This document shows positions 1-64,000 of a stretch of DNA of 64,000 nt, in pieces. The notes beneath the pieces were generated by a model, which did no database searches, was not told the DNA's origin, and saw only the letters and a program-made list of their open reading frames with translations. The stretch spans positions 7,620 to 71,619 of the forward strand of contig CBDLPA010000017.1 in NCBI GenBank assembly GCA_965305135.1, read 5' to 3'. Both the position numbers and the translations under genes were made by a program. Every line of letters starts with the position of its first letter. Position 1 is the first letter of the stretch. Source of the stretch: an uncultured Colwellia sp. (GTDB taxonomy: Bacteria; Pseudomonadota; Gammaproteobacteria; Enterobacterales; Alteromonadaceae).

Positions 1-61
1 ACTTCCCATGCCTTTAATTTTAAAGGACAAAATCATCACATTTTTATTTTAGGAGAAAAAT

Positions 62-1048
62 ATGTTACCCACAAATTCACAGCGTATCTGGATGTACCGA
101 AATATGCTAATTAGTCGTTACATGGAAGAACGGATAGAAGCGATTTATATGGAAGGAAAAAAGCCAGTTTTTAATATGGCTAATGGACCTATTCCTGGAG
201 AAATGCATTTGTCTAATGGTCAAGAGCCATGTGCCGTTGGAGTATGCGCCCATCTAAATGCTGAAGATATCATAACAGCAACCCACAGGCCTCATCATAT
301 AGCGGTTGCCAAAGGGGTTAACCTTGACAAGATGATGGCTGAAATATTTGGCAAAAAAACAGGGCTAAGTGGTGGCCGTGGTGGTCATATGCACTTGTTT
401 GATAGTGATGTTAATTTCTCTTGCTCAGGTATTATTGCTCAAGGAATGGGGCCTGCAGTAGGCGCAGCTCTGTCAAGAAAAATGCAAAATAAATCAGGTA
501 TAGCCATTTCTTATATTGGTGAGGGGGCAGCAAATCAAGGTGCTTTTCATGAATCCCTGAATTTAGCTTCCGTATGGAATTTGCCCGTAATATTTATAAT
601 AGAAGATAATGATTGGGGTATATCAGTCGCTAAATCAGCCTCTACTTCAGTGACTAAAAATAGTGACCGTGCTGCGGCATACAACATGCCAGGTATTCAT
701 ATTGAGCACAATTGTCCAGACAAAATATTCAGTGCCACAAAAGAGGCAATTGATCGTGCACGAAATGGGGGAGGACCAACGCTAATTGAGATACAAACTT
801 CACGTTTGGCTGGTCACTTCATGGGAGATGCTGAAGCATATCGTCCTGAAGGTGAAAAAGAGCAGCTAATTCAAGAAGATCCCTTGCCTACTTATCGTCA
901 GAAATTACTTAGCGAAAACATCATTACGTACGACGAAGACTTATCTTTGGTTCAAGAAACACAGCAATTAATAGAAAAAGCAATTACTTTTGCTCGTGAG
1001 AGTGAATACCCAGAACCAGAAGAAGCCATGTTGCATGTTTTCGCTTAA
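62..1048 (+). CDS. acoA: TPP-dependent (acetoin-type) dehydrogenase E1 alpha subunit
   Basis: TPP-binding motif GEGAANQG...N, THRPHH, GRGGHMH, and C-terminal RLAGHFMGD loop typical of E1 alpha; AcoR-like regulator downstream. Substrate is inferred. Confidence 0.85.
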   Translation: MLPTNSQRIWMYRNMLISRYMEERIEAIYMEGKKPVFNMANGPIPGEMHLSNGQEPCAVGVCAHLNAEDIITATHRPHHIAVAKGVNLDKMMAEIFGKKTGLSGGRGGHMHLFDSDVNFSCSGIIAQGMGPAVGAALSRKMQNKSGIAISYIGEGAANQGAFHESLNLASVWNLPVIFIIEDNDWGISVAKSASTSVTKNSDRAAAYNMPGIHIEHNCPDKIFSATKEAIDRARNGGGPTLIEIQTSRLAGHFMGDAEAYRPEGEKEQLIQEDPLPTYRQKLLSENIITYDEDLSLVQETQQLIEKAITFARESEYPEPEEAMLHVFA

Positions 1049-1075
1049 CCATAATTACACAAAGGAGACTTAATA

Positions 1076-2092
1076 ATGTCTGCAACGAAAAAACTAACTA
1101 TAGCGCGTGCAATGGCTGAGTCATTAGCTCAAGAAATGCGCGCAGATCCTAACGTATTTGTAATGGGAGAGGATATTGCACAACTGGGCGGCGTTTTTGG
1201 AAATACTCGTGGTTTACTGAAAGAATTTGGTGAAGAACGTGTGAGAGATACTCCAATTTCAGAAACTGCATTTATAGGTGCTGGCGTCGGTGCTGCTATG
1301 GATGGAATGCGTCCAGTTGTTGAATTAATGTTTGTTGATTTTTTTGGTGTTTGTTTTGATGCTATCTATAACTCTATGGCAAAAAACATTTACTTTTCAG
1401 GTGGCCATTCAACAGTACCAATGGTGATAATGGCATCAACTGGTGGTGGTTACAGTGATGCGGGTCAGCATTCTCAATGTCTATACGGAACGTTTGCACA
1501 TTTACCAGGAATGAAAGTTGTTGCGCCAAGTAACGCTTATGATGCAAAAGGTTTAATGACTGCTGCTATTCGCGACAATAGTCCTGTTATTTATCTATTT
1601 CATAAAGGTTTACAAGGTATGGGCTGGTTAGGAACAGAACCCGCTGCTATCAGCCAAGTACCTGAAGAAAATTATGAACTGGAAATTGGCAAAGCAAAAA
1701 CAGTAGTTGAAGGTCAAGATATAACAATCGTGAGCATTGGAATCGGCGTACATCATGCTTTAAAAGCAGCGCAAGAACTTGAAAAAGACAACATCAATGT
1801 GGAGGTTATTGACCTGCGTTCATTGGTTCCGTTAGATCGCGATCATATCATATCATCTGTTAAAAAGACTGGTCGATTATTGGTTGTTGATGAAGATTAT
1901 CATAGCTTTGGTGTTAGTGGAGAGATCATCGCCTCGGTAACTGAACATGATCATCATATGCTAAAAACACCACCGTGTAGGATCACTTTCCCAGATATTC
2001 CAATTCCATTTAGTAGACCAATGGAAGAATGGGCATTACCGTCCACCGAAAATATAATTAATACCTGTTCAAAAATGATGGAGAGCAAATAA
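1076..2092 (+). CDS. acoB: TPP-dependent dehydrogenase E1 beta subunit
   Basis: VFVMGEDI, RVRDTPISE, EVIDLRSLVPLD motifs of E1 beta; directly follows the alpha subunit. Confidence 0.88.
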   Translation: MSATKKLTIARAMAESLAQEMRADPNVFVMGEDIAQLGGVFGNTRGLLKEFGEERVRDTPISETAFIGAGVGAAMDGMRPVVELMFVDFFGVCFDAIYNSMAKNIYFSGGHSTVPMVIMASTGGGYSDAGQHSQCLYGTFAHLPGMKVVAPSNAYDAKGLMTAAIRDNSPVIYLFHKGLQGMGWLGTEPAAISQVPEENYELEIGKAKTVVEGQDITIVSIGIGVHHALKAAQELEKDNINVEVIDLRSLVPLDRDHIISSVKKTGRLLVVDEDYHSFGVSGEIIASVTEHDHHMLKTPPCRITFPDIPIPFSRPMEEWALPSTENIINTCSKMMESK

Positions 2093-2326
2093 ATGACTAA
2101 AGCAATTACAATACCAATGGACTTATGGGAAGAAGATGAAGAAGCCGTTTTAACAGCTTGGCTAGTAGATAACAACAGTGAAGTATCAACAGGTCAACTA
2201 TTAGCTGAAGTCATGGTCGAAAAAATTTCATATGAAATTCACTCAACCTATGACGGAACTATATCTATTACCTGCCAAGAAGATGATGTGGTAAATAAAG
2301 GAAGCATAATAGCAGAGGTATCTTAA
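2093..2326 (+). CDS. Stand-alone lipoyl/biotinyl carrier domain protein (77 aa)
   Basis: Lipoyl-domain pattern W-x-V-x3-EV-x2-GQLLAEVMVEK-I-x2-EI with the acceptor Lys in MVEK; own stop codon immediately before the next ATG. Confidence 0.85.
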   Translation: MTKAITIPMDLWEEDEEAVLTAWLVDNNSEVSTGQLLAEVMVEKISYEIHSTYDGTISITCQEDDVVNKGSIIAEVS

Positions 2327-3022
2327 ATGGAACAAGCTATCACCGATTCAACCTATACAGTGCCTTTGCGTGGTGTTCGAGGCGCAATCGCAAAAAAAAT
2401 GCAACAAAGTTTGCAAACTAGTGCGCAACTTACGTTACATGCAGAAGCGAATATTTCACCTTTATTGCATTTAAAACGACAACTATCTGAGCAAGGAGAA
2501 AATATATCAATACAAGACTTGTTGCATTTTGTAGTGATTACGGCACTGAAAAAGCATATGGATTTAAATGCTAGGGTTGAAGATAATAAAATTATCTATC
2601 ATAGAGACATCAACTTATCTTTTGCATTAAGTTTAGATGATAATATTTTAGTAACGCCTACTATTTTTTCAGCTCAAAATTTTACAGCCAATGAACTGCA
2701 AAAAGCGCGGCAAATTTCAACTAAAAAGGCTCAAAACAATGAACTTAAACCTAATGATTATATGGGGGGTACAATAACCATTACAAATTTAGGCTTAACA
2801 AGAGTTAAACATTTTACACCAATTTTAAATACTCCTCAAATTGCTATTATCGGGTTAGGCACAACCAACGAATACGTGAAACCTAACGCCAAAGGTGAAT
2901 TTGAAGCGGTTAAAATAATGGGGATTTCTTTAACGATTGATCATCGGGCAATAGATGGTTCTCCTGCTGCTAATTTTTTATCTGATATCTGTGCTCATAT
3001 AGAGGAGATCATCCTTGACTGA
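2327..3022 (+). CDS. 2-oxo-acid dehydrogenase E2 acyltransferase, catalytic domain only
   Basis: GGTITITNLG, FTPILNTPQIAIIG and catalytic DHRAIDG motif; 231 aa with no lipoyl or subunit-binding domain. Confidence 0.88.
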   Translation: MEQAITDSTYTVPLRGVRGAIAKKMQQSLQTSAQLTLHAEANISPLLHLKRQLSEQGENISIQDLLHFVVITALKKHMDLNARVEDNKIIYHRDINLSFALSLDDNILVTPTIFSAQNFTANELQKARQISTKKAQNNELKPNDYMGGTITITNLGLTRVKHFTPILNTPQIAIIGLGTTNEYVKPNAKGEFEAVKIMGISLTIDHRAIDGSPAANFLSDICAHIEEIILD

Positions 3023-3740
3023 TTCGATGGTGTTAATGTCGATGTCTGCAACTCAAGCGTTAGCATGGGAAGAACAAGCTTTACGTGAAGTGCTTATCGA
3101 TCAAACGCCTCGTTTTTTAATTTGGGAGCCTATAGAAAAAGTGATGGTGCTTCCTGCATCTGGTAAATGGCGAACTACACCACAATTAACTGACCATATG
3201 GAAAAACTTGGTTGGAAAATTGAGCAACGAAAAACGGGGGGATCTCCCGTTCCTCAAGCACCAGGTGTAATTAATTTAAGCATGGTCTATCCATGGCCTG
3301 ACAAATTAGAACTATCAACATCAAATAGCTATCAGTTACTGATAGCTATTTTAGAGTTATGGCTATCTAATTATGGGGTCAAAGCAGAAACAGGTGAGAT
3401 TACTGGCGCATATTGTAATGGCGTCTATAATTTATCTATCAATGATAGAAAGTTTATCGGTACAGCACAAAGAATTAGCCGAACGAGTAGCGTAAACAAT
3501 AAAAAGCAAGTGGGTGTGCTAGCCCATGCCTTTATTCTAATTAATCCAAATATTGACTCTTTAGTAGATGCTGTAAATGAATGTTATCAGCAATCAGGAC
3601 ATTCTGAGGTTTTTACCCGAGAGGCAATGACATCGCTAACTGAGCATAACGATGAAATTAACATGAATAATAGTAAACTAGCAGCTGACCTTTATTTGTC
3701 GATACAAAGTATGATTGATAAGTATTTGACTAAGATATAA
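3015..3740 (+). CDS. Lipoate-protein ligase A family catalytic domain (LplA/LipM/LipL-like)
   Basis: RKTGGSPV (RRxSGGG-like), NLS-I-x-DRKFIGTAQR (KxxGxAQ) motifs; no C-terminal LplA domain. Confidence 0.75.
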   Translation: MTDSMVLMSMSATQALAWEEQALREVLIDQTPRFLIWEPIEKVMVLPASGKWRTTPQLTDHMEKLGWKIEQRKTGGSPVPQAPGVINLSMVYPWPDKLELSTSNSYQLLIAILELWLSNYGVKAETGEITGAYCNGVYNLSINDRKFIGTAQRISRTSSVNNKKQVGVLAHAFILINPNIDSLVDAVNECYQQSGHSEVFTREAMTSLTEHNDEINMNNSKLAADLYLSIQSMIDKYLTKI

Positions 3741-3836
3741 CCTACTAAAACGTACGTAGTAAGAATTAATACAATAATAAAAGAAAGGATGCATAATAAT
3801 AAAAAGCAAGGATGCATAATATATTTGGGGAAAAAA

Positions 3837-5801
3837 ATGAGAACTTCCGTCGTCGATGAACATTTATCTAATGTTTATAGAGCAATTGATGATAATGAGT
3901 TAAATTCAGAAACAGACTTAATTACAAATTCATGGAAACGTTGTATTCAAACCTTTAAGCTTGATCCATTGGGGCGACAAGGTTCACGTGTACTTACTCA
4001 TTCAGAATTGCAAAACCACACTTCACCTTTACAAGAATTTATCACTACAGCCAGAGAGGGAATGGAAACGCTATATTCACAAGTAGAAGCCTTAGGTTAT
4101 GTTGTTTTACTTTGTGATAAAAATGGAGTTACCGTTGATTATATTGGTAATAACCGTCTAACCAAAGACATGAGAAACGCTGGTCTATATTTAGGATCTG
4201 ACTGGAACGAACGCCATGCAGGAACCTGCGCGGTTGGTACAATTATCAACGAACTTGTGCCATTAACGATACACCAACAAGATCATTTTGACATAGTTAA
4301 CACATCATTAACGTGCTCCGCATCACCTATTTTAGATCATAATGGTGAGCTATTGGCTATTCTTGATGTCTCAGCACTTTACTCACCAAAAGAAAAAGCA
4401 AGCCAACATTTGTTGCTTAAATTAGTACAGATGCATGCTGGACTTATTGAAGCCGCTAATTTTTTAAATCACTATAGTAACGCATCAATTTTAAAATTTG
4501 ATACCAGCGTTAGTTCACTAAATACATATTGTCCGAATTTAATTGCATTAGATAGTTATAATGTGGTGATTGGTGCAAACCAAAATGCACGTAAAATTAT
4601 GGCTAGAGAACTAGGCATTAATGACATAACATCACAGTTACTGACTGGATTTGACATTACTTCGTTGTTTCAACTGGGTGCAGATCCTGCTAAGTCATCT
4701 CCTGAACATTTTGTTATCAAGTCAAAAAACACAAGTGTTCCATTTTTCTGTTGTATTCAGCCACCACGTACCAAAATCAAAAGTATGGTACTAAACCAAA
4801 TTAGAGCATATAAGCTAGACAAAATGAAACCTATCGCTGCAGAGATCGATAAGCTTTCTGGCTCAGATCCTATGATGCACAGCGTAAAACTTCTTATCAG
4901 TAAATTTGCACCAACTGATATCAATATTTTAGTTCAAGGTGAAACTGGCACAGGCAAAGAAGTATTAGCTAATGCTATACACCTAAGTAGTAACCGTCGT
5001 AAAGGACCATTTGTAGCAGTTAATTGTGCCGCGCTACCTGACACATTAATTGAAAGTGAATTGTTTGGTTATAAAGCAGGAAGCTTCACTGGTGCTAGCT
5101 GTAAAGGTAAATCTGGGTTAATTCTAGCCGCAGACAAAGGCACATTATTTTTAGATGAAATAGGTGATATGCCTGCAAGTCTACAAACTAGGTTATTAAG
5201 AGTGCTAGCTGAAAAAATGGTTACTCCCATCGGCTCCGATCATCCCATTCCTGTAGACTTCCGACTTATTAGTGCCACTCATCAAGATATAACTCCAAAG
5301 ATTGAATCAGAGCAATCTAATTTCAGAGCTGATTTATATCATCGCCTAAATGGTGCAACAGTTAACCTGCCCCCATTGCGAGATCGTCAAGATCTCCCTT
5401 ATTTAGTCTCACGTATTGTTTCAGACAAAGCAGACATTGGCTTTTCCAAAGAAGCTATGCAAGTACTCAGTGAATATTCTTGGCCTGGCAATATTCGGGA
5501 GCTTAAAAATGTTATTAACTATGCCTGTACTTTATGCGACGATAAAATAGTCACTATTGAGCATTTACCTGAATACGTATTCGACTGCCCCCCTTTTATT
5601 TTTAATGAAAATGAGGGAAGCCACTCACAGCATGCCGAAATTATATCGGTACAAGGACAGAAAATACTACAGACCTTACGGAACAGTAATTGGAACGCAA
5701 CAGAAGCAGCTAAAAAACTAGAAACAAGCAGAGCAACACTCTATCGGAAAATGAAAAAGTACAATATTGTTTCCCCCAATAATACAGATAGTTCTCTTTA
5801 G
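3837..5801 (+). CDS. acoR: GAF-domain sigma54-dependent activator (AcoR family)
   Basis: GAF (W-x-E-x3-GTCAVG), Walker A GETGTGKE, ESELFGY-x2-GSFTGA, FLDEIGDM, C-terminal Fis HTH. Start moved from 3789 to ATG 3837, which follows a GGGG RBS. Confidence 0.88.
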   Translation: MRTSVVDEHLSNVYRAIDDNELNSETDLITNSWKRCIQTFKLDPLGRQGSRVLTHSELQNHTSPLQEFITTAREGMETLYSQVEALGYVVLLCDKNGVTVDYIGNNRLTKDMRNAGLYLGSDWNERHAGTCAVGTIINELVPLTIHQQDHFDIVNTSLTCSASPILDHNGELLAILDVSALYSPKEKASQHLLLKLVQMHAGLIEAANFLNHYSNASILKFDTSVSSLNTYCPNLIALDSYNVVIGANQNARKIMARELGINDITSQLLTGFDITSLFQLGADPAKSSPEHFVIKSKNTSVPFFCCIQPPRTKIKSMVLNQIRAYKLDKMKPIAAEIDKLSGSDPMMHSVKLLISKFAPTDINILVQGETGTGKEVLANAIHLSSNRRKGPFVAVNCAALPDTLIESELFGYKAGSFTGASCKGKSGLILAADKGTLFLDEIGDMPASLQTRLLRVLAEKMVTPIGSDHPIPVDFRLISATHQDITPKIESEQSNFRADLYHRLNGATVNLPPLRDRQDLPYLVSRIVSDKADIGFSKEAMQVLSEYSWPGNIRELKNVINYACTLCDDKIVTIEHLPEYVFDCPPFIFNENEGSHSQHAEIISVQGQKILQTLRNSNWNATEAAKKLETSRATLYRKMKKYNIVSPNNTDSSL

Positions 5802-5860
5802 TCAGGCTAACTCCACTTTCATTCAAGTGAACGGGGCATTTAACGTTGTTAGGTAAACAC

Positions 5861-5896
5861 AAAAAACCGATGCCATCCCAAAGCATCGGTTTTTTA
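5861..5896. terminator. Bidirectional rho-independent terminator between acoR and the porin gene
   Basis: AAAAAACCGATGC-catcccaaa-GCATCGGTTTTTT perfect stem with A/T tails between convergent genes. Confidence 0.9.
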
Positions 5897-5932
5897 TGTA
5901 AACCATATAATTCACATCTACATAAATATTAA

Positions 5933-7105
5933 TTAGAAAGCGAAATTTACACCTACATTAACTAATGTAGTTTTTTCACCAACAGGAGCTGGAGCTGCAA
6001 CAATAGATGTTGCATACTGTGAGATAGTGCTCATCTCATCTGCATCTACATACGCTATAGCAGTATATAACGTTGTTGAATCCCCCAAAGTGAACTCATT
6101 ACTAACGACAAATGATTTAGTGGTTGCATCATCAGCCGCCGCATTATCTTCGTTGATGTAGTAAGCGACAGTCATGGTATTTTTTTCACTCCACTTATAA
6201 TCTACACCAAGCCCAAGTGCATCAACGTCAAGAATTTCATTTCCAAGTGAATCATGGTTTTCTGTATTCAAAAAATTAACTTTCAAGTCAATAGCGCCAA
6301 TTTTATATGCAGCACCAATACCAAAGCTTTCCACTACATCTTCACCCGTATCTTGATCACTCATAATTTGGTATGAACCAGAAAGTGTTACAGGACCAGT
6401 TCCGTATGATGCACCAACAGCAATTACGTCGCCATTTTTACTAGAACCTTCTTGACCGCCAAACGAGTACAGTATGCCAAAATCAATACCACTAATGTTA
6501 TTACGGTATTGAATAGCATTCTTAAAAAATATACCAACGTCATTATTTGTATTACGACCTGCCTCACTATCACTAGGGTTTACAGTTGAAAATAATTGGC
6601 TATAAGCCCAAGAGTAGAGGTTAGAGAATTGTTCTTTGAAAACACGAGGTTCTGTACCAAGGTGAGCAAGTAAAGCAGGACCATATTGGCGACCTGCAAT
6701 CACGGTTCCCCAGTCACCAGTAAGACCAATATTTGCTTGGCGTCGGAAAAGCAAGGTGCCTGAACTATCATCAGCTTCCCCTGCAGCATCACCTGAACCA
6801 TGAAGCATACCTGAATCCACATCGAAGTGTGCTTCTAGATTAAAAAAGGCACTTGTAGAGCCATCTAGTTGGCGATTTCCTTTAAAACCAAAAACACTCT
6901 GACGCAAGCCACTCGTTTCCATAGTAAGGTTTTCTTCACCTTCAATTGAAGGGTTAGACTGGTACAGTAAACCAACATCTAAAATACCGAACATCGATAT
7001 TTTTGTTGTTTCTGTTTCTGCTATAACTACGTCAGCAGCTGCTGTTCCTGCAAAGCTAGATAGTAAAGCTGTAGCACCTAATGTTTTTAAAATTTTATTG
7101 TTCAT
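5933..7105 (-). CDS. Trimeric general porin (Porin_4 / Gram-negative porin family)
   Basis: Signal peptide, ISMFGILDVG, RQSVFGFKG, RQANIGLTGDWGTVIAGRQ, C-terminal VGVNFAF. Confidence 0.85.
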   Translation of the reverse strand: MNNKILKTLGATALLSSFAGTAAADVVIAETETTKISMFGILDVGLLYQSNPSIEGEENLTMETSGLRQSVFGFKGNRQLDGSTSAFFNLEAHFDVDSGMLHGSGDAAGEADDSSGTLLFRRQANIGLTGDWGTVIAGRQYGPALLAHLGTEPRVFKEQFSNLYSWAYSQLFSTVNPSDSEAGRNTNNDVGIFFKNAIQYRNNISGIDFGILYSFGGQEGSSKNGDVIAVGASYGTGPVTLSGSYQIMSDQDTGEDVVESFGIGAAYKIGAIDLKVNFLNTENHDSLGNEILDVDALGLGVDYKWSEKNTMTVAYYINEDNAAADDATTKSFVVSNEFTLGDSTTLYTAIAYVDADEMSTISQYATSIVAAPAPVGEKTTLVNVGVNFAF

Positions 7106-7272
7106 ATTATTTCCCCAAATGAATTTATATTTATTGTAATTTCAGGTCTATGTATCCTTATTTAGAGTTCCGTCATCTAATTGATTACCATCCAAGTTGT
7201 TGGCAAGTATTTGTTTACATATTGGTACATCGGTCTGAAATATTGCAGCATGTATCATGCAAAATGTAATTG

Positions 7273-7289
7273 AGCAGGTATCATGCCAA
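7273..7289 (-). promoter_or_regulatory. sigma54 (-24/-12) promoter for the porin gene
   Basis: Minus strand reads TTGGCATGATACCTGCT = GG-N10-GC, about 170 bp upstream of the porin ATG. Confidence 0.65.
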
Positions 7290-7857
7290 ATAAATGAATC
7301 ATAGATTACACAAAGCATGAATCGCATAGAAAAAACAAAAAAATCAACTTACAATACAATAAGTTAATATTTTTCATTTAATTTAAAAACTAAATTTTTG
7401 GAAGAAAAAGTTGGTGTATTTTGCATGAATTTTCTGTATTTTTAATTTTTTTATTCTTTTGATACATATGTTTCAAAAATAGTAATTTTGTCCTTACTCA
7501 TTAAAAAATGATCAACTAGAATTCAACTGTAATCTAAGGTGTCGTCAATCTGACATTGATGAAAGAGAGTAAAAATATAATCAAGTTGGCATATATTATG
7601 AAGTTAACCTTACTCTATCCGTTATAATTTTATTTTTACCTTCCCTAGCAACAGCAACAATCAAAATTTCCAAATAATAATTTAAAATCCCAGTTTAAAC
7701 ATGGCATCTAATGCATTGAGACAACTGTGTCGATTATTAAATTGATCAAAGAAAAACTAAAATCATAGTTTATAAATTGAAAAAGTTAAATCCCAATATA
7801 AGAAATATTTCAATACAAATCAATAAGTTAAAGGATTAAACCTAAATAAACACAAAC

Positions 7858-7873
7858 TGGCGCAATATATGCT
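7858..7873 (+). promoter_or_regulatory. sigma54 (-24/-12) promoter for the TBDR-lipA unit
   Basis: TGGCGCAATATATGCT = GG-N10-GC, about 330 bp upstream of the TBDR start. Confidence 0.55.
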
Positions 7874-8201
7874 ATTGCATAGGCTATAAACAGAAAGTAT
7901 CAAAAAATATTCATGTGAGGGAACAAAACTAAAAATCAGATATTTCCGCTAAAATACTTTCTATTTTAGAACAATGTTTTGTTATTAGTGCTTACTTACA
8001 CTGCTCACAAAGTTGTTCTGAAGTAAATTATGGAACGCTAGCTATATTGGTTCATTCATACCATTAAATTATGGTGATAATTATCCATTTTTTAGTGATT
8101 CTGTTTGTATTAATTAAGATCTTAAGTTACTGAATTTTAAAAAGAGTTCGTGCTAGATTTATCCAGGTTATCTAAAATCAAAAATAAAAAAGGAAACCAC
8201 T

Positions 8202-10352
8202 ATGTTACAACAATTTTCCGTTTCAGCTCTTACTATGGTCAGTTTTTCAATAATAAGTTGCTCTTTGTTTGCAGCAACTAAAAAAACTGATATTTATAAA
8301 ACAAATGACGCTGATAATCTAACAGAAATTATTGTTGTAACTGGTAGTCGTCAGCATTCAAACCTACTTACTTTAGCAAGCAATATTGACCGTATATCAA
8401 GTGAAGATATTGTTTCAGTTAGCTCTGTACATCCAAGTGATATTTTAAATAGAGCAACAGGCGTTCACATCCAAACGAATAATGGTATGGAGTCTTTACC
8501 CTCTCTACGATCTCCTGTTTTAACTGGCCCTGGTGCTGCGGGCGCTTTTTTATTCTTAGAAGATGGCATTCCTACCCGATCAGCTGGCTTTGCAAATAAT
8601 AATGGTTTATCAGAATTAAATATTGCACAAGCACAAGAAGTTGAAATTGTTAGAGGTCCTGCAAGTGCGGTTTATGGTTCAAATGCTGTTCATGGCGTGA
8701 TCAACGTATTAACCAAGGAGCCACATAATGGTGGAGAAGCCGCATTACTTACAGGTCCAAACAATAAGTATCAATTTCAAGGCACAATGGGAAATGAATC
8801 ACAAAATCAAGGTGTAAACGCTACAATTCAAGCCGTAAATGATGATGGCTATCGTGATAATAGTGACTTTACATCTTTGAAGCTTGGATTACGTTACGAC
8901 TATTTAAATGGAAATAATCAATTAAAAACGACGATTTCAGGTTTTGTACTTGATCAAAAAACAGCTGGATTTATTTCTTCTGGAGATAATGGTTCACATT
9001 GCTACAACTCAACATATTCAGATAAAAACCTTTATAAAGATCGTAATACCATGGAAAAAAATTGCGATAATGATGCTTATCGCAAATGGTCATCAGTACG
9101 TATAGCAACGCATTGGCAACACAAGTTAGATGATGTAAAAAGCTTTACTATTACACCATATTTTAGAATTAATGAAATGGAATTTAGCCAACATTATCTA
9201 CCGTCAAAAGCCATTGAAGAAAATAGCCACTATAGTTTTGGTATGATTAATAGTTATCGGTGGAACTTAGAAAAGAATATTGCATTAATAATGGGCGTAG
9301 ACCTTGAATGGACAGAAGGAGCGTTAACACAAACCCAACAAAAACCAGATAGTTATAGCTGGGGAAAAGCACGCCAACAAGGCCTTCATTTTGACTACAA
9401 AGTTGATGCTTTAACGATTGCCCCCTACCTTCAAGCCGATTGGCAATTAACTCATCAGCTAAAATTCACAGCAAGTGTTCGTTTTGATAAAACAAAATAC
9501 AAATACAATAATTTACTTGCTGATGGTACAACAAAGTCAGACGGAAGTTCATGTGTAGATAACAAAGGTGAGTTGATTGACTGTTTATTTAAACGCCCTA
9601 GTGATAGTAATGATAGTTTTAATGATTCCAGTACTAAAATAGCCTTTAATTATAGTATTAATAACAACATGGCAATTTTCGGTGGTTGGTCTCAAGGGTT
9701 TAGAGCACCACAAACTACCGATATGTATAGACTACAAAAGCAACAAGAAATAGGAGAAATTAAATCAGAGCTACTCGACAGTATCGAACTTGGTTTTCGA
9801 GGAGTGACTAACAAACTAACTTATGAAGCTGTTCTCTATTCTATGGATAAAGAAAATTTCTTTTTTCGAGATGCAGATGGTTTAAATGTAACTAATGGTG
9901 AAACTTCACATCATGGTCTTGAATTGATGATGGATTATGCTTTAACTGAACAATTCACCCTTGGCATTAACTATAGTTATGGTCACCATGAATATGAATT
10001 TGACCAAACAAGCAGTGGTGTTATTAAAGGCAATAAAGTAGATACGTCACCAAAACATCTAGCTAATGTGCGTGTTGCCTGGCAACCAACTGATAACACT
10101 AAGTTTGAACTAGAGTGGTTACATATCAGTGCGTATTATTTAGACCCTGCCAATGAACATAATTATGCTGGCCACGACTTATTACAATTAAGAGCTTCGG
10201 TACAATTAACTAATCATCTGCGTTTATTTTCACGAATTGAAAACCTTACAGATGAAAAATATGCCAGCCGCGCGGATTTTGCTTTTGACACGTACCGTTT
10301 CTTTGGTGGTCAACCTCGCGCTGTGCACTTGGGAATTTCTTGGGATTTTTAG
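8202..10352 (+). CDS. TonB-dependent receptor
   Basis: TonB box EIIVVTG, plug motif EIVRGPASAVYGSNAVHGVINV, C-terminal NLTDEKY...GISWDF. Confidence 0.92.
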   Translation: MLQQFSVSALTMVSFSIISCSLFAATKKTDIYKTNDADNLTEIIVVTGSRQHSNLLTLASNIDRISSEDIVSVSSVHPSDILNRATGVHIQTNNGMESLPSLRSPVLTGPGAAGAFLFLEDGIPTRSAGFANNNGLSELNIAQAQEVEIVRGPASAVYGSNAVHGVINVLTKEPHNGGEAALLTGPNNKYQFQGTMGNESQNQGVNATIQAVNDDGYRDNSDFTSLKLGLRYDYLNGNNQLKTTISGFVLDQKTAGFISSGDNGSHCYNSTYSDKNLYKDRNTMEKNCDNDAYRKWSSVRIATHWQHKLDDVKSFTITPYFRINEMEFSQHYLPSKAIEENSHYSFGMINSYRWNLEKNIALIMGVDLEWTEGALTQTQQKPDSYSWGKARQQGLHFDYKVDALTIAPYLQADWQLTHQLKFTASVRFDKTKYKYNNLLADGTTKSDGSSCVDNKGELIDCLFKRPSDSNDSFNDSSTKIAFNYSINNNMAIFGGWSQGFRAPQTTDMYRLQKQQEIGEIKSELLDSIELGFRGVTNKLTYEAVLYSMDKENFFFRDADGLNVTNGETSHHGLELMMDYALTEQFTLGINYSYGHHEYEFDQTSSGVIKGNKVDTSPKHLANVRVAWQPTDNTKFELEWLHISAYYLDPANEHNYAGHDLLQLRASVQLTNHLRLFSRIENLTDEKYASRADFAFDTYRFFGGQPRAVHLGISWDF

Positions 10353-10444
10353 CTTGTTTATGTTTCAAGTGTATAACATATTTATTTGTGTTGCTTTTAT
10401 TACCAATAAATTACTCACCTCAGTAACATTACTTAAGCTTTACC

Positions 10445-11470
10445 ATGAAGAGAAAAAGAATGCTAAATAATGACGTAACTATAAAAAAAACCTCCACAGA
10501 AACGACGATAAGATCAACTAAAGTTACCCCTGGTACAAAACTGCGTGATGCTGAAAAATTAGCTCACATACCTATAAAAGTTGTCACTTCAATTCCTGAA
10601 AACATGCTACGTAAACCTGCATGGTTGCGTGTAAAGCTACCTCGTAGTAGTGAGCGTGTCGATAAAATCAAAGCTAACTTGCGTAAACATAACTTACATT
10701 CGGTTTGTGAAGAAGCATCGTGCCCCAACCTGTCTGAATGTTTTAATCACGGCACAGCTACCTTTATGATATTAGGTGATATTTGTACACGTCGTTGTCC
10801 ATTTTGTGATGTTGGCCATGGTAGACCATTAGCAGTAGACACTGACGAACCTAAAAAATTAGCCTTAAGTTTAAAAGATATGGCATTAAAGTATGTTGTC
10901 ATTACTTCTGTAGATCGTGATGATTTACGTGATGGCGGTGCACAACAGTTTGCTGATTGCGTAAAAGAAATCAATGAACAAGCGCCTAATACAAAAATTG
11001 AAATTTTAGTGCCTGACTTTCGTGGCCGCATGGATAGAGCATTAGAGATACTCAATCAGCACCCTCCTCACGTATTTAACCATAATTTAGAAACCGCACC
11101 TCGTTTATACACAAAAGCACGACCTGGGGCTAACTACCAATGGTCTTTAGACTTATTAAAAAAATTTGGTGAAGCCAATCCAAACGTTACCACTAAATCG
11201 GGATTAATGGTTGGGTTAGGTGAAACCAATGAAGAAATATTGCAAGTAATGCGCGATTTACGCAGTCATGGCGTTACTATGCTAACAATAGGCCAATACT
11301 TACAGCCGAGTAAAGATCATCTTCCAGTAGAACGTTATGTGCACCCCGATGAATTTAACATGTTCCAAGAAGAAGCTGTAAAAATGGGCTTTGAGCACGC
11401 AGCCTGTGGGCCACTTGTACGTTCTTCATACCATGCCGACAAGCAAGCCGCTGGGGAAGAAGTAAAATAA
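10445..11470 (+). CDS. lipA: Lipoyl synthase (radical SAM)
   Basis: [12 protein letters not shown] and CTRRCPFC cluster motifs and C-terminal RSSYHA. True start may be ATG 10460. Confidence 0.96.
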
Positions 11471-11850
11471 GGAAATACAGGTACCAGAATACCCCCATTG
11501 ATTAATATGTTCAATTACTGGGGACATTTCACTTCAAAACCTGCCTATTAACTACCCTCTATTTTTGTCATTCGGTATTTTCTTTGCCCACTCCTGATAT
11601 TTATTATAATCCAATCTATAAAATGCCAAATCAAAATATACTATACCAGACCGCTCAGGAATTAGACCAACAGTTTCCCTTGATAATCGCACTACTAAGC
11701 TTTAGCCTTATTTAGGGAATAAATCTCTTTTAAGTAACGCTCTTACTTGTTAGGTTAAATTCACTTCACCTAGTATTTATACTACTAGGTGTATATGACA
11801 AACATAAAAATCAATGAATCTATTGTTATAAAATACAGAAATCAATTAGG

Positions 11851-12501
11851 TTATTGAGCAATATTAATACGATAAGCTCGTAAAATAATGACAGGGGTCG
11901 TTAAAATTTGTCCTTGCAAAAATTTAATATGAGTTTCACCTTTTCGCTCTTTGTTAGAAATTTTTTGTACTACATCCATGCCTTTAATAACTTTTGCAAA
12001 TGCTGGAAAACCACGACTATCAGGTTTTTGTCTACCATTTTGATCAAAAGAAGGAATGTCATCCAAACAGATAAAAATATCAGGAATTGCATGACCCGTC
12101 TCTAATATATCGCGTGCCATTGAAACCGTAGCTACTTGATGTTTTAGTTTAGAATAGGATGTTGCTTCAAAGTCATCTAAAATAGGTAAACCAGAATTTT
12201 TCACTGACGTTAAGTCGCCTTTTAAAATGAACTTGTCCACTAGACCTCCTTCTATAAATTGAGGGGTTTCCCCTGCGACTGACCCTGAACGATAAAAACT
12301 GGTTCCATTAAACTTTCCTTGCTCAATTAATGATAGAAAATACTTTGCACTTTTAGGAGCTTGTTTGTTGTTAACCTCAATAACGATATTACCCATCGTG
12401 GTTTCAAATATAACCACAGGTTTTTGATGCTTGTCAGTTGCCAATGCGGAAAAGGCTAATAACCAAGTAAACAATAATGGCGCACTTAAAAAAAATTTCA
12501 T
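11851..12501 (-). CDS. Exported cyclophilin-type peptidyl-prolyl cis-trans isomerase
   Basis: VVIFETTMGNIVIE, AP-x-SAKYFL, FNGTSFYR, VSMAR, AFAKVIKGMDVVQKI. Signal peptide if the start is ATG 12501 (MKFFLSAPLL). Confidence 0.8.
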   Translation of the reverse strand: MKFFLSAPLLFTWLLAFSALATDKHQKPVVIFETTMGNIVIEVNNKQAPKSAKYFLSLIEQGKFNGTSFYRSGSVAGETPQFIEGGLVDKFILKGDLTSVKNSGLPILDDFEATSYSKLKHQVATVSMARDILETGHAIPDIFICLDDIPSFDQNGRQKPDSRGFPAFAKVIKGMDVVQKISNKERKGETHIKFLQGQILTTPVIILRAYRINIAQ

Positions 12502-12511
12502 ACCTAATCCC

Positions 12512-14173
12512 TTATTTATTTTTAAACTTTTCAGATTCATATAACTTCTGCTTTCTTACCATTTCTTTTACATCTTCAAGCAATTGATGAGCATCGTACA
12601 CAATGCCATCTTTAATAGTAAATTCTATTCCTTTTGTTCTATCCATTTTATTGGTTGTAAAGTTGTAGAATGCATGTCCTGTTCCGTAGAGTACTTTAAA
12701 GTTATCTAAGGGGTTTTCATTCACAATGACCAAATCTGCTTTTTTTCCTAATTCAATGCTACCAATCTCTTTTTCTAATCCCATTAGTTTTGCACCATTT
12801 ATTGTTGCAGATTGCAATACCTCCAGTGGATGAAAGCCTGCTTCTTGGAGTAACTCTAATTCTCTAACATAGTTAAAGCCATATAACCCATAAATAAAAC
12901 CAGCATCAGACCCAACAGCAACGCTACCACCTGCATTTTTGTAGTCATTAACAAATGTCATCCATGTTTTATAATTTGCTTTCCATGCTATTTCATCAGA
13001 TGTTTTCCAATCAAAGAAAAATGAGCCGTGAATTTTAGGGTTTGGTGCAAACGCTCGATTAATGTACGGCATAGTATATTCTTTATGCCACTCAGCATTT
13101 TGTGCTCTACCTAAATCACGCGCTGCTTCATAAATAGTAAAAGTAGGATTTAACGTAATATCTAAATTAATCAGCTCAGAAATGGTGTTTTTCCATATGG
13201 TTGAATCAGGTGTCGCTGTTTGTTGCCATAAACGTCCTGCTTGGCTAAATCTATCTTGTTCATTATTATAGTTATAGTCATGAGGATAATTTTGAATACG
13301 CTTATTTTCAAACATAGCTTCAGGTAAACCATACCAATGTTCTATGCTTTTTACTCCCATTCTTGCTGCATCTAATGCATCTGTTCGAGTGACGGAAACC
13401 TGTGAAAGATGAAAAGCTGATCCCATATTTAATTGATTGGTTTCATCAAGTGCAGCCTTAATAATATCAGGTGCCGCCCCGATAAATTTCACACCATCGG
13501 CACCACGTTTATTAACAGATTTAACCCATTTTCTAGCAGCTTCGGTCGATACCATTTTCTCTGGAAACAAGGCATATGCTTTAATTCGTGGAGCTGAAAT
13601 TTCGCCTTGTTCACTGCGTTTCTTATGTGAAAGAGTGTAATCAAGTCCCATAAATGAGCCAACATCTCGCACTGTGGTAATACCATGAGCAAGAAGTAAT
13701 TTAAAAACATAATTTGGGTCAGTCAAAGCACCACCAAAAGCATGACTTGGGGTTCCCAGATGAGAGTGAACATCTATCAGCCCAGGGAGAACATATTTAC
13801 CTTTTGCATCTATAACACGTGTATCTTTTCCGTAAGCTTTACCCTTTAAATGAACTGAACCTGTACCACCACCATTAATTTCCTTAATGACATTATTCTC
13901 AATAACAATAGTCACAGGCCCCTGAGTTGGCGCACCAGTGCCATCAATTATGTTAGCATTTTCAATAACAAGCCTTTTATAAGGGCCTTTTTTCTCTTTA
14001 CCACTTGGTAATGCAGGCTTTGGGGCTGGAAAACCTAAGCCAATTACTTGTGAAATTATCTCTTCTCCAGCTTCAACCGCTGCAGAAGAATTTAAACCTT
14101 CTGTAGCAGATACACTTGCATGGATACAAAATAATAATGAAATCAAACATTGTGTTTTTCTTACATACTTCAT
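12512..14173 (-). CDS. Exported metal-dependent amidohydrolase (often annotated Xaa-Pro dipeptidase-like)
   Basis: LPGLIDVHSHLG metal motif, GITTVRDVG, GVKF, GSDAG, GSIELGKKADLVI. Start moved to ATG 14173 after an AGGAG RBS, giving a signal peptide. Confidence 0.85.
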   Translation of the reverse strand: MKYVRKTQCLISLLFCIHASVSATEGLNSSAAVEAGEEIISQVIGLGFPAPKPALPSGKEKKGPYKRLVIENANIIDGTGAPTQGPVTIVIENNVIKEINGGGTGSVHLKGKAYGKDTRVIDAKGKYVLPGLIDVHSHLGTPSHAFGGALTDPNYVFKLLLAHGITTVRDVGSFMGLDYTLSHKKRSEQGEISAPRIKAYALFPEKMVSTEAARKWVKSVNKRGADGVKFIGAAPDIIKAALDETNQLNMGSAFHLSQVSVTRTDALDAARMGVKSIEHWYGLPEAMFENKRIQNYPHDYNYNNEQDRFSQAGRLWQQTATPDSTIWKNTISELINLDITLNPTFTIYEAARDLGRAQNAEWHKEYTMPYINRAFAPNPKIHGSFFFDWKTSDEIAWKANYKTWMTFVNDYKNAGGSVAVGSDAGFIYGLYGFNYVRELELLQEAGFHPLEVLQSATINGAKLMGLEKEIGSIELGKKADLVIVNENPLDNFKVLYGTGHAFYNFTTNKMDRTKGIEFTIKDGIVYDAHQLLEDVKEMVRKQKLYESEKFKNK

Positions 14174-14258
14174 AAATTCTCCTAAAATTAGTACTCGATT
14201 ATTAGAGGCCAATCAACGATAAGAATTGACCACTAATAAATTGATATTGTTGATTTTT

Positions 14259-15482
14259 TTAATTTATATGACTTCGTAATCTAGCCAAAATAGTTCGCCC
14301 TAATTGCACATCGTCTAGATCGGGGCAGTGAAATCCTTCAGATACATAAAAGAAATCAATATTGCGATATGTATGTTCAGGATTAACACCCAGCTCTATC
14401 CATGGGTCTTTTCCCCCAGACACAACGACTTGTGGGATAACAATTTCAGAAATCATACTCGCGATATTCCAAGGCTTAGCGGTCAAGTATTCTGGCATAG
14501 TGCCAAAAGTGGCTTTACAATCGGCAACATGCTCTTCAAAACGATAATTAAACGGTTTATCACTAAAAAATGTACCTAGCTGAGTGCATTGCTGATATTT
14601 CCATGTGTACCAATTAAATCGTCCTTCTTTAGCCTGCTCAACTAACAGTTTTTTAGGGATGCGCTTTTTAATCCAATCATCCGCTTCCAGTGGCAGTAAT
14701 TTCTCAATAAACCAAGAAAACATGCTGGTTGGTAAGTAACTCAAAATAGAAATGTACGTTTTAATATCCTGCATTTCGGCCCGTTGTGTTAACAATGAAG
14801 TTAACACAACATATCGCTCACGGTTTTGCCACCCCTCGTCATATGGTGTAATGATGTCAATATTACCGATATGTTGATGAATACGTTCTACAAACTCATC
14901 ACCTAAATTTTCTCGTACTTTGTTACTATATTGGGGAATTATAAAAGGCCAGTTAATTGGTGCGCTTGAAGCCAAAATAGCATTGACAACTTCTGGATAC
15001 TTATGTGCAAAGTTGATCACTAATGCGCCACTATAACTATATCCACCAGCAATCCACTTTCCTGTATATGTTTTCTGCAATGCTGTAATTAAGCGATAAT
15101 AATCAGACAATGCATGCTCTACTCTGACATATTTAGGCACAGTTTGAGGGGTATTAGTTAAACTTTGTCCGTATCCTCTATGCTCTGATAAAATAAAAAT
15201 CATATCGGTGGGGCTACCATAAGCTTTAAATATTTTAGTCAATTTATCCTTTGTTGAATCAGTTTCGTTTCCCAAAATAAAATAAACTGTGGCATCATTT
15301 TTCACACCTATCGGTGTTAAAACAAAAAATTGTTGTTGAAATTGCTGGCCATTGGGATTCAATGGATTTACTGGTTGAGTAAAGCTGCGTTCTTCAATAG
15401 ATACATTAAGCTCAGAAGCAAAGCTTAACGCTGGTAAAATAAAGACAGCAATACACACAATTAGGTATGGGGTAAATAACAT
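14259..15482 (-). CDS. Exported serine peptidase, family S28 (prolyl carboxypeptidase / DPP-II-like)
   Basis: FTQPVN...F-x-Q, SEHRGYGQS (EHRxYGxS), nucleophile GGYSYSGAL, AILASSAPI, YQQCTQLG, GGKDPW (Asp), GFHCPDL (His). Confidence 0.82.
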   Translation of the reverse strand: MLFTPYLIVCIAVFILPALSFASELNVSIEERSFTQPVNPLNPNGQQFQQQFFVLTPIGVKNDATVYFILGNETDSTKDKLTKIFKAYGSPTDMIFILSEHRGYGQSLTNTPQTVPKYVRVEHALSDYYRLITALQKTYTGKWIAGGYSYSGALVINFAHKYPEVVNAILASSAPINWPFIIPQYSNKVRENLGDEFVERIHQHIGNIDIITPYDEGWQNRERYVVLTSLLTQRAEMQDIKTYISILSYLPTSMFSWFIEKLLPLEADDWIKKRIPKKLLVEQAKEGRFNWYTWKYQQCTQLGTFFSDKPFNYRFEEHVADCKATFGTMPEYLTAKPWNIASMISEIVIPQVVVSGGKDPWIELGVNPEHTYRNIDFFYVSEGFHCPDLDDVQLGRTILARLRSHIN

Positions 15483-15497
15483 AATGATTACTCTAAG

Positions 15498-15527
15498 AAA
15501 AAGGCTGAATAATAAATTATCCAGCCT
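15498..15527 (-). terminator. Terminator/attenuator hairpin between the TBDR and the S28 peptidase
   Basis: Minus strand AGGCTGGATAAT-TT-ATTATTCAGCCT-TTTT, ending about 15 bp before the peptidase ATG. Confidence 0.7.
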
Positions 15528-15542
15528 GAACTAAGGGGGGAT

Positions 15543-17834
15543 TTAATAAAAGCTATATGTTGCTGATATACCGAAGGTACGCGGTTCATTACGAGTAACC
15601 GCAACAAGACCAAATGTATTCATTTGACCTGTGTAAGAGTTTAAAAACACTTCATCAGTTAAATTACTACCAAAAATAGCAAATTCCCAATCACTTTGCG
15701 TTAATAATGATAACCTAGCACTTACGGTCGTATATGCCTCTTGCTCTAATGTTTCATGAATCTGATGATCACCTTTGTAAGCAATGCTGATAAAGCCACG
15801 CAGTTCACCTGCCCCTTCAATTTCTTTAAAATAATCTAACGCTACACTTCCCTCAAAGTTTGGGGAGTACAATAAAGGTGTGCCCGCTAAATCTACACCA
15901 CCACTGATGTATTCATCATATTCGGCGTCCATCCAAGTACCATTGAGAACTACGGCTAAATCAGAAGTGACTTGATAATTCATGTCAAATTCTAATCCTT
16001 GATTTGTTGCTTTACCCGCATTGGCTAATTGCACAACAGTGCCTACAATTTCTCTTACTTGTAAATCTTCATAATCCAATACAAACAATGATGCATTCAA
16101 GGTTAAATCATCATCTAGCCATGTAGATTTTAGCCCTAATTCATAACTTGTCGCTAATTCAGGATCAACACTGGCTGTAGCATCTGGCGTAACAATAAAG
16201 CCAGAATCCGTTGCTGGCGAAGGATAAGTATTAAAACCTCCTGACTTATATCCCATCGTCACACTACCGTAAATCATGGCGTCATCAGATAATTTATAAT
16301 CCACAACAAAACGCGGAGAAAAATCATCCCAATCATCATCTAAGTGTTGATAAGCTGGATTAGGAATACCATTTTCATCAACAAACTGTGATGCTATTGG
16401 CATAACAAAACCTAACCCTCCCAAATTAACTGCACCTTGTGTTTGAATGGGATTATTGTAATGAATACTTTTATCATCACTCGAATAACGAGCTCCTACA
16501 GTGAGATTTAATTTATCGTTAACATGCCAAGTAGCATCACCGTAAACGGCAAAACTATCAGTAACAGTACGAACTTGGCTATCTTCAAGAAAAGGTGCAC
16601 CATTATTAAGGTTACTACCTATTAATGGACCAAAATCAAATAATCCAATTAAAAAGTCCATTTTATTTCGTTCGTGTGAATAACTCGTGCCAATAAACCA
16701 ATCCAGACTATCACTTGCTCCAGATAATCGAAATTCTTGGCTTATTGTTTCGTTATGTTCTTTAGAGCCTTCATTTTCACCAAAATAATATTCCGTACCG
16801 TCATAATCAGAAGTATTAAAAGTAGTAAAAGTTCTATAAGCTGAAAGCGAAGTAAAAGTGATACCATCATTCACAAACCAATCAACTGATAAAGAATGGT
16901 CGCGTACCCGACGGTCTAATATTGGTACTAAAGGGGCTTGATCATTATTTGAATTTCCCCAAAAATCTAAGCCTCCATTAACCATTTTTTTATCATCATG
17001 TACTTGAGCTAATTCATCAATAGGATAAACAGATGAATAATTCTCTAAATTAGTAGACACCTCATCAAAACGACTCCAACCATTAGACTGGTTTACTTCA
17101 ATATCATCATGAGGATACCAAGTAAATTTAAGGCGACCCGATGCACGATCTCTAGAGTTCCCTTTCACTGAACTTAACTTGTTTTCTTGCCACCCATCTC
17201 GTTTGCGTACAACACCCGACGCACGCACGTATAATGAATCATCAATTAAAGGTATATTAATTAACCCCTTTACAACTTGAGAGTTATAGTTACCAAGCTC
17301 TAACGCTATTTCGCCAGATAAATCCTCGGTAGGTTTTGCCGTTACTATGCTAATAGCCCCACCAATAGAGTTACGACCAAATAACGTACCTTGTGGGCCT
17401 TTTAAAATTTCTATTCTTTCAATATCCATCAAATCGGTAAGTGCGCCCCCATTTCTGGACGCATATATACCATCAATATAAATACCAACACTAGGATCTA
17501 CACCAACACCTGTATCATTCGAGCCAACACCACGAATATAAGATCGTGGAAATGCATCACTTCCCCCAACAACACTAAAACCTGGGGTAACATCAGTAAG
17601 GCCTTTAAAATCAGTAGCACCAATTTGTTTAATCATATCTCCACTAAAAGCTGACATAGAAATGGGTACTTCTTGTACACTTTGCAAACGTTTTTGTGCA
17701 GAAACCATTATGACTTCTATATCGCCATTGTTGGTTAATTTATTTTTATCTTGTGCGGATATTTGCGTTGACATACAAATTGCACTTGCCAATAAGGAAA
17801 TAGAGGAAACTCTACTTATTGTTGATATATTCAT
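15543..17834 (-). CDS. TonB-dependent receptor
   Basis: EVIMVSAQKRLQSVQEVP, IERIEILKGPQGTLFGRNSIGGAI, C-terminal PRTFGISATYSFY. Confidence 0.93.
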   Translation of the reverse strand: MNISTISRVSSISLLASAICMSTQISAQDKNKLTNNGDIEVIMVSAQKRLQSVQEVPISMSAFSGDMIKQIGATDFKGLTDVTPGFSVVGGSDAFPRSYIRGVGSNDTGVGVDPSVGIYIDGIYASRNGGALTDLMDIERIEILKGPQGTLFGRNSIGGAISIVTAKPTEDLSGEIALELGNYNSQVVKGLINIPLIDDSLYVRASGVVRKRDGWQENKLSSVKGNSRDRASGRLKFTWYPHDDIEVNQSNGWSRFDEVSTNLENYSSVYPIDELAQVHDDKKMVNGGLDFWGNSNNDQAPLVPILDRRVRDHSLSVDWFVNDGITFTSLSAYRTFTTFNTSDYDGTEYYFGENEGSKEHNETISQEFRLSGASDSLDWFIGTSYSHERNKMDFLIGLFDFGPLIGSNLNNGAPFLEDSQVRTVTDSFAVYGDATWHVNDKLNLTVGARYSSDDKSIHYNNPIQTQGAVNLGGLGFVMPIASQFVDENGIPNPAYQHLDDDWDDFSPRFVVDYKLSDDAMIYGSVTMGYKSGGFNTYPSPATDSGFIVTPDATASVDPELATSYELGLKSTWLDDDLTLNASLFVLDYEDLQVREIVGTVVQLANAGKATNQGLEFDMNYQVTSDLAVVLNGTWMDAEYDEYISGGVDLAGTPLLYSPNFEGSVALDYFKEIEGAGELRGFISIAYKGDHQIHETLEQEAYTTVSARLSLLTQSDWEFAIFGSNLTDEVFLNSYTGQMNTFGLVAVTRNEPRTFGISATYSFY

Positions 17835-18063
17835 TCTTCACCCTCGATCTTGTTGATAGTTATTTTTATTATTAACAGACTTTATTCAGAAACTATGACT
17901 ATGTCTCTATGCCCATTTATCAAACTAGACTACGTTGTTTAAACACTGTACTCCCTGCTGAAATGCCATGATTTTCTACACAAACACCAAATGTTGAATA
18001 TAGATGGGCGATAGATTGCGGCATTCACACGCCTGTATTAAGATGAATTACAAATAAATAGAA

Positions 18064-19092
18064 GTGAATAAACTGATGGCAGAATCAACCACACTGACCG
18101 AAATAGATAACAAACATATATTCTCTTTTTCTCCAGAAGAGCTATTTAGTCGGTGCCATCAGAATTTAGACGCCGCTTCGATGGTTTCTGTTTACGATTT
18201 ACTTTCTCCCAATCAAGAAGATTGGATTGAAGGCAATTATAATTTTTGGTATTTCAACGATGAATTTGCTGTTGGTTTCCGAGATTTAAAAATAAAACAA
18301 GACCTTACAACAATATCCCCCTTAAAAAAAACATTAAGTTTAGAATATTTACTGATTGGCGGTTCAGACATGCAATTAGGCCAAAAAAGTATTAATGCTA
18401 ACGGTATGCCAAAAATTTATATTTCAAGCCATTGCAACAATGGGCAACAAACTCGGTTTTATAAAAAAGGTGAGTACATCAAAAGTATTGGTTTTTGGAT
18501 AACCCCTGACTACCTTAAGCAAACCTTTGATTTAGATATGGAACAATTGCCACTAAATTTCAAATCAATGTTAAATTTAGAACAAGATATTACAGCCATA
18601 ATCCCAATGACAAGCCAAATTAAAGTGATAGTAAGTGAAATGCTCTCTCCCCCTTTCACTGGCGCATTGTTAAACCAATACTTGCAAGCAAAAATGACAG
18701 AATTACTTTGCCATACAATATTAAGTATGTTTTCACCAGAGTTAACTTTTCAAGAAAATAATCAACTGTCTCGTCAAAAATCTAACGTAATGAAAAAGTT
18801 ACTACAAATTTTAGAAGAGCAATCTAGTTCGCCACCATGTTTAGAGCAACTAGCTAAACAGTTAGCAATAAGTCGTAGTTCAATGACAAGTACATTTAAG
18901 GCAAGTTACGGAATGACAATATCTGACTATGTATTTCAAAAACGCATGAATAAAGCTCAGCAATTATTGAAAACGGGTAAATATACTGTATTAGAAGTGG
19001 CGTTAGAAATTGGCTATGATGATCAATCTAGTTTTGGAAGAGCCTACAAACGTTTCTTCAATTATCCTCCTAATGAAGAACGACCTAAGTAA
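18064..19092 (+). CDS. AraC-family transcriptional regulator
   Basis: C-terminal double HTH (LEQLAKQLAISRS...FK; VLEVALEIGYDDQSSFGRAYKRFF); divergent from the TBDR. Confidence 0.9.
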   Translation: MNKLMAESTTLTEIDNKHIFSFSPEELFSRCHQNLDAASMVSVYDLLSPNQEDWIEGNYNFWYFNDEFAVGFRDLKIKQDLTTISPLKKTLSLEYLLIGGSDMQLGQKSINANGMPKIYISSHCNNGQQTRFYKKGEYIKSIGFWITPDYLKQTFDLDMEQLPLNFKSMLNLEQDITAIIPMTSQIKVIVSEMLSPPFTGALLNQYLQAKMTELLCHTILSMFSPELTFQENNQLSRQKSNVMKKLLQILEEQSSSPPCLEQLAKQLAISRSSMTSTFKASYGMTISDYVFQKRMNKAQQLLKTGKYTVLEVALEIGYDDQSSFGRAYKRFFNYPPNEERPK

Positions 19093-19224
19093 CCTAAAAT
19101 AGAACGGTTATGGTTACTTATATTTTCAATTGTCTTGGCGACTAGTCACTAAATAACTTTAATACCGTATATCTCCATCACTGTTAAACCGCATAAAAAA
19201 TGATATTTTAATTAAATCATAAAC

Positions 19225-19243
19225 AATAATACAAATCATTTTT
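19225..19243 (+). promoter_or_regulatory. Putative Fur box upstream of the hmu-like operon
   Basis: AATAATACAAATCATTTTT matches 13/19 positions of GATAATGATAATCATTATC by manual comparison; the AT-rich context weakens this. Confidence 0.4.
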
Positions 19244-19312
19244 ATTTGCGTAAAAATAAATCTAATGATAACCTACTCGCCAATAGTAATACTTCTCACT
19301 TAGATTTAACAA

Positions 19313-21346
19313 ATGAATACTTATTCCTCCGCACTTATAAAAAAACCATTTCCACTCTTTTGTTTATGTTTTAGCGTTTTTAGTTTTTCAGATGATTATA
19401 AAACAGTTAATGAAAACCATCTTGAACATATAGTTATATCTGGCACTCGAACCCCAAAGTTACTCTCTAATTCTCCCGTGTCAATTCAAGTTATAGATCA
19501 AGAAACAATCCAAATATTAACTCAGGGAACATTAGCTAACGCACTTAATTATATTCCTGGGTTGGTCGTTACTCGTAATGTAAAAGATGGCTACAACATA
19601 CAAATGCAAGGTTTTGATGGTGACCATGTACTGGTACTAGTTAATAGCCAACCATTAATTTCACCTGCTGGTTCAGCGGCAGATTTAGATCAAATTAATG
19701 CAAATGATATTGAACAAATAGAAGTACTACGCGGTGCGGCATCAGTAATGTACGGCAGCTCAGCAATGGGTGGTGTAATTAACATCATTACCAAAGAGGT
19801 TGATGAAAACAAACTCAAAATCAGTTTGCAAGCAAGCCAATACACTGATGCTTTAGAAGATGACCCAATTTCATACACTACTAGAGTTAATGCTAACCTT
19901 ACGGTGAAAGACTGGGATTATAAAGTAAGCTTGTTACATATTGACAATACAGGGTTTGACTATGATCCAGCAACAATAAGCCAAGATGCCAATGGCATGA
20001 AGAAATCATTCATTAATCTATCAAGTAAAACAAAATCATTTAATCTATTTGGTAATGATGAAGTTAATGCAGAAATTAAATATCAGTATTTAACGGAAGA
20101 CAAATCACGCCCAACAGCAAGAGTACCAGGGCAAGATTCAATCATTAAATACCTTTCAGAAGTAGAACAAAATCAATTCGATCTGTCATTAAATACCAAT
20201 GTATTTAATGACGAACAACATAAAATTCAACAAGGTAGTTGGCAACTCAATGGTCGTTATATTAATCACCAAGAAGTGAGTGGCCAAACAAGCGGTATTC
20301 GAGATACGGAGATTGACTTAGCTGAGATTAACGGACAATACGTTTATTCAACCGACAACCTAGAAATAGTCTCAGGTGGTGTGATCCATTTCGATAACCT
20401 CAATCAAATAAAGCCTGACACACAAACTGTTGAAATTGATGATGAGTCTCGCCACAGTATTGATGCATTTGCTCAAGCAAACTGGATTCAATCTACATAC
20501 CAAGTGCTTGCAGGATTGCGAACTCAATATGACTCTGATTTTGGTTTTCATTCTGCGTTTAGAATAAGCAGCATGAATAATTTTGGTGATAAAGAAAGTC
20601 AATGGCAATGGCGTAATGGTTTTGGTCAAGGCTATCGAGTTCCTAGCCTTAAAGAACGTTTTTATTTATTTGATCATAGCAACTTAGGTTACATGGTATT
20701 GGGATCGTCTGATCTTAAACCAGAAGAATCAAATACAATAAATACAACATTAAGCTATAGCACTGAAGTCTTTAAAAGTTCAGAATTATTAAACAAGGCA
20801 CAGTTAAAAACAGAATTTAACGCGCATTTTTCTAAAACCAAAAACTTTATTGAAGCGGTTTACCATCCTGAAAAATCAGCGGAAACAAAATTAGATGTTT
20901 CTGTGTATCAAAATGTTTCTCAAGCCACAATTCAAGGTATCGATTTCAGTATAGACCTTACGTTTAACGAATGGTCTGGGCAATTAAATTACAGTTACCT
21001 TGATGCACGCGATGAAGAAGGACAACGTTTAGCTGAACGGCCTTATCATCAAATAAAAACTAACCTTGGTTATCATAATTATCAACATGAAATAGATGTT
21101 TTGTTTTTTGTTGTTTATCAATCAGGTGAAGCGTACGACAGTACTTACACCAACGTAATAAATAATCACTGGCTTAGCGCCAATATAAATATAAACCAAA
21201 ATATTAACCAACAACTTTCTTGGAATTTTGGTATTGACAATATTTTTAACGAGCATAAAGCCGCTAACGCCAGTAGTTTAAATGCTTTTGACTCTCGGCC
21301 TGTATCAAACAGAAACCTGTCATTAGGCATCAAATATCAATTTTAA
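19313..21346 (+). CDS. TonB-dependent receptor, CirA/HmuR-like (heme or metal-complex)
   Basis: HIVISGTRTPK, IEQIEVLRGAASVMYGSSAMGGVINIIT, FR-x-PSLKE, C-terminal GIKYQF; directly upstream of an HmuY-like gene. Confidence 0.9.
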   Translation: MNTYSSALIKKPFPLFCLCFSVFSFSDDYKTVNENHLEHIVISGTRTPKLLSNSPVSIQVIDQETIQILTQGTLANALNYIPGLVVTRNVKDGYNIQMQGFDGDHVLVLVNSQPLISPAGSAADLDQINANDIEQIEVLRGAASVMYGSSAMGGVINIITKEVDENKLKISLQASQYTDALEDDPISYTTRVNANLTVKDWDYKVSLLHIDNTGFDYDPATISQDANGMKKSFINLSSKTKSFNLFGNDEVNAEIKYQYLTEDKSRPTARVPGQDSIIKYLSEVEQNQFDLSLNTNVFNDEQHKIQQGSWQLNGRYINHQEVSGQTSGIRDTEIDLAEINGQYVYSTDNLEIVSGGVIHFDNLNQIKPDTQTVEIDDESRHSIDAFAQANWIQSTYQVLAGLRTQYDSDFGFHSAFRISSMNNFGDKESQWQWRNGFGQGYRVPSLKERFYLFDHSNLGYMVLGSSDLKPEESNTINTTLSYSTEVFKSSELLNKAQLKTEFNAHFSKTKNFIEAVYHPEKSAETKLDVSVYQNVSQATIQGIDFSIDLTFNEWSGQLNYSYLDARDEEGQRLAERPYHQIKTNLGYHNYQHEIDVLFFVVYQSGEAYDSTYTNVINNHWLSANININQNINQQLSWNFGIDNIFNEHKAANASSLNAFDSRPVSNRNLSLGIKYQF

Positions 21347-21396
21347 TACGTTAACAATCAAAAAATTAAACACTCATTATTTTAAAACATGAACCC

Positions 21397-22518
21397 TTGG
21401 AGAAAAAAATGAATAGAAAACTTAACTTAATCACTGGCATGTTCGTCGCTTTAGGGTTAACTGCGTGTGGAAGTAGCTCAGACAGTACAGAAAACACCAC
21501 TCCAGATCCAACACCTGAAGTAGGCGTAATTTATGGACCATTTAGCACAGGCACAGTACAAGATAGAACATTTGCCTATTTTGATGTTGATACATTATCA
21601 CTCGTCGAATTGACAGAAGAACAAGCAGCTACTGATACTACATGGGATATTGCTTTTAAAGGTAGCAGTGTTTACCTAAATACCAATGATAGTGAGCACC
21701 CTGTTAGCCTTTACTTTACCAATAATAACAGTGATTTTTATGATGAAAATGGTGACCCTGTTGTTGATAAGTTTATTAACGCTACCGCTGAAGATAATTT
21801 AGCAGATTTTATAGCCGTGACTAACGACAACATACCTACTGATGACGCATTCAAAACAGATGTAGTAGAAAGTATTCTAGACGGCTTTTACAATTATGAT
21901 TCAGAAACTCATCAAATAACAGCAGCAGATGATCATTACTTTATCGCTTATTCAGACACAACCGTTACTAAATTTAGAGTAACTGAATTAACACAAGTTG
22001 GCTATGGTATGACTAACTTAACAATTAGCTACGCAAACCAATTAACAGGCGCAACTGAATTTGACACACAAACAACTGAACTCGTGATTGATGCTACATT
22101 AGAGTGTAGTAATGATGATGCAATTTATATCGATTTTGATGTTAATGCTATCGTAACCAATGGCGATGCTTGGGATATAAAAATACCTTGTTTAGCTAGT
22201 GAAACAGACACCGCGGCAGATTTTACATTAACCCTCGCAGATGACGCCACAGCCATACAAGATTTTACTAACAGTTACAACGGCATACCTGAGTCAAATA
22301 TTCCCTATTATAGTTTTCAACCAAATGAATACTCCGTTGTCGCTTTCAAAGAAAACCCTTGGTATCAGTACAACCTTGAAGGCGGTCATAAGCTTTGGTC
22401 TCAGTACGGCGTATATTTACTAAAAAATGTAAATGGTGTTTTTAAACTGCAATTAACCAGCTATTACGATACTGACGGTAATTCAGGTAACTATTCATTG
22501 CGTGTTGAAGCACTTTAA
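21397..22518 (+). CDS. HmuY-family heme-binding lipoprotein (apparently two HmuY-like domains)
   Basis: Lipobox LTAC; WDIAFK and WDIKI repeats, WYQYNL-x-GGH-x-LW, VFKLQLTSYYD...SGNYSLR tail typical of HmuY. Confidence 0.75.
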   Translation: MEKKMNRKLNLITGMFVALGLTACGSSSDSTENTTPDPTPEVGVIYGPFSTGTVQDRTFAYFDVDTLSLVELTEEQAATDTTWDIAFKGSSVYLNTNDSEHPVSLYFTNNNSDFYDENGDPVVDKFINATAEDNLADFIAVTNDNIPTDDAFKTDVVESILDGFYNYDSETHQITAADDHYFIAYSDTTVTKFRVTELTQVGYGMTNLTISYANQLTGATEFDTQTTELVIDATLECSNDDAIYIDFDVNAIVTNGDAWDIKIPCLASETDTAADFTLTLADDATAIQDFTNSYNGIPESNIPYYSFQPNEYSVVAFKENPWYQYNLEGGHKLWSQYGVYLLKNVNGVFKLQLTSYYDTDGNSGNYSLRVEAL

Positions 22519-22638
22519 ATATTGTTCAAATAACCATAATTTTAATGAGTGACTAACGATTAAAAATTAAGTGACTCATGTTGTATTTAATCCAAGTGAT
22601 AACACAATTAAAAAGGTTATCACTGTTAGGTAATTTTT

Positions 22639-23235
22639 ATGATCAGCTACATAGAACAAACCATGTATCAGTTGTCAGATTTTTTTATGGCTCCGGTACT
22701 ATTACTTATTAGTTTACTTTTTGTATATGCATTATTCGCTACAGGGCAATTTTTTACCCAAAGTATTCAACGCAAACAAAATAAAGTAAATTTTCTACAA
22801 TTAATATCAAGTAAATTAGGTGAAAACAAGCAACTTTCTTTGGCAGGTTATACCTTATCGAAATTAGCAAATAAACAACCTAACATCAGTAAAGATCAAC
22901 TTGATGTTGCTGCACTTTGTGATCTTGAAGGTGTAAGAAATGTAAGCCGTTTAGCGCCTATGCTAGGTTTAATCGCCACTATGGTTCCTATGGGGCCAGC
23001 ATTAAAAAGTTTAGCTGACGGCAACATTCAAGGAATTAGTGAAAATTTAATCGTGGCATTTTCTTCTGTTATTTTCGGCTTAGTTATCGCATCTATTACC
23101 TTTTGGATCGCCTCAGTTAAAAAACGATGGTTAGCACAAGAACTAGTAGCGTTAACGCCGCTATTACATCATACCTCTCTATCATCATTACATTCAACAA
23201 CGCCAATAGAGGATAAAAAAAATGAGGCTGCTTGA
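22639..23235 (+). CDS. MotA/TolQ/ExbB-family membrane protein (HmuU-like)
   Basis: RLAPMLGLIATMVPMGPALKSL...NLIVAFSSVIFGL motif. Confidence 0.85.
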   Translation: MISYIEQTMYQLSDFFMAPVLLLISLLFVYALFATGQFFTQSIQRKQNKVNFLQLISSKLGENKQLSLAGYTLSKLANKQPNISKDQLDVAALCDLEGVRNVSRLAPMLGLIATMVPMGPALKSLADGNIQGISENLIVAFSSVIFGLVIASITFWIASVKKRWLAQELVALTPLLHHTSLSSLHSTTPIEDKKNEAA

Positions 23236-23527
23236 CGAAGACGAGGGAATAAATCCAGCTTTATCTGTAGTTAACTTAGTGGATGTATTTTTAGTATTAA
23301 TTGCTGCTCTATTAATTGCTATTGCACAAAACCCTTTAAATCCTTTTTTATCTGAAGATGTCACTGTTATCAAAAATTCAGGCAAAGATAATATGGAAAT
23401 TATTGTAAAAAAAGGCAATAAAATTGAATCGTTTAAAAGCCAAGGAAAAACAGGTGCTGGTACAGGTAAAAAAGCTGGAACGGCTTACGAAATGGCAGAT
23501 GGTTCTATCATCTATGTTAGTGAATAG
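23222..23527 (+). CDS. DUF2149 protein (HmuV-like, single TM)
   Basis: NPALSVVNLVDVFLVLIAALL and C-terminal G-x-G-x2-AGTAYEMADGSIIYV; overlaps the ExbB-like stop. Confidence 0.8.
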   Translation: MRLLDEDEGINPALSVVNLVDVFLVLIAALLIAIAQNPLNPFLSEDVTVIKNSGKDNMEIIVKKGNKIESFKSQGKTGAGTGKKAGTAYEMADGSIIYVSE

Positions 23528-23587
23528 TATTCGTAAAGTAATGCTATCCCCCTTTAAATTCAATAATAATTATATTTAGAGCAAACA

Positions 23588-26500
23588 ATGAAAATTATTC
23601 AAAAAATAACGAGCTTGTTTATTTTATTAACAAGCTTATGTATTAGTTGTATTACACAAGCTAATGAAAGTTCAACTACAAAGTTACTCTTTGTAGGTTC
23701 TGCGCACTCAAATAAAGCAAAAGTAACCTTATTAAATGAAATAGCCAATAAAAATACCAATAATCATTGGGAAATCACTTACAAGTCAGCACGTAGTATG
23801 GGCGACCTAACGCTAGCAAAAACACTCTTTAATCAGCAAGATATTATTGTGTTTGACGCGGTATCAGTTAACGAATCGTCAAAAACTTTTGCTAAATTTT
23901 TACCCTTGGTCAACCAAACGAACCAAACAAAATTCATCAGTATAAGTTGGTTAGAAAACCCTAAAGCTCATCAAGGTTTTAGCGTTCCACAATTGCAAAT
24001 CATTTCCGATTATTGGAACAATGCAGGGCGAAAAAACTTAACAAATTTATTAACCTACCTTGCCGTTGATATTCTTAAGCGAAACAAGCAAGATATTGCT
24101 CAAGCGCCAATTATTTTCCCCCTACAAGGTATTTATCATCCTAATCAACCTAACCTAATCAGCGATAACTTAAATGCCTACCAACGTTGGTCAGCCCCTA
24201 AAAAAGATCAACCACGCATTGCCCTATTGTTACAAAGAGCCCTAATTGAAAGCGAACAAACACAAGTAATTGATGCCACTATTAAACAACTAGAAAAAAA
24301 AGGCGTCTATGTCGTGCCTTTTTTCTTTGAATTGAACCGAACAAGTGGAAATTATCAACATTTATTATTGCTAGAAGATGAGATAGCAAGCGGTAAAAAA
24401 CAAACCAGTGAAATTGACTTAATTATTAGCTTTAGAAATATCCATTGGGCAAATAAACGTAGAGTTGAATTTGAAACATTTGGCGTGCCTATTATACAAG
24501 CCATGACTTATTATTCTGGTGATCAAAAAGCGTGGGAAGAAGACAAACAAGGTGTTTCTGCTGGTATGATGGCATTTACCTTAGTATTACCAGAAAGTGC
24601 CGGTGTGGTTGACCCTATGGTCGTTGCGGCTATGGATACTAAAACACAAACAGCTAAAGTTATCGACTATCAATTAACGCATTTAGTCAATAAAGCAATA
24701 AACCTAGTCAAACTAAAATATAAAACTAATCAAAATAAAAAACTAACTGTATTTATTTGGGGCGATCAAGATGTTGGGGCTTCTTTTATGAATGTGCCTG
24801 CAAGTTTAACGTCTATTAAACAACATTTGGCTAAAAAAGGTTACGTGACAGGCCAACAAACTCAAGAATACATTACCAACAATGTTAACCGTATTTTAGA
24901 TCCCTTCTATCGCGATTATCAATTAACCCAATTACTTAATGATGATCTAGCTGAATTAATGCCAATGAAGCGATATCTTGCTTGGTTTAACAGTCTACCT
25001 GCAGAAGTATCAACCCCCATTAGTGATTATTGGGGAGATCCTAAAGATCACTTTATGGCTGTAGAGCAGGACGGGGAATACTATTTCATTCTACCGCGCA
25101 TTCGCGATGGTAATATACTCATAATGCGTCAACCACCGCGCACCGACAAAAAAAATGATGAAACGGCTGTTTACCATCAAGGAACTGTGCCTATGAATCA
25201 TTTTTATTTAGCGGCTTATTTTTACGCCCGTGAATACTGGCAAAGTGATGCGATAGTGCATTTAGGAACACATGGTTCACAAGAGTATTTAGGAGGTAAA
25301 GAGCGTGGTTTATCTATTTATGATCAAGGTAATCTAGCAGTATGGGATACACCTGTTGTGTATCCGTTTATTGTTGATGATGTGGGTGAAGCCATGCAAA
25401 CTAAACGCCGTGGACGCGCAACCGTTATTTCGCACATGACACCTCCTTTTGCTGCCGCGGGTTTGCACGGTGACATGAGTGATTTACATGATTTAATGCA
25501 TCAATATAAATCATTAGATCAAGGCGGGGTAAAACAAAAAACAGCTAAGAAAGTTGTAGAATTATGTTTCAGCAGCAATATTTGCAAAGATATTGCTTGG
25601 GAAAAAGACAAAATAGATAAAGACTACGATACTTTTTTTGACGACCTGCATAATCATTTAGAAGCGCTCGCTAGTGCCAATCAACCATTAGGCTTACATA
25701 CTTTTGGTCAACTTGCCGAACAAGAATTACTAATAACTACCTTAATTCAAATGTTAGGAAAGGAGTTTACTCAGCACGCCAGTAAATTTGAACATAAATA
25801 CTATAATCATTTAGACAATTCAGATGAAAGTCACCATGAAAAAACAAATGATATACAAGATGAAGTAGACATTACCCAATTAGCTGGTTTTAATTTTGTA
25901 AAAGACTATATTGTTAATTCAAAGACTAACCAGAACGATCACAAACACTCTCAACCTATTGCCCCAAAAGCACTTAGTGAAGAATTATCAACCTTTGTTA
26001 AACGTGGTAAAACCCTTTACCACGCAATGACTGGCATTCATGAATTAGAAGCCATGAGTGATTTTTTAGCAAATAAATATATTCCCGTTAAAACAGGTGG
26101 CGATCCTATTCGTCACCCTGAATCATTATCTACTGGCTACAACTTGTATGGCTTTGACCCATCAAAAGTACCTACCAAGGCAGCGTTTGAACAAGGTAAA
26201 GAATTAGTAGATGAAATGATTCATAACTATCAGAAAAAAAATGGTAAATTTCCTGACAAAATGGCATTTTCATTATGGTCAATAGAAACCATGCGCCATT
26301 ACGGTGTATTAGAATCACAGGTATTGTATGCCATGGGAGTTACGCCAAAATGGAGCGCTAGTGGACGCATAATCGGTACAGACATTATTCCTTACAGCGA
26401 ATTAAAACGCCCCCGCATAGACGTTGTATTGTCTGCTACTGGCTTATATCGCGATGCTTTTCCAGGTGTCATTCAATTGCTAGCAAACGCCGTTAAACAA

Positions 26501-27697
26501 GTCGCTGAATTAAAAAAAGACAGCGACTCAATATGGGATAATAAATTTGAAAATCATGTGGCCTTAAATAGCCAACGTATTCAAAACGAATTAACAGAAC
26601 AAGGCATTGACGCTGACGAAGCCCAGTATTTGTCAACTATTCGCGTATTTTCTAATGCTTCAGGTGACTATGGCTCGGGTGTTGATGGCCCAGCGTGGGC
26701 AAGTGATACATGGGAGACAGATAAGAAAATATCAGATAATTATTTAGGTAAAATGGGATTTTTCTTTGGTAGCGACAGCGCACGTTGGGGAGAAAAAGCA
26801 AAAGATTCACAAGGGAAAGACATTCAACTTTACGCGAAACAATTATCAGGTACAGATATAGCCTCATTCTCACGTTCATCAAACTTATTCGGCATGTTAA
26901 GTTCAGATGATCCGTTTGAGTACTTTGGTGGTATTAGTTTAGCTGTACGTAATATTGATGGGAAAAGTCCTGATATGATGATTTCAAATTTACGCAATGC
27001 TACCAACGCTAAACCAGAAGATGCCGCTTTATTTATGGCAAAAGAACTTAGAACGCGCATGTTTCATCCTCGTTGGATAAAAGAAATGCAAAAAGAAGGC
27101 TACGCTGGTGCTGTGTCATTGGCATCAAAAATGGACAACTTTTTTGGTTGGCAAGTGGTAGATCCTAACCTAGTTAGAAATGATCAATGGGATGAATACT
27201 TCGATATTTATGTTAACGACAAACTTAATATTGAATTAGATAAGTGGTTTGAAAACATCAACCCAGCGGCCGTTGCCCGTATGATGACAAGAATGCTAGA
27301 AGCTGAACGTAAAGACTATTGGCAAGCAGATCCTCAGCGCTTAAAGCAACTAGTTGAAAGGTATATTGACATAGTAAATCGCTACGATTTAATTATACAA
27401 AACGATGCATTACGTGAAAATGTTAACGAACTTGCGACAGGTTTTGGTTTAGCCGCCCTATTACAACAACCCACACTCGAAGATATGGCCAAGCAAACAA
27501 ATAAACAAAAGGAGCAAAACCAGCAACAAATAATTAAAGCTGAACAAAATAAGGAAAACAAACAGGTTGAAGGCCAAAAACTTGAAAAACAAAGTAAAAA
27601 ACAAACAACTGAACCTAATTACTTTATTTGGCAAGCGATATCAATAATGCTGATAATTATGCTTTTAGGTGCTATGCGACAGCATTTCAAAAAATAG
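23588..27697 (+). CDS. CobN/magnesium chelatase H-like protein, exported and membrane-anchored (HmuS-like)
   Basis: HLGTHGSQEYL, ISHMTPP, RPRIDVV-x-SATGLYRD, SSDDPFEYFGG, RMFHPRWIKEMQKEGYAGA; N-terminal signal peptide and C-terminal TM helix. Confidence 0.88.
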   Translation: MKIIQKITSLFILLTSLCISCITQANESSTTKLLFVGSAHSNKAKVTLLNEIANKNTNNHWEITYKSARSMGDLTLAKTLFNQQDIIVFDAVSVNESSKTFAKFLPLVNQTNQTKFISISWLENPKAHQGFSVPQLQIISDYWNNAGRKNLTNLLTYLAVDILKRNKQDIAQAPIIFPLQGIYHPNQPNLISDNLNAYQRWSAPKKDQPRIALLLQRALIESEQTQVIDATIKQLEKKGVYVVPFFFELNRTSGNYQHLLLLEDEIASGKKQTSEIDLIISFRNIHWANKRRVEFETFGVPIIQAMTYYSGDQKAWEEDKQGVSAGMMAFTLVLPESAGVVDPMVVAAMDTKTQTAKVIDYQLTHLVNKAINLVKLKYKTNQNKKLTVFIWGDQDVGASFMNVPASLTSIKQHLAKKGYVTGQQTQEYITNNVNRILDPFYRDYQLTQLLNDDLAELMPMKRYLAWFNSLPAEVSTPISDYWGDPKDHFMAVEQDGEYYFILPRIRDGNILIMRQPPRTDKKNDETAVYHQGTVPMNHFYLAAYFYAREYWQSDAIVHLGTHGSQEYLGGKERGLSIYDQGNLAVWDTPVVYPFIVDDVGEAMQTKRRGRATVISHMTPPFAAAGLHGDMSDLHDLMHQYKSLDQGGVKQKTAKKVVELCFSSNICKDIAWEKDKIDKDYDTFFDDLHNHLEALASANQPLGLHTFGQLAEQELLITTLIQMLGKEFTQHASKFEHKYYNHLDNSDESHHEKTNDIQDEVDITQLAGFNFVKDYIVNSKTNQNDHKHSQPIAPKALSEELSTFVKRGKTLYHAMTGIHELEAMSDFLANKYIPVKTGGDPIRHPESLSTGYNLYGFDPSKVPTKAAFEQGKELVDEMIHNYQKKNGKFPDKMAFSLWSIETMRHYGVLESQVLYAMGVTPKWSASGRIIGTDIIPYSELKRPRIDVVLSATGLYRDAFPGVIQLLANAVKQVAELKKDSDSIWDNKFENHVALNSQRIQNELTEQGIDADEAQYLSTIRVFSNASGDYGSGVDGPAWASDTWETDKKISDNYLGKMGFFFGSDSARWGEKAKDSQGKDIQLYAKQLSGTDIASFSRSSNLFGMLSSDDPFEYFGGISLAVRNIDGKSPDMMISNLRNATNAKPEDAALFMAKELRTRMFHPRWIKEMQKEGYAGAVSLASKMDNFFGWQVVDPNLVRNDQWDEYFDIYVNDKLNIELDKWFENINPAAVARMMTRMLEAERKDYWQADPQRLKQLVERYIDIVNRYDLIIQNDALRENVNELATGFGLAALLQQPTLEDMAKQTNKQKEQNQQQIIKAEQNKENKQVEGQKLEKQSKKQTTEPNYFIWQAISIMLIIMLLGAMRQHFKK

Positions 27698-27775
27698 ATA
27701 ACGGGTCACAAATAAAATAGCATCTCCTTTGTTATTTAATTGTAGTATTTAATACACTATAAAATAAATAACTCA

Positions 27776-27810
27776 TGTATCCGCAAGCGCTTTATTGCTT
27801 GCGGGTACAT
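27776..27810. terminator. Hairpin between convergent CobN-like and pgi genes
   Basis: ATGTATCCGCAAGC-gctttatt-GCTTGCGGGTACAT. Confidence 0.65.
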
Positions 27811-27869
27811 AGATGAACTCCTCATATTTTTACAGTGTCATTAACTATATTATAATGAAGAAATTCAAT

Positions 27870-29528
27870 TTATGACCATTCATGAGAACTATTACAATTA
27901 AAGCGATTTCTGTACAGTTTAATTAATTCATTGGTTGAATCATCCATATTTAACTCCTCAGAAGAATCAGTTATTTTACTCAACACCTTGTTACCAAGTG
28001 ATTTTCCTAATTCCACTCCCCACTGATCAAAAGAATTAATATTCCATATCACGCCCTGAACAAATACTTTATGCTCATACATCGAAATTAAACTACCAAG
28101 TACCTTAGGCGTTAATTTTTCAAATAAAATAGTATTACTTGGTTTATTACCTTCCATAACCTTATGGGTTGACAAGTTTTCTATTTCCGTCATATCACAC
28201 TTAGCTTTGATCATTGCTGACTTAACTTCTTGTAAAGTTTGCCCTGCCATTAAAGCCTGACTTTGGCCAAAACAATTAGAGGCCAACATATCATGATGGT
28301 TTTCAACATCATAATGGGGAATTAATGGCATTAAAAAATCAACGGGGATGGGTGTTTTACTTTGATGAATTAATTGATGAAACGAGTGTTGCCCATTAGT
28401 ACCTTCACTCCCCCAAATAATAGGACCAGTATCATAAGCTAACGGCTCGTTTGTAATTGAAACTGACTTACCGTTACTCTCCATATCTAGTTGTTGAATA
28501 TATGCAGGTAAACCCCGTAAATAATGATAATAAGGTAATAATACTTGTGATTGAGCACCATAAAAATTTCGATACCAAATACCCAATAATGCAAGAATAA
28601 CAGGTATGTTGTTTTCTAATGGTGCTTTTGTAAAGTGCTCATCCATTTCAAACGCACCTTTTAAAAAATCTTGATAATTATCAAAGCCTATGGCTAACGC
28701 CAAAGGTAAGCCAATGGCAGACCATACTGAATAACGACCACCAACCCAGTCCCACATTGGAAAAATATTCTCTTTGTCTATCCCTAATTTTTGAGCCGTT
28801 TCCACATTAGAAGAAACACAAGCAAAATGATATTTAATACTTTTTGATGTTGCTGTATTAACAAACCAATCTCTAGCAGTAAGTGTATTTCGCAGTGTTT
28901 CTTGTGTTGTTAATGTTTTTGAAGAAGTAATAAAAAGTGTAGTTTCAGGATTAACTTTATCTAAAATATTTTGAATGTGACAACCATCAACATTCGCAAT
29001 AAAATGCACTTTTAATTGAGGCTGATGAAAAGGTTTCAATGCTTCCGACATTATTTTAGGGCCAAGAAAGGAACCACCAATACCTATACTAACTATGTCA
29101 GTAAAAGCTTTGCCTGTATAACCAACTTTATGACCTAACGATACATCATTGACAAAGTTTTCAATTTTAACAAGTGTTTCTTGTATTTGTGGCATCACAT
29201 CATGACCATCAACATACACGGGGTTATTTGAAAAATTTCTTAATGCTGTATGCAAAACAGGACGATTTTCAGTAGTATTTATCGATGACCCATTAAACAT
29301 ACTATCGCGTTTATTTACTAAATCAGATGATTTCGCTAAATTCATCAGCAAGTACATCGTTTCATCAGTGATACGGTTTTTAGAATAATCAAGTGTTATA
29401 CCAACCGCTGAAAGTGAAAGATTTTTAAAACGCTCTTTTTCAAGCAAAAACAAGTCTCGCATTTGAATATGAACATTTTTATTATAATGATTAACGAGTG
29501 ACTTCCACTCAGGTGTGTTTAATAACAT
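27870..29528 (-). CDS. pgi: Glucose-6-phosphate isomerase (copy A)
   Basis: IGIGGSFLGP, SSKTLTTQET, WDWVGGRYSVWSAIG, QQLDMESNGK, FDQWGVELGK. Start probably ATG 29528 (MLLNTPEW), by alignment with copy B. Confidence 0.95.
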   Translation of the reverse strand: MLLNTPEWKSLVNHYNKNVHIQMRDLFLLEKERFKNLSLSAVGITLDYSKNRITDETMYLLMNLAKSSDLVNKRDSMFNGSSINTTENRPVLHTALRNFSNNPVYVDGHDVMPQIQETLVKIENFVNDVSLGHKVGYTGKAFTDIVSIGIGGSFLGPKIMSEALKPFHQPQLKVHFIANVDGCHIQNILDKVNPETTLFITSSKTLTTQETLRNTLTARDWFVNTATSKSIKYHFACVSSNVETAQKLGIDKENIFPMWDWVGGRYSVWSAIGLPLALAIGFDNYQDFLKGAFEMDEHFTKAPLENNIPVILALLGIWYRNFYGAQSQVLLPYYHYLRGLPAYIQQLDMESNGKSVSITNEPLAYDTGPIIWGSEGTNGQHSFHQLIHQSKTPIPVDFLMPLIPHYDVENHHDMLASNCFGQSQALMAGQTLQEVKSAMIKAKCDMTEIENLSTHKVMEGNKPSNTILFEKLTPKVLGSLISMYEHKVFVQGVIWNINSFDQWGVELGKSLGNKVLSKITDSSEELNMDDSTNELIKLYRNRFNCNSSHEWS

Positions 29529-29549
29529 ACAGCGATATCTCAACTAAAA

Positions 29550-29559
29550 ACAACGTTGT
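29550..29559. promoter_or_regulatory. LacI-type operator ACAACGTTGT (pgi A / LacI A)
   Basis: Perfect palindrome, repeated throughout the fructan locus. Confidence 0.8.
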
Positions 29560-29741
29560 CTTTAATTAAACTATATTGCTTTTAATACTACAAGAAATTT
29601 CTACTTAACATTCATAAGATGTTTAGTTTTACCTATACATTTAGTGTATAAATGTATGTTCAGAAAATAATAACAATATGAGAACAAAAATTTAAATTAG
29701 CTCAAAACTAATTTAAATTTAAGATATATGAGGGTAATCAA

Positions 29742-30734
29742 GTGGTAACAATTAAACAAGTTGCGGCACACGCAGGTTTTTTTTTTAAAACCGTGTCAAG
29801 AGTTGTTAACAAAGACCCTACGGTTAAAAAAGCCAATCAAGAAAAAATAGAACAATCTATAAAAATTCTTGGCTATCGGCCAAATAGAGCAGCCAGTTTA
29901 ACAAGAAAAAAACAATCTGGCATATTTGGGTTGATTGCTGATGAATTACTTAGTACACCTTACACATTCGATATTATACGCGGAGCACAAGACTTAGCCT
30001 GGAAACACAATAAAGAATTAATGGTGCTTAACGTCAATGAAAAGCGTTATGCAAGTGAAAAAGCAGTGGAACACCTTTTTGAACATCGTGTAGAGGGTAT
30101 AATTTATGCTTCAATGTTTCATCGAAAAATAGATCCCCCATCAGAACTCATTAATATTCCAACAATATTAGTAAACTGTAGTTCAGTTAATAATGACTTA
30201 CCCTCAGTGATACCTGATGAAATCAATGCGGCTGAAGTGTTGACTAACCAACTAATATCCAAAGGTTATAAACATATTGCCTTTTTAAATTTGAAAAAAA
30301 ATATTCTGGCTGCTCAAGGTAGAAAACAAGGCGTGATAAACGCCTTCAAAAATAACAAAATATCAATGGATAATTTATATATAGAATCTGTCGTGATAGA
30401 AACAATTGATGGTGACAAGTCAATAGCAAGAGAAGCAACTAAGCGAATAATTAACACTTTTAAACCTGATGCTATCATTTGCGGGCATGATCCTATGGCC
30501 GCTGAAGTATATTTCACTCTCCAATCTATGGGTCTGAAAGTAAAAGAAGATATAGGTATTGCAAGTTTTGATAATTGGGAGCCAATCCCTTCCTTATTAC
30601 GTCCTATGTTATCAACAATGGCATTACCCCATTACGAAATGGGTAAATGGGCAATGAATTACCTCTTAACAGGTGAACAATCACCAACGTGTCAAAAAGA
30701 AAAATTCAAATTAATTGAAAGGGAGTCATTTTAA
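29742..30734 (+). CDS. LacI-family repressor (copy A; HTH altered by a poly-T run)
   Basis: MVTIKQVAAHAGFFFKTVSRVVN...LGYRPN; close paralog of 34375..35367. Confidence 0.9.
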   Translation: MVTIKQVAAHAGFFFKTVSRVVNKDPTVKKANQEKIEQSIKILGYRPNRAASLTRKKQSGIFGLIADELLSTPYTFDIIRGAQDLAWKHNKELMVLNVNEKRYASEKAVEHLFEHRVEGIIYASMFHRKIDPPSELINIPTILVNCSSVNNDLPSVIPDEINAAEVLTNQLISKGYKHIAFLNLKKNILAAQGRKQGVINAFKNNKISMDNLYIESVVIETIDGDKSIAREATKRIINTFKPDAIICGHDPMAAEVYFTLQSMGLKVKEDIGIASFDNWEPIPSLLRPMLSTMALPHYEMGKWAMNYLLTGEQSPTCQKEKFKLIERESF

Positions 30735-30868
30735 GAGACAAATTTTACTTAAAAATAATTCTTAACTTGTAGTAGCTCAAACTTGATCTGACGTTTTTAA
30801 ATATCAGAGTTTAACAAAACCTGACAGACCAAACTAAGCTCATTACTGTCGTTAGGAACCTTTCATAG

Positions 30869-30955
30869 AACGCTAACTTTTGCCACTTTACGGACCTAAA
30901 CATTAAAACAATTACCTCCACTTTTATGTCCGCTATATTTATGGATAGCTGACAT
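30869..30955. repeat. Two short imperfect palindromes (ATGTCCGCT...AGCTGACAT family)
   Basis: 30926-30955 ATGTCCGCTAT-N8-ATAGCTGACAT; degenerate copy at 30869-30897; related copies at 49157-49278. Confidence 0.55.
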
Positions 30956-31349
30956 TAGCAGCATTTTTCTATCTCGCTTTCGCCCCCATTGCGTGATAGA
31001 AAGGTTGTTTTAGTGTTACCTAAATAATGCCACTTTCCATTAAAAACAAGAACTTCAATTCCGCGATTATGTTATTGATAATTAATTATTTTACATAAAA
31101 AACCGACATACAAGTCAACTAATTCGAAGGGCTTTATTTTGCGCTTACGGCCACGCAAACGTTTTTTACCAATTTAGTTAATATTAAAATCGTTAAGCAC
31201 TTCTGTCATTTTGCTAAACTCAGTATTATGTATTTTCATACTCTGTTTTTGGGATAGGTAGTGGTTTGGCGATTACTACCAGATCAAATTCAAAGCATGA
31301 ATTTGATTTTTTATTACTTAAGATCCAACCTATGATTAACTTTTAGATA

Positions 31350-32978
31350 TTAACGAGTTCTATACATCTTAATTAATTCATTCGTTGAGCTATCCATATT
31401 TAATATTTCTAAAGGATTGCTTATTTTAGATAATACTTTATTACCCTGCGACTTCCCTAATTCAACCCCCCATTGATCAAAAGAATTTACTCTCCAAATG
31501 ACACCTTGGACAAACACCTTATGCTCATACATGGCAATTAAACTGCCAAGAGTATTAGGGGTCAACTTTTCAAATAAAATTGTATTACTCGGTTTATTTC
31601 CCTGCATTACCTTATGAGTAGACAGCTTTTTAATTTCTGATACATCACAATTAGCTTTTTTCATCGCGGCTTTAACTTCTTCGAGGCTTTGCCCTGCCAT
31701 TAACGCCTGACTTTGTCCAAAACAGTTAGAAGCGAGCATATCATGGTGATTACCAATTTCGTGAAAAGGAAATAAAGGCATCAGAAAATCTACAGGAATA
31801 GGAGTTTTACTTTGATGGATTAGTTGATGAAAGGAGTGCTGACCATTTGTACCTTCACTTCCCCAAATTATTGGGCCAGTGTCATAAGATAAAGACTTAT
31901 TATCAAGTGAAATCGATTTACCATTACTTTCCATATCCAGCTGTTGAATGTAAGCAGGCAAACCGCGTAAGTAATGATAATAGGGCAATAACACTTGCGA
32001 TTGAGCACCATAAAAATTTCGATACCAAATACCTAATAAAGCAAGAATAACAGGCAAGTTTTTTTCTAACGGAGCATGCTTGAAATGTTCATCCATTTCA
32101 AACGCACCTTGTAAAAAGTCACGGTAATTTTCAAATCCTATCGCCAACGCCAGAGGTAAACCAATAGCAGACCAGACAGAGTAACGACCACCAACCCAAT
32201 CCCACATAGGGAAAATATTTTCTTTCTCAATACCTAGTTTTTGAGCAGCCTCTACATTAGAAGAAACACAAGCAAAATGATATTTCACTTTTTCAGATGA
32301 GGCTGTTGCAACAAACCAATCCCGTGCGGTTAACGTATTCCGTAATGTTTCCTGAGTCGTTAATGTTTTAGATGACGTTATAAACAGTGTTGTTTCAGGA
32401 TTTACTTTCGCCAGCACATCATGAATATGACAGCCATCAACATTTGCAATAAAATGGATCTGTAATTGAGATTGTTGGTAAGGTTTTAGCGCTTCTGACA
32501 TTATTTTAGGCCCAAGAAAAGACCCTCCAATGCCTATAGATACAACATCAGTAAAAGTTTTTCCTGTATAGCCTACTTTTTTACCCAATGAAATGTCATT
32601 AACAAAATGCTCTAATTTAGCAAGCGTTGTTTGTATTTGTGGCATCACATCAACACCATTAACATATACGGGCTTATTTGAAAAGTTACGTAGTGCAGTA
32701 TGTAATACTGGGCGGTTTTCAGTGGTATTGATAGCTGAGCCATTAAACATTTTGTCACGCTTATTCAATAAATCAGATGCTTCCGCCAAATTCATTAACA
32801 AGTGCATAGTTTCGTCAGTAACACGGTTCTTAGAATAATCTAGTATTATTCCAGCTGCAGAAAGAGAAAAATCATTAAAACGCTCAGTATCTTGAATAAA
32901 TAAATCACGCATTTGTATATGTATATTTTTATTATAATGATTGACGAGTGTCTTCCACTCTGGGGTGCTTGGTAACAT
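31350..32978 (-). CDS. pgi: Glucose-6-phosphate isomerase (copy B)
   Basis: Same Pgi motifs as copy A; colinear and highly similar to it. Confidence 0.95.
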   Translation of the reverse strand: MLPSTPEWKTLVNHYNKNIHIQMRDLFIQDTERFNDFSLSAAGIILDYSKNRVTDETMHLLMNLAEASDLLNKRDKMFNGSAINTTENRPVLHTALRNFSNKPVYVNGVDVMPQIQTTLAKLEHFVNDISLGKKVGYTGKTFTDVVSIGIGGSFLGPKIMSEALKPYQQSQLQIHFIANVDGCHIHDVLAKVNPETTLFITSSKTLTTQETLRNTLTARDWFVATASSEKVKYHFACVSSNVEAAQKLGIEKENIFPMWDWVGGRYSVWSAIGLPLALAIGFENYRDFLQGAFEMDEHFKHAPLEKNLPVILALLGIWYRNFYGAQSQVLLPYYHYLRGLPAYIQQLDMESNGKSISLDNKSLSYDTGPIIWGSEGTNGQHSFHQLIHQSKTPIPVDFLMPLFPFHEIGNHHDMLASNCFGQSQALMAGQSLEEVKAAMKKANCDVSEIKKLSTHKVMQGNKPSNTILFEKLTPNTLGSLIAMYEHKVFVQGVIWRVNSFDQWGVELGKSQGNKVLSKISNPLEILNMDSSTNELIKMYRTR

Positions 32979-33101
32979 ACAAGTAATATCCTAATTTTTA
33001 ATCTCAGATTAATTAGTTTTTAGCTTAAAAATAAAACCTTAAGTAATAATAAATAGCAAAAGTGTATAATTAAAAGTTCTTCGCGCTATTCAGCTCAAAA
33101 T

Positions 33102-34061
33102 TTACTTTTTTACCATAAAATGTGTGTTGTTAATTTCATCTAAACTCGGCAATGCAGTCATTGCACCAACTTTTGAACAAACCATACCGCTAACTTTTTC
33201 AGCAAACTCTACAAATCCTTTCATTTTATCTGCATATAATATGTCGATACCTGAACTATTAGCCATTTGATATAGAATAGCACCAATAAATGAGTCTCCA
33301 GCCCCCGTAGTATCTACGGCATTGATTTCATATGCTGGCACAATATATTGCTCACCATTTTGAGACACTAAACAGCCATGTTTACCGAGCGTAACAAATA
33401 TCAAACTAACACCTTTTTGATGTAAAGCATTACACGCTTCTTTTTGATCTTTAATGCCCGTAAGTAGCTCTAATTCATCGTCACTCACTTTGACTACATC
33501 TGCCATTTTCATAAAAACATCACAACGTTGTTTAAACTGCTCTATATTATCTTTCCACAAATCCATCCGGTAATTTGGGTCAAAAACAATAGTATTACCG
33601 TTTAACTTAGCTAGATTACCTGCGGCTAAATAGCTATCGAACAGGTTACCTCCTAGCAGAGCAGTTGCAGAGCCAAAATGAATAATAGAATTATCAAGTA
33701 ATGGCTCAAGCCTTGAATCCGTTAACGTTAACTGCTCATCAGCTCCTCGGTTAAAAGTAAACTCTCTTTCACCTTCATCAGCTAAAGAAACAAAAGCTAA
33801 CGTTGTAGCCGTTGAAAGAATTTGTACAAAATCTATATTTACGTTATAGCTCTTTAAGCGATCTAATAAATAAAGACCAAAAGGATCATTTCCAACAGCA
33901 CCTACAAACTCAGAATCACCTCCTAAATGCGCAATGCAGGCAGCCACATTTGCAGGCGCTCCTCCTGCCTTTTTAATAAAGTCGCAGCCTGTTTTTAAAT
34001 CTGAATTAACCTGCGTACAAACAAAGTCGATTAAGATTTCACCGATACAAATAACTTTCAT
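33102..34061 (-). CDS. PfkB-family carbohydrate kinase (fructokinase)
   Basis: GGAPANVA, FDPNYR, VKVSDDEL, DTTGAGDSF; located in the fructan locus. Confidence 0.9.
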   Translation of the reverse strand: MKVICIGEILIDFVCTQVNSDLKTGCDFIKKAGGAPANVAACIAHLGGDSEFVGAVGNDPFGLYLLDRLKSYNVNIDFVQILSTATTLAFVSLADEGEREFTFNRGADEQLTLTDSRLEPLLDNSIIHFGSATALLGGNLFDSYLAAGNLAKLNGNTIVFDPNYRMDLWKDNIEQFKQRCDVFMKMADVVKVSDDELELLTGIKDQKEACNALHQKGVSLIFVTLGKHGCLVSQNGEQYIVPAYEINAVDTTGAGDSFIGAILYQMANSSGIDILYADKMKGFVEFAEKVSGMVCSKVGAMTALPSLDEINNTHFMVKK

Positions 34062-34095
34062 GATAATCTCTATTTAATAAAAGAAGTTGATAATT

Positions 34096-34183
34096 ACAAC
34101 GTTTGTTTACTGTTAATTGATATAATCGAAGAGAAACTTCAGTTACTTCTGATTATGTCACCCCACGAATTAAACAACGTTGT
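34096..34183. promoter_or_regulatory. Two LacI-type operators (fructokinase / LacI B)
   Basis: ACAACGTTTGT variant at 34096-34106 and perfect ACAACGTTGT at 34174-34183. Confidence 0.78.
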
Positions 34184-34374
34184 CTTTTTTTATTATTAGA
34201 CTATATTGATTCAAATAGTGCAAGAGTTTTCTATATAATAGTAATATCTCATGTACACTATGTGTTGTTTAATTAAGATAAGTAACGTTAAACATAATTA
34301 AACAATAATTCATTCGCATGCGGAATATTCTGAAGTATATCTGAGCTAATTTAAAAGCTAATAAGGAAAAAAAA

Positions 34375-35367
34375 GTGGTAACCATCAAGCAAGTCGCTGC
34401 ACATGCGGGCGTGTCATTTAAAACGGTTTCAAGGGTTGTAAATAAAGATCCTACGGTTAAAGCCGTCAATCAAGAAAAAGTACTTAAAGCCATAGAAGAA
34501 CTAGGTTATCGCCCAAATAGAGCGGCAAGTATGACTAGAAGAAAACATTCAGGTGTTTTTGGTTTAATCGCTGACGAGCTTTTAGAAACACCTTTCACTT
34601 TCGATATCATCAGAGGTGCTCAAGATATAGCATGGGAACAAAACAAAGAATTAATGGTATTTAATGTTAATGAAAAACGTTTCAGTGCTGAACAAGCTAT
34701 TGAACACCTATTTGAGCATCGCGTAGAAGGCATTATTTACGCAGCTATGTATCATAGAGTCCTTGATATTCCTGATGATTTATTAAAGATCCCCGCAGTT
34801 TTGGTAAACAGCAGCCCAATAAAAGAAAATCTAGCTTGTGTAATACCTGATGAAGTACAAGCAGCAGAAACAATAACCCATTCATTAATAGCAAAAGGCT
34901 ACAAACGCATCGCTTTCTTAAACTTGAATGAAAAGATTGAAGCGGCAAAAGGAAGAAAACAAGGGGTTATCAATGCTTTTAAGCAACATAATTTACCGAT
35001 GGAAGACTTATATATTGAATCAGTTATCATCGAAGATAAAGATGGTGAAAAATCAATTACTCGTGAAGCAACTAGGCGAGTCATAAATACGTTTAACCCT
35101 GATGCTATTCTTTGCGGCCAAGATTTTATGGCCGTAGAGGTTTATTTTGTAATGCAAGCAATGGGATATGGTGTCAAAAAAGATATTGGTATTGGCAGTT
35201 TTGATAATTGGGAAAATACCCCTGAACTACTTCAACCCATGTTAACAACTATGGCATTACCTCACTATAAAATGGGACAATGGGCAATGAATTACTTACT
35301 TGCCGGACGCACTGATATCATCAAACATAAAGAACAATTCGAATTGATAGAGCGCGAATCATTTTAA
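34375..35367 (+). CDS. LacI-family repressor (copy B, canonical HTH)
   Basis: MVTIKQVAAHAGVSFKTVSRVVN...LGYRPN; sugar-binding domain follows. Confidence 0.93.
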   Translation: MVTIKQVAAHAGVSFKTVSRVVNKDPTVKAVNQEKVLKAIEELGYRPNRAASMTRRKHSGVFGLIADELLETPFTFDIIRGAQDIAWEQNKELMVFNVNEKRFSAEQAIEHLFEHRVEGIIYAAMYHRVLDIPDDLLKIPAVLVNSSPIKENLACVIPDEVQAAETITHSLIAKGYKRIAFLNLNEKIEAAKGRKQGVINAFKQHNLPMEDLYIESVIIEDKDGEKSITREATRRVINTFNPDAILCGQDFMAVEVYFVMQAMGYGVKKDIGIGSFDNWENTPELLQPMLTTMALPHYKMGQWAMNYLLAGRTDIIKHKEQFELIERESF

Positions 35368-35387
35368 TAATCAGGCTCTGATTATTC

Positions 35388-36635
35388 CTATGATGGTTTG
35401 TCTGAATTACATGCTAACGTTTGTTGGGAATTAGATAATAAAAAATAAGATATAAATGTACAAACAATGACGACACTACCTAATAGTTTATAAGAAGCGG
35501 AAAAACCGATAGTATCATATAATATACCGACGCTTCCTGATATAAATGAAGCACCTAACTGCGTAAAAACTAAAAATCCTACTAGGTAGATAGTCGATGA
35601 TAGTCGCTCATCAAAGTTGGCAGCAATGTACTTAAATAAAGCAACAAGTAAGATAGGCAACTCGATAGCGTGTAATAATTTCATTAACGAAATAAAAATA
35701 TATCCTTCCGCATAGCCAGAACCAACCATCCGGGAAGCCATAAATATACCACTTAAAATAAGACCATTTTTAGCGCCAATTTTATTCACTAAAAATGGTG
35801 CTAAAAACATTCCTCCTGCCTCAAGAAATACCTGAAACGAATTTAAATATCCATAGACAAGGTTGCCCTCTGCTTTAGTCGGAAATAACGAAGAAAAATA
35901 AATGGGAAATTGTTGGTCGTAGACCATATAAATACAGGAAACACCCATCACAAAAAATACTAATTTCCAAAAATTTGGCTGTATAAATAAGGCTATGATT
36001 TCTTTGGAATTTGGCGTAGATGACCCTTTATTATATTTCGCATTATCATTTTTTTTTGTTGATACTTTTACCAAGCAAATGATAGTAAAAAAGACAATAC
36101 CGCATACGGAACTCAACCAAAAATTATATTCCGGATTTAAATTCAACAGGGCTCCTGCAAATAAGGTAGCTAAAGCCCAACCTAACGATCCCCACATACG
36201 GGCCTTACCAAATTCGAAGCCGATGGTCCTACTAACTCGTTCAATATAGGTTTCAAGTACACCAATACCTGCACCAAATGCAATGGCGAAAATAACTGCT
36301 CCTAATATAGTTACAGTATAAAAGTAGCTATTTAATAAAGGTCCATATACATAAATAAAAAAGGGGCCCATACAGATTAAAGCGCCCCCTACAACATAAA
36401 GTAAATGTTTTTTTAAACCTAGTTTATCCTGCATAAAGCCATAAAATAGCATCACAAACAGTGCTACTAAGGCGTTAACACCAAACACAACGCCGATTTT
36501 TTCCCCTGTTAAGCCAACAACTTGGTCTAACCAAATTGAAAATAATGAAAACGAGAATGACCACGTTAAAAAAAAGCTAAAAAATGCAGCGCTCATTAAC
36601 CAATAACACAACTTATCTGTTTTCATTAAAATCAC
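35388..36635 (-). CDS. MFS oligosaccharide:H+ symporter (LacY/CscB/RafB family)
   Basis: YGFMQDKLGLKKHLL, FEFGKARMWGSLGWA, VYDQQF, QVFLEA, KLLHAIELP. Confidence 0.9.
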   Translation of the reverse strand: MILMKTDKLCYWLMSAAFFSFFLTWSFSFSLFSIWLDQVVGLTGEKIGVVFGVNALVALFVMLFYGFMQDKLGLKKHLLYVVGGALICMGPFFIYVYGPLLNSYFYTVTILGAVIFAIAFGAGIGVLETYIERVSRTIGFEFGKARMWGSLGWALATLFAGALLNLNPEYNFWLSSVCGIVFFTIICLVKVSTKKNDNAKYNKGSSTPNSKEIIALFIQPNFWKLVFFVMGVSCIYMVYDQQFPIYFSSLFPTKAEGNLVYGYLNSFQVFLEAGGMFLAPFLVNKIGAKNGLILSGIFMASRMVGSGYAEGYIFISLMKLLHAIELPILLVALFKYIAANFDERLSSTIYLVGFLVFTQLGASFISGSVGILYDTIGFSASYKLLGSVVIVCTFISYFLLSNSQQTLACNSDKPS

Positions 36636-36666
36636 CTTAGAGAACCCTAATCAATAAACGCAATCA

Positions 36667-38271
36667 TTACCAAATAGATTTAAGTTCACTTATCGTAATA
36701 TTTTCTAGGGTTATTTCACTATTAGCTTCAATATTTACCGACGAATATGGCGTAGTCGGAAAGACTATCGAGGTAATAACTGTTTCACCATCATTAACAA
36801 ATATCTCAAATGATGATGTATCAACATAAATATTAAATCGGTATTTTGATAGTCTTGGTGTCGTGATTGCTCTTTGAATATTAGCAAACTTACTATCAAA
36901 AGAAATATCTCCCGAGAGTGATCTATCGAATATAATCTCACCAGAAGTGACATCTAAATTTATTGACGTTTTTTCACCTAACTCATTATCAAATATTAAT
37001 TTAATAGAATCTGAATTTAATGGGCTTACATCAAACTTAAGTTGATGTAAGCCAACATTTTTGTTGGCACTCACCAAGCTATAGTTACTTTCACCAGAAA
37101 ATTCTTGATAAAACGCTTTTTGCTTAACAATGTTACTCAACTCGTCAACTGGTGTGGATGCAACTCTTAACCCAGCGTTAGTTTTGACTATAGTCAACGC
37201 ACGTGGAATTGTCATGGCACTACGCCACTTCTCTGTCGGCACTTGATTCGCGTATAACCAATTGCTCATCCAGCCAATAAATAGTCGACGACCATCTTCT
37301 TCCGGAACATCAGAGAAAGTGACACCCGCATAATTATCTGTGCCATAATCAAGCCACACACCACTTTCTGTAACTTCATTATTTACGGTAATAGGCTTAA
37401 CATCGTCTTCAAAATCACTTGTTAACGTAAAAGTTTTACCGTCAAAGTCACCAATAAAATATTGCGTTGCTGAGCCACCGTTTGGCCCCCCTGGGTTTAT
37501 GCTAACTAATAATGCATACTTATAGTCAGTAGTGCCTTCAATTGGCATTTTGATCAAATCAGGACATTCCCACACGCCACCATGAACACCCCATTGTTTG
37601 CCAAAATCACTTTCTAATTGCCAATCAATTAAATTTTCTGAGGAATAAAAGCCAATGTGATCCTTTTGCGCCAATACCATAACCCATTTTTCACTTTCTT
37701 GATGCCAAGAAACTTTAGGATCTCGAAAGTCTCTGATACCAGGATTTTTAAGCACAGGGTTTTGTGCATATTTCAACCAAGTTCGTCCATTATCTATACT
37801 GTAAGCAATACCCTGAGTTTGAAAATCAATTTTACCCAGCTTTTCCCTTTCGGCATTGTGATAGGTATAAATAGCCACTAGTGGTGGGTTTTCTTTAGTC
37901 CCTAATCCAGAGGTATTATTCCAATCAACTACGGCACTACCTGAAAAAATAGTTCCACGCTCATCAGGGTATAAAGCAATTGGAAACTGCTCCCAATGAA
38001 CTAAATCTTTACTAATAGCGTGGCCCCAATGCATAGGTCCCCAAATAGAATCTTCAGGATTATATTGATAAAACAAATGATATTCACCTTGATAATAAAC
38101 CATACCATTAGGATCATTCATCCAGTTATCTTGAGGGCTAAAGTGAAATTGAGGGCGATATTTTTCAGTATAGTGTGATGTATTACCACTTATATTTTCA
38201 TTGACTGGTCTCACTTCATTCATCTCACACCCACATAAAAATATTATAATTAAGAACGCAATAGCTCGCAT
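36667..38271 (-). CDS. GH32 exo-beta-fructosidase/levanase, probable lipoprotein
   Basis: WMNDPNG, FSGSAVVD, RDPKV, WECPDL catalytic motifs; lipobox LCGC. Confidence 0.95.
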   Translation of the reverse strand: MRAIAFLIIIFLCGCEMNEVRPVNENISGNTSHYTEKYRPQFHFSPQDNWMNDPNGMVYYQGEYHLFYQYNPEDSIWGPMHWGHAISKDLVHWEQFPIALYPDERGTIFSGSAVVDWNNTSGLGTKENPPLVAIYTYHNAEREKLGKIDFQTQGIAYSIDNGRTWLKYAQNPVLKNPGIRDFRDPKVSWHQESEKWVMVLAQKDHIGFYSSENLIDWQLESDFGKQWGVHGGVWECPDLIKMPIEGTTDYKYALLVSINPGGPNGGSATQYFIGDFDGKTFTLTSDFEDDVKPITVNNEVTESGVWLDYGTDNYAGVTFSDVPEEDGRRLFIGWMSNWLYANQVPTEKWRSAMTIPRALTIVKTNAGLRVASTPVDELSNIVKQKAFYQEFSGESNYSLVSANKNVGLHQLKFDVSPLNSDSIKLIFDNELGEKTSINLDVTSGEIIFDRSLSGDISFDSKFANIQRAITTPRLSKYRFNIYVDTSSFEIFVNDGETVITSIVFPTTPYSSVNIEANSEITLENITISELKSIW

Positions 38272-38272
38272 T

Positions 38273-39592
38273 TTAGTTTCCTTGTTTATGTAAAATAGAA
38301 GACATATCTTCTAACGTTCGCCCCTTAGTTTCGGGCATTAATTTGATAACAAATAGCAGTTGTAAAAACATCATCACGGCAAAAAATGTGAAGATATGAC
38401 TCGGTTGATAATGACTCAAGAAATAAGGCATTACTAAAGTAATAATGGCGGCAAAAACCCAATGTGTTCCAGAACCAAAAGATTGCCCTTTGGTACGTAC
38501 ACTATTAGGAAATATTTCAGCAATAAATACCCAAATAACAGCACCTTGGCCGATCGCATGAGCAGCTATAAAAGCAAACACAAAAAATACTACTGTTATA
38601 CCACCTGTGCCGGAAGAAAAAGCCCAAGCAACAACACTTAAAGAAATAATGTAGCCAATAGAACCTATCAGCATTAAGATTTTTCGACCCGCCTTATCAA
38701 TTAAATACACACCTAGCATGGTAAAAAACAAATTAATCAAGCCCACACCTGCTGTAGAAAGTAATGACGAGCTACTATCTAAGCCTGCCAGCTCAAAAAC
38801 GCGAGGTGCATAATAAATAATAAAGTTAATGCCTGATAACTGATTAAACATTGCCAATAAAAAAGCTAATAAAATTGGAAAGCTATAAGCTTTAGAAAAG
38901 AGCGGATCCTTTTGATGACCACTGGTATCTTGCTGAATTTCTTTGACTAATATATCCGCTTTCGGTTCGCCGAGTGAAACCATAATACTTTTGGCTTTTT
39001 CAACATTATTATCATGAAGAATTAACCAACGAGGGCTCTCAGGTGCACGTGAAATCATCATTAAATATAAGAATGCAGGAACCGCTTCTATGCCTAACAT
39101 TAATCGCCAATCTAGGTCCGATATGCCTGAAATTAAATAATTAGATAAAAATGCGATTAAGATACCAAAAACGATTTGAAACTGATAAATAGAAACTAAG
39201 CGGCCACGAATTTTAGCTGGTGCAATTTCTGAAATATACGCAGGCACAGCAATAGAAGAGATACCGACACCGACACCACCAATGAATCGCAAAATAGCAA
39301 AAGTATATGGATCTGTCGCTAACGCGGAACCAATAGCGGACAATAAATACAGTATACCAATTAATACTAAGGTTTTTTTACGCCCGAATTTATCACATGG
39401 GTAACTGCCCGATAATGCGCCAATGACGGTGCCCCATAATGCTGAAGACATGACAAACAAACCATGAAATAAAGGACTTGTTTGCCATAATTCTTGAATA
39501 GGCTGATCAGCCCCAGAAATAACAGCAGTATCAAAGCCGAATAAAAACCCAGCAACGGCAACAGTAATCGCCCAAAAAGTTACTTTATTCAA
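38273..39592 (-). CDS. Sugar porter family MFS (probable fructose transporter)
   Basis: GFLFGFDTAVISGA, DKFGRKK, AYISEIAPAKIRG, PESPRWL, NQLSGIN, PETKGRTLE. Start corrected to TTG 39592 after a GGGAG RBS; the ORF-track extension to 39784 runs across an operator. Confidence 0.92.
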   Translation of the reverse strand: MNKVTFWAITVAVAGFLFGFDTAVISGADQPIQELWQTSPLFHGLFVMSSALWGTVIGALSGSYPCDKFGRKKTLVLIGILYLLSAIGSALATDPYTFAILRFIGGVGVGISSIAVPAYISEIAPAKIRGRLVSIYQFQIVFGILIAFLSNYLISGISDLDWRLMLGIEAVPAFLYLMMISRAPESPRWLILHDNNVEKAKSIMVSLGEPKADILVKEIQQDTSGHQKDPLFSKAYSFPILLAFLLAMFNQLSGINFIIYYAPRVFELAGLDSSSSLLSTAGVGLINLFFTMLGVYLIDKAGRKILMLIGSIGYIISLSVVAWAFSSGTGGITVVFFVFAFIAAHAIGQGAVIWVFIAEIFPNSVRTKGQSFGSGTHWVFAAIITLVMPYFLSHYQPSHIFTFFAVMMFLQLLFVIKLMPETKGRTLEDMSSILHKQGN

Positions 39593-39640
39593 AATAGTAC
39601 TCCCCAAAAAGTTATTATTTATCCATACTACCGCATTTAA

Positions 39641-39650
39641 ACAACGTTGT
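39641..39650. promoter_or_regulatory. LacI-type operator ACAACGTTGT (sugar porter)
   Basis: Perfect palindrome about 50 bp upstream of the TTG start. Confidence 0.82.
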
Positions 39651-39719
39651 CTTTTATTTTTATACACGAATATTGAAAAACGAAATATTCGTGTAGTTAT
39701 GCTAATTAAATACCGATTA

Positions 39720-40026
39720 ACCAACCGTTTATATTTAGTCTGAGCACTCATGCGGAAATGTTCAAAACTCACAAAACACATCATACTGCTTCTTCATCAA
39801 GACGATTATTTGGGCAAAATTTTCTACATGCGTACTTGAGTCTATTGCTTGCTAGTCATCATTTCCGTCAATATGTAGAGTCCCACAAGTGTCGGAAGTA
39901 TATGAACCAATTTCGGCACCTTCACTGTCTAAAACTCGCATACCAACCATTTGTAAACGCGTTATCAAAACTACCTATACCCATAGTCATTGAAGCTGCA
40001 ACTTTGTTTTTTATTCGTTTATTCAA
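39720..40026 (-). pseudogene. Possible decayed gene fragment with intact operator and RBS
   Basis: Operator (40070), GGGAGAA RBS, TTG at 40026, then MNKRIKNKVAASMTMGIGSF... broken by stops and frame changes; identity unknown. Confidence 0.3.
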
Positions 40027-40069
40027 ATATTCTCCCATAACTATTAATTGTGATTTCAAACAAACATTA

Positions 40070-40079
40070 ACAACGTTGT
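40070..40079. promoter_or_regulatory. LacI-type operator ACAACGTTGT
   Basis: Perfect palindrome. Confidence 0.78.
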
Positions 40080-40360
40080 TTTCGAGGTATCTAGTCAATT
40101 TATAATTAAAGCTATTTCTATTTTGTTATTTACACTTAGGTTATGAAAAATACTGGTTTCACCATTAGGCCACTTAACCTCCAAGCGGTTAAATAGTTTA
40201 TCGAGTTGTTGATCATCATGCTTAACAACCGATTCTGATAAATCATTATTAGCGTTTGAGTAAAAAAGAATAATAAAAATGTTAAGGCTTTTTCATCATT
40301 GCATATTGGTTAGATAATTTCTGAGCTTTATTATTTACAATAAATACACACGACTAATAT

Positions 40361-40387
40361 AAAAAAGGCCTACAAAATTGCAGGCCT
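40361..40387 (-). terminator. Terminator after susD
   Basis: Minus strand AGGCCTGCA-ATTT-TGTAGGCCT-TTTTT. Confidence 0.8.
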
Positions 40388-40408
40388 AGGGTTAATGTTA
40401 AGGATTAA

Positions 40409-42115
40409 TTAGTAACCCGGATTTTGAATGTAAATACCACCACTTAAATTGATCTGTAAGTTCGGAATTGGTAAATATTCATGCTTACCTTTTGTAAAAA
40501 CAGCTTCAGCTAAATATGGTTTTCTTCCACTTTCAACGGCTAAATACGCATCAATAGTTTCTTTAGCAATACCCCAACGAATTAAGTCAAAGAAACGAAA
40601 TCCTTCTAAGCCAAGCTCCAAACGACGTTCCCATCGTAACGCTTGACGAGCTTCTTCTTTATCAGCAAAACTTGTGTAATTAGCAACTGAATAGTTACTA
40701 GCATTATTTAATCTACCAGTACTATTAGCTGCCCGCGTACGAATGCTGTTAATAATAGGTAAGGCTTCAGTGAATCGATCTAATTCGATTAATGCTTCTG
40801 CTTTCCATAATAATACATCAGCGTAACGAATTAATACGGTATTCAACGCATACACAGGAAATGGACCATTTTGTACTCTTGCTGGGCTATCAGGGTGTTC
40901 TAAATCCTTCATCCCAACAAAATTACCATAAATACCGGGAGCACGTGCCCAAGAGTCACCACCATGAATTAAAGCCGGATCGTATTTGAATGGCTTACCT
41001 TCCATAGCGACGGTATGATCTAGTCGAGGGTCAACTGCATCTGTGATCACGTAGTTTGAATCATTATAGTTATCAAACATTGGTAAACCACTGGCGTCGG
41101 TTTTGAATGCGTTAACAAAGTTTTCTGTTGGGACATGGAAACCACAACAACCAAAACCGCCACCAAGAGGGGCATTTAACGCACTTGGCCAACTTGCTCG
41201 GCCATCAGGACTACCATCATCGATAGACCGTTGGATAGCAAAAACAGACTCAGCATTATTTTCATACTCAAATAAAAAGTTTTCAGCATAATCCGCTGTT
41301 AAGCTATATACGCCAGAAGCTTCGATTTCTGTAACTAAACTGACAACTTCATTTAACTTTGTATTATCGATAGCTATAACGCTATGTGTTTCATCTTGCA
41401 CATAAGCTTGATTTAACAAGGTTTTGGCTAGATAGGCTTTCGCTGACAAGGCAGAGGCACGACCAACATCTTTTTGTACATCGGGTAAATTAGCCGCTGC
41501 AAAACGAAAATCGTCAGCTATTTTATCCCACAATTGTTGGTCAGTTAAATCTCGATTCGAAGTAGCCAAAATCTCTTCTTGGCTCATTGTTTCATCAATA
41601 TACGGAATATGTTTATGATGAATTTTCAAATCAAAATAAAAGATAGCACGAATAAAACGTAGCTCCGCTTGCTTTTGTGCTACATCAGCGATCGAATCAC
41701 CTTCAGCATTTGCAATAACTTGTAGAGCAGCATTAGTTCTAGAGATGCCGGTATAATTTCTGCCCCATTTTTTATCATTAAGATCAATAAGGTCTGGTGG
41801 AAACGATTCCATTTCCGGTACTAACGGCTCATATAAAGACAAGGCATGGTAGGCAAAAATATCTGAAGGCCCGTTGCCGCCTTTATGAGCATCACCCGCT
41901 CGTAGGTTACCTGTCGGCCAAGTAAAGTTTGGCGCGGTATAATGATCATTACCAAGATACGAATAAGCAGCGATGATCAAGGCATCAACATTTTCAGCAC
42001 TTGCCACTTGTTCTTGAGTTAACACGGATTTAGGGGCAACATCTAAATCGTTTCCACACGAAACAACCGCCATTGATATAAGGCTTGCCGTTAATAATTT
42101 TTTAAAATTTTTCAT
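40409..42115 (-). CDS. susD: RagB/SusD-family glycan-binding lipoprotein
   Basis: Lipobox VVSC, AELRFIRAIFYFDL, IRYADVLLWKAEAL, ERRLELGLEGFRFFDLIRWG, LPIP...QNPGY. Confidence 0.93.
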   Translation of the reverse strand: MKNFKKLLTASLISMAVVSCGNDLDVAPKSVLTQEQVASAENVDALIIAAYSYLGNDHYTAPNFTWPTGNLRAGDAHKGGNGPSDIFAYHALSLYEPLVPEMESFPPDLIDLNDKKWGRNYTGISRTNAALQVIANAEGDSIADVAQKQAELRFIRAIFYFDLKIHHKHIPYIDETMSQEEILATSNRDLTDQQLWDKIADDFRFAAANLPDVQKDVGRASALSAKAYLAKTLLNQAYVQDETHSVIAIDNTKLNEVVSLVTEIEASGVYSLTADYAENFLFEYENNAESVFAIQRSIDDGSPDGRASWPSALNAPLGGGFGCCGFHVPTENFVNAFKTDASGLPMFDNYNDSNYVITDAVDPRLDHTVAMEGKPFKYDPALIHGGDSWARAPGIYGNFVGMKDLEHPDSPARVQNGPFPVYALNTVLIRYADVLLWKAEALIELDRFTEALPIINSIRTRAANSTGRLNNASNYSVANYTSFADKEEARQALRWERRLELGLEGFRFFDLIRWGIAKETIDAYLAVESGRKPYLAEAVFTKGKHEYLPIPNLQINLSGGIYIQNPGY

Positions 42116-42160
42116 AATTTATTCTCAAATTTAGTTCAGTCAATATTTCAAACGTTGTGA

Positions 42161-45118
42161 TTAAAAAGTTAAATCAACACCAATGCTAAAACTTCTTGGA
42201 ATAGGGAATACCTCATTCGGCGTTTCAGGATCTTGACTTAATGTGCCGTTAGGAGTAATCGTAACTAAATTAGCACCTCGTAGGTAGAATCTTGCATCAA
42301 CAATACCGTACTGCTCTAAAAACTGATCATCAGGCGTATAACCAATAGACAAATTTCTTAATTTTAAATAACTGCCATCTTCATAAAAGAAACTTGATTG
42401 TCGACCTTCACCATTATTATCGATAAGCGTTAGCGCCGGTACATTTGAATTAGTATTGGTTTCAGACCAAGCATTTAAAACTCTGTCGCCATAATTCGAA
42501 CCAATATTCAACGAAGTAAAGTCAGTAAACAAACGCCAGTTATTTCTAACTTGGCCACCTTTAACACCTTGCCAGAACATATTGAAATCCCAGTTTTTGT
42601 AGAACAAGGAAACATTAAAGCCATAGGTATAATCTGGATCGGTATCAACAAAGAAATCTTGGTCATTATCAGTAATAACGCCATCGCCATCTAAATCAGC
42701 CCAACGAATTCGACCTAAACCAGCACCTGATTGAGTTGCTGCTGCATCAATTTCTTCTTGGTTTTGAAATAAACCATCAGCAACGTATCCATAAACAGAA
42801 TTGATAGACTGACCTAGAATAGTTTTATCTTGACCATTACCACCGAAAGAATTAATGACATCTTCAGGTAAAGCGGTCACTTTATTTTTTACTGTTGAAA
42901 TATTAAAAGAGATATCAAAGAAGATATCATCATCAAGTGAATCAAAAGTTAGCGCATCTTCATAACCAACAATAACTTCAACACCCGTGTTTTCAATAGT
43001 GCCACCATTCACCCATTTTTGGGCACCTTCACCTAGTGTCGCTATCGGTCTTGTTAGGGTTAAAATATCTTTTGTTTCTTTATCAAACCAATCGATACTG
43101 GCATAAACCGCACCGTTATATAAATTCACATCAATACCAATATTAGTTTGAGTTGATGTTTCCCATTTTAAATCTTCATTTCCTGTTTGTGCACGAACGA
43201 AACCTGAGGGCAATGTGCCGGAATTCGAGCCAGTGATATCATAAGCCGTTCCTTCATCTTGCTGATTAGTAAATAATGATTGTGTCGCATATCTTGGCTC
43301 ATAAGTGGTTGATGTTGCGGTACTTGCAATTTCCTGATTACCGGTTTCCCCCCAACTCGCTCTTAATTTAAATGCGCTTATTGCATCAATATCAAAAAAG
43401 TCTTCATTTGAGATGACCCAGCCACCAGATACAGAAGGGAATGTTCCATACTCATTGGCTGAACCGAATTTTGATGAGCCATCTCGTCTTACTGTCGCAG
43501 ACAACAAATAGCGGTTGTCATAGTTATAATCAGCACGAGCAAACTGTGAATCAAGTTTCCATTCATCTCCACCACCTTCAACACGTATATCTGAAGTTGC
43601 TTGTGAAAGGTGTGTAAAATCTCGAGCATCAGACGCAAAACCTGACCCAAAGGCGGTCGAACCTTCTGTTGAAAAATCTATCTGCTCAATACCGGCTAAG
43701 AAGTTAAAATTATGTTTATCATCTAATACCAGTTTATATTCCGCTGTAGTAGCAAGCGTAATACTTTTATTCCAATTGTTAATTTGAGCTAATTGATCAT
43801 CAAAACTTAACGTACCCGCTTGAAATGCTCTGGTATAGTTACGGAATTTAAATTGACCATAATCAATCCCTAGACTAGTACGAAGCTTTAAATCTTCTAT
43901 TGGGGAGTATTCCACATAAAAATTAGCCATTATTTTATTAAAGGTATTTTTATTATCTCGGTTCATTTCAATAAGACGAACAGGATTGTCTCTATCGGTA
44001 ATGCCCGCTACTGGTCCACCCCAACCACCGACATCATTATGGATAGGTACAATTGATTGTTGCTCAATAGAAAGACCTAAAATGCTTCCAGCTAAATCAT
44101 TAATTAAATTGGATGTTTGGTCAGTAATTAATAAACTTTGCCCTACTTTAAGTTTATCTTCGATTATTTGGTGATCAGAATTTACTCTAAAAGATAATCG
44201 CTCAAATTTGGAGCCATCAACAATGCCTTCCGCTTCATACGAACCGAGCGATGTGTAAAAGTTTGAGGTATCATTACTGCCAGAAATCGACAAATTTAAA
44301 TCAGTGACTTGAGCCGCACGAGTAACTTCGTTAAACCAATTAGTATCAGCAGGTCGCTGAACATTGGCGGAATCGGTGAATGTAGGAAGAATAACGCTAT
44401 TTAACACAGGATTATTAAAATCATTATTCCAATCATAACTGTATAAAGGGCTTGCTGAGTTTGGGTTTGAACCATCGTTTACCGCCGCTTGCCAAACAGC
44501 CTCTCCGCGTTGTTGAGTATTTAAAGGATTTAAATCAAAACTATAATCTTGAAAAGTTTTATTGTAGCGAAAATCTACTTCAAGCTCTTTTGACTCTCCG
44601 CGTTTCGTCGAAACGACAATAACGCCATTGCCTGAACGAGCACCATAAATACTGGCCGCTGCAGCATCTTTAAGAACCTGGATATTTAGAATATCATTAC
44701 CGTTTATTTCATGTAGTCCTGATTTTGTTGGTATACCATCGATAATATATAATGGATCGTTATTACCCAATGGACCAAGGCCTTGCCCACGAACTCTAAC
44801 TGTTGCCCCTGGATTAGGGTTACCACTTGTCGTAATTTGCAAGCCAGGTATTCTACCCTGTAGGTTCTGCATGACATTACCCGATGGTAAGTCAATGATT
44901 TCTTCTAATGCAACGGTTGAAACAGCACCAGTTAAATCATCTTTTTTAATTGTGCTATAGCCTGTTGATACTGTGATGATCTCAATTTCTTGCTCCTCAT
45001 CTACAGTCGTGTCTTGTTCGGCATGAACTAATGTCATGGGAAGTAATAGTAATAGCGAACTAGTTTTTATAGCTGCTTTCACCATCACTGTCAGTGGATT
45101 AAGTTTAAAGTCTTTCAT
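42161..45118 (-). CDS. susC: SusC/RagA-family TonB-dependent transporter
   Basis: KDDLTGAVSTV, PLYIIDG, IQVLKDAAAASIYGARSGNGVIVVSTKRG, ATVRRDGSSKFG, DLKWETSTQTNIG, EDGSYLKLRNLSIGY. Confidence 0.95.
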   Translation of the reverse strand: MKDFKLNPLTVMVKAAIKTSSLLLLLPMTLVHAEQDTTVDEEQEIEIITVSTGYSTIKKDDLTGAVSTVALEEIIDLPSGNVMQNLQGRIPGLQITTSGNPNPGATVRVRGQGLGPLGNNDPLYIIDGIPTKSGLHEINGNDILNIQVLKDAAAASIYGARSGNGVIVVSTKRGESKELEVDFRYNKTFQDYSFDLNPLNTQQRGEAVWQAAVNDGSNPNSASPLYSYDWNNDFNNPVLNSVILPTFTDSANVQRPADTNWFNEVTRAAQVTDLNLSISGSNDTSNFYTSLGSYEAEGIVDGSKFERLSFRVNSDHQIIEDKLKVGQSLLITDQTSNLINDLAGSILGLSIEQQSIVPIHNDVGGWGGPVAGITDRDNPVRLIEMNRDNKNTFNKIMANFYVEYSPIEDLKLRTSLGIDYGQFKFRNYTRAFQAGTLSFDDQLAQINNWNKSITLATTAEYKLVLDDKHNFNFLAGIEQIDFSTEGSTAFGSGFASDARDFTHLSQATSDIRVEGGGDEWKLDSQFARADYNYDNRYLLSATVRRDGSSKFGSANEYGTFPSVSGGWVISNEDFFDIDAISAFKLRASWGETGNQEIASTATSTTYEPRYATQSLFTNQQDEGTAYDITGSNSGTLPSGFVRAQTGNEDLKWETSTQTNIGIDVNLYNGAVYASIDWFDKETKDILTLTRPIATLGEGAQKWVNGGTIENTGVEVIVGYEDALTFDSLDDDIFFDISFNISTVKNKVTALPEDVINSFGGNGQDKTILGQSINSVYGYVADGLFQNQEEIDAAATQSGAGLGRIRWADLDGDGVITDNDQDFFVDTDPDYTYGFNVSLFYKNWDFNMFWQGVKGGQVRNNWRLFTDFTSLNIGSNYGDRVLNAWSETNTNSNVPALTLIDNNGEGRQSSFFYEDGSYLKLRNLSIGYTPDDQFLEQYGIVDARFYLRGANLVTITPNGTLSQDPETPNEVFPIPRSFSIGVDLTF

Positions 45119-45164
45119 TATAGTTATATTTCCTTAAAGCTAATGTATCTATGCTAAATATGAA

Positions 45165-45227
45165 TCAACGTTGTTATTCTTTATTTTAGAATCACCCCTA
45201 ATAAACACCACAATAAAACAACGTTGT
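45165..45227. promoter_or_regulatory. Two LacI-type operators upstream of susC
   Basis: TCAACGTTGT at 45165-45174 and ACAACGTTGT at 45218-45227. Confidence 0.8.
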
Positions 45228-45676
45228 CTTTTAAGGGTAATAAACTATTGAGCAATTATCAAACATTATTTCACAATATTATTTTTTTATTTTTAAAAAA
45301 TGAGCATTGACATAACAAAACACAAAAATAATAATTAAAAAACAATATATTACACTAATTATAATTCAGAAGATTTTGATGATTATTACTTTAAAAATAC
45401 GAACATGATATTTAAAACTTGCCTCATTAATATTCTGAGAGAGCCTAGTTCTTTTAACGGCTATAAAATTTAATTTTCTACTTATTTCAACGACAATTAA
45501 GAATAAGAACTATTTAACTTAGATTAATAACTTTTAATAATTACGCTTAAAATATGACTTATGATGAAAACCAACAAATCAAAAAAAACGTAATAAGTTG
45601 TTTTACATTAATATTTTTAATTAACTCATGAGTATAGATATTATTTTCTATATTTTAATTTTTGAACCTTTTTAGA

Positions 45677-45686
45677 ACAACGTTGT
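45677..45686. promoter_or_regulatory. Distal LacI-type operator ACAACGTTGT
   Basis: Perfect palindrome about 560 bp upstream of susC. Confidence 0.72.
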
Positions 45687-45796
45687 CGAACATTAAAATA
45701 AAATAAATTACTTTAATATTTTATTTTTGAAAAAAAACGAGGTAACAAAAAAATTTTAATAACTAATATTACTTCATAACACTTTGATTAAAATTA

Positions 45797-45832
45797 AAAA
45801 ACTCAATTTAAGTGGCCTTAAATTGAGTTTTT
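45797..45832 (-). terminator. Terminator after the multidomain GH32
   Basis: AAAAACTCAATTTAAG-tggc-CTTAAATTGAGTTTTT. Confidence 0.85.
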
Positions 45833-45876
45833 ATGTTAATACCAAACTTATCCCTGTTTAGCCGGTAATTTCCTGA

Positions 45877-48684
45877 TTATTTAGTAAATCGAGCTAACCC
45901 GGTAACTGAAATATTATCAGCGGTTGAATATAAACCAACTTCATAATCGGCTAATTCATACAGCCTAAAACTTAATGCTCTAAAATCATTCATATATACA
46001 GCCCCTACACCTGCAGCAGGATCTAATAAAACATCTATTTTGACACCGGTAGTTAAGTCCAGCGGTAAACTAACAGTTGGATTCGAGCTATTGTTTATAT
46101 CTCCTTCAAAATAGAATTTAGCTTGATTTGAGCCAGCATCAATTTCGACAAAGGCATTTTTATCGGCTTCTCCTTCTGTTGCTTTACGCAATTGAATACC
46201 AAATTTAGCATCAGCATTATCGCTGGTGACGGTCATTGTAATTCTATTTTTGTTTGCACTCGGCGCTAACGTTATTGCCGAATCACTAGTCAAGCTTGGG
46301 TTTGTCTCCGACGCAGTTACCGAACCGTTAGTCCACACTGAGGTGGTTGCCATTGTAGTGGCTATACCATCTCGTAATTTTTGTGGTAATTGAACACTTA
46401 ATGCACCGTTTGATTGTGTCACTTGATGCACCATGAGATCACCACCCCAATCTGGCGCATTGCCATCAACACGACCAACATTATGCGCTACCCATCCAAA
46501 CAATAATCGTTCTTCATTATTACCTGCTGTTCTAGCTGCATAAAAAGCACGTCCATCAAGAGCTTCATACTCAGGTTTTCCCCAAGTTGTATTATCTTGA
46601 GTTAAGTATTTAACTTGGCGAGAGTCATCTCTTTGATCAGAATAAACAATAAATGATGTATCTGTTAACGTAAAATAATCAGCTACTTCTAAATTTAAAT
46701 TAGACGTTTCAGAATATAAAGGTGTCTCTGCGCTCCAATTACTTAAATCAGTAGAGGTGTAAAGCCCAATTGCTGCTTTTGATTGATAACGAGATGTAAT
46801 TAACATCCAGTATTTCTGTGCATTAGCATTCCAAAATACTAATGGATCTCGAAAATCGAAATCACTATAGCCATCTGTGCCACTAAAAGTATCTGCCGCA
46901 ACAGGCTGCCATTCTGCCAAGGTATTATCTTTGGCTGTAGCATGCATTACCGCTTCTACAGGGTTAAAATCTGTATTGTGACCAGTATAGAACAGGTGAT
47001 ATTGCCCTTCTTGATCTTCAATTACACTACCTGAGCCTATCCACTGGTCTTGCTTAGCAGGGTTACCCGATGCTGCTAATACTTCTTGAGGGAAAGTCGA
47101 AGTTAATAAGTCATCCGTTTTTGCTAAACTCCATGAATGAAAGCCACTATTTTGTAAGTAATATATATAATAGCTGCCATTGTCATAAAAGGGATTTGGA
47201 TCTCCCAAATCCAATTTTAAATCTTGAGATTGTCCAACAGTAGTGGAAACAACTGAATCTTGAGAAGGAATAATTGCCGCTCTATCGCCTTGTCTAATTT
47301 CATCAACTAGCACAAAAGCTAAAGAGCCATCATCTTCACTTGCATCATGTTGATCTATTATTTCAATAACGGCTTTTTGACCAATCAGACTAGAGACATC
47401 CCAACTATACCAATCAATTTTGGTTGCTTCGCCATTACCCGTAGCATGTCTTACTATTTTGCCATTGACTCTTAATACCATAGCGGTTGCTTTATCACTG
47501 CTATAAGCGTTAGTACCACCACCTATTAAAAAATTAATATATTTTTCGTTGATAGTAAAAATAGGTGTTACCAAAGTACCTGTTGCGCCATCGCCAATCC
47601 AACCTAAAGCAGTACCATCTTCTTCAAATCCATCAGCACGGCTTGAAAACACTCGTTCACCAAGATGATTAGTAATATCGGCTCCCCAAAAACCACCATC
47701 AAGTTTAATAAAGTCACCTGTAACGTTAAAGTTGTGTTCTTGATAGGTGTTATATTGTCCACAACAAAATTCAAAGCCAGCAATATTTTGACCCGGATCG
47801 GTAATTCGTGTGAATGCAGCACTACCATTTGATTCTGGTGAACTTGCCAAAGGAGCTGTTGTTAATACAACACTTGCTGTATCAGGTATTTTTGCTGGCT
47901 TGTCTGCTGCTCTAAATTCATCGGCTAAGATATAAGGAACTGCGCCATCAGAATTATCGGCTGGATGCATATCAATAAATTTAATTTGTGCGGTCTGCCC
48001 GGCTAAATCTTTTACACTCCAGCTATCCCATTCAATAGTATTTTGTTGATTTTTCCCTGTCGATTGACGCACAACTTTGTTATCAACAACTAAGGTTACA
48101 GCCGTTGTATTTGCAGCGCCAAATGCATTGTCTCCACCACCAACTAAAAAGTTAATATAATCTTTACTTATAGTGAAACTTGGGCTCATTACCGTACCCG
48201 TGGCCGTTGGACCAACCTGCGCAGCAGATGTATCGGAATCCGAATCAAAACCATCTCCATAACTAGAAAAAACGCGTTCCCCAATATGGCCAACAACGTC
48301 AGCTCCCCAAAAACCACCATCCAACTCTATAAAATCACCTGTAGCATCTGTGAATTCGTGTTCTTGATAAGCATCAAAACCTCCACAGCAAAACTCGAAA
48401 CCAGCGATATTTTGCCCCGGTTCAGCACTTCGAATAAACAATGCTGAACCTTCATTTTCAGGCTCAGTTGTTACCACAACATCACCAGAATCTGGTGTAT
48501 CAGGAGATTCTCCTCCTGGATTTAAAATATCATCAACCGTCTGCCCTTCTTCTAATACAATTAATTCAACATTACTTGGTGGTGCCGTAAATTGATCATC
48601 ACTACCGCATCCCGAAATAATCATTGCGCCAATGCAAAGAGCACTTCGCAACATAAATTGATTTAGCTTGAATTGATTATTCAT
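45877..48684 (-). CDS. Multidomain GH32 lipoprotein (endo-fructanase-like catalytic domain with two tandem N-terminal modules)
   Basis: Lipobox ISGC; two repeats of about 195 aa; catalytic part GDPNPFY, WIGSGSVI, FRDPLVFW, LEVADYF, WGGDLMVH resembling the BT1760-type endo-levanase. Confidence 0.8.
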   Translation of the reverse strand: MNNQFKLNQFMLRSALCIGAMIISGCGSDDQFTAPPSNVELIVLEEGQTVDDILNPGGESPDTPDSGDVVVTTEPENEGSALFIRSAEPGQNIAGFEFCCGGFDAYQEHEFTDATGDFIELDGGFWGADVVGHIGERVFSSYGDGFDSDSDTSAAQVGPTATGTVMSPSFTISKDYINFLVGGGDNAFGAANTTAVTLVVDNKVVRQSTGKNQQNTIEWDSWSVKDLAGQTAQIKFIDMHPADNSDGAVPYILADEFRAADKPAKIPDTASVVLTTAPLASSPESNGSAAFTRITDPGQNIAGFEFCCGQYNTYQEHNFNVTGDFIKLDGGFWGADITNHLGERVFSSRADGFEEDGTALGWIGDGATGTLVTPIFTINEKYINFLIGGGTNAYSSDKATAMVLRVNGKIVRHATGNGEATKIDWYSWDVSSLIGQKAVIEIIDQHDASEDDGSLAFVLVDEIRQGDRAAIIPSQDSVVSTTVGQSQDLKLDLGDPNPFYDNGSYYIYYLQNSGFHSWSLAKTDDLLTSTFPQEVLAASGNPAKQDQWIGSGSVIEDQEGQYHLFYTGHNTDFNPVEAVMHATAKDNTLAEWQPVAADTFSGTDGYSDFDFRDPLVFWNANAQKYWMLITSRYQSKAAIGLYTSTDLSNWSAETPLYSETSNLNLEVADYFTLTDTSFIVYSDQRDDSRQVKYLTQDNTTWGKPEYEALDGRAFYAARTAGNNEERLLFGWVAHNVGRVDGNAPDWGGDLMVHQVTQSNGALSVQLPQKLRDGIATTMATTSVWTNGSVTASETNPSLTSDSAITLAPSANKNRITMTVTSDNADAKFGIQLRKATEGEADKNAFVEIDAGSNQAKFYFEGDINNSSNPTVSLPLDLTTGVKIDVLLDPAAGVGAVYMNDFRALSFRLYELADYEVGLYSTADNISVTGLARFTK

Positions 48685-48781
48685 TATCTAACCCCTCTAA
48701 TTACTTTGAGTTGCACACTATTATTATTTTATTAGGTGCTTTTTGTATCTGTGGCTACCGTTAAAGTACAACACGAAATAA

Positions 48782-48887
48782 ACAACGTTGTCCATTTAAC
48801 GATAAAAAAATGCGATATTGAATCATATCGCAGGATTTTTTAACCACATCAACAAAAAACAATACACTGAATTAGACAACGTTGTCT
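48782..48887. promoter_or_regulatory. Two LacI-type operators upstream of the multidomain GH32
   Basis: ACAACGTTGT at 48782-48791 and extended AGACAACGTTGTCT at 48874-48887. Confidence 0.82.
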
Positions 48888-49156
48888 ACATGATGATTAA
48901 GTTTATTTATTAAATACAATTTTTTAATATCTACCCCTTGTCCTGTTTCTTACATTACAAGCAACAAAATTAAATAGTTACTCCAAGTTTTCATCTTTTA
49001 AAATAACGCATCGACAGGTGTTTCTAGATTGTATTTCTATAGGTTGAATTAAATAACTAGTTACCGTGGAGTCTTAGATCTTAAACAGACAGTTCTAAAT
49101 CATATTTTATACTCTAAGGTGTTAAGTGCCCCGTAGCGCCTTAGAAAATTAAATTT

Positions 49157-49278
49157 ATGTCAGCTATATGATCCGAAAGTTGACCTTCTTATTCAGGAGG
49201 ATTTTATGTCCGCTTTGCGCACAAAGTGATCGTTAATAATTCAAATATGAACGACCGCTGTGGTAACTTTTGCGACTG
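49157..49278. repeat. Three tandem ~30-bp imperfect palindromes at ~45-50 bp spacing
   Basis: ATGTCAGCTAT...AAGTTGACCT (49157), ATGTCCGCTTTGCGCACAAAGTGATCGTT (49206), ACGACCGCTGTG...TTGCGACTG (49251). Confidence 0.6.
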
Positions 49279-49473
49279 TCATATTTGATAAAAACCTATT
49301 TAATCAAAGTGCCAGTTCAGGTTCATTTCGAGGGGATGGACACAACCCCATATAAGAGCTCGTTAGGCTAAGAAACAAAAAAGATGAGCATAACGCTCAC
49401 CTTTTTAGTTGTAGTGATTTTTAAGATCAACTTAAAATAATTTAAACTTGTCTTAATAAAAATATTTATATGA

Positions 49474-50505
49474 TCAGCAACTACTACCATGTTCAATATG
49501 AAAAGGAATTTTTATCGAGTCTGTTGCTCTATCAATAAAAAGCTCAGCTGCTTTTATTCCCTTTTCTTCACTGTTTTGATGTACCGTCGTTAACGGTGGT
49601 GACGATCGTAAAGCTTCTTCAATGCCATCAAATCCTACTACGCTAATATCTTCAGGGATTTTTAAACCCATTGAATGAATTTCATTAATCGCGGCTAATG
49701 CAATAAGATCACTCATACAAAGTAAAACATTTGGTCGAGGTGTTGAAGTAAGTGCTTCTCTGGCAGCAATCAACGCATAATGATGATTACTCTTAGGAAT
49801 ATTCCATATCCGGTCCGACCTTAAATTAACGTTCAACTCTGCTATTGCTTTTTTATAACCATTCAAACGCTGATGCGAAATAGAACAATCAAAATTTGAT
49901 GACGGTAATTCATATACACGACAAGTTAAATTTGAATCTATCAATCTTAAACCAAGAATTGCTACATCATCATCTTTTGATTTGATAGCCAATTTCGCAA
50001 TTTCGTAAGCAGCCCTTTCATTATCTATACCTACTGAGGCCTTACGATGAATATCAAAATCGGCTGTTACAACTTTTTTAGCAGTGGTTCGTAATTGTTC
50101 AATAAGCTCAGGGTTTCTTGGACTACCATAACAAATAAAACCATCAACAAAGTCAGCAACAGAATTAATATTGTCTGAAATACCTGAAAATAATAACAAA
50201 TTAACTTTGTTCTTTTCGAGAACTGAAGAAACGCCTTTAACAAAATCATTAGCAACAGGGTCTGTTATCATGTATTCAACGCTGTCTGGTAGCACCAACG
50301 CAACAATATTAAACTTACCGTTTCTTAACGATTGTGCAGCTTTATTAGGACCTGAGTAACCTAGTTTTGCGCATGATGCGAGAATTTCTTCTCTACGTTG
50401 CTTAGAGAGTTGGTCTGGTCGATTGAATGCATTTGAAACCGTCGCATTCGACACACCAATTTCATTAGCAATGCTTTTCAGTGTCCACACTTTCTTTTTC
50501 GTCAT
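49474..50505 (-). CDS. LacI-family repressor of the sucrose locus
   Basis: WTLKSIANEIGVSNATVSNAFNRP HTH; DISVVGFDGI, PPLTTVHQ. Confidence 0.92.
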   Translation of the reverse strand: MTKKKVWTLKSIANEIGVSNATVSNAFNRPDQLSKQRREEILASCAKLGYSGPNKAAQSLRNGKFNIVALVLPDSVEYMITDPVANDFVKGVSSVLEKNKVNLLLFSGISDNINSVADFVDGFICYGSPRNPELIEQLRTTAKKVVTADFDIHRKASVGIDNERAAYEIAKLAIKSKDDDVAILGLRLIDSNLTCRVYELPSSNFDCSISHQRLNGYKKAIAELNVNLRSDRIWNIPKSNHHYALIAAREALTSTPRPNVLLCMSDLIALAAINEIHSMGLKIPEDISVVGFDGIEEALRSSPPLTTVHQNSEEKGIKAAELFIDRATDSIKIPFHIEHGSSC

Positions 50506-50535
50506 GGTTACCTTATTTGTTCAGTTAAATCGAAA

Positions 50536-52038
50536 TTACACACAGTTATATTTCATATCAATAGGAAAAGAATCTAATAGATTATGTAGACTAACTGTAT
50601 ATAAGTCATTATTTTCTATAATCTCTATTTGAGCATTCCTATCAACTAAGTCAACAGTAAGCGTTGCACATTGCTCATTGTTTTTCCAGTTCATTTCCAA
50701 AATTGCCCCTTGATTTTTAATGGTAAATTCCCCATTAAATGCGTCACATCGATTACGTAATTGAATAAGACTAATCATTGCCTTAGTAAACGGTTTTTGT
50801 AATGCTTGTTTAATATTTTCACTATCAAGATATGGGCGGTTAATGTCACGACCAATATTAGTTTTTGACAATAATGCCATGGCATTTTTTTCGCCTAACA
50901 AGCCCGCATAATAAACTTGTGGTACACCTGGAGAAAAGAACTGAATGGCTCTAGCAAGTAAATAGTCAAAGTCATTTTGCCCAAGTGCATCATAATAGGT
51001 ACAATTTACCTGATATAAATCAACGTTACTTGCTGCAGCACCCGTTGCTTTTTGGCTTTCACCTGCACTATTTTCATGAATTTTATTCACTAAATCATCA
51101 ATATCACTTTCAGTGAGTAATCCAGGTTTACCATTCATTGGACCAACATCAATAATGCCAATACCATCATGTGTATCTAATACTGTAATACAATTTTTTG
51201 GTGATATTTCTAACCATTTAGTGAGTGCTGTAAAATCTTTACTAAAAAGGCTATGCAATATTAAAGGGGGTAAGGCAAAATCATAAACTCGGTCAACTCG
51301 CTTTGCAATATCTATTTGAGTTTTATAGTAAGCATGAATTTCTACAAGGGTTTCAATACCTAAGTTATTAGCTTTTTTACTTAATTCATCAATAAATTCA
51401 AATGTTTCATCAAGCATAAAACAACTTGTTCCTGCCTTTTTAAGTGCGTAACCTGCCGCATCTAAGCGGATCATTTTAATATTATTGTCTGCAAATGTTT
51501 TTAAAATACGGCTTAAGTAGTCTTGTCCTATTGTTGAGGTAATATCAATATCAATTTGGTTATCTGTGAATGTTGTCCAGAAGTCGGCGGTTTCATTATT
51601 TGGTAATGCAAAATTAGTAAAGCAACTACCTGGTCTTGGGCGATAAATTTTCTTTCTATCTTCTTCTGTTAAACCATAAGGAAACACTTTATCTTTGGTT
51701 AAAAATAAATCCCAAAAATCAGAATTCTTACCGTTAGCTAATACATCTTTGAATTCATTAGACTTGGCAGACATATGGTTAACAATAAGATCAGCCATCA
51801 ATTCATGCCCTTCCCCTAATACTTTTATATCACTCCAAGTGCCTAATCGACCATCAACTTGAGTATGATCTATAGGATCAAAGCCCGCATCACTACCATC
51901 AATTGGATAATAAAACGGCAATAAATGAACACCTGAAAACAAATCGGTAAGTTGGTTATTTAAAAGTTTATTTAAGGCCTGGGTATCTGCCCCTGTTAAC
52001 CTATCGATGTAGGTGATTAGCTGAACATTGTTTTTCAT
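50536..52038 (-). CDS. gtfA: Sucrose phosphorylase (GH13_18)
   Basis: MKNNVQLITYIDRL, DAGFDPIDH, YRPRP loop, RLDAAGY nucleophile, VEIH acid/base, LDTHDGI, NVDLYQVN loop typical of Bifidobacterium-type sucrose phosphorylase. Confidence 0.92.
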   Translation of the reverse strand: MKNNVQLITYIDRLTGADTQALNKLLNNQLTDLFSGVHLLPFYYPIDGSDAGFDPIDHTQVDGRLGTWSDIKVLGEGHELMADLIVNHMSAKSNEFKDVLANGKNSDFWDLFLTKDKVFPYGLTEEDRKKIYRPRPGSCFTNFALPNNETADFWTTFTDNQIDIDITSTIGQDYLSRILKTFADNNIKMIRLDAAGYALKKAGTSCFMLDETFEFIDELSKKANNLGIETLVEIHAYYKTQIDIAKRVDRVYDFALPPLILHSLFSKDFTALTKWLEISPKNCITVLDTHDGIGIIDVGPMNGKPGLLTESDIDDLVNKIHENSAGESQKATGAAASNVDLYQVNCTYYDALGQNDFDYLLARAIQFFSPGVPQVYYAGLLGEKNAMALLSKTNIGRDINRPYLDSENIKQALQKPFTKAMISLIQLRNRCDAFNGEFTIKNQGAILEMNWKNNEQCATLTVDLVDRNAQIEIIENNDLYTVSLHNLLDSFPIDMKYNCV

Positions 52039-52066
52039 AAGTCTACCATTAAATTTAAAGTTGCAT

Positions 52067-52080
52067 CTTAATCGATTAAG
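52067..52080. promoter_or_regulatory. LacI-type operator CTTAATCGATTAAG (sucrose phosphorylase / MFS)
   Basis: Perfect 14-bp palindrome with central CG, about 30 bp upstream of gtfA. Confidence 0.82.
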
Positions 52081-52258
52081 CTCTATCTTTATATACTATG
52101 TAACTTTAAGCAAGAATAATTTCAACTTTTTAAGTTACTCTCGGTATTACCTACTCATAATAAAAAATAAATTGTACTGAAATTAGTCACTATAAATATT
52201 ACAAAGTCCAAACTAATTTTTTCTGTATCGTTTAGAATCTAGCAAGGGGATCATAAAA

Positions 52259-53647
52259 ATGACAATAACATCTAATACTGCACCGTTATCTTTTAAAGAA
52301 AAAGTTGGTTATGGAATGGGAGATATGGCATCTAACTTTTATATGGGGTTCTTTGCGCTGTTTCTTCTTTATTATTACACTGATGTATACGGTATTTCTG
52401 CAGCGGCAGCTGCAACTATGTTATTAGTAACTAAATTTATTGATGCCATTAGTGATCCTGCCATGGGTTTACTAACCGATCGCACATTCACTAAGTGGGG
52501 TAAGTACCGCCCTTATTTACTTTGGATGGCCATTCCTTATGCATTGCTCGGCTATCTATTGTTTTTAGGTCCTGAATTTGGTAACACAGGCAAGCTAATT
52601 TTTGCTTATGTTTCATATTCATTAGTAATGCTAGCTTATACAGCAATTAATGTTCCTTATTCTGGTTTAATGGCGGTTATTCATCCAGAATCAGTTGAGC
52701 GTACCAAAGCAGCTCAATTTAGATTTATTTTTGCTTCAATTGGTTCATTGGTTGTTGGTGCTTCAGCTAAGCCTTTAGTAGAGTTTTTAGGCGGTGGTGA
52801 TGAACTACTCGGTTTTCGTCTAACTATCATTCTATTTGCTGTACTTTCAGTTATTGTGTTTTGGTATACTTTTACCGTAACAAAAGAAAGAGTAATGCCT
52901 AAAAAGCATAAGGTAAGTATTAAGGAAGATATGGCTAATTTATTAGCCAATAAGTCATGGTTGATACTGGTATGTACGGGTATTTTTGTTGTAATTGGCT
53001 TGGTTGCTCGTTTTGCATCAATTGCTTATTACACCAAATATTATATGGGGGATGATGGCACAAATATTTTATTGTGGATGGATCAAACCACGCTTATTAT
53101 TTCATGTGGCTTGTTAGGGCAACTCTGTGGCGCACTGGTTACCCCCATATTAGTAGCACGCTTTGAGAAGCATAGATTAATGTTTACCATCAATTTATTC
53201 CATGCAATATTATTATTCTTCGGTTTTACTATTTCGTCCGATAATCTTGCTCTGACAACCATAATTCATACTTTAGGCATAACCACTTTCGGTATTGCAA
53301 TTACACTGTTATTCACTATGTATACTGATTGTGTGGAGTACGGCGAATGGAAAACTGGTAACAATAGTGCAGGTTTAACTGTATCCGCATCAATGTTTTC
53401 ATTAAAATTTGGCTCAGCCGTTGGTGGTGCATTACCAGGTTTTATTCTTGCTGCATTTGGTTTTATTGCTAATCAGCACCAAACGCCAGAATCAATCGAA
53501 GGTATACGTTATATGTTTAATATATTACCCGCTATTTTCTTTCTACTTGGGGCTGTGTTAATTCTTTTCTATAAGATAGATCGTAATCAATTAAAACAAA
53601 TTGAACATGAACTAGCTAAACGCCGCACACAAGCTGAGCATCATTAA
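52259..53647 (+). CDS. Glycoside-pentoside-hexuronide (MelB-like) MFS symporter
   Basis: EKVGYGMGD, DAISDPAMGLLTDRT-x-TKWGKYRP, YTAINVPYSGL. Confidence 0.92.
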   Translation: MTITSNTAPLSFKEKVGYGMGDMASNFYMGFFALFLLYYYTDVYGISAAAAATMLLVTKFIDAISDPAMGLLTDRTFTKWGKYRPYLLWMAIPYALLGYLLFLGPEFGNTGKLIFAYVSYSLVMLAYTAINVPYSGLMAVIHPESVERTKAAQFRFIFASIGSLVVGASAKPLVEFLGGGDELLGFRLTIILFAVLSVIVFWYTFTVTKERVMPKKHKVSIKEDMANLLANKSWLILVCTGIFVVIGLVARFASIAYYTKYYMGDDGTNILLWMDQTTLIISCGLLGQLCGALVTPILVARFEKHRLMFTINLFHAILLFFGFTISSDNLALTTIIHTLGITTFGIAITLLFTMYTDCVEYGEWKTGNNSAGLTVSASMFSLKFGSAVGGALPGFILAAFGFIANQHQTPESIEGIRYMFNILPAIFFLLGAVLILFYKIDRNQLKQIEHELAKRRTQAEHH

Positions 53648-53836
53648 TAACAAGTCTATTGATTAACGTCTCGGCATAACACCCGTAGACGTTATAACTA
53701 TACAGTTTTTCTGTAACAACTACTTCAAACAACAGAACGTTAAAACTAAATTAGTTTATTTATCAAATCATTAGTAAAAAAATAAAATGAAATATAAAAA
53801 ACACTTGCAAAATCACCATAATTCAAACTACCATTA

Positions 53837-53854
53837 AACTTAATCGATTAAGTT
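53837..53854. promoter_or_regulatory. LacI-type operator AACTTAATCGATTAAGTT (sucrose TBDR)
   Basis: Perfect 18-bp palindrome about 60 bp upstream of the TBDR start; same core as 52067. Confidence 0.85.
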
Positions 53855-53916
53855 ATAAATATAACTAGAGCTTTTTCAGATTATAAACATATACTTTAAA
53901 AACATGGGGAGAGAAC

Positions 53917-56340
53917 ATGAAAAAAGTTACATATAAAAAATTAATATTAAGTACATTAGCCATGGCTGTCTGTTCGAGCTTAAGTGCAGCAGAAACTAAT
54001 AAGACAGAAGAAGTAAAAACTAAAGGTATTGATTTTGAAAAAATTGTTGTTACTGGCTCGGTTGGTCGTGGAACAACAGTGATGGAATCAAGTGTCTCTG
54101 TTAGTAGCATATCAGCAGATCAAATTGAAATAGCCACACCACGAAGTAGTGCAGAAGCGTTTAGAAATATCCCAGGTGTTCGAGCAGAAGCATCAGGAGG
54201 TGACGGTAACGCTAACCTTGCGGTACGTGGACTTCCTGTAGCAGCTGGTGGTGCAAAATTCATGCAGATTCAAGAAGATGGCTTACCCATACTACAATTT
54301 GGTGATATTGCTTTTGGTAATACCGATATTTTCTTGCGTATTGATTCAACAATGGACTCTATTGATGCGATTCGTGGTGGTTCTGCATCAACTCTTGCAA
54401 CAAACGCACCGGGCGGCATAATTAATATTGTAAGCAAAACAGGTGAAGGTGACGAAGGAAGTGTTGCAACAACCATTGGCTTAGATTACGACTCTACTCG
54501 CACAGACTTTCAATTTGGCGGTGAAATTAATGACTCTACCTATTTTCATATTGGCGGCTTCTACCGCCAAGGTGAAGGTGTACGTGATACAGGTTATACG
54601 GGTAATAAAGGGGGTCAAATAAAAGCGAATATTACCAAAGAATTTAGTGATGGCTACGTTAGACTATATTTTAAACACCTAGATGATACAACAACTGCCT
54701 ATTTACCTATGCCTGTGCATGCCGATGGTTCTTCAGTAACAGGATTTGACGCTTCTACAGGTACTCCGCATACGCCTTACCATACAACCATGCTTACCAC
54801 AGATGGAAATGGAAACAAACGTCGTTCAGATATGCGAAATGGTATGAGCCCTAAAGTTGATGCGATTGGCTTAGAAGCCGTTTTCGATTTAGGTAATGAC
54901 TGGTCTGTTGAAAACAGAATGAGAATTTCTCGTACAAAAGGTAGCTTTACTGCCCCTATGCCTGAAAGCATTCAAGATAGCCAAACTCTGGCAAACAGCA
55001 TCGCGGGTTCAGGTGCAACATTGACCTATGCTAATGGCTCTCAAGCAGGTACCCCTTATACAGCAACTAACCTAATGCGTGTTCATTCCTTTGATGTGGA
55101 AATGACAGACTTAGACTTTATGGTAAATGATTTCAAAGTTATCAAAACAATGAATGACACCAGCTTTACCTTTGGTTTATATAACTCATCTCAAAATATA
55201 CAACAATCTTGGTTATGGAACTCTTACCTATATGAAGTAAAGGGGCAAGATGCTGCACTTGTTGATGTAACGGCTGCTGATGGTACTACATTTTCTAACA
55301 ATGGTGTCATTGCTTATGGTGTTCCTGCGTGGGGCAACTGTTGTACTCGTAATTATGACTTAGCCTATTCAATCACAGCCCCATACGCTTCATTTAGTAC
55401 AAGTTTTGATAACATAAATATTGACGGTAGCATTCGCTTTGACAGTGGTACTGCAACGGGGTCTTTCTCAGGTTCAACTCAATCAGCAATAGACCTAAAC
55501 AGCGATGGTACTATTCATCAAATAGAAACAAGTGTTTCAACTGTAAACAATAGTGCCGCTAACAATGTAAATTATGATTGGAATTATGTATCTTACTCAT
55601 TCGGTGCAAACATTAAAATAAATGATGATTTAGCTGCATTTGGTCGCATCAGTAGAGGCGCAACAGCAAATGCTGATCGCTTAGCATTTGGTAAAATTGA
55701 TGCTGCAGGCATTGCAAAAGATGAAGATATCTATGATGAAGTTGACCAAATAGAACTTGGTGTTAAATTCCGTCAAGATGAACTATCTGTATTTGCGACT
55801 GCGTTCTTTGCGCAAACTCAAGAACAAAATTTTGAAGCAACCAGCCAAAGATTCTTTGACCGTGAATATGAGTCAAAGGGTATTGAAATTGAATCAACTT
55901 ACTATATTGGTGATTTTGATGTACGAGCTAACTTAACGTGGACTGATTCTGAAATAACAAAAGATGCACTTAATCCCTCTGTTGTTGGTAATACACCAAG
56001 AAGACAAGCAGATATTGTTTACTCAATAACAGGTCGCTATAACTTTGACCACGGCTCTGTTGGGCTGAACGTAATCGGTACCACAGATTCATTTGCGCAA
56101 GATAACTTTGACCAAACCGATCCTGATGCACTGATGTTAGATGCCTACGCACAAGTGAATGCGTTTGCTCAATATAATCTTTCAGACTCATTCAGTGTAT
56201 CTTTAAATGTTAATAACTTATTTGAAACAGTGGGCATCACCGAAGCAGAAGAAGCTACAGCCGCAACTAATAAAACAATTATTCGTGCACGCTCAATACA
56301 AGGACGTTCCACAAGTTTAACGCTTAAATACGATTTTTAA
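53917..56340 (+). CDS. TonB-dependent receptor, probable sucrose importer (SuxA-like context)
   Basis: EKIVVTG, DAIRGGSASTLATNAPGGIIN, C-terminal GRSTSLTLKYDF; flanked by sucrose phosphorylase and fructokinase. Confidence 0.9.
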   Translation: MKKVTYKKLILSTLAMAVCSSLSAAETNKTEEVKTKGIDFEKIVVTGSVGRGTTVMESSVSVSSISADQIEIATPRSSAEAFRNIPGVRAEASGGDGNANLAVRGLPVAAGGAKFMQIQEDGLPILQFGDIAFGNTDIFLRIDSTMDSIDAIRGGSASTLATNAPGGIINIVSKTGEGDEGSVATTIGLDYDSTRTDFQFGGEINDSTYFHIGGFYRQGEGVRDTGYTGNKGGQIKANITKEFSDGYVRLYFKHLDDTTTAYLPMPVHADGSSVTGFDASTGTPHTPYHTTMLTTDGNGNKRRSDMRNGMSPKVDAIGLEAVFDLGNDWSVENRMRISRTKGSFTAPMPESIQDSQTLANSIAGSGATLTYANGSQAGTPYTATNLMRVHSFDVEMTDLDFMVNDFKVIKTMNDTSFTFGLYNSSQNIQQSWLWNSYLYEVKGQDAALVDVTAADGTTFSNNGVIAYGVPAWGNCCTRNYDLAYSITAPYASFSTSFDNINIDGSIRFDSGTATGSFSGSTQSAIDLNSDGTIHQIETSVSTVNNSAANNVNYDWNYVSYSFGANIKINDDLAAFGRISRGATANADRLAFGKIDAAGIAKDEDIYDEVDQIELGVKFRQDELSVFATAFFAQTQEQNFEATSQRFFDREYESKGIEIESTYYIGDFDVRANLTWTDSEITKDALNPSVVGNTPRRQADIVYSITGRYNFDHGSVGLNVIGTTDSFAQDNFDQTDPDALMLDAYAQVNAFAQYNLSDSFSVSLNVNNLFETVGITEAEEATAATNKTIIRARSIQGRSTSLTLKYDF

Positions 56341-56384
56341 GCATTAAATTTAAAACTTTACAGAAAGTAAGGTAAGTAATAAAC

Positions 56385-56409
56385 AAGCCCATTTTATATG
56401 GGCTTTTTT
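56385..56409 (+). terminator. Terminator hairpin between the TBDR and fructokinase
   Basis: AAGCCCAT-tttat-ATGGGCTT-TTTT. Confidence 0.75.
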
Positions 56410-56423
56410 AAAAAGGTATATTT

Positions 56424-57380
56424 ATGATTTCTTTACTCAGTTATGGTGAAGTGTTGGTAGATTTTTTACCAACAACTAATAACAACCCTAGTTACATGCC
56501 ATTAGCAGGAGGTGCGCCTGCAAATGTTGCAGTTGCCTACGCAAAATTAGGTGGAATAGGCTATTTTGCAGGGGGAATTAGCAAAGATAATTTTGGTAAT
56601 ATGCTAATACAACAACTAGAACATGAAGGGGTTAATACTACTTTTGTCAAAAGAATACCTGATGCTAATACTGCGTTAGTGTTAGTCAGCTTAGACCAAT
56701 ATGGTGAGCGAACATTCAACTTTTATCGCCATAATACAGCTGACACCTATTACGGAAAAACACAAATAGATAACATCGATTGGCAAAATGTTGGTATTTT
56801 TCATTATTGTTCAAACACACTCACAAATGAATCAATGTATCTTGATACACTCTACGCCATACAAAATGCAAAAAGTAACAATGCTTTAGTCAGTTTTGAT
56901 GTTAATTTACGCCAACAACTCTGGCATAACTTAGCATTACTACCTGAGTATGTTGAAGCCTGCATACAAAAAAGTGATGTAGTAAAGTTAAGTAAAGATG
57001 AAGCTAAATATTTAGCTAATATTAAAAAAGTAACTATTGAAGATTATGTAAATTATTTATTATCACTAGGAGCCAAGCTCATCATTATTACAGATGGAGA
57101 AAATGCAGTTAACGTAACCAGCACCCACTTTTTCGAAAAGCTTAACGTTCCTAAATTATCGGCACTTGATACAACAGGCGCAGGCGATAGTTTCATTTCA
57201 GGCTTTCTGTTTTCATTAACTCAATCAATTAATGATAATATACAGCCAGCAACATTATTTGATGCTATTGAACAACCTCACCATGTAACTACGGCTGTTT
57301 TATTTGGGGCTAAATGCGGTGCTTTTACTTGTCAGAAAAAAGGAGCCTTTACAGCACTACCTTACATAACTGACTTGTAA
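56424..57380 (+). CDS. PfkB-family fructokinase (second copy)
   Basis: GGAPANVA, SFDVNLR, VVKLSKDE, DTTGAGDSF. Confidence 0.9.
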   Translation: MISLLSYGEVLVDFLPTTNNNPSYMPLAGGAPANVAVAYAKLGGIGYFAGGISKDNFGNMLIQQLEHEGVNTTFVKRIPDANTALVLVSLDQYGERTFNFYRHNTADTYYGKTQIDNIDWQNVGIFHYCSNTLTNESMYLDTLYAIQNAKSNNALVSFDVNLRQQLWHNLALLPEYVEACIQKSDVVKLSKDEAKYLANIKKVTIEDYVNYLLSLGAKLIIITDGENAVNVTSTHFFEKLNVPKLSALDTTGAGDSFISGFLFSLTQSINDNIQPATLFDAIEQPHHVTTAVLFGAKCGAFTCQKKGAFTALPYITDL

Positions 57381-57432
57381 TTCACGTTAAAAAATTATTA
57401 ATGAATACAATACATGTACTTATTCAGCTTCA

Positions 57433-57455
57433 GCATTGTGTAAATTGCACAATGC
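57433..57455 (+). terminator. Hairpin downstream of fructokinase
   Basis: GCATTGTG-taaattg-CACAATGC followed by a T-rich tail. Confidence 0.55.
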
Positions 57456-57490
57456 GTTTATTTTATTGCTCTCTTTAAATAAAGTAGATA

Positions 57491-57655
57491 ATACCAATCT
57501 CACTAACTATGTGATCATTTCTACTGGTTAAAACAACCAATTACGGCGTTATTTATTTAATAAGTAGAACAACTAGTTATTGAAATAAATGCCTTGTATT
57601 TGACAGTTTTTTCTACGTATAAAACAGATCACCTAATTAATGAAACTAATGGTAT
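57491..57655. mobile_element. MITE-like non-autonomous element (~165 bp)
   Basis: Imperfect terminal inverted repeats ATACCAATCTCACTAACTATGTGATC / GATCACCTAATTAATGAAACTAATGGTAT, an internal hairpin and no ORF. Confidence 0.65.
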
Positions 57656-57706
57656 AACTTACGATATAATGATTTTTAAACCATCATTATATCGGGAAAA
57701 TAACGA

Positions 57707-58828
57707 TTGAATGCCCACATGAAAATTGATTATTTACATAGTATTGAGCAGATACCTGTTGCTCAATGGCACAACTTAAACCAATCAACTTGCCCTTTCC
57801 TTCTTTATGATTTTTTTAGCGCCCTTGAAGCAAGTCAGTCTGTGAGTATTCAGCAAGGATGGGAACCGCATCATTTAGTAGCATCAGTTAATGAAGAAAT
57901 AACAGCCTTTATGCCACTGTATTTAAAAAGTCATTCTTGGGGCGAGTATGCCTTTGATTGGAATTGGGCCGATGCTTTTCAGCGCTATAATATTAATTAT
58001 TACCCTAAACTAGTGGCGACTATTCCGTTTACACCAGTTAGTAGCGATAAAGTGTTTTCTTCAACACTGCATATTGATGATTTATTTTCCCACTTAATTA
58101 AACATTGCCAACAAAAAGATATTAATAGCTGGCATATTTTGTACTGCAATGAAGTCAAAGCGGCTTTACCTAATGATGTTTACCAGCGCAATACAGTACA
58201 ATTTCACTGGTTTAATCGTGGTTACCAATCATTCAACGATTTTCTTGACACTTTTACCTCACGTAAACGGAAAAACACCCGAAAAGAAAGACTATCAATC
58301 AGCCAACAAGGAATAAAAATTCGCCAATTAAAAGGAGATGAAGTAACTCTTAAAGACATAGATTTTTTTTATTTAACCTACCAACTTACTTATTTAAAAC
58401 GAGGTCATCAACCCCATTTGAACTTTGATTTTTTTAAACAAATTTTTAATACCATGTCAGAAAATATTTTATTAATCATTGCCAGTGATGAACAAGAAGA
58501 TGTTGCCTGTGCTTTGTTTTTGTACAACAGCTCTCACCTTTATGGTCGTTACTGGGGCTGCACTAAAACGTATAGCAATTTACACTTCGAGCTTTGCTAT
58601 TATCAAGGCATAGAGTTCTGTATTAACAATAAGATAAGTACATTTAATCCAGGCACTCAAGGTGAACATAAGATAAAACGAGGCTTCGAACCCGTTTTAA
58701 CACATTCATATCATTGGATCAAACACCCTGATTTTAAAGAAGCGATTAAAAGTTTTTGTCAACAAGAGCAAATGCATATGTTAACGTATCAACAACAATG
58801 TCAGCAGTTATTACCTTTCAAAAAGTAA
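57707..58828 (+). CDS. GNAT/FemAB-like protein (DUF482 family)
   Basis: YLKSHSWGEYAFDWNWA, PKLVATIPFTPV, LYGRYWG, LHFELCYYQGI, GEHKIKRGFEP. Confidence 0.9.
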   Translation: MNAHMKIDYLHSIEQIPVAQWHNLNQSTCPFLLYDFFSALEASQSVSIQQGWEPHHLVASVNEEITAFMPLYLKSHSWGEYAFDWNWADAFQRYNINYYPKLVATIPFTPVSSDKVFSSTLHIDDLFSHLIKHCQQKDINSWHILYCNEVKAALPNDVYQRNTVQFHWFNRGYQSFNDFLDTFTSRKRKNTRKERLSISQQGIKIRQLKGDEVTLKDIDFFYLTYQLTYLKRGHQPHLNFDFFKQIFNTMSENILLIIASDEQEDVACALFLYNSSHLYGRYWGCTKTYSNLHFELCYYQGIEFCINNKISTFNPGTQGEHKIKRGFEPVLTHSYHWIKHPDFKEAIKSFCQQEQMHMLTYQQQCQQLLPFKK

Positions 58829-58852
58829 CGCCTATCACCATAAGAAAAAATA

Positions 58853-59455
58853 ATGAATAAACCTTTCTCGCAAGCATGTGAAAATAATAAACGTCCAATT
58901 TTAAGCTATTTAGCCAACATTTTTGCTAACAAAAAACATGTATTGGAAATAGGGTCAGGCACGGGGCAACACGCCAGTTATTTTGGTCAGCACCTACCTA
59001 ACCTAATATGGCAAACCAGTGATTTATTAGAAAACCATCAAGGTATTAATTTATGGTTAGATGAAGCCGCCTGTCCTAATGTACTCAGACCTATTGTTAT
59101 TGATTTAAATAAACCGTGGCATAATCCTCAAGAAAATATTCCCCTTGATGCTTTATACACTGCCAATACATTGCATATTATTAGCTGGCCGTTAGTAATT
59201 AAATTTTTTCAAGCGATAAAAGATAATTTAACGTCATCTGCGACGGTTTGTATATATGGCCCGTTTAACTATCATGGAAAGTTTACTAGCGAAAGCAATG
59301 CTAATTTTGATGTGTGGCTTAAAGAAAGAGATGTAAACAGTGGGATTCGTAATATCGAAGACATTATATCACTCGCCAACGACGCTAGACTTCATTTAGT
59401 TGACGATTATGCTATGCCAGCCAATAACCGTCTTCTGGTATTTACAAAAAAATAA
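58853..59455 (+). CDS. DUF938 family SAM-dependent methyltransferase
   Basis: FSQACENNK-x-PI, VLEIGSGTGQH, YGPF, MPANNRLLVF. Confidence 0.9.
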   Translation: MNKPFSQACENNKRPILSYLANIFANKKHVLEIGSGTGQHASYFGQHLPNLIWQTSDLLENHQGINLWLDEAACPNVLRPIVIDLNKPWHNPQENIPLDALYTANTLHIISWPLVIKFFQAIKDNLTSSATVCIYGPFNYHGKFTSESNANFDVWLKERDVNSGIRNIEDIISLANDARLHLVDDYAMPANNRLLVFTKK

Positions 59456-59474
59456 GTATAAATATTCTGCTGAT

Positions 59475-60011
59475 CTATTTTGCTAGTGCTAATTCAACAT
59501 TCAACGCTTTTAAATTGTTAGCAATATCTTCAGCTGCCGTTTTCGGGTTAATGTCATCATCTATTTTCAATATTTTCCCTTCTTTTGAAATATAAACAGT
59601 CACTCGGCTTGCAACACCCATAAAATTCAACACATCGTATGCTTTCGCTGTTTCTTTGCTGGGATCACTAAGCATCGGAAAATCTGCGCCTGTTTTTTTG
59701 GCAAAATCTCGGTTGTCATCAAGGGGGTCAACACTGGCCATAAAATAGCTTGCATTATACTTTCTGATCAAGTGTCCTTTCTCTACCAGTGATTTACACT
59801 CAAATGTGCAACCACGGGTATTAGCCATAGGGTACCAAGCTAAAACAACTACTTGCTTACCTTTGTAATCGCTTAATTGATAATAATCGCCTGTGGTAGC
59901 TTGTAAATTAAAGTTTGGCGCTTGCTCACCTATTTTCAAATCTGTTGCCAATACACTAAAACAGCTAAATACTGCAAATAGAGTACATGCCAATGTAGTC
60001 ATTTTTTTCAT
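59475..60011 (-). CDS. Exported peroxiredoxin (Bcp/AhpC-TSA family)
   Basis: GEQAPNFNL, WYPMANTRGCTFEC peroxidatic motif; signal peptide. Confidence 0.85.
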   Translation of the reverse strand: MKKMTTLACTLFAVFSCFSVLATDLKIGEQAPNFNLQATTGDYYQLSDYKGKQVVVLAWYPMANTRGCTFECKSLVEKGHLIRKYNASYFMASVDPLDDNRDFAKKTGADFPMLSDPSKETAKAYDVLNFMGVASRVTVYISKEGKILKIDDDINPKTAAEDIANNLKALNVELALAK

Positions 60012-60435
60012 TTGAGTTACCTTTAAATAACTAAAAATATTTATTGTCTTGATTCAATATACATTATTTGAACCAATTTACCTAAAACAACGCAAATAAG
60101 TACTATAGACATAAAACTAGTGAGAAGGTAAAAATGGTAGAGCTAAACGATAAATATCGCTTAACCCTGTTATAATCTAGGATTAAAATACACTAGCCAT
60201 GGGTATGTCTCTCTTTAAGGACTTTGATTATCATGTACTGCTTGGGTTACAGAAATACATACCAACCTTTGTGCTAAAATTTATTAAAATTAGTTCAATT
60301 CATGGCTCAAGATAAATCAAAATTGTTGACGTATATGCAATTTATCTTTGTACAAGATACCTTTTTAATTTTATAAAACCTTTTATCTCAAAGTTTAATT
60401 AACAAAGATAAATAGCTAATAGTAGGTATAAATAA

Positions 60436-61440
60436 ATGTTATCACTCTATCCAGCCATAGAGCCTTTTAATCATTATCATTTAAACGTGACGAATGATGC
60501 CACTGCAAGTGAAGAACCTGCGGGAAAACATCAAATTTACATTGAACAATGTGGAAATCCCTTAGGAATTCCTGTGGTGTTTTTGCATGGTGGTCCTGGT
60601 TCAGGTTGTCAACCAAAGCACCGGTGTTATTTTGATCCTGCGCTGTATCATATCATTTTATTTGATCAACGAGGCTGCGGACGTTCTCGTCCTTATGGCT
60701 CTTTAGCGCAAAATACAACCGCACACATTATTGACGATATGGAGTTAATACGACAACATATTGGTATTGACAAGTGGTTAGTCTTTGGAGGGTCTTGGGG
60801 GGCAACATTAGCTTTATGTTATGCACATCAATTTCCTGAGCAGGTATCTGGCTTATTATTACGTGGAGTATTTCTTGCCCGTAAACAAGATATTGATTGG
60901 GTTTATAGCGAAAATGGCGCAGCAAAAATTTTTCCTGAAGCTTGGAGTCACCTAGTTGCCGATTTACCTTGTTTACAACAAGCTCAGCCCCTAGCTGAAG
61001 TCTACCAACAACTTACTAGTGGTGATACTAAGTTATCAAACACTATATTTAATAAATTACAATACTGGGAAGCAAGTCTTATCTATTGGCAGGAGCTAGT
61101 TAGCATAGAAGAGTTTAACTTAGCGCAAACCAATGTGAAACAGTTAGCAACAACGGTACAAGACAAAATCCCTGCTATTATTCAGCTCCATTATTCAATG
61201 AATGAATGCTTTATAGCAACAACACCTCTGCTTGAGTGTATCTATAATATTCGACATATACCAACAACAATCATTCATGGTCGCTACGATATGGTGTGTC
61301 CTCTTGAACAAGCATGGCAATTAAAAAAACATTGGCCTGAAGCCCAATTATTAATTATTGAGATGGCCGGACATGTTGCCGATGAACCTAAAATCACTGA
61401 TGCGTTAATAAAGGCAACAAACGCTTTTGCAAAACGTTAG
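60436..61440 (+). CDS. pip: Proline iminopeptidase
   Basis: LHGGPGSG, FDQRGCGRSRP, FGGSWGATL, GRYDMVCP, AGH. Confidence 0.93.
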   Translation: MLSLYPAIEPFNHYHLNVTNDATASEEPAGKHQIYIEQCGNPLGIPVVFLHGGPGSGCQPKHRCYFDPALYHIILFDQRGCGRSRPYGSLAQNTTAHIIDDMELIRQHIGIDKWLVFGGSWGATLALCYAHQFPEQVSGLLLRGVFLARKQDIDWVYSENGAAKIFPEAWSHLVADLPCLQQAQPLAEVYQQLTSGDTKLSNTIFNKLQYWEASLIYWQELVSIEEFNLAQTNVKQLATTVQDKIPAIIQLHYSMNECFIATTPLLECIYNIRHIPTTIIHGRYDMVCPLEQAWQLKKHWPEAQLLIIEMAGHVADEPKITDALIKATNAFAKR

Positions 61441-61722
61441 TAAACAATATTAAACAGCCATATCAATAAGTTATATTATTTACAGGAGATATTTTTAGTA
61501 ATCAGTGTTTTTCTAGTGCTCGCCGCATCATTTAATAAGTAGCCTCTAAATACCTAAAAATTGAGTTTCCCTAATAGTCTTATTGCTAAGGGGGCCTGAA
61601 GACCCCTCTATTTCCACCTAAAGTATAATGTTTAATAAATAAGATTTAAATATAGTAAAAGGGTACTTGTTAAAAAATAAGTAATACTAGAATCACTACT
61701 ATTAATCAGCGAGGAATACCTT

Positions 61723-61794
61723 ATGTGGATCAAACCAAACTTTGAAGAAATGCGTTTAGGATTTGAAGTAACGTTATACATCAGTAATCGTTAA
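61723..61794 (+). CDS. pqqA: PQQ precursor peptide (23 aa, MWIKPNFEEMRLGFEVTLYISNR), missed by the ORF track
   Basis: GAGGA RBS, W-x-KP and GFEVTLY (E-x3-Y) PqqA signature, directly upstream of pqqB. Confidence 0.96.
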   Translation: MWIKPNFEEMRLGFEVTLYISNR

Positions 61795-61830
61795 TTTTTG
61801 AAAAAAAATCAGAATAAATTAATAAGAATA

Positions 61831-61872
61831 AATTACCTCAGTTATTACAAATTTTTAAATACTGAGGTAATT
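61831..61872 (+). terminator. Stem-loop between pqqA and pqqB
   Basis: AATTACCTCAGT-N18-ACTGAGGTAATT perfect 12-bp stem. Confidence 0.75.
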
Positions 61873-61925
61873 AGTTACAGCTCATTAATTTCCTACTTTC
61901 CCTTTGTCTTGATCTCGAGGCACAT

Positions 61926-62843
61926 ATGAAGATTTTAGTTCTAGGCTCAGCTGCAGGTGGTGGATTTCCTCAATGGAATTGTCACTGTGCAAACTGTAAA
62001 GGTTTACGTGACGGTACTATTAAAGCAACAGCACGTACTCAATCATCTATTGCCGTTAGCTCAAATGGAAAAGACTGGGTATTAATCAATGCCTCTCCCG
62101 ATATTCGTGAACAAATAAATAAATCGGCACAACTTTGGCCCGAGCAAGAGAGTCGCGGTACTAATATTCGTGCGGCAATTTTAACTGACAGCCAGATAGA
62201 TCACACCACAGGGCTATTAACCCTACGTGAAGGACTGCCGCTTGATGTGTATTGCAGTGACGTTGTCTATGAAGATTTATCAACGGTTTTTCCCTTATTC
62301 AATTTGCTAGAACACTGGCACGGCGGACTGAACTTTAACAAAATTGATACCGAACAACGACAAGAATTTAGCGTGAAGGGAGTTGATGGTATCGGATTTG
62401 TCCCTGTTATTATTGAATCTAATGCCCCTCCCTATTCACGTTATCGCGATAAAGTAGTCGCAGGTAATAATATCGGTTTAAAAATAATAGATAAAAGTAC
62501 GGGTAAGTATTTATTTTATTTACCAGGCATTGTTGAAAGCACGCTAGAAGTAGAACGCATATTATCTGAAGCAAGTTGTGTACTTATTGACGGTACCTTA
62601 TGGTTAGACGATGAAATGATTACTCAAGGTGTTGGCACTAAATTAGGCTCAGAAATGGGGCATATGCCAGTCAATGGTGACTATGGTACAGTCGCGCTAT
62701 TGAATAAATTTACGATTGATAGAAAAATTCTCATACACATCAATAACACTAACCCTATTTTAAATGAAGAGTCTCCTCAACATCAATTTGTTTTAGACAA
62801 TGGTGTAGAGATTGCCACCGATGGCATGGAAATAACAATTTAA
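61926..62843 (+). CDS. pqqB: PQQ biosynthesis protein B
   Basis: [15 protein letters not shown]-x-C-x-[33 protein letters not shown]. Confidence 0.97.
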
Positions 62844-62866
62844 TATCAATTATAGGATGCATTTTT

Positions 62867-63634
62867 ATGCAAGCTTGGACTAGAGAACAGTTTGAACAAA
62901 AACTTAAAGACAAAGGTCAGCTATACCATATCCATCACCCTTTCCACATTGCAATGCATCAAGGTGAATGTAGTAAAGAAGAAATTCGAGGTTGGGTTGC
63001 AAATCGCTTTTATTACCAACTGAATATACCAATTAAAGACGCCGCCATAATGGCTAATTGTCGTGATATGGAGACTAGGCGTTTGTGGGTTCAACGTATT
63101 TTAGATCACGATGGCTGTGTTGGTGATGAAACATTAGGTGGTATTGAAGCTTGGTTACGTTTAGGTGAAGCGGTCGGTTTAGATAGACAAGATTTATTAG
63201 ATGAAAAGTTTGTACTTCCTGGTGTCCGTTTTGCGGTAGACGCTTATGTTAACTTTGCTCGCAGAGCTAACTGGCAGCAAGCAGCTTGTTCATCGTTAAC
63301 CGAAATGTTTGCACCTGAAATACACCAAAGCCGTCTTGATAGTTGGCCACAAAATTATCCGTGGATAAAGCCTGAAGGATTGAGTTACTTTCAAATGCGT
63401 TTGTCTCAAGCGCGTCGTGATGTAAACCATGGTTTAGAAATAACATTAAATCATTTTACTAGCCAGCAAGCACAAGAAGAAGCGTTAAATATTTTGCAGT
63501 TTAAGCTAGATATTTTATGGAGCATGTTAGATTCAATGACCCTAGCTTATCAACAAGGTAGAGCTCCTTATCAGACGATATTAGGTCAAAGCGTTGTTAA
63601 TAATCCTATTTACCATAAAGGAGTATTCAAGTGA
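62867..63634 (+). CDS. pqqC: PQQ synthase
   Basis: [46 protein letters not shown]. Confidence 0.97.
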
Positions 63635-63927
63635 TGACAGCAATAACTTCAAAAAAAATTAGCCCCACAATGATACCCTCACTTAACCCTTTGTTTCGCT
63701 TTCAATGGGAAAAAGCGCAAGATTGCTTTGTATTATTATTTCCAGAAGGTATGGTTAAACTCAATGGTGGTGCAGGTGAAATTATGCAACTTATTGATGG
63801 TAAACAAAGCGTACAAAAAATTATTGACACACTGCATAGTAAATTTCCTGACGCTGCTGATTTGGCGCCAGATGTAAATGAATTTATCGCTAACGCTATT
63901 GAAAAAAAGTGGATTTATCATGACTAA
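63631..63927 (+). CDS. pqqD: PqqA-binding chaperone (RRE)
   Basis: [24 protein letters not shown] motif. Confidence 0.95.
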
Positions 63928-64000
63928 TCCATCAGTGATCGACAAAAAAAAACAAAATCCACCCGCTATTGTTGGGCCACCGCTTTGGTTACTCGCAGAA
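63920..64000 (+). CDS. pqqE: PqqE radical SAM enzyme, N-terminus only (truncated by the window edge)
   Basis: ATG overlapping the pqqD end; reads [27 protein letters not shown], with the PqqE-typical PPLWLLAE. Confidence 0.9.
   Translation, partial: MTNPSVIDKKKQNPPAIVGPPLWLLAE

What the first reader, a model, noticed from the sequence alone, without database searches (positions are those of the whole stretch)
19313..27697. Bacteroidetes-style hmu operon with an exported CobN-like protein in a gammaproteobacterium: candidate periplasmic heme dechelatase
Seen: TBDR, HmuY-like lipoprotein, ExbB-like, DUF2149 and a 1369-aa CobN-like protein with a signal peptide and C-terminal TM helix. There are no cobS/cobT/bchI/D or other cobalamin genes and no cobalamin riboswitch, but there is a Fur-like box. 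Known: this content parallels Porphyromonas/Bacteroides hmuYRSTUV, whose CobN-like HmuS is linked to iron release from heme, and the zinc-responsive P. aeruginosa PA1922-1925 cluster (both recalled from memory). Inference: a chelatase run in reverse in the periplasm to strip metal from tetrapyrroles (heme, possibly chlorophyll or B12 derivatives in seawater). The ExbB-like/DUF2149 pair could act as a proton-motive energiser in place of the ATPase subunits.
Basis: partly seen in the sequence, partly recalled or inferred. Interest (0 to 1): 0.68.

Follow-up and report, generated by a model that had tools for sequence, protein, structure and literature searches.

The report
Marine heme-iron operon with exported CobN-like enzyme
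A marine Colwellia-type bacterium carries a five-gene operon that most likely imports heme and strips its iron outside the cytoplasm with a chelatase relative run in reverse; this would be an aerobic, proteobacterial cousin of the gut Bacteroides hmu system and could explain how marine bacteria without known heme-degrading enzymes use heme iron.

Summary
Window 19313-27697 encodes a TonB-dependent receptor, an HmuY-family lipoprotein, a MotA/ExbB-like protein, a DUF2149 protein and a 1369-aa CobN-like protein with a signal peptide and a C-terminal membrane helix. There is no B12 riboswitch, and the genome lacks CobT.

The gene content matches Bacteroides hmuY-R-S-U-V, without hmuT. The CobN-like protein is not a Bacteroidota-type HmuS. 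It belongs to a proteobacterial clade that is sister to the Zur-regulated PA1923 type, which this genome also carries on another contig. It lacks the HmuS hallmarks: Asp replaces His1209, Met79/His254 are not aligned, and a His-rich insert replaces the Met-rich one.

Heme is still the best-supported substrate. In Alteromonas and Paraglaciecola the same receptor/HmuY pair is followed by a heme-type ABC importer and a HugZ/HutZ-like protein. In nine other loci it is followed by the CobN-like gene instead. The genome lacks the HemS, HO and HutZ families. Fur-like boxes recur at the orthologous promoters, but the window's own box is weak.

DUF2149/ExbB-like pairs were found only in genomes that also carry an exported CobN-like gene, even where a canonical TonB-ExbB-ExbD set is in the same operon.

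Verdict: a new variant of a known kind. The function is inferred, not shown.

The parts
19225..19249 (.). Fur-box-like operator candidate (AATAATACAAATCATTTTTATTTGC), 64-88 bp upstream of the receptor start codon
   Evidence: 6 of 19 mismatches to GATAATGATAATCATTATC, which is not above chance on its own. The block is conserved at orthologous promoters: L004 TTGATAATCATTGCTATTTAC, L006 TTGATAATCATTCGTATTTAT, A. macleodii GCAAATCATTATCATTTGC. L008, L032 and L033 have boxes with 4 mismatches.
19293..19306 (+). Second conserved promoter-proximal block, TTCTCACTTAGATT
   Evidence: Identical in the Colwellia MAG L004 and similar in L005 (AATAATTCTCATTAG). Its function is not assigned.
19313..21346 (+). 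TonB-dependent outer-membrane receptor (HmuR analogue), 677 aa
   Evidence: Plug plus barrel domains. The best NCBIfam model is TonB-hemin at 146 bits, below its 317-bit cut-off. A His (FDHSN, residues 453-457, nt 20669-20683) lies between the YRVP and S/NxxLxPE boxes. It is conserved in all HmuY-linked receptors and absent from the Zur-type paralog. The protein is 43% identical over its full length to the A. macleodii receptor that heads an ABC/HugZ-like cluster.
21397..22518 (+). HmuY-family lipoprotein, 373 aa from the TTG start. The ATG at 21409 gives 369 aa, as in the database cluster.
   Evidence: PF14064 scores 28.2 bits. It has an LTAC lipobox. The profile search against PDB gives BfrB 8b6a at E=3.4e-15 and HmuY 3h8t at E=0.003. 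Y167 and H172 are invariant. H172 aligns with Met171 of a Bacteroides HmuY, an axial-ligand position (PMC12106395). NCBI names its relatives 'HmuY family protein'.
22639..23235 (+). MotA/ExbB-like membrane protein (HmuU analogue), 198 aa
   Evidence: PF01618. It is 31% identical to Bacteroides HmuU. It overlaps the next gene by 14 nt.
23222..23527 (+). DUF2149 protein (HmuV analogue), 101 aa, with one N-terminal helix that holds an invariant Asp (NLVDV, D21)
   Evidence: PF09919 scores 100 bits. It is 44% identical to Bacteroides HmuV. The Asp is invariant in 10 relatives.
23588..27697 (+). Exported, C-terminally anchored CobN-like protein (HmuS analogue), 1369 aa
   Evidence: PF02514 scores 957 bits. 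NF004644 scores 1181 bits, below its 1248 cut-off. TIGR02257 scores 469 bits, below its 822 cut-off. The best PDB match is HmuS 9d26 at 410 bits. In the tree it falls in the clade holding the HmuY-linked proteobacterial loci.
23588..23662 (+). Signal peptide of the CobN-like protein (residues 1-25, ...CITQA|NE)
   Evidence: Read directly from the sequence. A hydrophobic N-terminus is shared by all exported relatives and absent in canonical CobN.
25259..25276 (+). HLGTHG motif. His562 corresponds to HmuS His538; Glu601 (nt 25376-25396 block) corresponds to Glu577.
   Evidence: Alignments. His538 is essential in HmuS (PMC12583661).
25751..26041 (+). Domain IV segment with a His/Asp/Glu-rich low-complexity insert (9 His in 97 aa), at the place of the HmuS Met-rich insertion
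   Evidence: The clade that contains the HmuY-linked loci has 4-23 His here. The PA1923-type, Campylobacterales and canonical CobN proteins have 0-3. HmuS has 7-24 Met.
26897..26932 (+). LSSDDPFEYFGG motif. Asp1108 stands where HmuS has His1209; Glu1111 corresponds to Glu1212.
   Evidence: Canonical CobN has SDDY(F/Y)Q. The genome's own Zur-type paralog and the Nitrosomonas and Leptothrix relatives have TDH.
27566..27589 (+). Conserved juxtamembrane motif VEGQKLEK in an otherwise low-complexity linker
   Evidence: Variants of V-x-G-Q-x-L-E-x-V occur in both proteobacterial clades, and G-V-V-M-K-K occurs in HmuS.
27620..27676 (+). C-terminal transmembrane helix (residues 1345-1363), followed by RQHFKK
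   Evidence: The Kyte-Doolittle maximum is 2.06. All exported relatives score 1.6-3.1, and canonical CobN scores 0.05 or less.

Best explanation
The operon is an iron-acquisition system for heme or a close metalloporphyrin.

Proposed steps:
1. The surface lipoprotein (HmuY family) captures heme.
2. The TonB-dependent receptor imports it into the periplasm.
3. The CobN-like protein faces the periplasm, tethered to the inner membrane by its C-terminal helix. It removes the metal and leaves the porphyrin, as HmuS does in Bacteroides.
4. Fe(II) enters the cell through FeoB or another ferrous transporter.
5. The ExbB-like/DUF2149 pair is a proton-channel stator that serves the CobN-like protein rather than the receptor. 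It probably acts through the protein's C-terminal helix and the conserved VEGQKLEK tether, taking the place of the AAA+ partners of true chelatases.

Compared with Bacteroidota, the system has His where the anaerobes have Met. This holds at one HmuY ligand position, at the receptor position between the FRAP-like and NPNL-like boxes, and in the domain IV insert. That pattern fits heme handling in oxic seawater.

Shown here: gene content, topology signals, homology, phylogeny, co-occurrence and the module swap. Inferred: substrate, direction of the reaction, iron regulation and the energy coupling.
For: 1. The Pfam content equals hmuY-R-S-U-V.

2. HmuY-family homology is solid at profile level.

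3. There is a module swap. The homologous receptor (43% identity) and HmuY-like protein (45% identity) are followed in A. macleodii, A. antoniana, Paraglaciecola polaris and P. marina by Peripla_BP_2, FecCD and an ABC ATPase. In three of these four loci a PNPOx/DUF2470 HugZ/HutZ-like protein follows. In the window and in L004-L007, L014, L022, L032 and L050 the pair is followed by the CobN-like gene instead.

4. The genome lacks HemS/ChuS, HO-type heme oxygenase, HutZ and CobT, and it has FeoB.

5. There is no B12 riboswitch. There is no Zur box at this operon, although the genome's Zur motif marks its paralog on contig C16.

6. Fur-like boxes with 4-6 mismatches occur 30-90 bp upstream in most orthologous promoters.

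7. The catalytic His562 and Glu601 are kept. His538 is essential in HmuS (PMC12583661).

8. In 201 class-level genomes, DUF2149 occurs in 6 genomes as 7 genes, each adjacent to a CobN-like gene. It occurs in none of the genomes that hold only canonical CobN/BchH-type hits.

9. Two operons (L022, L023) carry a canonical TonB-ExbB-ExbD set as well as the ExbB-like/DUF2149 pair.

10. A. macleodii, which lacks a CobN-like gene in this locus, has no DUF2149.

11. The membrane Asp of DUF2149 is invariant, and the tether motif is conserved.
Against: - The CobN-like protein fails several HmuS-defining features. It has Asp at the His1209 position, as true cobaltochelatases do. Met79, His254-Gly-Arg and Gln299 are not aligned. 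There is no Met-rich insert, and identity to HmuS is only 24-33%.
- Its nearest characterised relatives by score are the Zur-regulated PA1923 type, whose function is unknown.
- A His/Asp-rich insert is also what a Zn, Ni or Co binding segment would look like.
- The receptor scores about as well against B12 models as against hemin models, and below all cut-offs.
- The window's own Fur box is no better than chance.
- Three genomes have the ExbB-like/DUF2149 pair unlinked to any CobN-like gene within 8 kb.
- hmuT is absent.
- No expression or biochemical data could be obtained.
Confidence: 0.55

Rival explanations
1. The operon acquires a metal other than iron (zinc, cobalt or nickel), as free ion, metallophore or corrinoid. 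This is what is suspected for the Zur-regulated PA1922-1925 cluster. The CobN-like protein would bind or exchange that metal in the periplasm.
For: The protein sits in a 100%-supported clade with the PA1923 type and scores 1181 bits on that family's model. It has the CobN-type Ser-Asp-Asp motif and a His/Asp-rich insert. A Campylobacterales relative lies beside a DUF4198 gene. The receptor resembles B12 receptors about as much as heme receptors.
Against: There is no Zur box here, although the genome's Zur motif marks the paralogous cluster, a COG0523 GTPase gene and a His-rich ZnuD-like receptor. There is no cobalamin riboswitch. An HmuY-family hemophore-like gene is present. The same receptor/HmuY pair is coupled elsewhere to a HugZ/HutZ-like protein. 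Fur-like boxes occur in the orthologous promoters.
Confidence: 0.17
2. The system does import heme, but the CobN-like protein is not a dechelatase. It could be a periplasmic heme-binding or heme-reducing chaperone that passes heme to an unidentified inner-membrane route. It could also work in the forward direction, re-metallating imported porphyrins.
For: His1209, one of the two proposed axial or acid residues of HmuS, is replaced by Asp, as in forward chelatases. HmuS itself binds a non-substrate heme (PMC12583661). B. fragilis extracts show both forward and reverse activities that are affected by the CobN-like proteins (PMC6460266).
Against: No inner-membrane permease is encoded in the operon, and hmuT is missing. 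No HemS, HO-type or HutZ-type heme-degrading enzyme was found to use imported heme as an iron source. In sister genera the CobN-like gene occupies exactly the place of the importer-plus-oxygenase module.
Confidence: 0.15
3. It is the cobaltochelatase subunit CobN of aerobic B12 synthesis, as public annotation says.
For: Database names and PF02514 membership.
Against: The protein has a signal peptide and a membrane anchor. TIGR02257 scores 469 bits against a cut-off of 822. The genome has no CobT. In the tree it is separate from canonical CobN. It lies in an operon with a receptor and a hemophore-like gene.
Confidence: 0.01

Closest known systems
hmuYRSTUV heme-utilisation operon of Bacteroidota, with HmuS heme dechelatase (B. 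thetaiotaomicron, PDB 9d26; P. gingivalis PG1551-1556)
   Same: Both have an HmuY-family lipoprotein, a TonB-dependent receptor, a CobN-fold protein with an export signal and a C-terminal membrane helix, a MotA/ExbB-like protein and a DUF2149 protein. Both keep the HxGTHG His and the Glu577 equivalent. Both have a conserved juxtamembrane motif and a low-complexity insert in domain IV.
   Different: The window has no hmuT, and the gene order is Y-R-U-V-S. Identity to HmuS is only 24-33%. Asp stands in place of His1209. Met79, His254-Gly-Arg and Gln299 are not aligned. The insert is His-rich rather than Met-rich. The host is an aerobic marine gammaproteobacterium rather than an anaerobic heme auxotroph. 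In the tree the protein forms a separate clade.
P. aeruginosa PA1922-PA1925 (Zur regulon: receptor, CobN-like, ExbB-family, DUF2149); NCBIfam NF004644
   Same: It belongs to the same proteobacterial clade of exported CobN-like proteins with the same partner pair. The window protein scores 1181 bits on NF004644. The genome's other copy (contig C16) scores 1518 bits, has the same gene order and has a Zur-type box.
   Different: The window operon adds an HmuY-family gene and has no Zur box. It has Asp, not His, at the 1209 position. It carries the His-rich insert. Its receptor has the heme-type His, which the Zur-type receptor lacks.
B. fragilis BtuS1/BtuS2 CobN-like proteins (periplasmic, needed with FeoAB for heme-iron use; PMC6460266)
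   Same: They are exported, membrane-anchored CobN-like proteins tied to iron release from heme in the periplasm, with FeoB as the proposed iron entry route. FeoB is present here.
   Different: The btuS1-type operons lie behind cobalamin riboswitches (PMC10100974). None is present here.
Receptor-HmuY-ABC importer-HugZ/HutZ-like clusters of Alteromonas and Paraglaciecola (found here; not described in any paper I found)
   Same: The receptor (43% identity) and HmuY-like lipoprotein (45% identity) are homologous, and both have Fur-like boxes.
   Different: The processing module differs. There it is an inner-membrane ABC importer plus a cytoplasmic PNPOx/DUF2470 protein. Here it is a periplasmic CobN-like protein with the ExbB-like/DUF2149 pair.

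Membership tests
HmuS dechelatase family as defined by Nath et al. 2025 (PMC12583661) | Six-domain CobN/ChlH fold with an export signal and a C-terminal membrane helix | tested here: met
   PF02514 scores 957 bits. The best PDB match is 9d26. The signal peptide and C-terminal helix are present.
HmuS dechelatase family as defined by Nath et al. 2025 (PMC12583661) | HFG(T/A)HG motif with His538, and Glu577 | tested here: met
   HLGTHG with His562, and Glu601. These residues are superfamily-wide, so they do not discriminate.
HmuS dechelatase family as defined by Nath et al. 2025 (PMC12583661) | LSLDHxxEFMGG motif with His1209 | tested here: not met
   The window has LSSDDPFEYFGG, with Asp1108 at the His position. 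The same residue is found in all 18 close relatives in the alignment. It is the same as the canonical CobN SDD motif. Glu1212 is kept as Glu1111.
HmuS dechelatase family as defined by Nath et al. 2025 (PMC12583661) | Site-1 heme ligands Met79 and His254 (His-Gly-Arg), and Gln299 | tested here: not met
   The aligned residues are DAVS, FRNIHW and MAFT. A conserved His lies two residues downstream of the His254 position. The head and neck regions align poorly, so a shifted ligand cannot be excluded.
HmuS dechelatase family as defined by Nath et al. 2025 (PMC12583661) | Methionine-rich insertion in domain IV | tested here: not met
   The 97 aligned residues hold 2 Met and 9 His. Relatives have up to 23 His.
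HmuS dechelatase family as defined by Nath et al. 2025 (PMC12583661) | Encoded in a complete six-gene hmuYRSTUV operon, with at least 50% identity to B. theta HmuS | tested here: not met
   Y, R, U, V and S are present. There is no HmuT in the operon or the genome. Identity is 24-33%.
HmuS dechelatase family as defined by Nath et al. 2025 (PMC12583661) | Converts heme to protoporphyrin IX and Fe(II) | not testable with these tools
   This needs biochemistry or genetics.
PA1923-type exported CobN-like protein (NCBIfam NF004644) | Score over the curated cut-off of 1248 bits | tested here: not met
   The window protein scores 1181 bits. Relatives score 1226-1234 bits. The genome's other copy scores 1518 bits.
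PA1923-type exported CobN-like protein (NCBIfam NF004644) | Zur-box control | tested here: not met
   The genome scan for TGTTATAWTATAACA found sites before the C16 cluster, a COG0523 gene and a ZnuD-like receptor. It found none on contig C17.
HmuY family (PF14064) | Sequence membership | tested here: met
   PF14064 scores 28.2 bits against a cut-off of 27. The profile search gives BfrB at E=3.4e-15 and HmuY at E=0.003. The AlphaFold model was too poor to add much: pLDDT 60, and the best Foldseek probability (0.96) was for BfrB at E=0.035.
HmuY family (PF14064) | Two axial heme ligands (His or Met pairs) | tested here: inconclusive
   The invariant His172 aligns with Met171 of a Bacteroides HmuY. 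The first ligand position is not matched. Some family members bind heme without coordinating the iron (PMC12106395).
TonB-dependent heme receptor (TIGR01785) | Score over the cut-off, and a His between the FRAP and NPNL boxes | tested here: inconclusive
   The score is 146 bits against a cut-off of 317. The conserved FDHS His is present in all HmuY-linked receptors.
Aerobic cobaltochelatase CobN (TIGR02257) | Score over the cut-off, a cytoplasmic location and CobS/CobT partners | tested here: not met
   The score is 469 bits against a cut-off of 822. The protein is exported. The genome has no CobT.

The most novel reading that the evidence does not exclude
Aerobic marine Gammaproteobacteria may possess an oxygen-independent, porphyrin-sparing route to heme iron. 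In this reading, a periplasmic CobN-fold dechelatase is driven by a dedicated proton-motive stator (ExbB-like/DUF2149) that engages its C-terminal helix and VEGQKLEK tether. This would be a chelatase-family machine powered by the membrane potential instead of AAA+ ATPases. It would be adapted to oxic water by replacing the Met ligands of the anaerobic Bacteroidota system with His. It would be interchangeable, as a module, with the classical ABC importer plus heme oxygenase, and it would release protoporphyrin IX into seawater.
Probability: 0.35. Interest if true: 0.8.

Novelty: new variant of a known kind. Interest (0 to 1): 0.62.

Why it matters
Heme is a significant pool of bioavailable iron in the sea. 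Yet copiotrophs such as Alteromonas were reported to lack a recognisable complete heme system (PMC7190382). HmuS-type dechelation has so far been presented as an anaerobic mechanism of Bacteroidota, and the complete hmu operon was reported only in Bacteroidetes (PMC10100974, PMC12583661).

If this operon strips iron from heme in the periplasm of aerobic marine bacteria, four things follow:
- It adds a new route to the marine iron cycle, and a biological source of free porphyrin.
- It gives a natural pair of interchangeable modules, CobN-like versus ABC importer plus HugZ-like protein, with which to test function.
- It offers natural variants (Asp versus His at position 1209, His-rich versus Met-rich insert) for working out the dechelatase mechanism.
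- The ExbB-like/DUF2149 pair was found only in genomes that carry an exported CobN-like gene, and in the class sample always beside one. That makes the question 'what powers a chelatase without its ATPase?' directly testable.

It would also correct the 'cobaltochelatase subunit CobN' annotation carried by the named homologs in public databases (at least 1,167 homologs were found).

Tried and rejected

2. Structure of the HmuY-like protein. The AlphaFold2 model from 5 sequences was poor (pLDDT 60), and Foldseek gave no significant hit. A profile search against PDB sequences was used instead.

3. Profile comparison against a single Bacteroides HmuY sequence gave only E=0.016 and probability 2.8%. 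I used it only for the His172/Met171 correspondence, with caution.

4. The Fur box as stand-alone evidence was rejected after the chance estimate. Only the cross-species conservation is used.

5. Recent transfer from Bacteroidota was rejected. The CobN-like protein groups with proteobacterial relatives, and HmuS sits on a long separate branch.

6. The divergent AraC gene (18064-19092) as regulator of this operon was not pursued. It lies next to, and was assigned by an earlier agent to, the upstream peptide-uptake operon.

7. The simple terminator scan found nothing informative between the genes or after the CobN-like gene.

8. Literature searches for any description of HmuY-linked CobN-like operons in Proteobacteria or marine bacteria found none. 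The library is incomplete, so this is not proof of absence.

9. Adjacency of CobN-like and DUF2149 genes in Methanosarcina could not be checked, because control genomes give no loci.

Full report
**What is there.** Window 19313-27697 holds five same-strand genes with short gaps of 50, 120, -14 and 60 nt:
- a TonB-dependent receptor (Plug plus barrel);
- a lipoprotein that just passes the Pfam HmuY threshold (28.2 bits against 27);
- a MotA/ExbB-like protein;
- a DUF2149 protein;
- a 1369-aa CobN/Mg-chelatase family protein (957 bits).

The last protein has a Sec-type signal peptide (cleavage after TQA, about residue 25). It also has a C-terminal hydrophobic helix (residues 1345-1363) followed by basic residues. 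All exported relatives share both features, and canonical CobN/BchH proteins have neither. No Rfam family reaches threshold in the window. The organism is a Colwelliaceae gammaproteobacterium, because the closest proteins are 76-82% identical to 'Colwellia sp.' proteins.

**Comparison with the Bacteroides hmu operon.** A Bacteroides locus fetched through an HmuS relative reads HmuY (PF14064), receptor, CobN-fold HmuS, a 233-aa protein without Pfam match (HmuT), MotA_ExbB (HmuU) and DUF2149 (HmuV). The window has counterparts of Y, R, U, V and S. No HmuT relative exists anywhere in the genome. HmuS of B. thetaiotaomicron has been shown to be a membrane-bound heme dechelatase. Its defining features are Met79/His254 (a bound heme), His538/Glu577, the LSLDH(1209)xxEFMGG motif and a Met-rich insertion (PMC12583661). 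I transcribed the HmuS sequence from that paper's Dataset EV3. A database protein is 100% identical to it over the full length.

**Residue tests.** In a 35-sequence alignment the window protein keeps the superfamily-wide HxGTHG His (His562) and Glu601. It has LSSDDPFEYFGG where HmuS has LSLDHVYEFMGG, so Asp1108 replaces His1209. The same Ser-Asp-Asp is found in solved cobaltochelatases and in all close relatives of the window protein. Met79, His254-Gly-Arg and Gln299 are not matched, although the head and neck regions align poorly. There is no Met-rich insertion. In the same domain IV segment the window's clade carries a His/Asp/Glu-rich low-complexity stretch instead. The window has 9 His in 97 residues, and relatives have up to 23 His in 144. 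The sister clade, a Campylobacterales relative and canonical CobN have 0-3. The protein therefore fails the strict HmuS membership test.

**Where it belongs.** The genome holds a second cluster on contig C16: receptor, CobN-like (1271 aa), ExbB-like, DUF2149. That is the order of P. aeruginosa PA1922-1925, a Zur-regulated cluster of unknown function. The second copy passes NCBIfam NF004644 (1518 bits against a cut-off of 1248). The window protein falls just below it (1181 bits), and B. theta HmuS scores 619 bits.

The tree (IQ-TREE, LG+G4, quick search) was rooted on canonical CobN/BchH. It separates a Bacteroides HmuS branch from a clade with 100% SH-aLRT support. That clade contains the PA1923-type group and a group that holds the window protein and all HmuY-linked loci. 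The PA1923-type members keep Thr-Asp-His at the 1209 position, and the window's group has Asp.

The genome's Zur-type motif (TGTTATAWTATAACA) lies in front of a COG0523 GTPase gene, a His-rich ZnuD-like receptor, an ABC system and the C16 cluster. It does not lie in front of the window operon. The two paralogous clusters therefore appear to answer to different metals.

**Why heme remains the best substrate.**
- The lipoprotein is a real HmuY-family member. A 30-sequence profile hits B. fragilis BfrB at E=3.4e-15 and P. gingivalis HmuY at E=0.003. NCBI already names relatives in Colwellia, Catenovulum, Thalassotalea, Paraglaciecola, Pseudoalteromonas and Alteromonas 'HmuY family protein'.
- Its invariant His172 aligns with Met171 of a Bacteroides HmuY. 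That is an axial-ligand position in the family (PMC12106395).
- All HmuY-linked receptors carry a His between the FRAP-like and NPNL-like boxes (FDHS). The Zur-type receptor does not, and Bacteroides HmuR has Met there.
- The most telling evidence is a module swap. In A. macleodii, A. antoniana, Paraglaciecola polaris and P. marina the homologous receptor (43% identical, same motif) and HmuY-like gene (45%) are followed by a periplasmic binding protein and a FecCD permease. In three of the four loci a separate ABC ATPase and a PNPOx/DUF2470 protein related to HugZ/HutZ follow. In P. polaris a single 514-aa product without Pfam match follows the permease instead. That layout is a classical heme import and degradation cluster.
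- In nine other loci the same pair is followed by the CobN-like gene instead. These are the window, L004-L007, L014, L022, L032 and L050.
- The window's genome (99.98% complete) lacks HemS/ChuS, HO-type heme oxygenase, HutZ and CobT. It has FeoB.
- No cobalamin riboswitch is found in any of these loci.

**Regulation.** The window's Fur-like box has 6 of 19 mismatches and is no better than chance. The block is conserved, however. L004 and L006 have TTGATAATCATT cores at the same place. L008, L032 and L033 have boxes with 4 mismatches. A. macleodii has the palindrome GCAAATCATTATCATTTGC 36 bp before the start codon. Iron control is thus a reasonable inference, not a demonstrated fact.

**The ExbB-like/DUF2149 pair.** In 201 genomes sampled across the class, DUF2149 occurs in six genomes as seven genes. 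Each lies adjacent to a CobN-like gene. None occurs in genomes that hold only canonical CobN/BchH-type hits.

Two operons from other gammaproteobacterial families encode a full canonical TonB-ExbB-ExbD set and also the ExbB-like/DUF2149 pair directly before the CobN-like gene. The pair is therefore unlikely to be merely the receptor's motor.

Three genomes whose operon is only receptor-HmuY-CobN carry the pair elsewhere, unlinked. A. macleodii, which has the ABC/HugZ-type cluster, has no DUF2149. Among the control genomes, DUF2149 is found only in B. thetaiotaomicron and Methanosarcina acetivorans, and both also have CobN-fold proteins. Published counts likewise list HmuV and HmuS homologs in Methanomicrobia.

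DUF2149 has an invariant Asp in its single membrane helix, reminiscent of ExbD/TolR (that comparison is from my own knowledge). The CobN-like tail has a conserved V-x-G-Q-x-L-E-x-V motif just before its membrane helix. Coupling of the stator to the CobN-like protein is inferred from these patterns only.

**Synthesis.** The most likely reading (about 55%) is an iron-regulated heme acquisition operon. In it an exported CobN-fold protein extracts the metal in the periplasm, with the ExbB-like/DUF2149 pair as its dedicated partner. His appears in place of Met at three points: the HmuY ligand position, the receptor box and the domain IV insert. This parallels the published finding that His-ligated HmuY proteins bind heme under oxidising conditions, while Met-ligated ones prefer reducing conditions (PMC12106395). 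It fits an oxic habitat.

The main rivals are two. One is a non-iron metal role like that suspected for PA1922-1925. The other is a heme-handling role other than dechelation. The Asp at position 1209 and the His-rich insert keep both alive.

**Novelty.** Published work places complete hmu operons only in Bacteroidetes and treats HmuY, HmuT and HmuV as diagnostic of that system (PMC10100974). The 2025-2026 HmuS papers discuss Bacteroidota only. I found no paper describing HmuY-linked CobN-like operons, or the alternative ABC/HugZ-like module, in marine Gammaproteobacteria. Earlier agents of this scan noted related HmuY-less clusters in other phyla. The window differs by its HmuY gene and the module-swap evidence. 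I rate it a new variant of a known kind.

Noticed in passing
own genome contig C16:2241-8764 (L003 2241-8764): A second cluster of PA1922-1925 type: receptor, CobN-like (1271 aa, NF004644 1518 bits), ExbB-like, DUF2149. A Zur-type palindrome (GATATGTTATATCATATC) lies 124 bp before the receptor gene. Its CobN-like protein keeps His at the HmuS 254 and 1209 positions.
   Followed up: partly
own genome C1:46160, C3:54948, C6:73775-75662, C18:1260: The Zur-box motif TGTTATAWTATAACA sits before a COG0523 GTPase gene, a ZnuD-like receptor with HDHDHDH loops, an ABC system and small MerC-like membrane proteins. This outlines the zinc regulon.
   Followed up: partly
L014 (Psychrosphaera algicola) 8983-13039: The HmuY-linked CobN-like gene matches in five tblastn pieces that abut or overlap. 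This suggests frameshifts or a pseudogene.
   Followed up: no
L005 (Psychrosphaera sp.) 613-13086: Two CobN-like genes are arranged divergently. One lies with ExbB-like/DUF2149 and has no His-rich insert. The other lies with the receptor and HmuY and has a His-rich insert.
   Followed up: partly
L027 and L028 (two gammaproteobacterial genomes of the class sample): A third, deeper clade of exported CobN-like proteins (1433-1486 aa) has weak HmuU- and HmuV-like neighbours, HLGRHS instead of HxGTHG, and NND at the 1209 motif.
   Followed up: no
L039, L040, L041 (P. aquimarina, T. marina, P. algicola): Stand-alone ExbB-like/DUF2149 gene pairs with no CobN-like gene within 8 kb, in genomes whose CobN-like gene sits in a three-gene receptor-HmuY-CobN operon.
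   Followed up: partly
L009 (Campylobacterales MAG) 237-7715: ExbB-like, DUF2149, CobN-like, a 98-aa ORF, a DUF4198 protein and a receptor. DUF4198 has been linked to Ni/Co and to iron-responsive receptors in the literature.
   Followed up: no
window 21397-21411: The HmuY-like ORF starts at a TTG. An ATG four codons later (21409) matches the 369-aa database representative and is the likelier start.
   Followed up: partly
window 17855-17873: A Fur-like site (GATAGTTATTTTTATTATT, 5 mismatches) lies just upstream of the divergent receptor gene 15543-17834, which belongs to the neighbouring operon.
   Followed up: no
That would be a second Bacteroidota-hallmark system near this one. The CobN tree gives no sign of recent transfer from Bacteroidota.
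   Followed up: no

What the first reader, a model, noticed from the sequence alone, without database searches (positions are those of the whole stretch)
33102..48684. Bacteroides-type fructan PUL with a genuine SusC/SusD pair in a gammaproteobacterium
Seen: endo-type GH32, susC, susD, sugar porter, exo-GH32, CscB-like permease, fructokinase and pgi. Known: this mirrors the B. thetaiotaomicron levan PUL (BT1757-BT1763), and SusD partners are a Bacteroidetes hallmark. SusC/D-like fructan systems have been reported in a few marine Gammaproteobacteria such as Pseudoalteromonas (from memory), so this is rare rather than unprecedented. Also seen: this SusC runs from signal peptide straight to TonB box/plug without the N-terminal extension usual in Bacteroidetes SusC, and there is no separate SGBP-B. 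Inference: a horizontally acquired 'selfish' uptake machine rewired to the host TonB, lipoprotein export and LacI control.
Basis: partly seen in the sequence, partly recalled or inferred. Interest (0 to 1): 0.62.

Follow-up and report, generated by a model that had tools for sequence, protein, structure and literature searches.

The report
SusC/SusD fructan locus in Colwellia
A marine Colwellia-type gammaproteobacterium carries a real Bacteroidota-style SusC/SusD fructan-uptake gene cluster, but this kind of system was published for marine Gammaproteobacteria in 2024-2026, so this is a new and slightly different member, not a new kind.

Summary
Window 31350-48684 encodes a BT1760-like GH32 lipoprotein, SusC, SusD, a sugar-porter MFS, an exo-type GH32 lipoprotein, a CscB/LacY-type permease, a divergent LacI, a fructokinase and pgi. 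SusC passes TIGR04056 and TIGR04057 and lacks the N-terminal extension. SusD and SusC match BT1762 and BT1763 over their full length.

The host is Colwellia-like, and this is the only SusD in its 4.57-Mb genome.

The kind is already described. Zühlke et al. (ISME J 2026; bioRxiv 2024) characterised the Pseudoalteromonas distincta SusC/D fructan PUL, and the window SusD is 76% identical to their PdSusD.

This work adds the following:
- In both the SusD and SusC trees, all 18 gammaproteobacterial sequences form one clade. Its sister is Fulvivirgaceae/Chryseosolibacter (Cytophagales).
- That sister locus still has the SusC N-terminal extension, a DUF4960 binding protein, a T9SS-tailed GH32 and a BT1754-type sensor. 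None of the 19 gammaproteobacterial loci has DUF4960 or the sensor.
- Most gammaproteobacterial loci instead carry LacI and CscB. All 18 fetched loci and the window carry the palindrome ACAACGTTGT upstream of susC.
- In this locus the endo-type GH32, with two CBM38-like modules, sits next to susC under the same palindrome, and the exo-GH32 has lost its CBM38 insert.

Verdict: a new member of a known kind, of moderate interest.

The parts
48876..48885 (.). LacI-type operator palindrome ACAACGTTGT (full site TAGACAACGTTGTCTA) upstream of the endo-type GH32. A second copy lies at 48782-48791.
   Evidence: A -35-like hexamer overlaps it.
45877..48684 (-). GH32 lipoprotein, 935 aa (lipobox ISGC|GSDD). 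It has two tandem CBM38-like modules, a BT1760-like catalytic propeller (aa 493-734) and a C-terminal beta-sandwich. It is the candidate surface endo-fructanase (levanase type).
   Evidence: 6R3R BT1760, 107 bits, aa 493-913. GDP, RDP and E motifs are aligned.
47857..48462 (-). CBM38-like module 1 of the endo-type GH32.
47239..47838 (-). CBM38-like module 2 of the endo-type GH32. The model is a beta-sandwich.
   Evidence: the module HMM hits the CBM38 insert of PUL exo-GH32s at E ~1e-28; pLDDT 87.8; nearest folds are CBM4, CBM6, CBM35 and CBM61, with TM 0.3-0.47.
45797..45832 (-). Terminator-like hairpin (16-bp stem) after the endo-type GH32.
45165..45227 (.). Two operator palindromes (45165-45174 with one mismatch, 45218-45227 exact), 47-109 bp upstream of the susC start. 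A further exact copy lies at 45677-45686.
   Evidence: The position is conserved in all 18 gammaproteobacterial loci.
42161..45118 (-). SusC/RagA-type TonB-dependent transporter, 985 aa. Order: signal peptide, acidic linker, TonB box IEIITVS, plug, barrel. No N-terminal extension.
   Evidence: BT1763 813 bits, query 11-985 against chain 71-1041; dN/dS about 0.07.
40409..42115 (-). SusD/RagB lipoprotein, 568 aa (VVSC|GNDLD). It is 76% identical to the characterised PdSusD (EGI74657.1).
   Evidence: dN/dS about 0.06.
40366..40387 (-). Intrinsic terminator after susD (AGGCCTGCAATTTTGTAGGCCT followed by a T run).
40245..40299 (-). Remnant (start codon plus about 55 bp, now with an early stop) of the 1045-aa CCP_MauG/FG-GAP/UnbV gene that follows susD in Thalassotalea and Glaciecola loci. 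Coordinates are approximate.
39641..39650 (.). Operator palindrome about 50 bp upstream of the MFS start. Another copy lies at 40070-40079 in the spacer.
   Evidence: conserved in L002.
38273..39592 (-). Sugar-porter family MFS (TIGR00879), 439 aa from the TTG at 39592. Probable inner-membrane fructose transporter and counterpart of BT1758.
   Evidence: It is 47-51% identical to the MFS of the sister Bacteroidota loci.
36667..38271 (-). Exo-type GH32 lipoprotein, 534 aa (LCGC|EMNE), with WMNDPNG, RDP and ECP motifs. It lacks the CBM38 insert of its orthologues.
   Evidence: exo-inulinases 8I12 and 1Y4W, 372-400 bits..
35388..36635 (-). LacY/CscB-type oligosaccharide:H+ symporter, 415 aa. Probable sucrose or short fructo-oligosaccharide permease.
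   Evidence: NF007077 512 bits. Present in 13/18 gammaproteobacterial loci and 0/62 Bacteroidota loci.
34375..35367 (+). LacI-family repressor, divergent from pfkB. Candidate regulator of the locus.
   Evidence: Conserved at 60-95% identity in 13/18 gammaproteobacterial loci.
34174..34183 (.). Operator palindrome in the pfkB/lacI divergent promoter region.
33102..34061 (-). pfkB-family fructokinase, 319 aa.
   Evidence: NF006957, 204 bits, below the equivalog cut-off.
31350..32978 (-). Glucose-6-phosphate isomerase (pgi copy 2), 83% identical to the copy at 27870-29543.
27870..30734 (.). Duplicated unit: pgi copy 1 (27870-29543, -), an operator at 29550-29559, and a LacI paralogue (29742-30734, +; 70% identical to LacI 34375-35367).
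49474..57380 (.). Adjacent sucrose-type locus: LacI, a GH13 protein (500 aa; only a weak Pfam Alpha-amylase match, and I read it as sucrose-phosphorylase-like by analogy with the GH13_18 of the P. distincta sucrose PUL), MFS_2, a classical TonB receptor and a second pfkB. One congener that lacks the fructan locus shares this locus.

Best explanation
This is a functional fructan utilisation locus of the 'gammaproteobacterial SusC/D' type. It descends from one ancient transfer of a Cytophagales-like Bacteroidota fructan PUL into Alteromonadales-type bacteria.

Proposed working (only the gene content and homologies are shown; the steps below are inferred):
1. The 935-aa GH32 lipoprotein captures fructan with its two CBM38-like modules and cuts it endo-wise. 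It is BT1760-like, so probably a levanase. It thereby also stands in for the missing DUF4960 binding protein.
2. The SusD lid and SusC barrel take up the oligosaccharides, and possibly short inulin directly. The host TonB energises uptake through the TonB box IEIITVS, without the Bacteroidota N-terminal extension.
3. The 534-aa exo-GH32 lipoprotein releases fructose, and residual sucrose, in the periplasm.
4. The sugar-porter MFS and the CscB-type permease carry these across the inner membrane.
5. Fructokinase and Pgi feed them into glycolysis.

Regulation was replaced. In place of the fructose-sensing hybrid two-component sensor of Bacteroidota, a LacI repressor binds ACAACGTTGT palindromes in front of four transcription units: endo-GH32; susCD; MFS/exo-GH32/cscB; and pfkB(-pgi)/lacI.
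For: - Family membership.
- Closest solved structures are the components of the B. thetaiotaomicron levan system, plus exo-inulinases for the small GH32.
- The window SusD is 76% identical to PdSusD_PUL (EGI74657.1) of P. distincta. There, SusC, SusD and GH32 are induced by inulin and levan, SusD binds inulin oligosaccharides, and labelled fructans are internalised; PMC13000452.
- The core fructan-contact residues of BT1762 (D67, the vicinal C298-C299, R368, and an aromatic residue at 395) are invariant in all 18 gammaproteobacterial SusDs. The residue list comes from PMC7782687.
- dN/dS is 0.06-0.07 for SusD and SusC within Colwelliaceae.
- The core susC-susD-MFS-GH32-cscB-lacI is syntenic in Thalassotalea, Colwellia, Glaciecola, Alteromonas, Paraglaciecola, Pseudoalteromonas, Rheinheimera and Aliiglaciecola.
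- Single clade with Fulvivirgaceae/Chryseosolibacter as sister: SH-aLRT 100 for the clade in both trees, and 100 (SusD) and 98 (SusC) for the sister grouping.
- The sister locus has the N-terminal extension, DUF4960, a T9SS GH32 and a hybrid sensor. None of the 19 gammaproteobacterial loci has DUF4960 or the sensor.
- Operator palindrome: 9 exact copies, all within 29550-48885 (14 hits allowing one mismatch, against 2.8 expected). It is present upstream of susC in all 18 gammaproteobacterial loci, 51 sites in 365 kb against 1 in 1.17 Mb.
- Terminators after the endo-GH32 and after susD.
- The module HMM matches the insert that the paper calls CBM38. The model is a CBM-like beta-sandwich.
Against: - There are no expression or growth data for this organism.
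- Three of the seven BT1762 levan-contact residues (D41, N43, W85) are replaced, and a loop is inserted at the W85 site.
- In P. distincta the orthologous SusD bound only inulin oligosaccharides, and weakly. The authors assign the complex to inulin, not levan.
- The endo-levanase assignment rests on about 107 bits to BT1760 and a sub-threshold PF16346 hit. I could not link the protein to the assayed PdGH32DIS.
- How SusD or the GH32 lipoprotein would reach the cell surface in a gammaproteobacterium is unknown.
- LacI binding to the palindrome, and the inducer, are untested. Two LacI paralogues could share the site.
Confidence: 0.8

Rival explanations
1. The locus is the same, but the SusC/D pair imports only inulin-type fructans and short fructo-oligosaccharides, as proposed for P. 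distincta. The neighbouring 935-aa GH32 acts independently, for example by remodelling levan-type exopolysaccharide, and its products enter by another route.
For: - PdSusD, 76% identical, bound only inulin oligosaccharides.
- W85, D41 and N43 of the levan-binding BT1762 are not conserved.
- The position of the endo-type GH32 relative to susCD varies between genera, and it is missing from many loci: 7 of 18 have it within 10 kb.
Against: - Here and in Thalassotalea the endo-type GH32 lies directly upstream of susC and carries the same operator palindrome.
- In Alteromonas and Paraglaciecola it is also preceded by the palindrome (sites at about 17548, before the gene start).
- P. arctica, which has such a PUL, grows on plant levan.
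- The periplasmic PUL GH32 of P. distincta cleaves both linkage types.
Confidence: 0.3
2. SusD is a relic in this host. It stays periplasmic or unassembled because gammaproteobacteria lack the Bacteroidota surface-lipoprotein export route. SusC then works alone as an ordinary TonB-dependent receptor.
For: - No export machinery for surface lipoproteins is evident in the locus.
- Isolated PdSusD binds very weakly, Ka about 43 per M.
- The N-terminal extension and the binding protein have been lost.
Against: - SusD is kept next to SusC in all 18 gammaproteobacterial loci. The lipobox was read as intact in the 17 fetched loci with a complete SusD plus the window.
- The binding-site core is invariant, and dN/dS is about 0.06, equal to that of SusC.
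- PdSusD is abundant and fructan-induced.
Confidence: 0.1
3. Artefact: a Bacteroidota contig or chimeric assembly mis-binned into a gammaproteobacterial genome.
For: A SusD is unexpected outside Bacteroidota, and the genome is a 96-contig draft.
Against: - The same contig carries Colwellia-type core genes.
- G+C is uniform across the window.
- Genome contamination is 0.04%.
- Homologous loci lie in complete or near-complete chromosomes of other Alteromonadales.
- The locus uses LacI and CscB genes that are absent from Bacteroidota loci.
Confidence: 0.01

Closest known systems
Fructan PUL of Pseudoalteromonas distincta with SusC/D-like proteins (Zühlke et al., ISME J 2026, PMC13000452; bioRxiv 10.1101/2024.09.11.612387)
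   Same: - The same orthologous core: susC without the CarboxypepD_reg domain, susD (76% identical to EGI74657.1), a lipoprotein GH32, an MFS, cscB and lacI.
- A single SusC/D pair in the genome.
- A marine Alteromonadales-type host.
- A sucrose locus with GH13, a TonB receptor and a fructokinase also exists. Here it is adjacent.
   Different: - The BT1760-like endo-type GH32 with two CBM38-like modules lies directly upstream of susC under the same operator. In P. distincta the endo-levanase is distal.
- The periplasmic exo-GH32 has lost the CBM38 insert.
- Fructokinase and a duplicated pgi/LacI unit are attached.
- The host family (Colwelliaceae) is not named in the paper's main text.
- LacI is never named in the paper's main text, which mentions 'regulatory elements' only in passing. 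It gives no operator and no donor lineage.
Bacteroides thetaiotaomicron levan PUL BT1754-BT1765 (SusCD BT1762-63, endo-levanase BT1760, SGBP BT1761, HTCS BT1754)
   Same: - SusD and SusC are full-length homologues (412 and 813 bits).
- The endo-type GH32 is BT1760-like.
- A periplasmic GH32, an MFS and a fructokinase are present.
- The vicinal Cys pair, D67 and R368 of the SusD fructan site are kept.
   Different: - No hybrid two-component sensor; LacI is present instead.
- No DUF4960 binding protein.
- No SusC N-terminal extension, whose deletion is lethal for levan growth in B. thetaiotaomicron.
- D41, N43 and W85 of the levan site are replaced.
- An extra CscB permease.
- The host lacks the Bacteroidota lipoprotein-export context.
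Fructan PUL of Fulvivirgaceae bacterium JP3-4 and Chryseosolibacter sp. (loci L067, L019), the nearest Bacteroidota relatives found
   Same: - SusD is 60-62% and SusC 47-48% identical.
- The SusD binding-site variant is the same (Y, A, loop insert, F).
- The MFS is 47-51% identical.
- The GH32 carries the CBM38 insert at the same site as in most gammaproteobacterial loci.
   Different: The Bacteroidota locus keeps the SusC N-terminal extension, DUF4960, a T9SS-tailed LamG-GH32 and a BT1754-like sensor. Its MFS lies upstream of susC. It has no LacI, no CscB and no ACAACGTTGT sites.
Classical proteobacterial carbohydrate utilisation loci with TonB receptors (for example Xanthomonas sux; 'SusD-less' gammaproteobacterial PULs)
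   Same: LacI-family control, an inner-membrane MFS and a TonB-dependent outer-membrane step. The neighbouring sucrose locus (49474-57380) is of this type.
   Different: Those loci have no SusD lid, and their receptors are not of the SusC/RagA subfamily.

Membership tests
SusC/RagA subfamily of TonB-dependent transporters | TIGR04056 above the curated cut-off, plus the TIGR04057 signature | tested here: met
   684 bits (cut-off 368) and 50.4 bits (cut-off 46.2). Best PDB match is BT1763, 813 bits.
SusC/RagA subfamily of TonB-dependent transporters | Plug and 22-strand barrel with an N-terminal TonB box | tested here: met
   PF07715 and PF00593. IEIITVS aligns with the TonB-box region of the sister SusCs and with DEVVVTG of BT1763.
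SusC/RagA subfamily of TonB-dependent transporters | N-terminal extension (CarboxypepD_reg-like Ig domain). Usual but not universal. | tested here: not met
   The TIGR04056 match starts at profile position 78, and there is no PF13715. The domain is present in sister L067. All 18 gammaproteobacterial SusCs have the short length, and the 7 N-termini read lack the domain. The paper reports the same.
SusD/RagB family | PF07980 and PF14322 above cut-off, with full-length similarity to a solved SusD | tested here: met
   120 and 50 bits. BT1762 412 bits over residues 13-567.
SusD/RagB family | Lipoprotein signal peptide, encoded immediately downstream of susC | tested here: met
   VVSC|GNDLD. 45 bp separate susC from susD.
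SusD/RagB family | Surface-exposed lid that associates with SusC | not testable with these tools
   Only indirect evidence: purifying selection and the predicted complex for the P. distincta orthologue in the paper.
Gammaproteobacterial SusC/D fructan PUL (Zühlke et al. 2026) | A SusC/D pair co-encoded with GH32 in a gammaproteobacterium, orthologous to PdSusC/D | tested here: met
   76% identity to EGI74657.1. Same clade in both trees. Host is Colwellia-like.
Gammaproteobacterial SusC/D fructan PUL (Zühlke et al. 2026) | PUL exo-GH32 carrying a CBM38 insert between blades IV and V | tested here: not met
   The insert is cleanly absent in the window, L002 and L003, and present in L010, L006, L017, L067 and L019. 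This is a lineage-specific loss, not an exclusion criterion.
Gammaproteobacterial SusC/D fructan PUL (Zühlke et al. 2026) | Induction by fructans and growth on them | not testable with these tools
B. thetaiotaomicron-type levan PUL | Fructose-sensing hybrid two-component regulator (BT1754 type) | tested here: not met
   No tblastn hit in the window or in the 18 gammaproteobacterial loci; 34 of 62 Bacteroidota loci have one.
B. thetaiotaomicron-type levan PUL | DUF4960 surface glycan-binding protein (BT1761 type) | tested here: not met
   PF16324 is absent from the whole genome. Found in 0 of 19 gammaproteobacterial loci against 27 of 62 Bacteroidota loci.
B. thetaiotaomicron-type levan PUL | Surface endo-levanase of the BT1760 type | tested here: inconclusive
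   The best PDB hit is BT1760 (E 8e-30) with the catalytic motifs aligned. PF16346 scores only 24.9 bits against a cut-off of 31.4. Activity was not tested.
CBM38 (fructan-binding module), for the two N-terminal modules | Sequence relationship to modules annotated as CBM38 | tested here: met
   The module HMM hits the insert of PdGH32PUL-type enzymes at E 1e-24 to 1e-32 over HMM positions about 65-194. The paper names that insert CBM38. The first ~65 residues, which hold the FEFCCG motif, are extra.
CBM38 (fructan-binding module), for the two N-terminal modules | Binding of inulin or levan | not testable with these tools
   The only support is a confident beta-sandwich model with weak CBM-type neighbours.

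The most novel reading that the evidence does not exclude
The Colwelliaceae form is a complete 'levan-type' SusC/D system outside Bacteroidota. An endo-fructanase lipoprotein with tandem CBM38-like modules doubles as the missing surface binding protein. It is co-repressed with susCD by one LacI operator, and it feeds the SusC/D pore. This would identify the 'unknown transporter' for levan oligosaccharides left open in the P. distincta model.

More broadly, the whole clade records one Cytophagales-to-Alteromonadales transfer. Only susC, susD, the MFS and the GH32 survived it, while the sensor, the binding protein, the T9SS enzyme and the SusC N-terminal domain were shed or replaced. That defines the minimal portable SusCD machine.
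Probability: 0.4. Interest if true: 0.5.

Novelty: new member of a known kind. Interest (0 to 1): 0.3.

Why it matters
SusC/D 'pedal-bin' importers were long treated as exclusive to Bacteroidota, and the published P. distincta work broke that rule. This locus adds a further host family.

The comparison across 18 gammaproteobacterial and 62 Bacteroidota loci gives a concrete list of what a SusCD system needs, and does not need, to work in a foreign cell envelope. It does without the N-terminal extension, without a DUF4960 binding protein and without the hybrid sensor. It has gained a Gly spacer after the lipid-anchored Cys, and it has LacI control through a conserved 10-bp palindrome.

That makes several open questions testable in culturable marine strains:
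- how SusD reaches the surface without Bacteroidota lipoprotein export;
- what the N-terminal extension is for;
- whether the complex takes levan as well as inulin.

Tried and rejected
- Contamination or mis-binning. Rejected: core Colwellia genes lie on the same contig, G+C is uniform, and homologous loci lie in finished Alteromonadales chromosomes.
- A hidden binding-protein gene in the 816-bp SusD-MFS spacer. Rejected: the spacer holds only ORF debris and the 5' remnant of a CCP_MauG/FG-GAP/UnbV gene that is intact in L002 and L004. That gene has no similarity to the GH32 modules.
- Pfam and PDB sequence searches on the N-terminal modules alone found nothing. Their identity came from an HMM built on homologues.
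- Linking the 935-aa GH32 to the assayed endo-levanase PdGH32DIS (EGI72341.1) through cluster accessions. The accession was not among the members listed, so the link stays open.
- Rfam found no RNA families or tRNA in the window, so there is no tRNA-linked island signature. No G+C deviation marks the locus.
- Supplementary files of the ISME paper are not held. I could not check whether a Colwellia locus appears in its Fig. 5 or tables.
- One genome search failed because the query exceeded the length limit. It was repeated in two halves.

Full report
**1. What is there**

The minus strand of window 31350-48684 carries a run of nine genes (ORFs; Pfam; NCBIfam).

- A 935-aa GH32 (45877-48684).
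- SusC (42161-45118).
- SusD (40409-42115).
- A sugar-porter MFS (38273-39784 as an ORF; the real start is probably the TTG at 39592, as in relatives).
- A 534-aa GH32 (36667-38271).
- A LacY/CscB-type permease (35388-36635).
- A divergent LacI on the plus strand (34375-35367).
- A pfkB fructokinase (33102-34061).
- pgi (31350-32978).

SusC is a true SusC/RagA protein. TIGR04056 scores 684 bits against a cut-off of 368, and the TIGR04057 signature scores 50.4 against 46.2. The match begins at profile position 78, and no CarboxypepD_reg domain is found. The protein reads: signal peptide (...VHA|EQD), an acidic linker, TonB box IEIITVS, then the plug.

SusD has PF07980 and PF14322 and a lipobox, VVSC|GNDLD. 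Both GH32s are lipoproteins: ISGC|GSDD and LCGC|EMNE.

**2. Closest solved structures**

- SusD matches BT1762 at 412 bits over residues 13-567.
- SusC matches BT1763 at 813 bits, query 11-985 against chain 71-1041. The first ~70 residues of BT1763, its N-terminal extension, have no counterpart here.
- Residues 493-913 of the large GH32 match the endo-levanase BT1760 (6R3R) at 107 bits, with the GDP, RDP and E motifs aligned.
- The small GH32 matches the exo-inulinases 8I12 and 1Y4W at 372-400 bits.

**3. Host and rarity**

The genome is 4.57 Mb in 96 contigs, 99.98% complete and 0.04% contaminated. It has exactly one SusD, two clear GH32s, both in this locus, and no DUF4960. A core gene on the right flank has its best named hits in Colwellia spp. 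at 72-73%. G+C is even across the window.

SusD is found in:
- 11 of 201 genomes of the same family, in 7 of 59 genera;
- 0 of 5 sampled congeners;
- 2 of 400 genomes drawn evenly from the class, one of which is this genome.

DNA searches in the five congeners found nothing for window ~33-49.4 kb. One congener (G087) shares the adjacent sucrose-type locus at 71-76% nucleotide identity. The fructan locus is thus accessory within the genus.

**4. Already published**

Zühlke et al. report the following (ISME J 2026, PMC13000452; preprint 2024).

- Pseudoalteromonas distincta has a fructan PUL with a SusC-like transporter (TIGR04056), a SusD-like lipoprotein (PF07980) and a GH32.
- These proteins are induced by inulin and levan.
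- SusD binds inulin oligosaccharides weakly.
- The PUL GH32 is exo-acting and carries a CBM38 insert.
- The endo-levanase is encoded elsewhere in the genome.
- The gammaproteobacterial SusCs lack the CarboxypepD_reg domain.
- 31 of 4681 gammaproteobacterial genomes have SusD, and 83% of the SusC/D pairs lie with GH32.

The window SusD is 76% identical to their protein EGI74657.1. SusD relatives at 75-94% identity are numerous in Colwellia, Thalassotalea, Alteromonas, Shewanella, Paraglaciecola and Pseudoalteromonas.

**5. Origin**

I fetched 80 loci around SusD relatives and built trees of SusD (80 sequences) and SusC (71 sequences).

In both trees all 18 gammaproteobacterial sequences, the window included, form one clade with SH-aLRT 100. 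This clade is nested in Bacteroidota. Its sister is Fulvivirgaceae bacterium JP3-4 plus Chryseosolibacter sp. (support 100 in the SusD tree, 98 in the SusC tree). The next branch out is an unclassified Bacteroidota MAG.

These are quick-search trees, and the way the loci were retrieved biases the sampling. 'Cytophagales-like donor' is therefore the best current reading, not a proof. Within the clade the branching follows host families only loosely. Rheinheimera, for example, sits among Alteromonadaceae.

**6. What was kept and what was replaced**

The sister locus L067 reads: MFS, SusC with CarbopepD_reg_2, SusD, DUF4960, GH32 with a CBM38-type insert, LamG-GH32 with a T9SS tail, a sensor built from a periplasmic-binding-protein domain, histidine kinase, receiver and AraC domains (BT1754 type), and a further GH32.

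| Feature | Gammaproteobacterial loci | Bacteroidota loci |
|---|---|---|
| DUF4960 | 0 of 19 | 27 of 62 |
| Hybrid sensor | 0 of 19 | 34 of 62 |
| CscB | 13 of 18 | 0 of 62 |
| LacI | 13 of 18, at 60-95% identity | 5 of 62, weak hits at 24-28% |

The 19 includes the window.

The conserved gammaproteobacterial core is susC-susD-MFS-GH32-cscB-lacI. All 18 gammaproteobacterial SusDs have Gly at +2 after the lipidated Cys, followed by a short G/S/N spacer before the acidic D-L-D motif. Gly at +2 occurs in only 3 of 56 Bacteroidota relatives. Whether this reflects adaptation to Lol sorting is speculation.

**7. Regulation**

The palindrome ACAACGTTGT occurs 9 times exactly, and every copy lies within 29550-48885. 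Allowing one mismatch gives 14 hits against 2.8 expected. The sites are:

- two before the endo-type GH32 (48782 and 48876; the latter is the 16-bp palindrome TAGACAACGTTGTCTA);
- before susC (45218, and 45165 with one mismatch), plus one at 45677;
- before the MFS (39641), plus one in the spacer (40070);
- in the pfkB/lacI divergent region (34174);
- inside pfkB (33522);
- before pgi copy 1 (29550).

Terminator hairpins follow the endo-type GH32 and susD. This gives four units.

The same 10-mer lies about 40-110 bp upstream of the susC start in all 18 gammaproteobacterial loci. In total there are 51 sites in 365 kb, against 1 in 1.17 Mb of Bacteroidota loci. This is a strong phylogenetic footprint for a LacI-type operator. 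Binding and the inducer are untested. LacI is never named in the published paper's main text, which refers to 'regulatory elements' only in passing.

**8. Ligand site**

The FOS-contacting residues of BT1762 are D41, N43, D67, W85, C298, R368 and Y395 (PMC7782687). Mapping them onto an alignment shows:

- D67, the vicinal C298-C299 pair and R368 are invariant in every sequence of the gammaproteobacterial clade and its sisters.
- Y395 is Phe.
- D41 and N43 are Tyr and Ala.
- The W85 site carries a loop insertion without Trp.

The Fulvivirgaceae sisters share this variant, so it predates the transfer. It agrees with the paper's remark that some levan-binding residues are missing. Linkage specificity stays open.

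dN/dS between the window and L002 or L003 is 0.06-0.07 for both SusD and SusC. This argues against a decaying relic.

**9. What is particular to this locus**

a. The BT1760-like GH32 lies directly upstream of susC, here and in Thalassotalea L002. In Alteromonas and Paraglaciecola it lies downstream of lacI. In P. haloplanktis it lies on the opposite strand. In many loci it is absent from the 10-kb flanks.

b. Its N-terminal half is two ~200-aa modules. Pfam and PDB sequence searches on the modules alone find nothing. Homologues carry 1-7 copies. An HMM of the module hits, at E ~1e-28, the insert of the PUL exo-GH32 of other genera, which the paper calls CBM38. The AlphaFold model is confident (pLDDT 87.8, pTM 0.88) and is a beta-sandwich. 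Its nearest solved folds are CBM4, CBM6, CBM35 and CBM61, MAM domains and gingipain adhesin domains, all only weakly similar (TM 0.3-0.47).

c. The exo-GH32 of the window, L002 and L003 lacks that insert cleanly. Orthologues and the Bacteroidota sisters have it at the same site, so Colwelliaceae lost it.

d. In L002, L004 and L005 a 1045-1050-aa CCP_MauG/FG-GAP/UnbV protein follows susD. The window retains only its start codon and ~55 bp, now with an early stop.

e. The Colwellia locus L003 has, in the slot after susD, a 648-aa protein made of three weakly matching modules and no catalytic domain. It is a candidate binding protein.

f. pgi and LacI are each duplicated, at 83% and 70% identity.

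**10. Mechanism and confidence**

Gene content, family membership, orthology to the characterised P. distincta system, purifying selection, the single-clade phylogeny and the conserved palindrome are shown.

The following are inferred:
- surface location of SusD and the endo-type GH32;
- endo-levanase activity;
- uptake of beta-2,6 as well as beta-2,1 oligosaccharides;
- LacI as the binder of the palindrome;
- the inducer.

I give 0.8 to the overall model. I give about 0.4 to the more specific claim that this variant is a complete levan-type SusC/D system in which the module-bearing enzyme replaces the binding protein.

**11. Verdict**

The finding is real and well read, but it is a new member of a published kind. 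The comparative results have some added value: the donor lineage, the shed and replaced parts, the conserved operator, and the module shuffling between the two GH32s. They do not make the locus a new category. Interest is 0.3.

Noticed in passing
window 57489-57658: A ~170-bp intergenic repeat lies between pfkB copy 2 and the first core gene. It occurs in dozens of copies (72-98% identity) in genomes of the same genus, so it looks like a MITE- or REP-like element. It sits at the right edge of the accessory sugar region.
   Followed up: no
window 40245-40299 (approx.), minus strand: The start codon and ~55 bp of a CCP_MauG/FG-GAP/UnbV gene survive here, now with an early stop. The gene is intact (1045-1050 aa) after susD in Thalassotalea L002 and Glaciecola L004/L005. 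This family often follows SusC/D pairs in Bacteroidota.
   Followed up: partly
L003:12392-14338 and L003:14436-19187: In a Colwellia MAG the slot after susD holds a 648-aa protein made of three divergent CBM38-like modules with no catalytic domain. It is a candidate surface glycan-binding protein. A 1583-aa LamG-GH32 with three more modules follows it.
   Followed up: partly
window 27870-30734 and 31350-35367: A tandem duplication of a pgi-operator-LacI unit: the two Pgi are 83% identical and the two LacI 70% identical. Each intergenic region carries ACAACGTTGT, so the two repressors may share operators.
   Followed up: partly
window 49474-57380: A classical sucrose-type locus without SusD lies directly beside the fructan locus: LacI, a GH13 protein that I read as sucrose-phosphorylase-like (only a weak Pfam Alpha-amylase match), MFS_2, a TonB receptor and pfkB. 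One congener (G087, contig C56) shares it at 71-76% nucleotide identity. It mirrors the separate 'sucrose PUL' of P. distincta.
   Followed up: partly
window 31118-31338: A 220-bp non-coding stretch downstream of pgi copy 2 is 84% identical to DNA next to the sucrose locus of congener G087. There it lies on the other side of the locus and in the opposite orientation, which hints at a rearrangement or insertion joint.
   Followed up: no
SusD N-termini, window 42040-42115 and loci L002-L020: All 18 gammaproteobacterial SusDs have Gly at +2 after the lipidated Cys, then a 1-3-residue G/S/N spacer before the acidic D-L-D motif. Bacteroidota relatives mostly have S-D or N-D directly after the Cys.
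   Followed up: partly
G000:C13:20110-21522: Two adjacent ORFs (329 and 358 aa) give weak GH32N matches (25-29 bits). They may be another five-bladed-propeller hydrolase family.
   Followed up: no
protein P0288 (cluster of P0143): A Paraglaciecola-type 1151-aa GH32 with modules is filed under a Parvamoeba rugata transcriptome in a eukaryote protein set. It is most likely bacterial contamination or a food bacterium.
   Followed up: no
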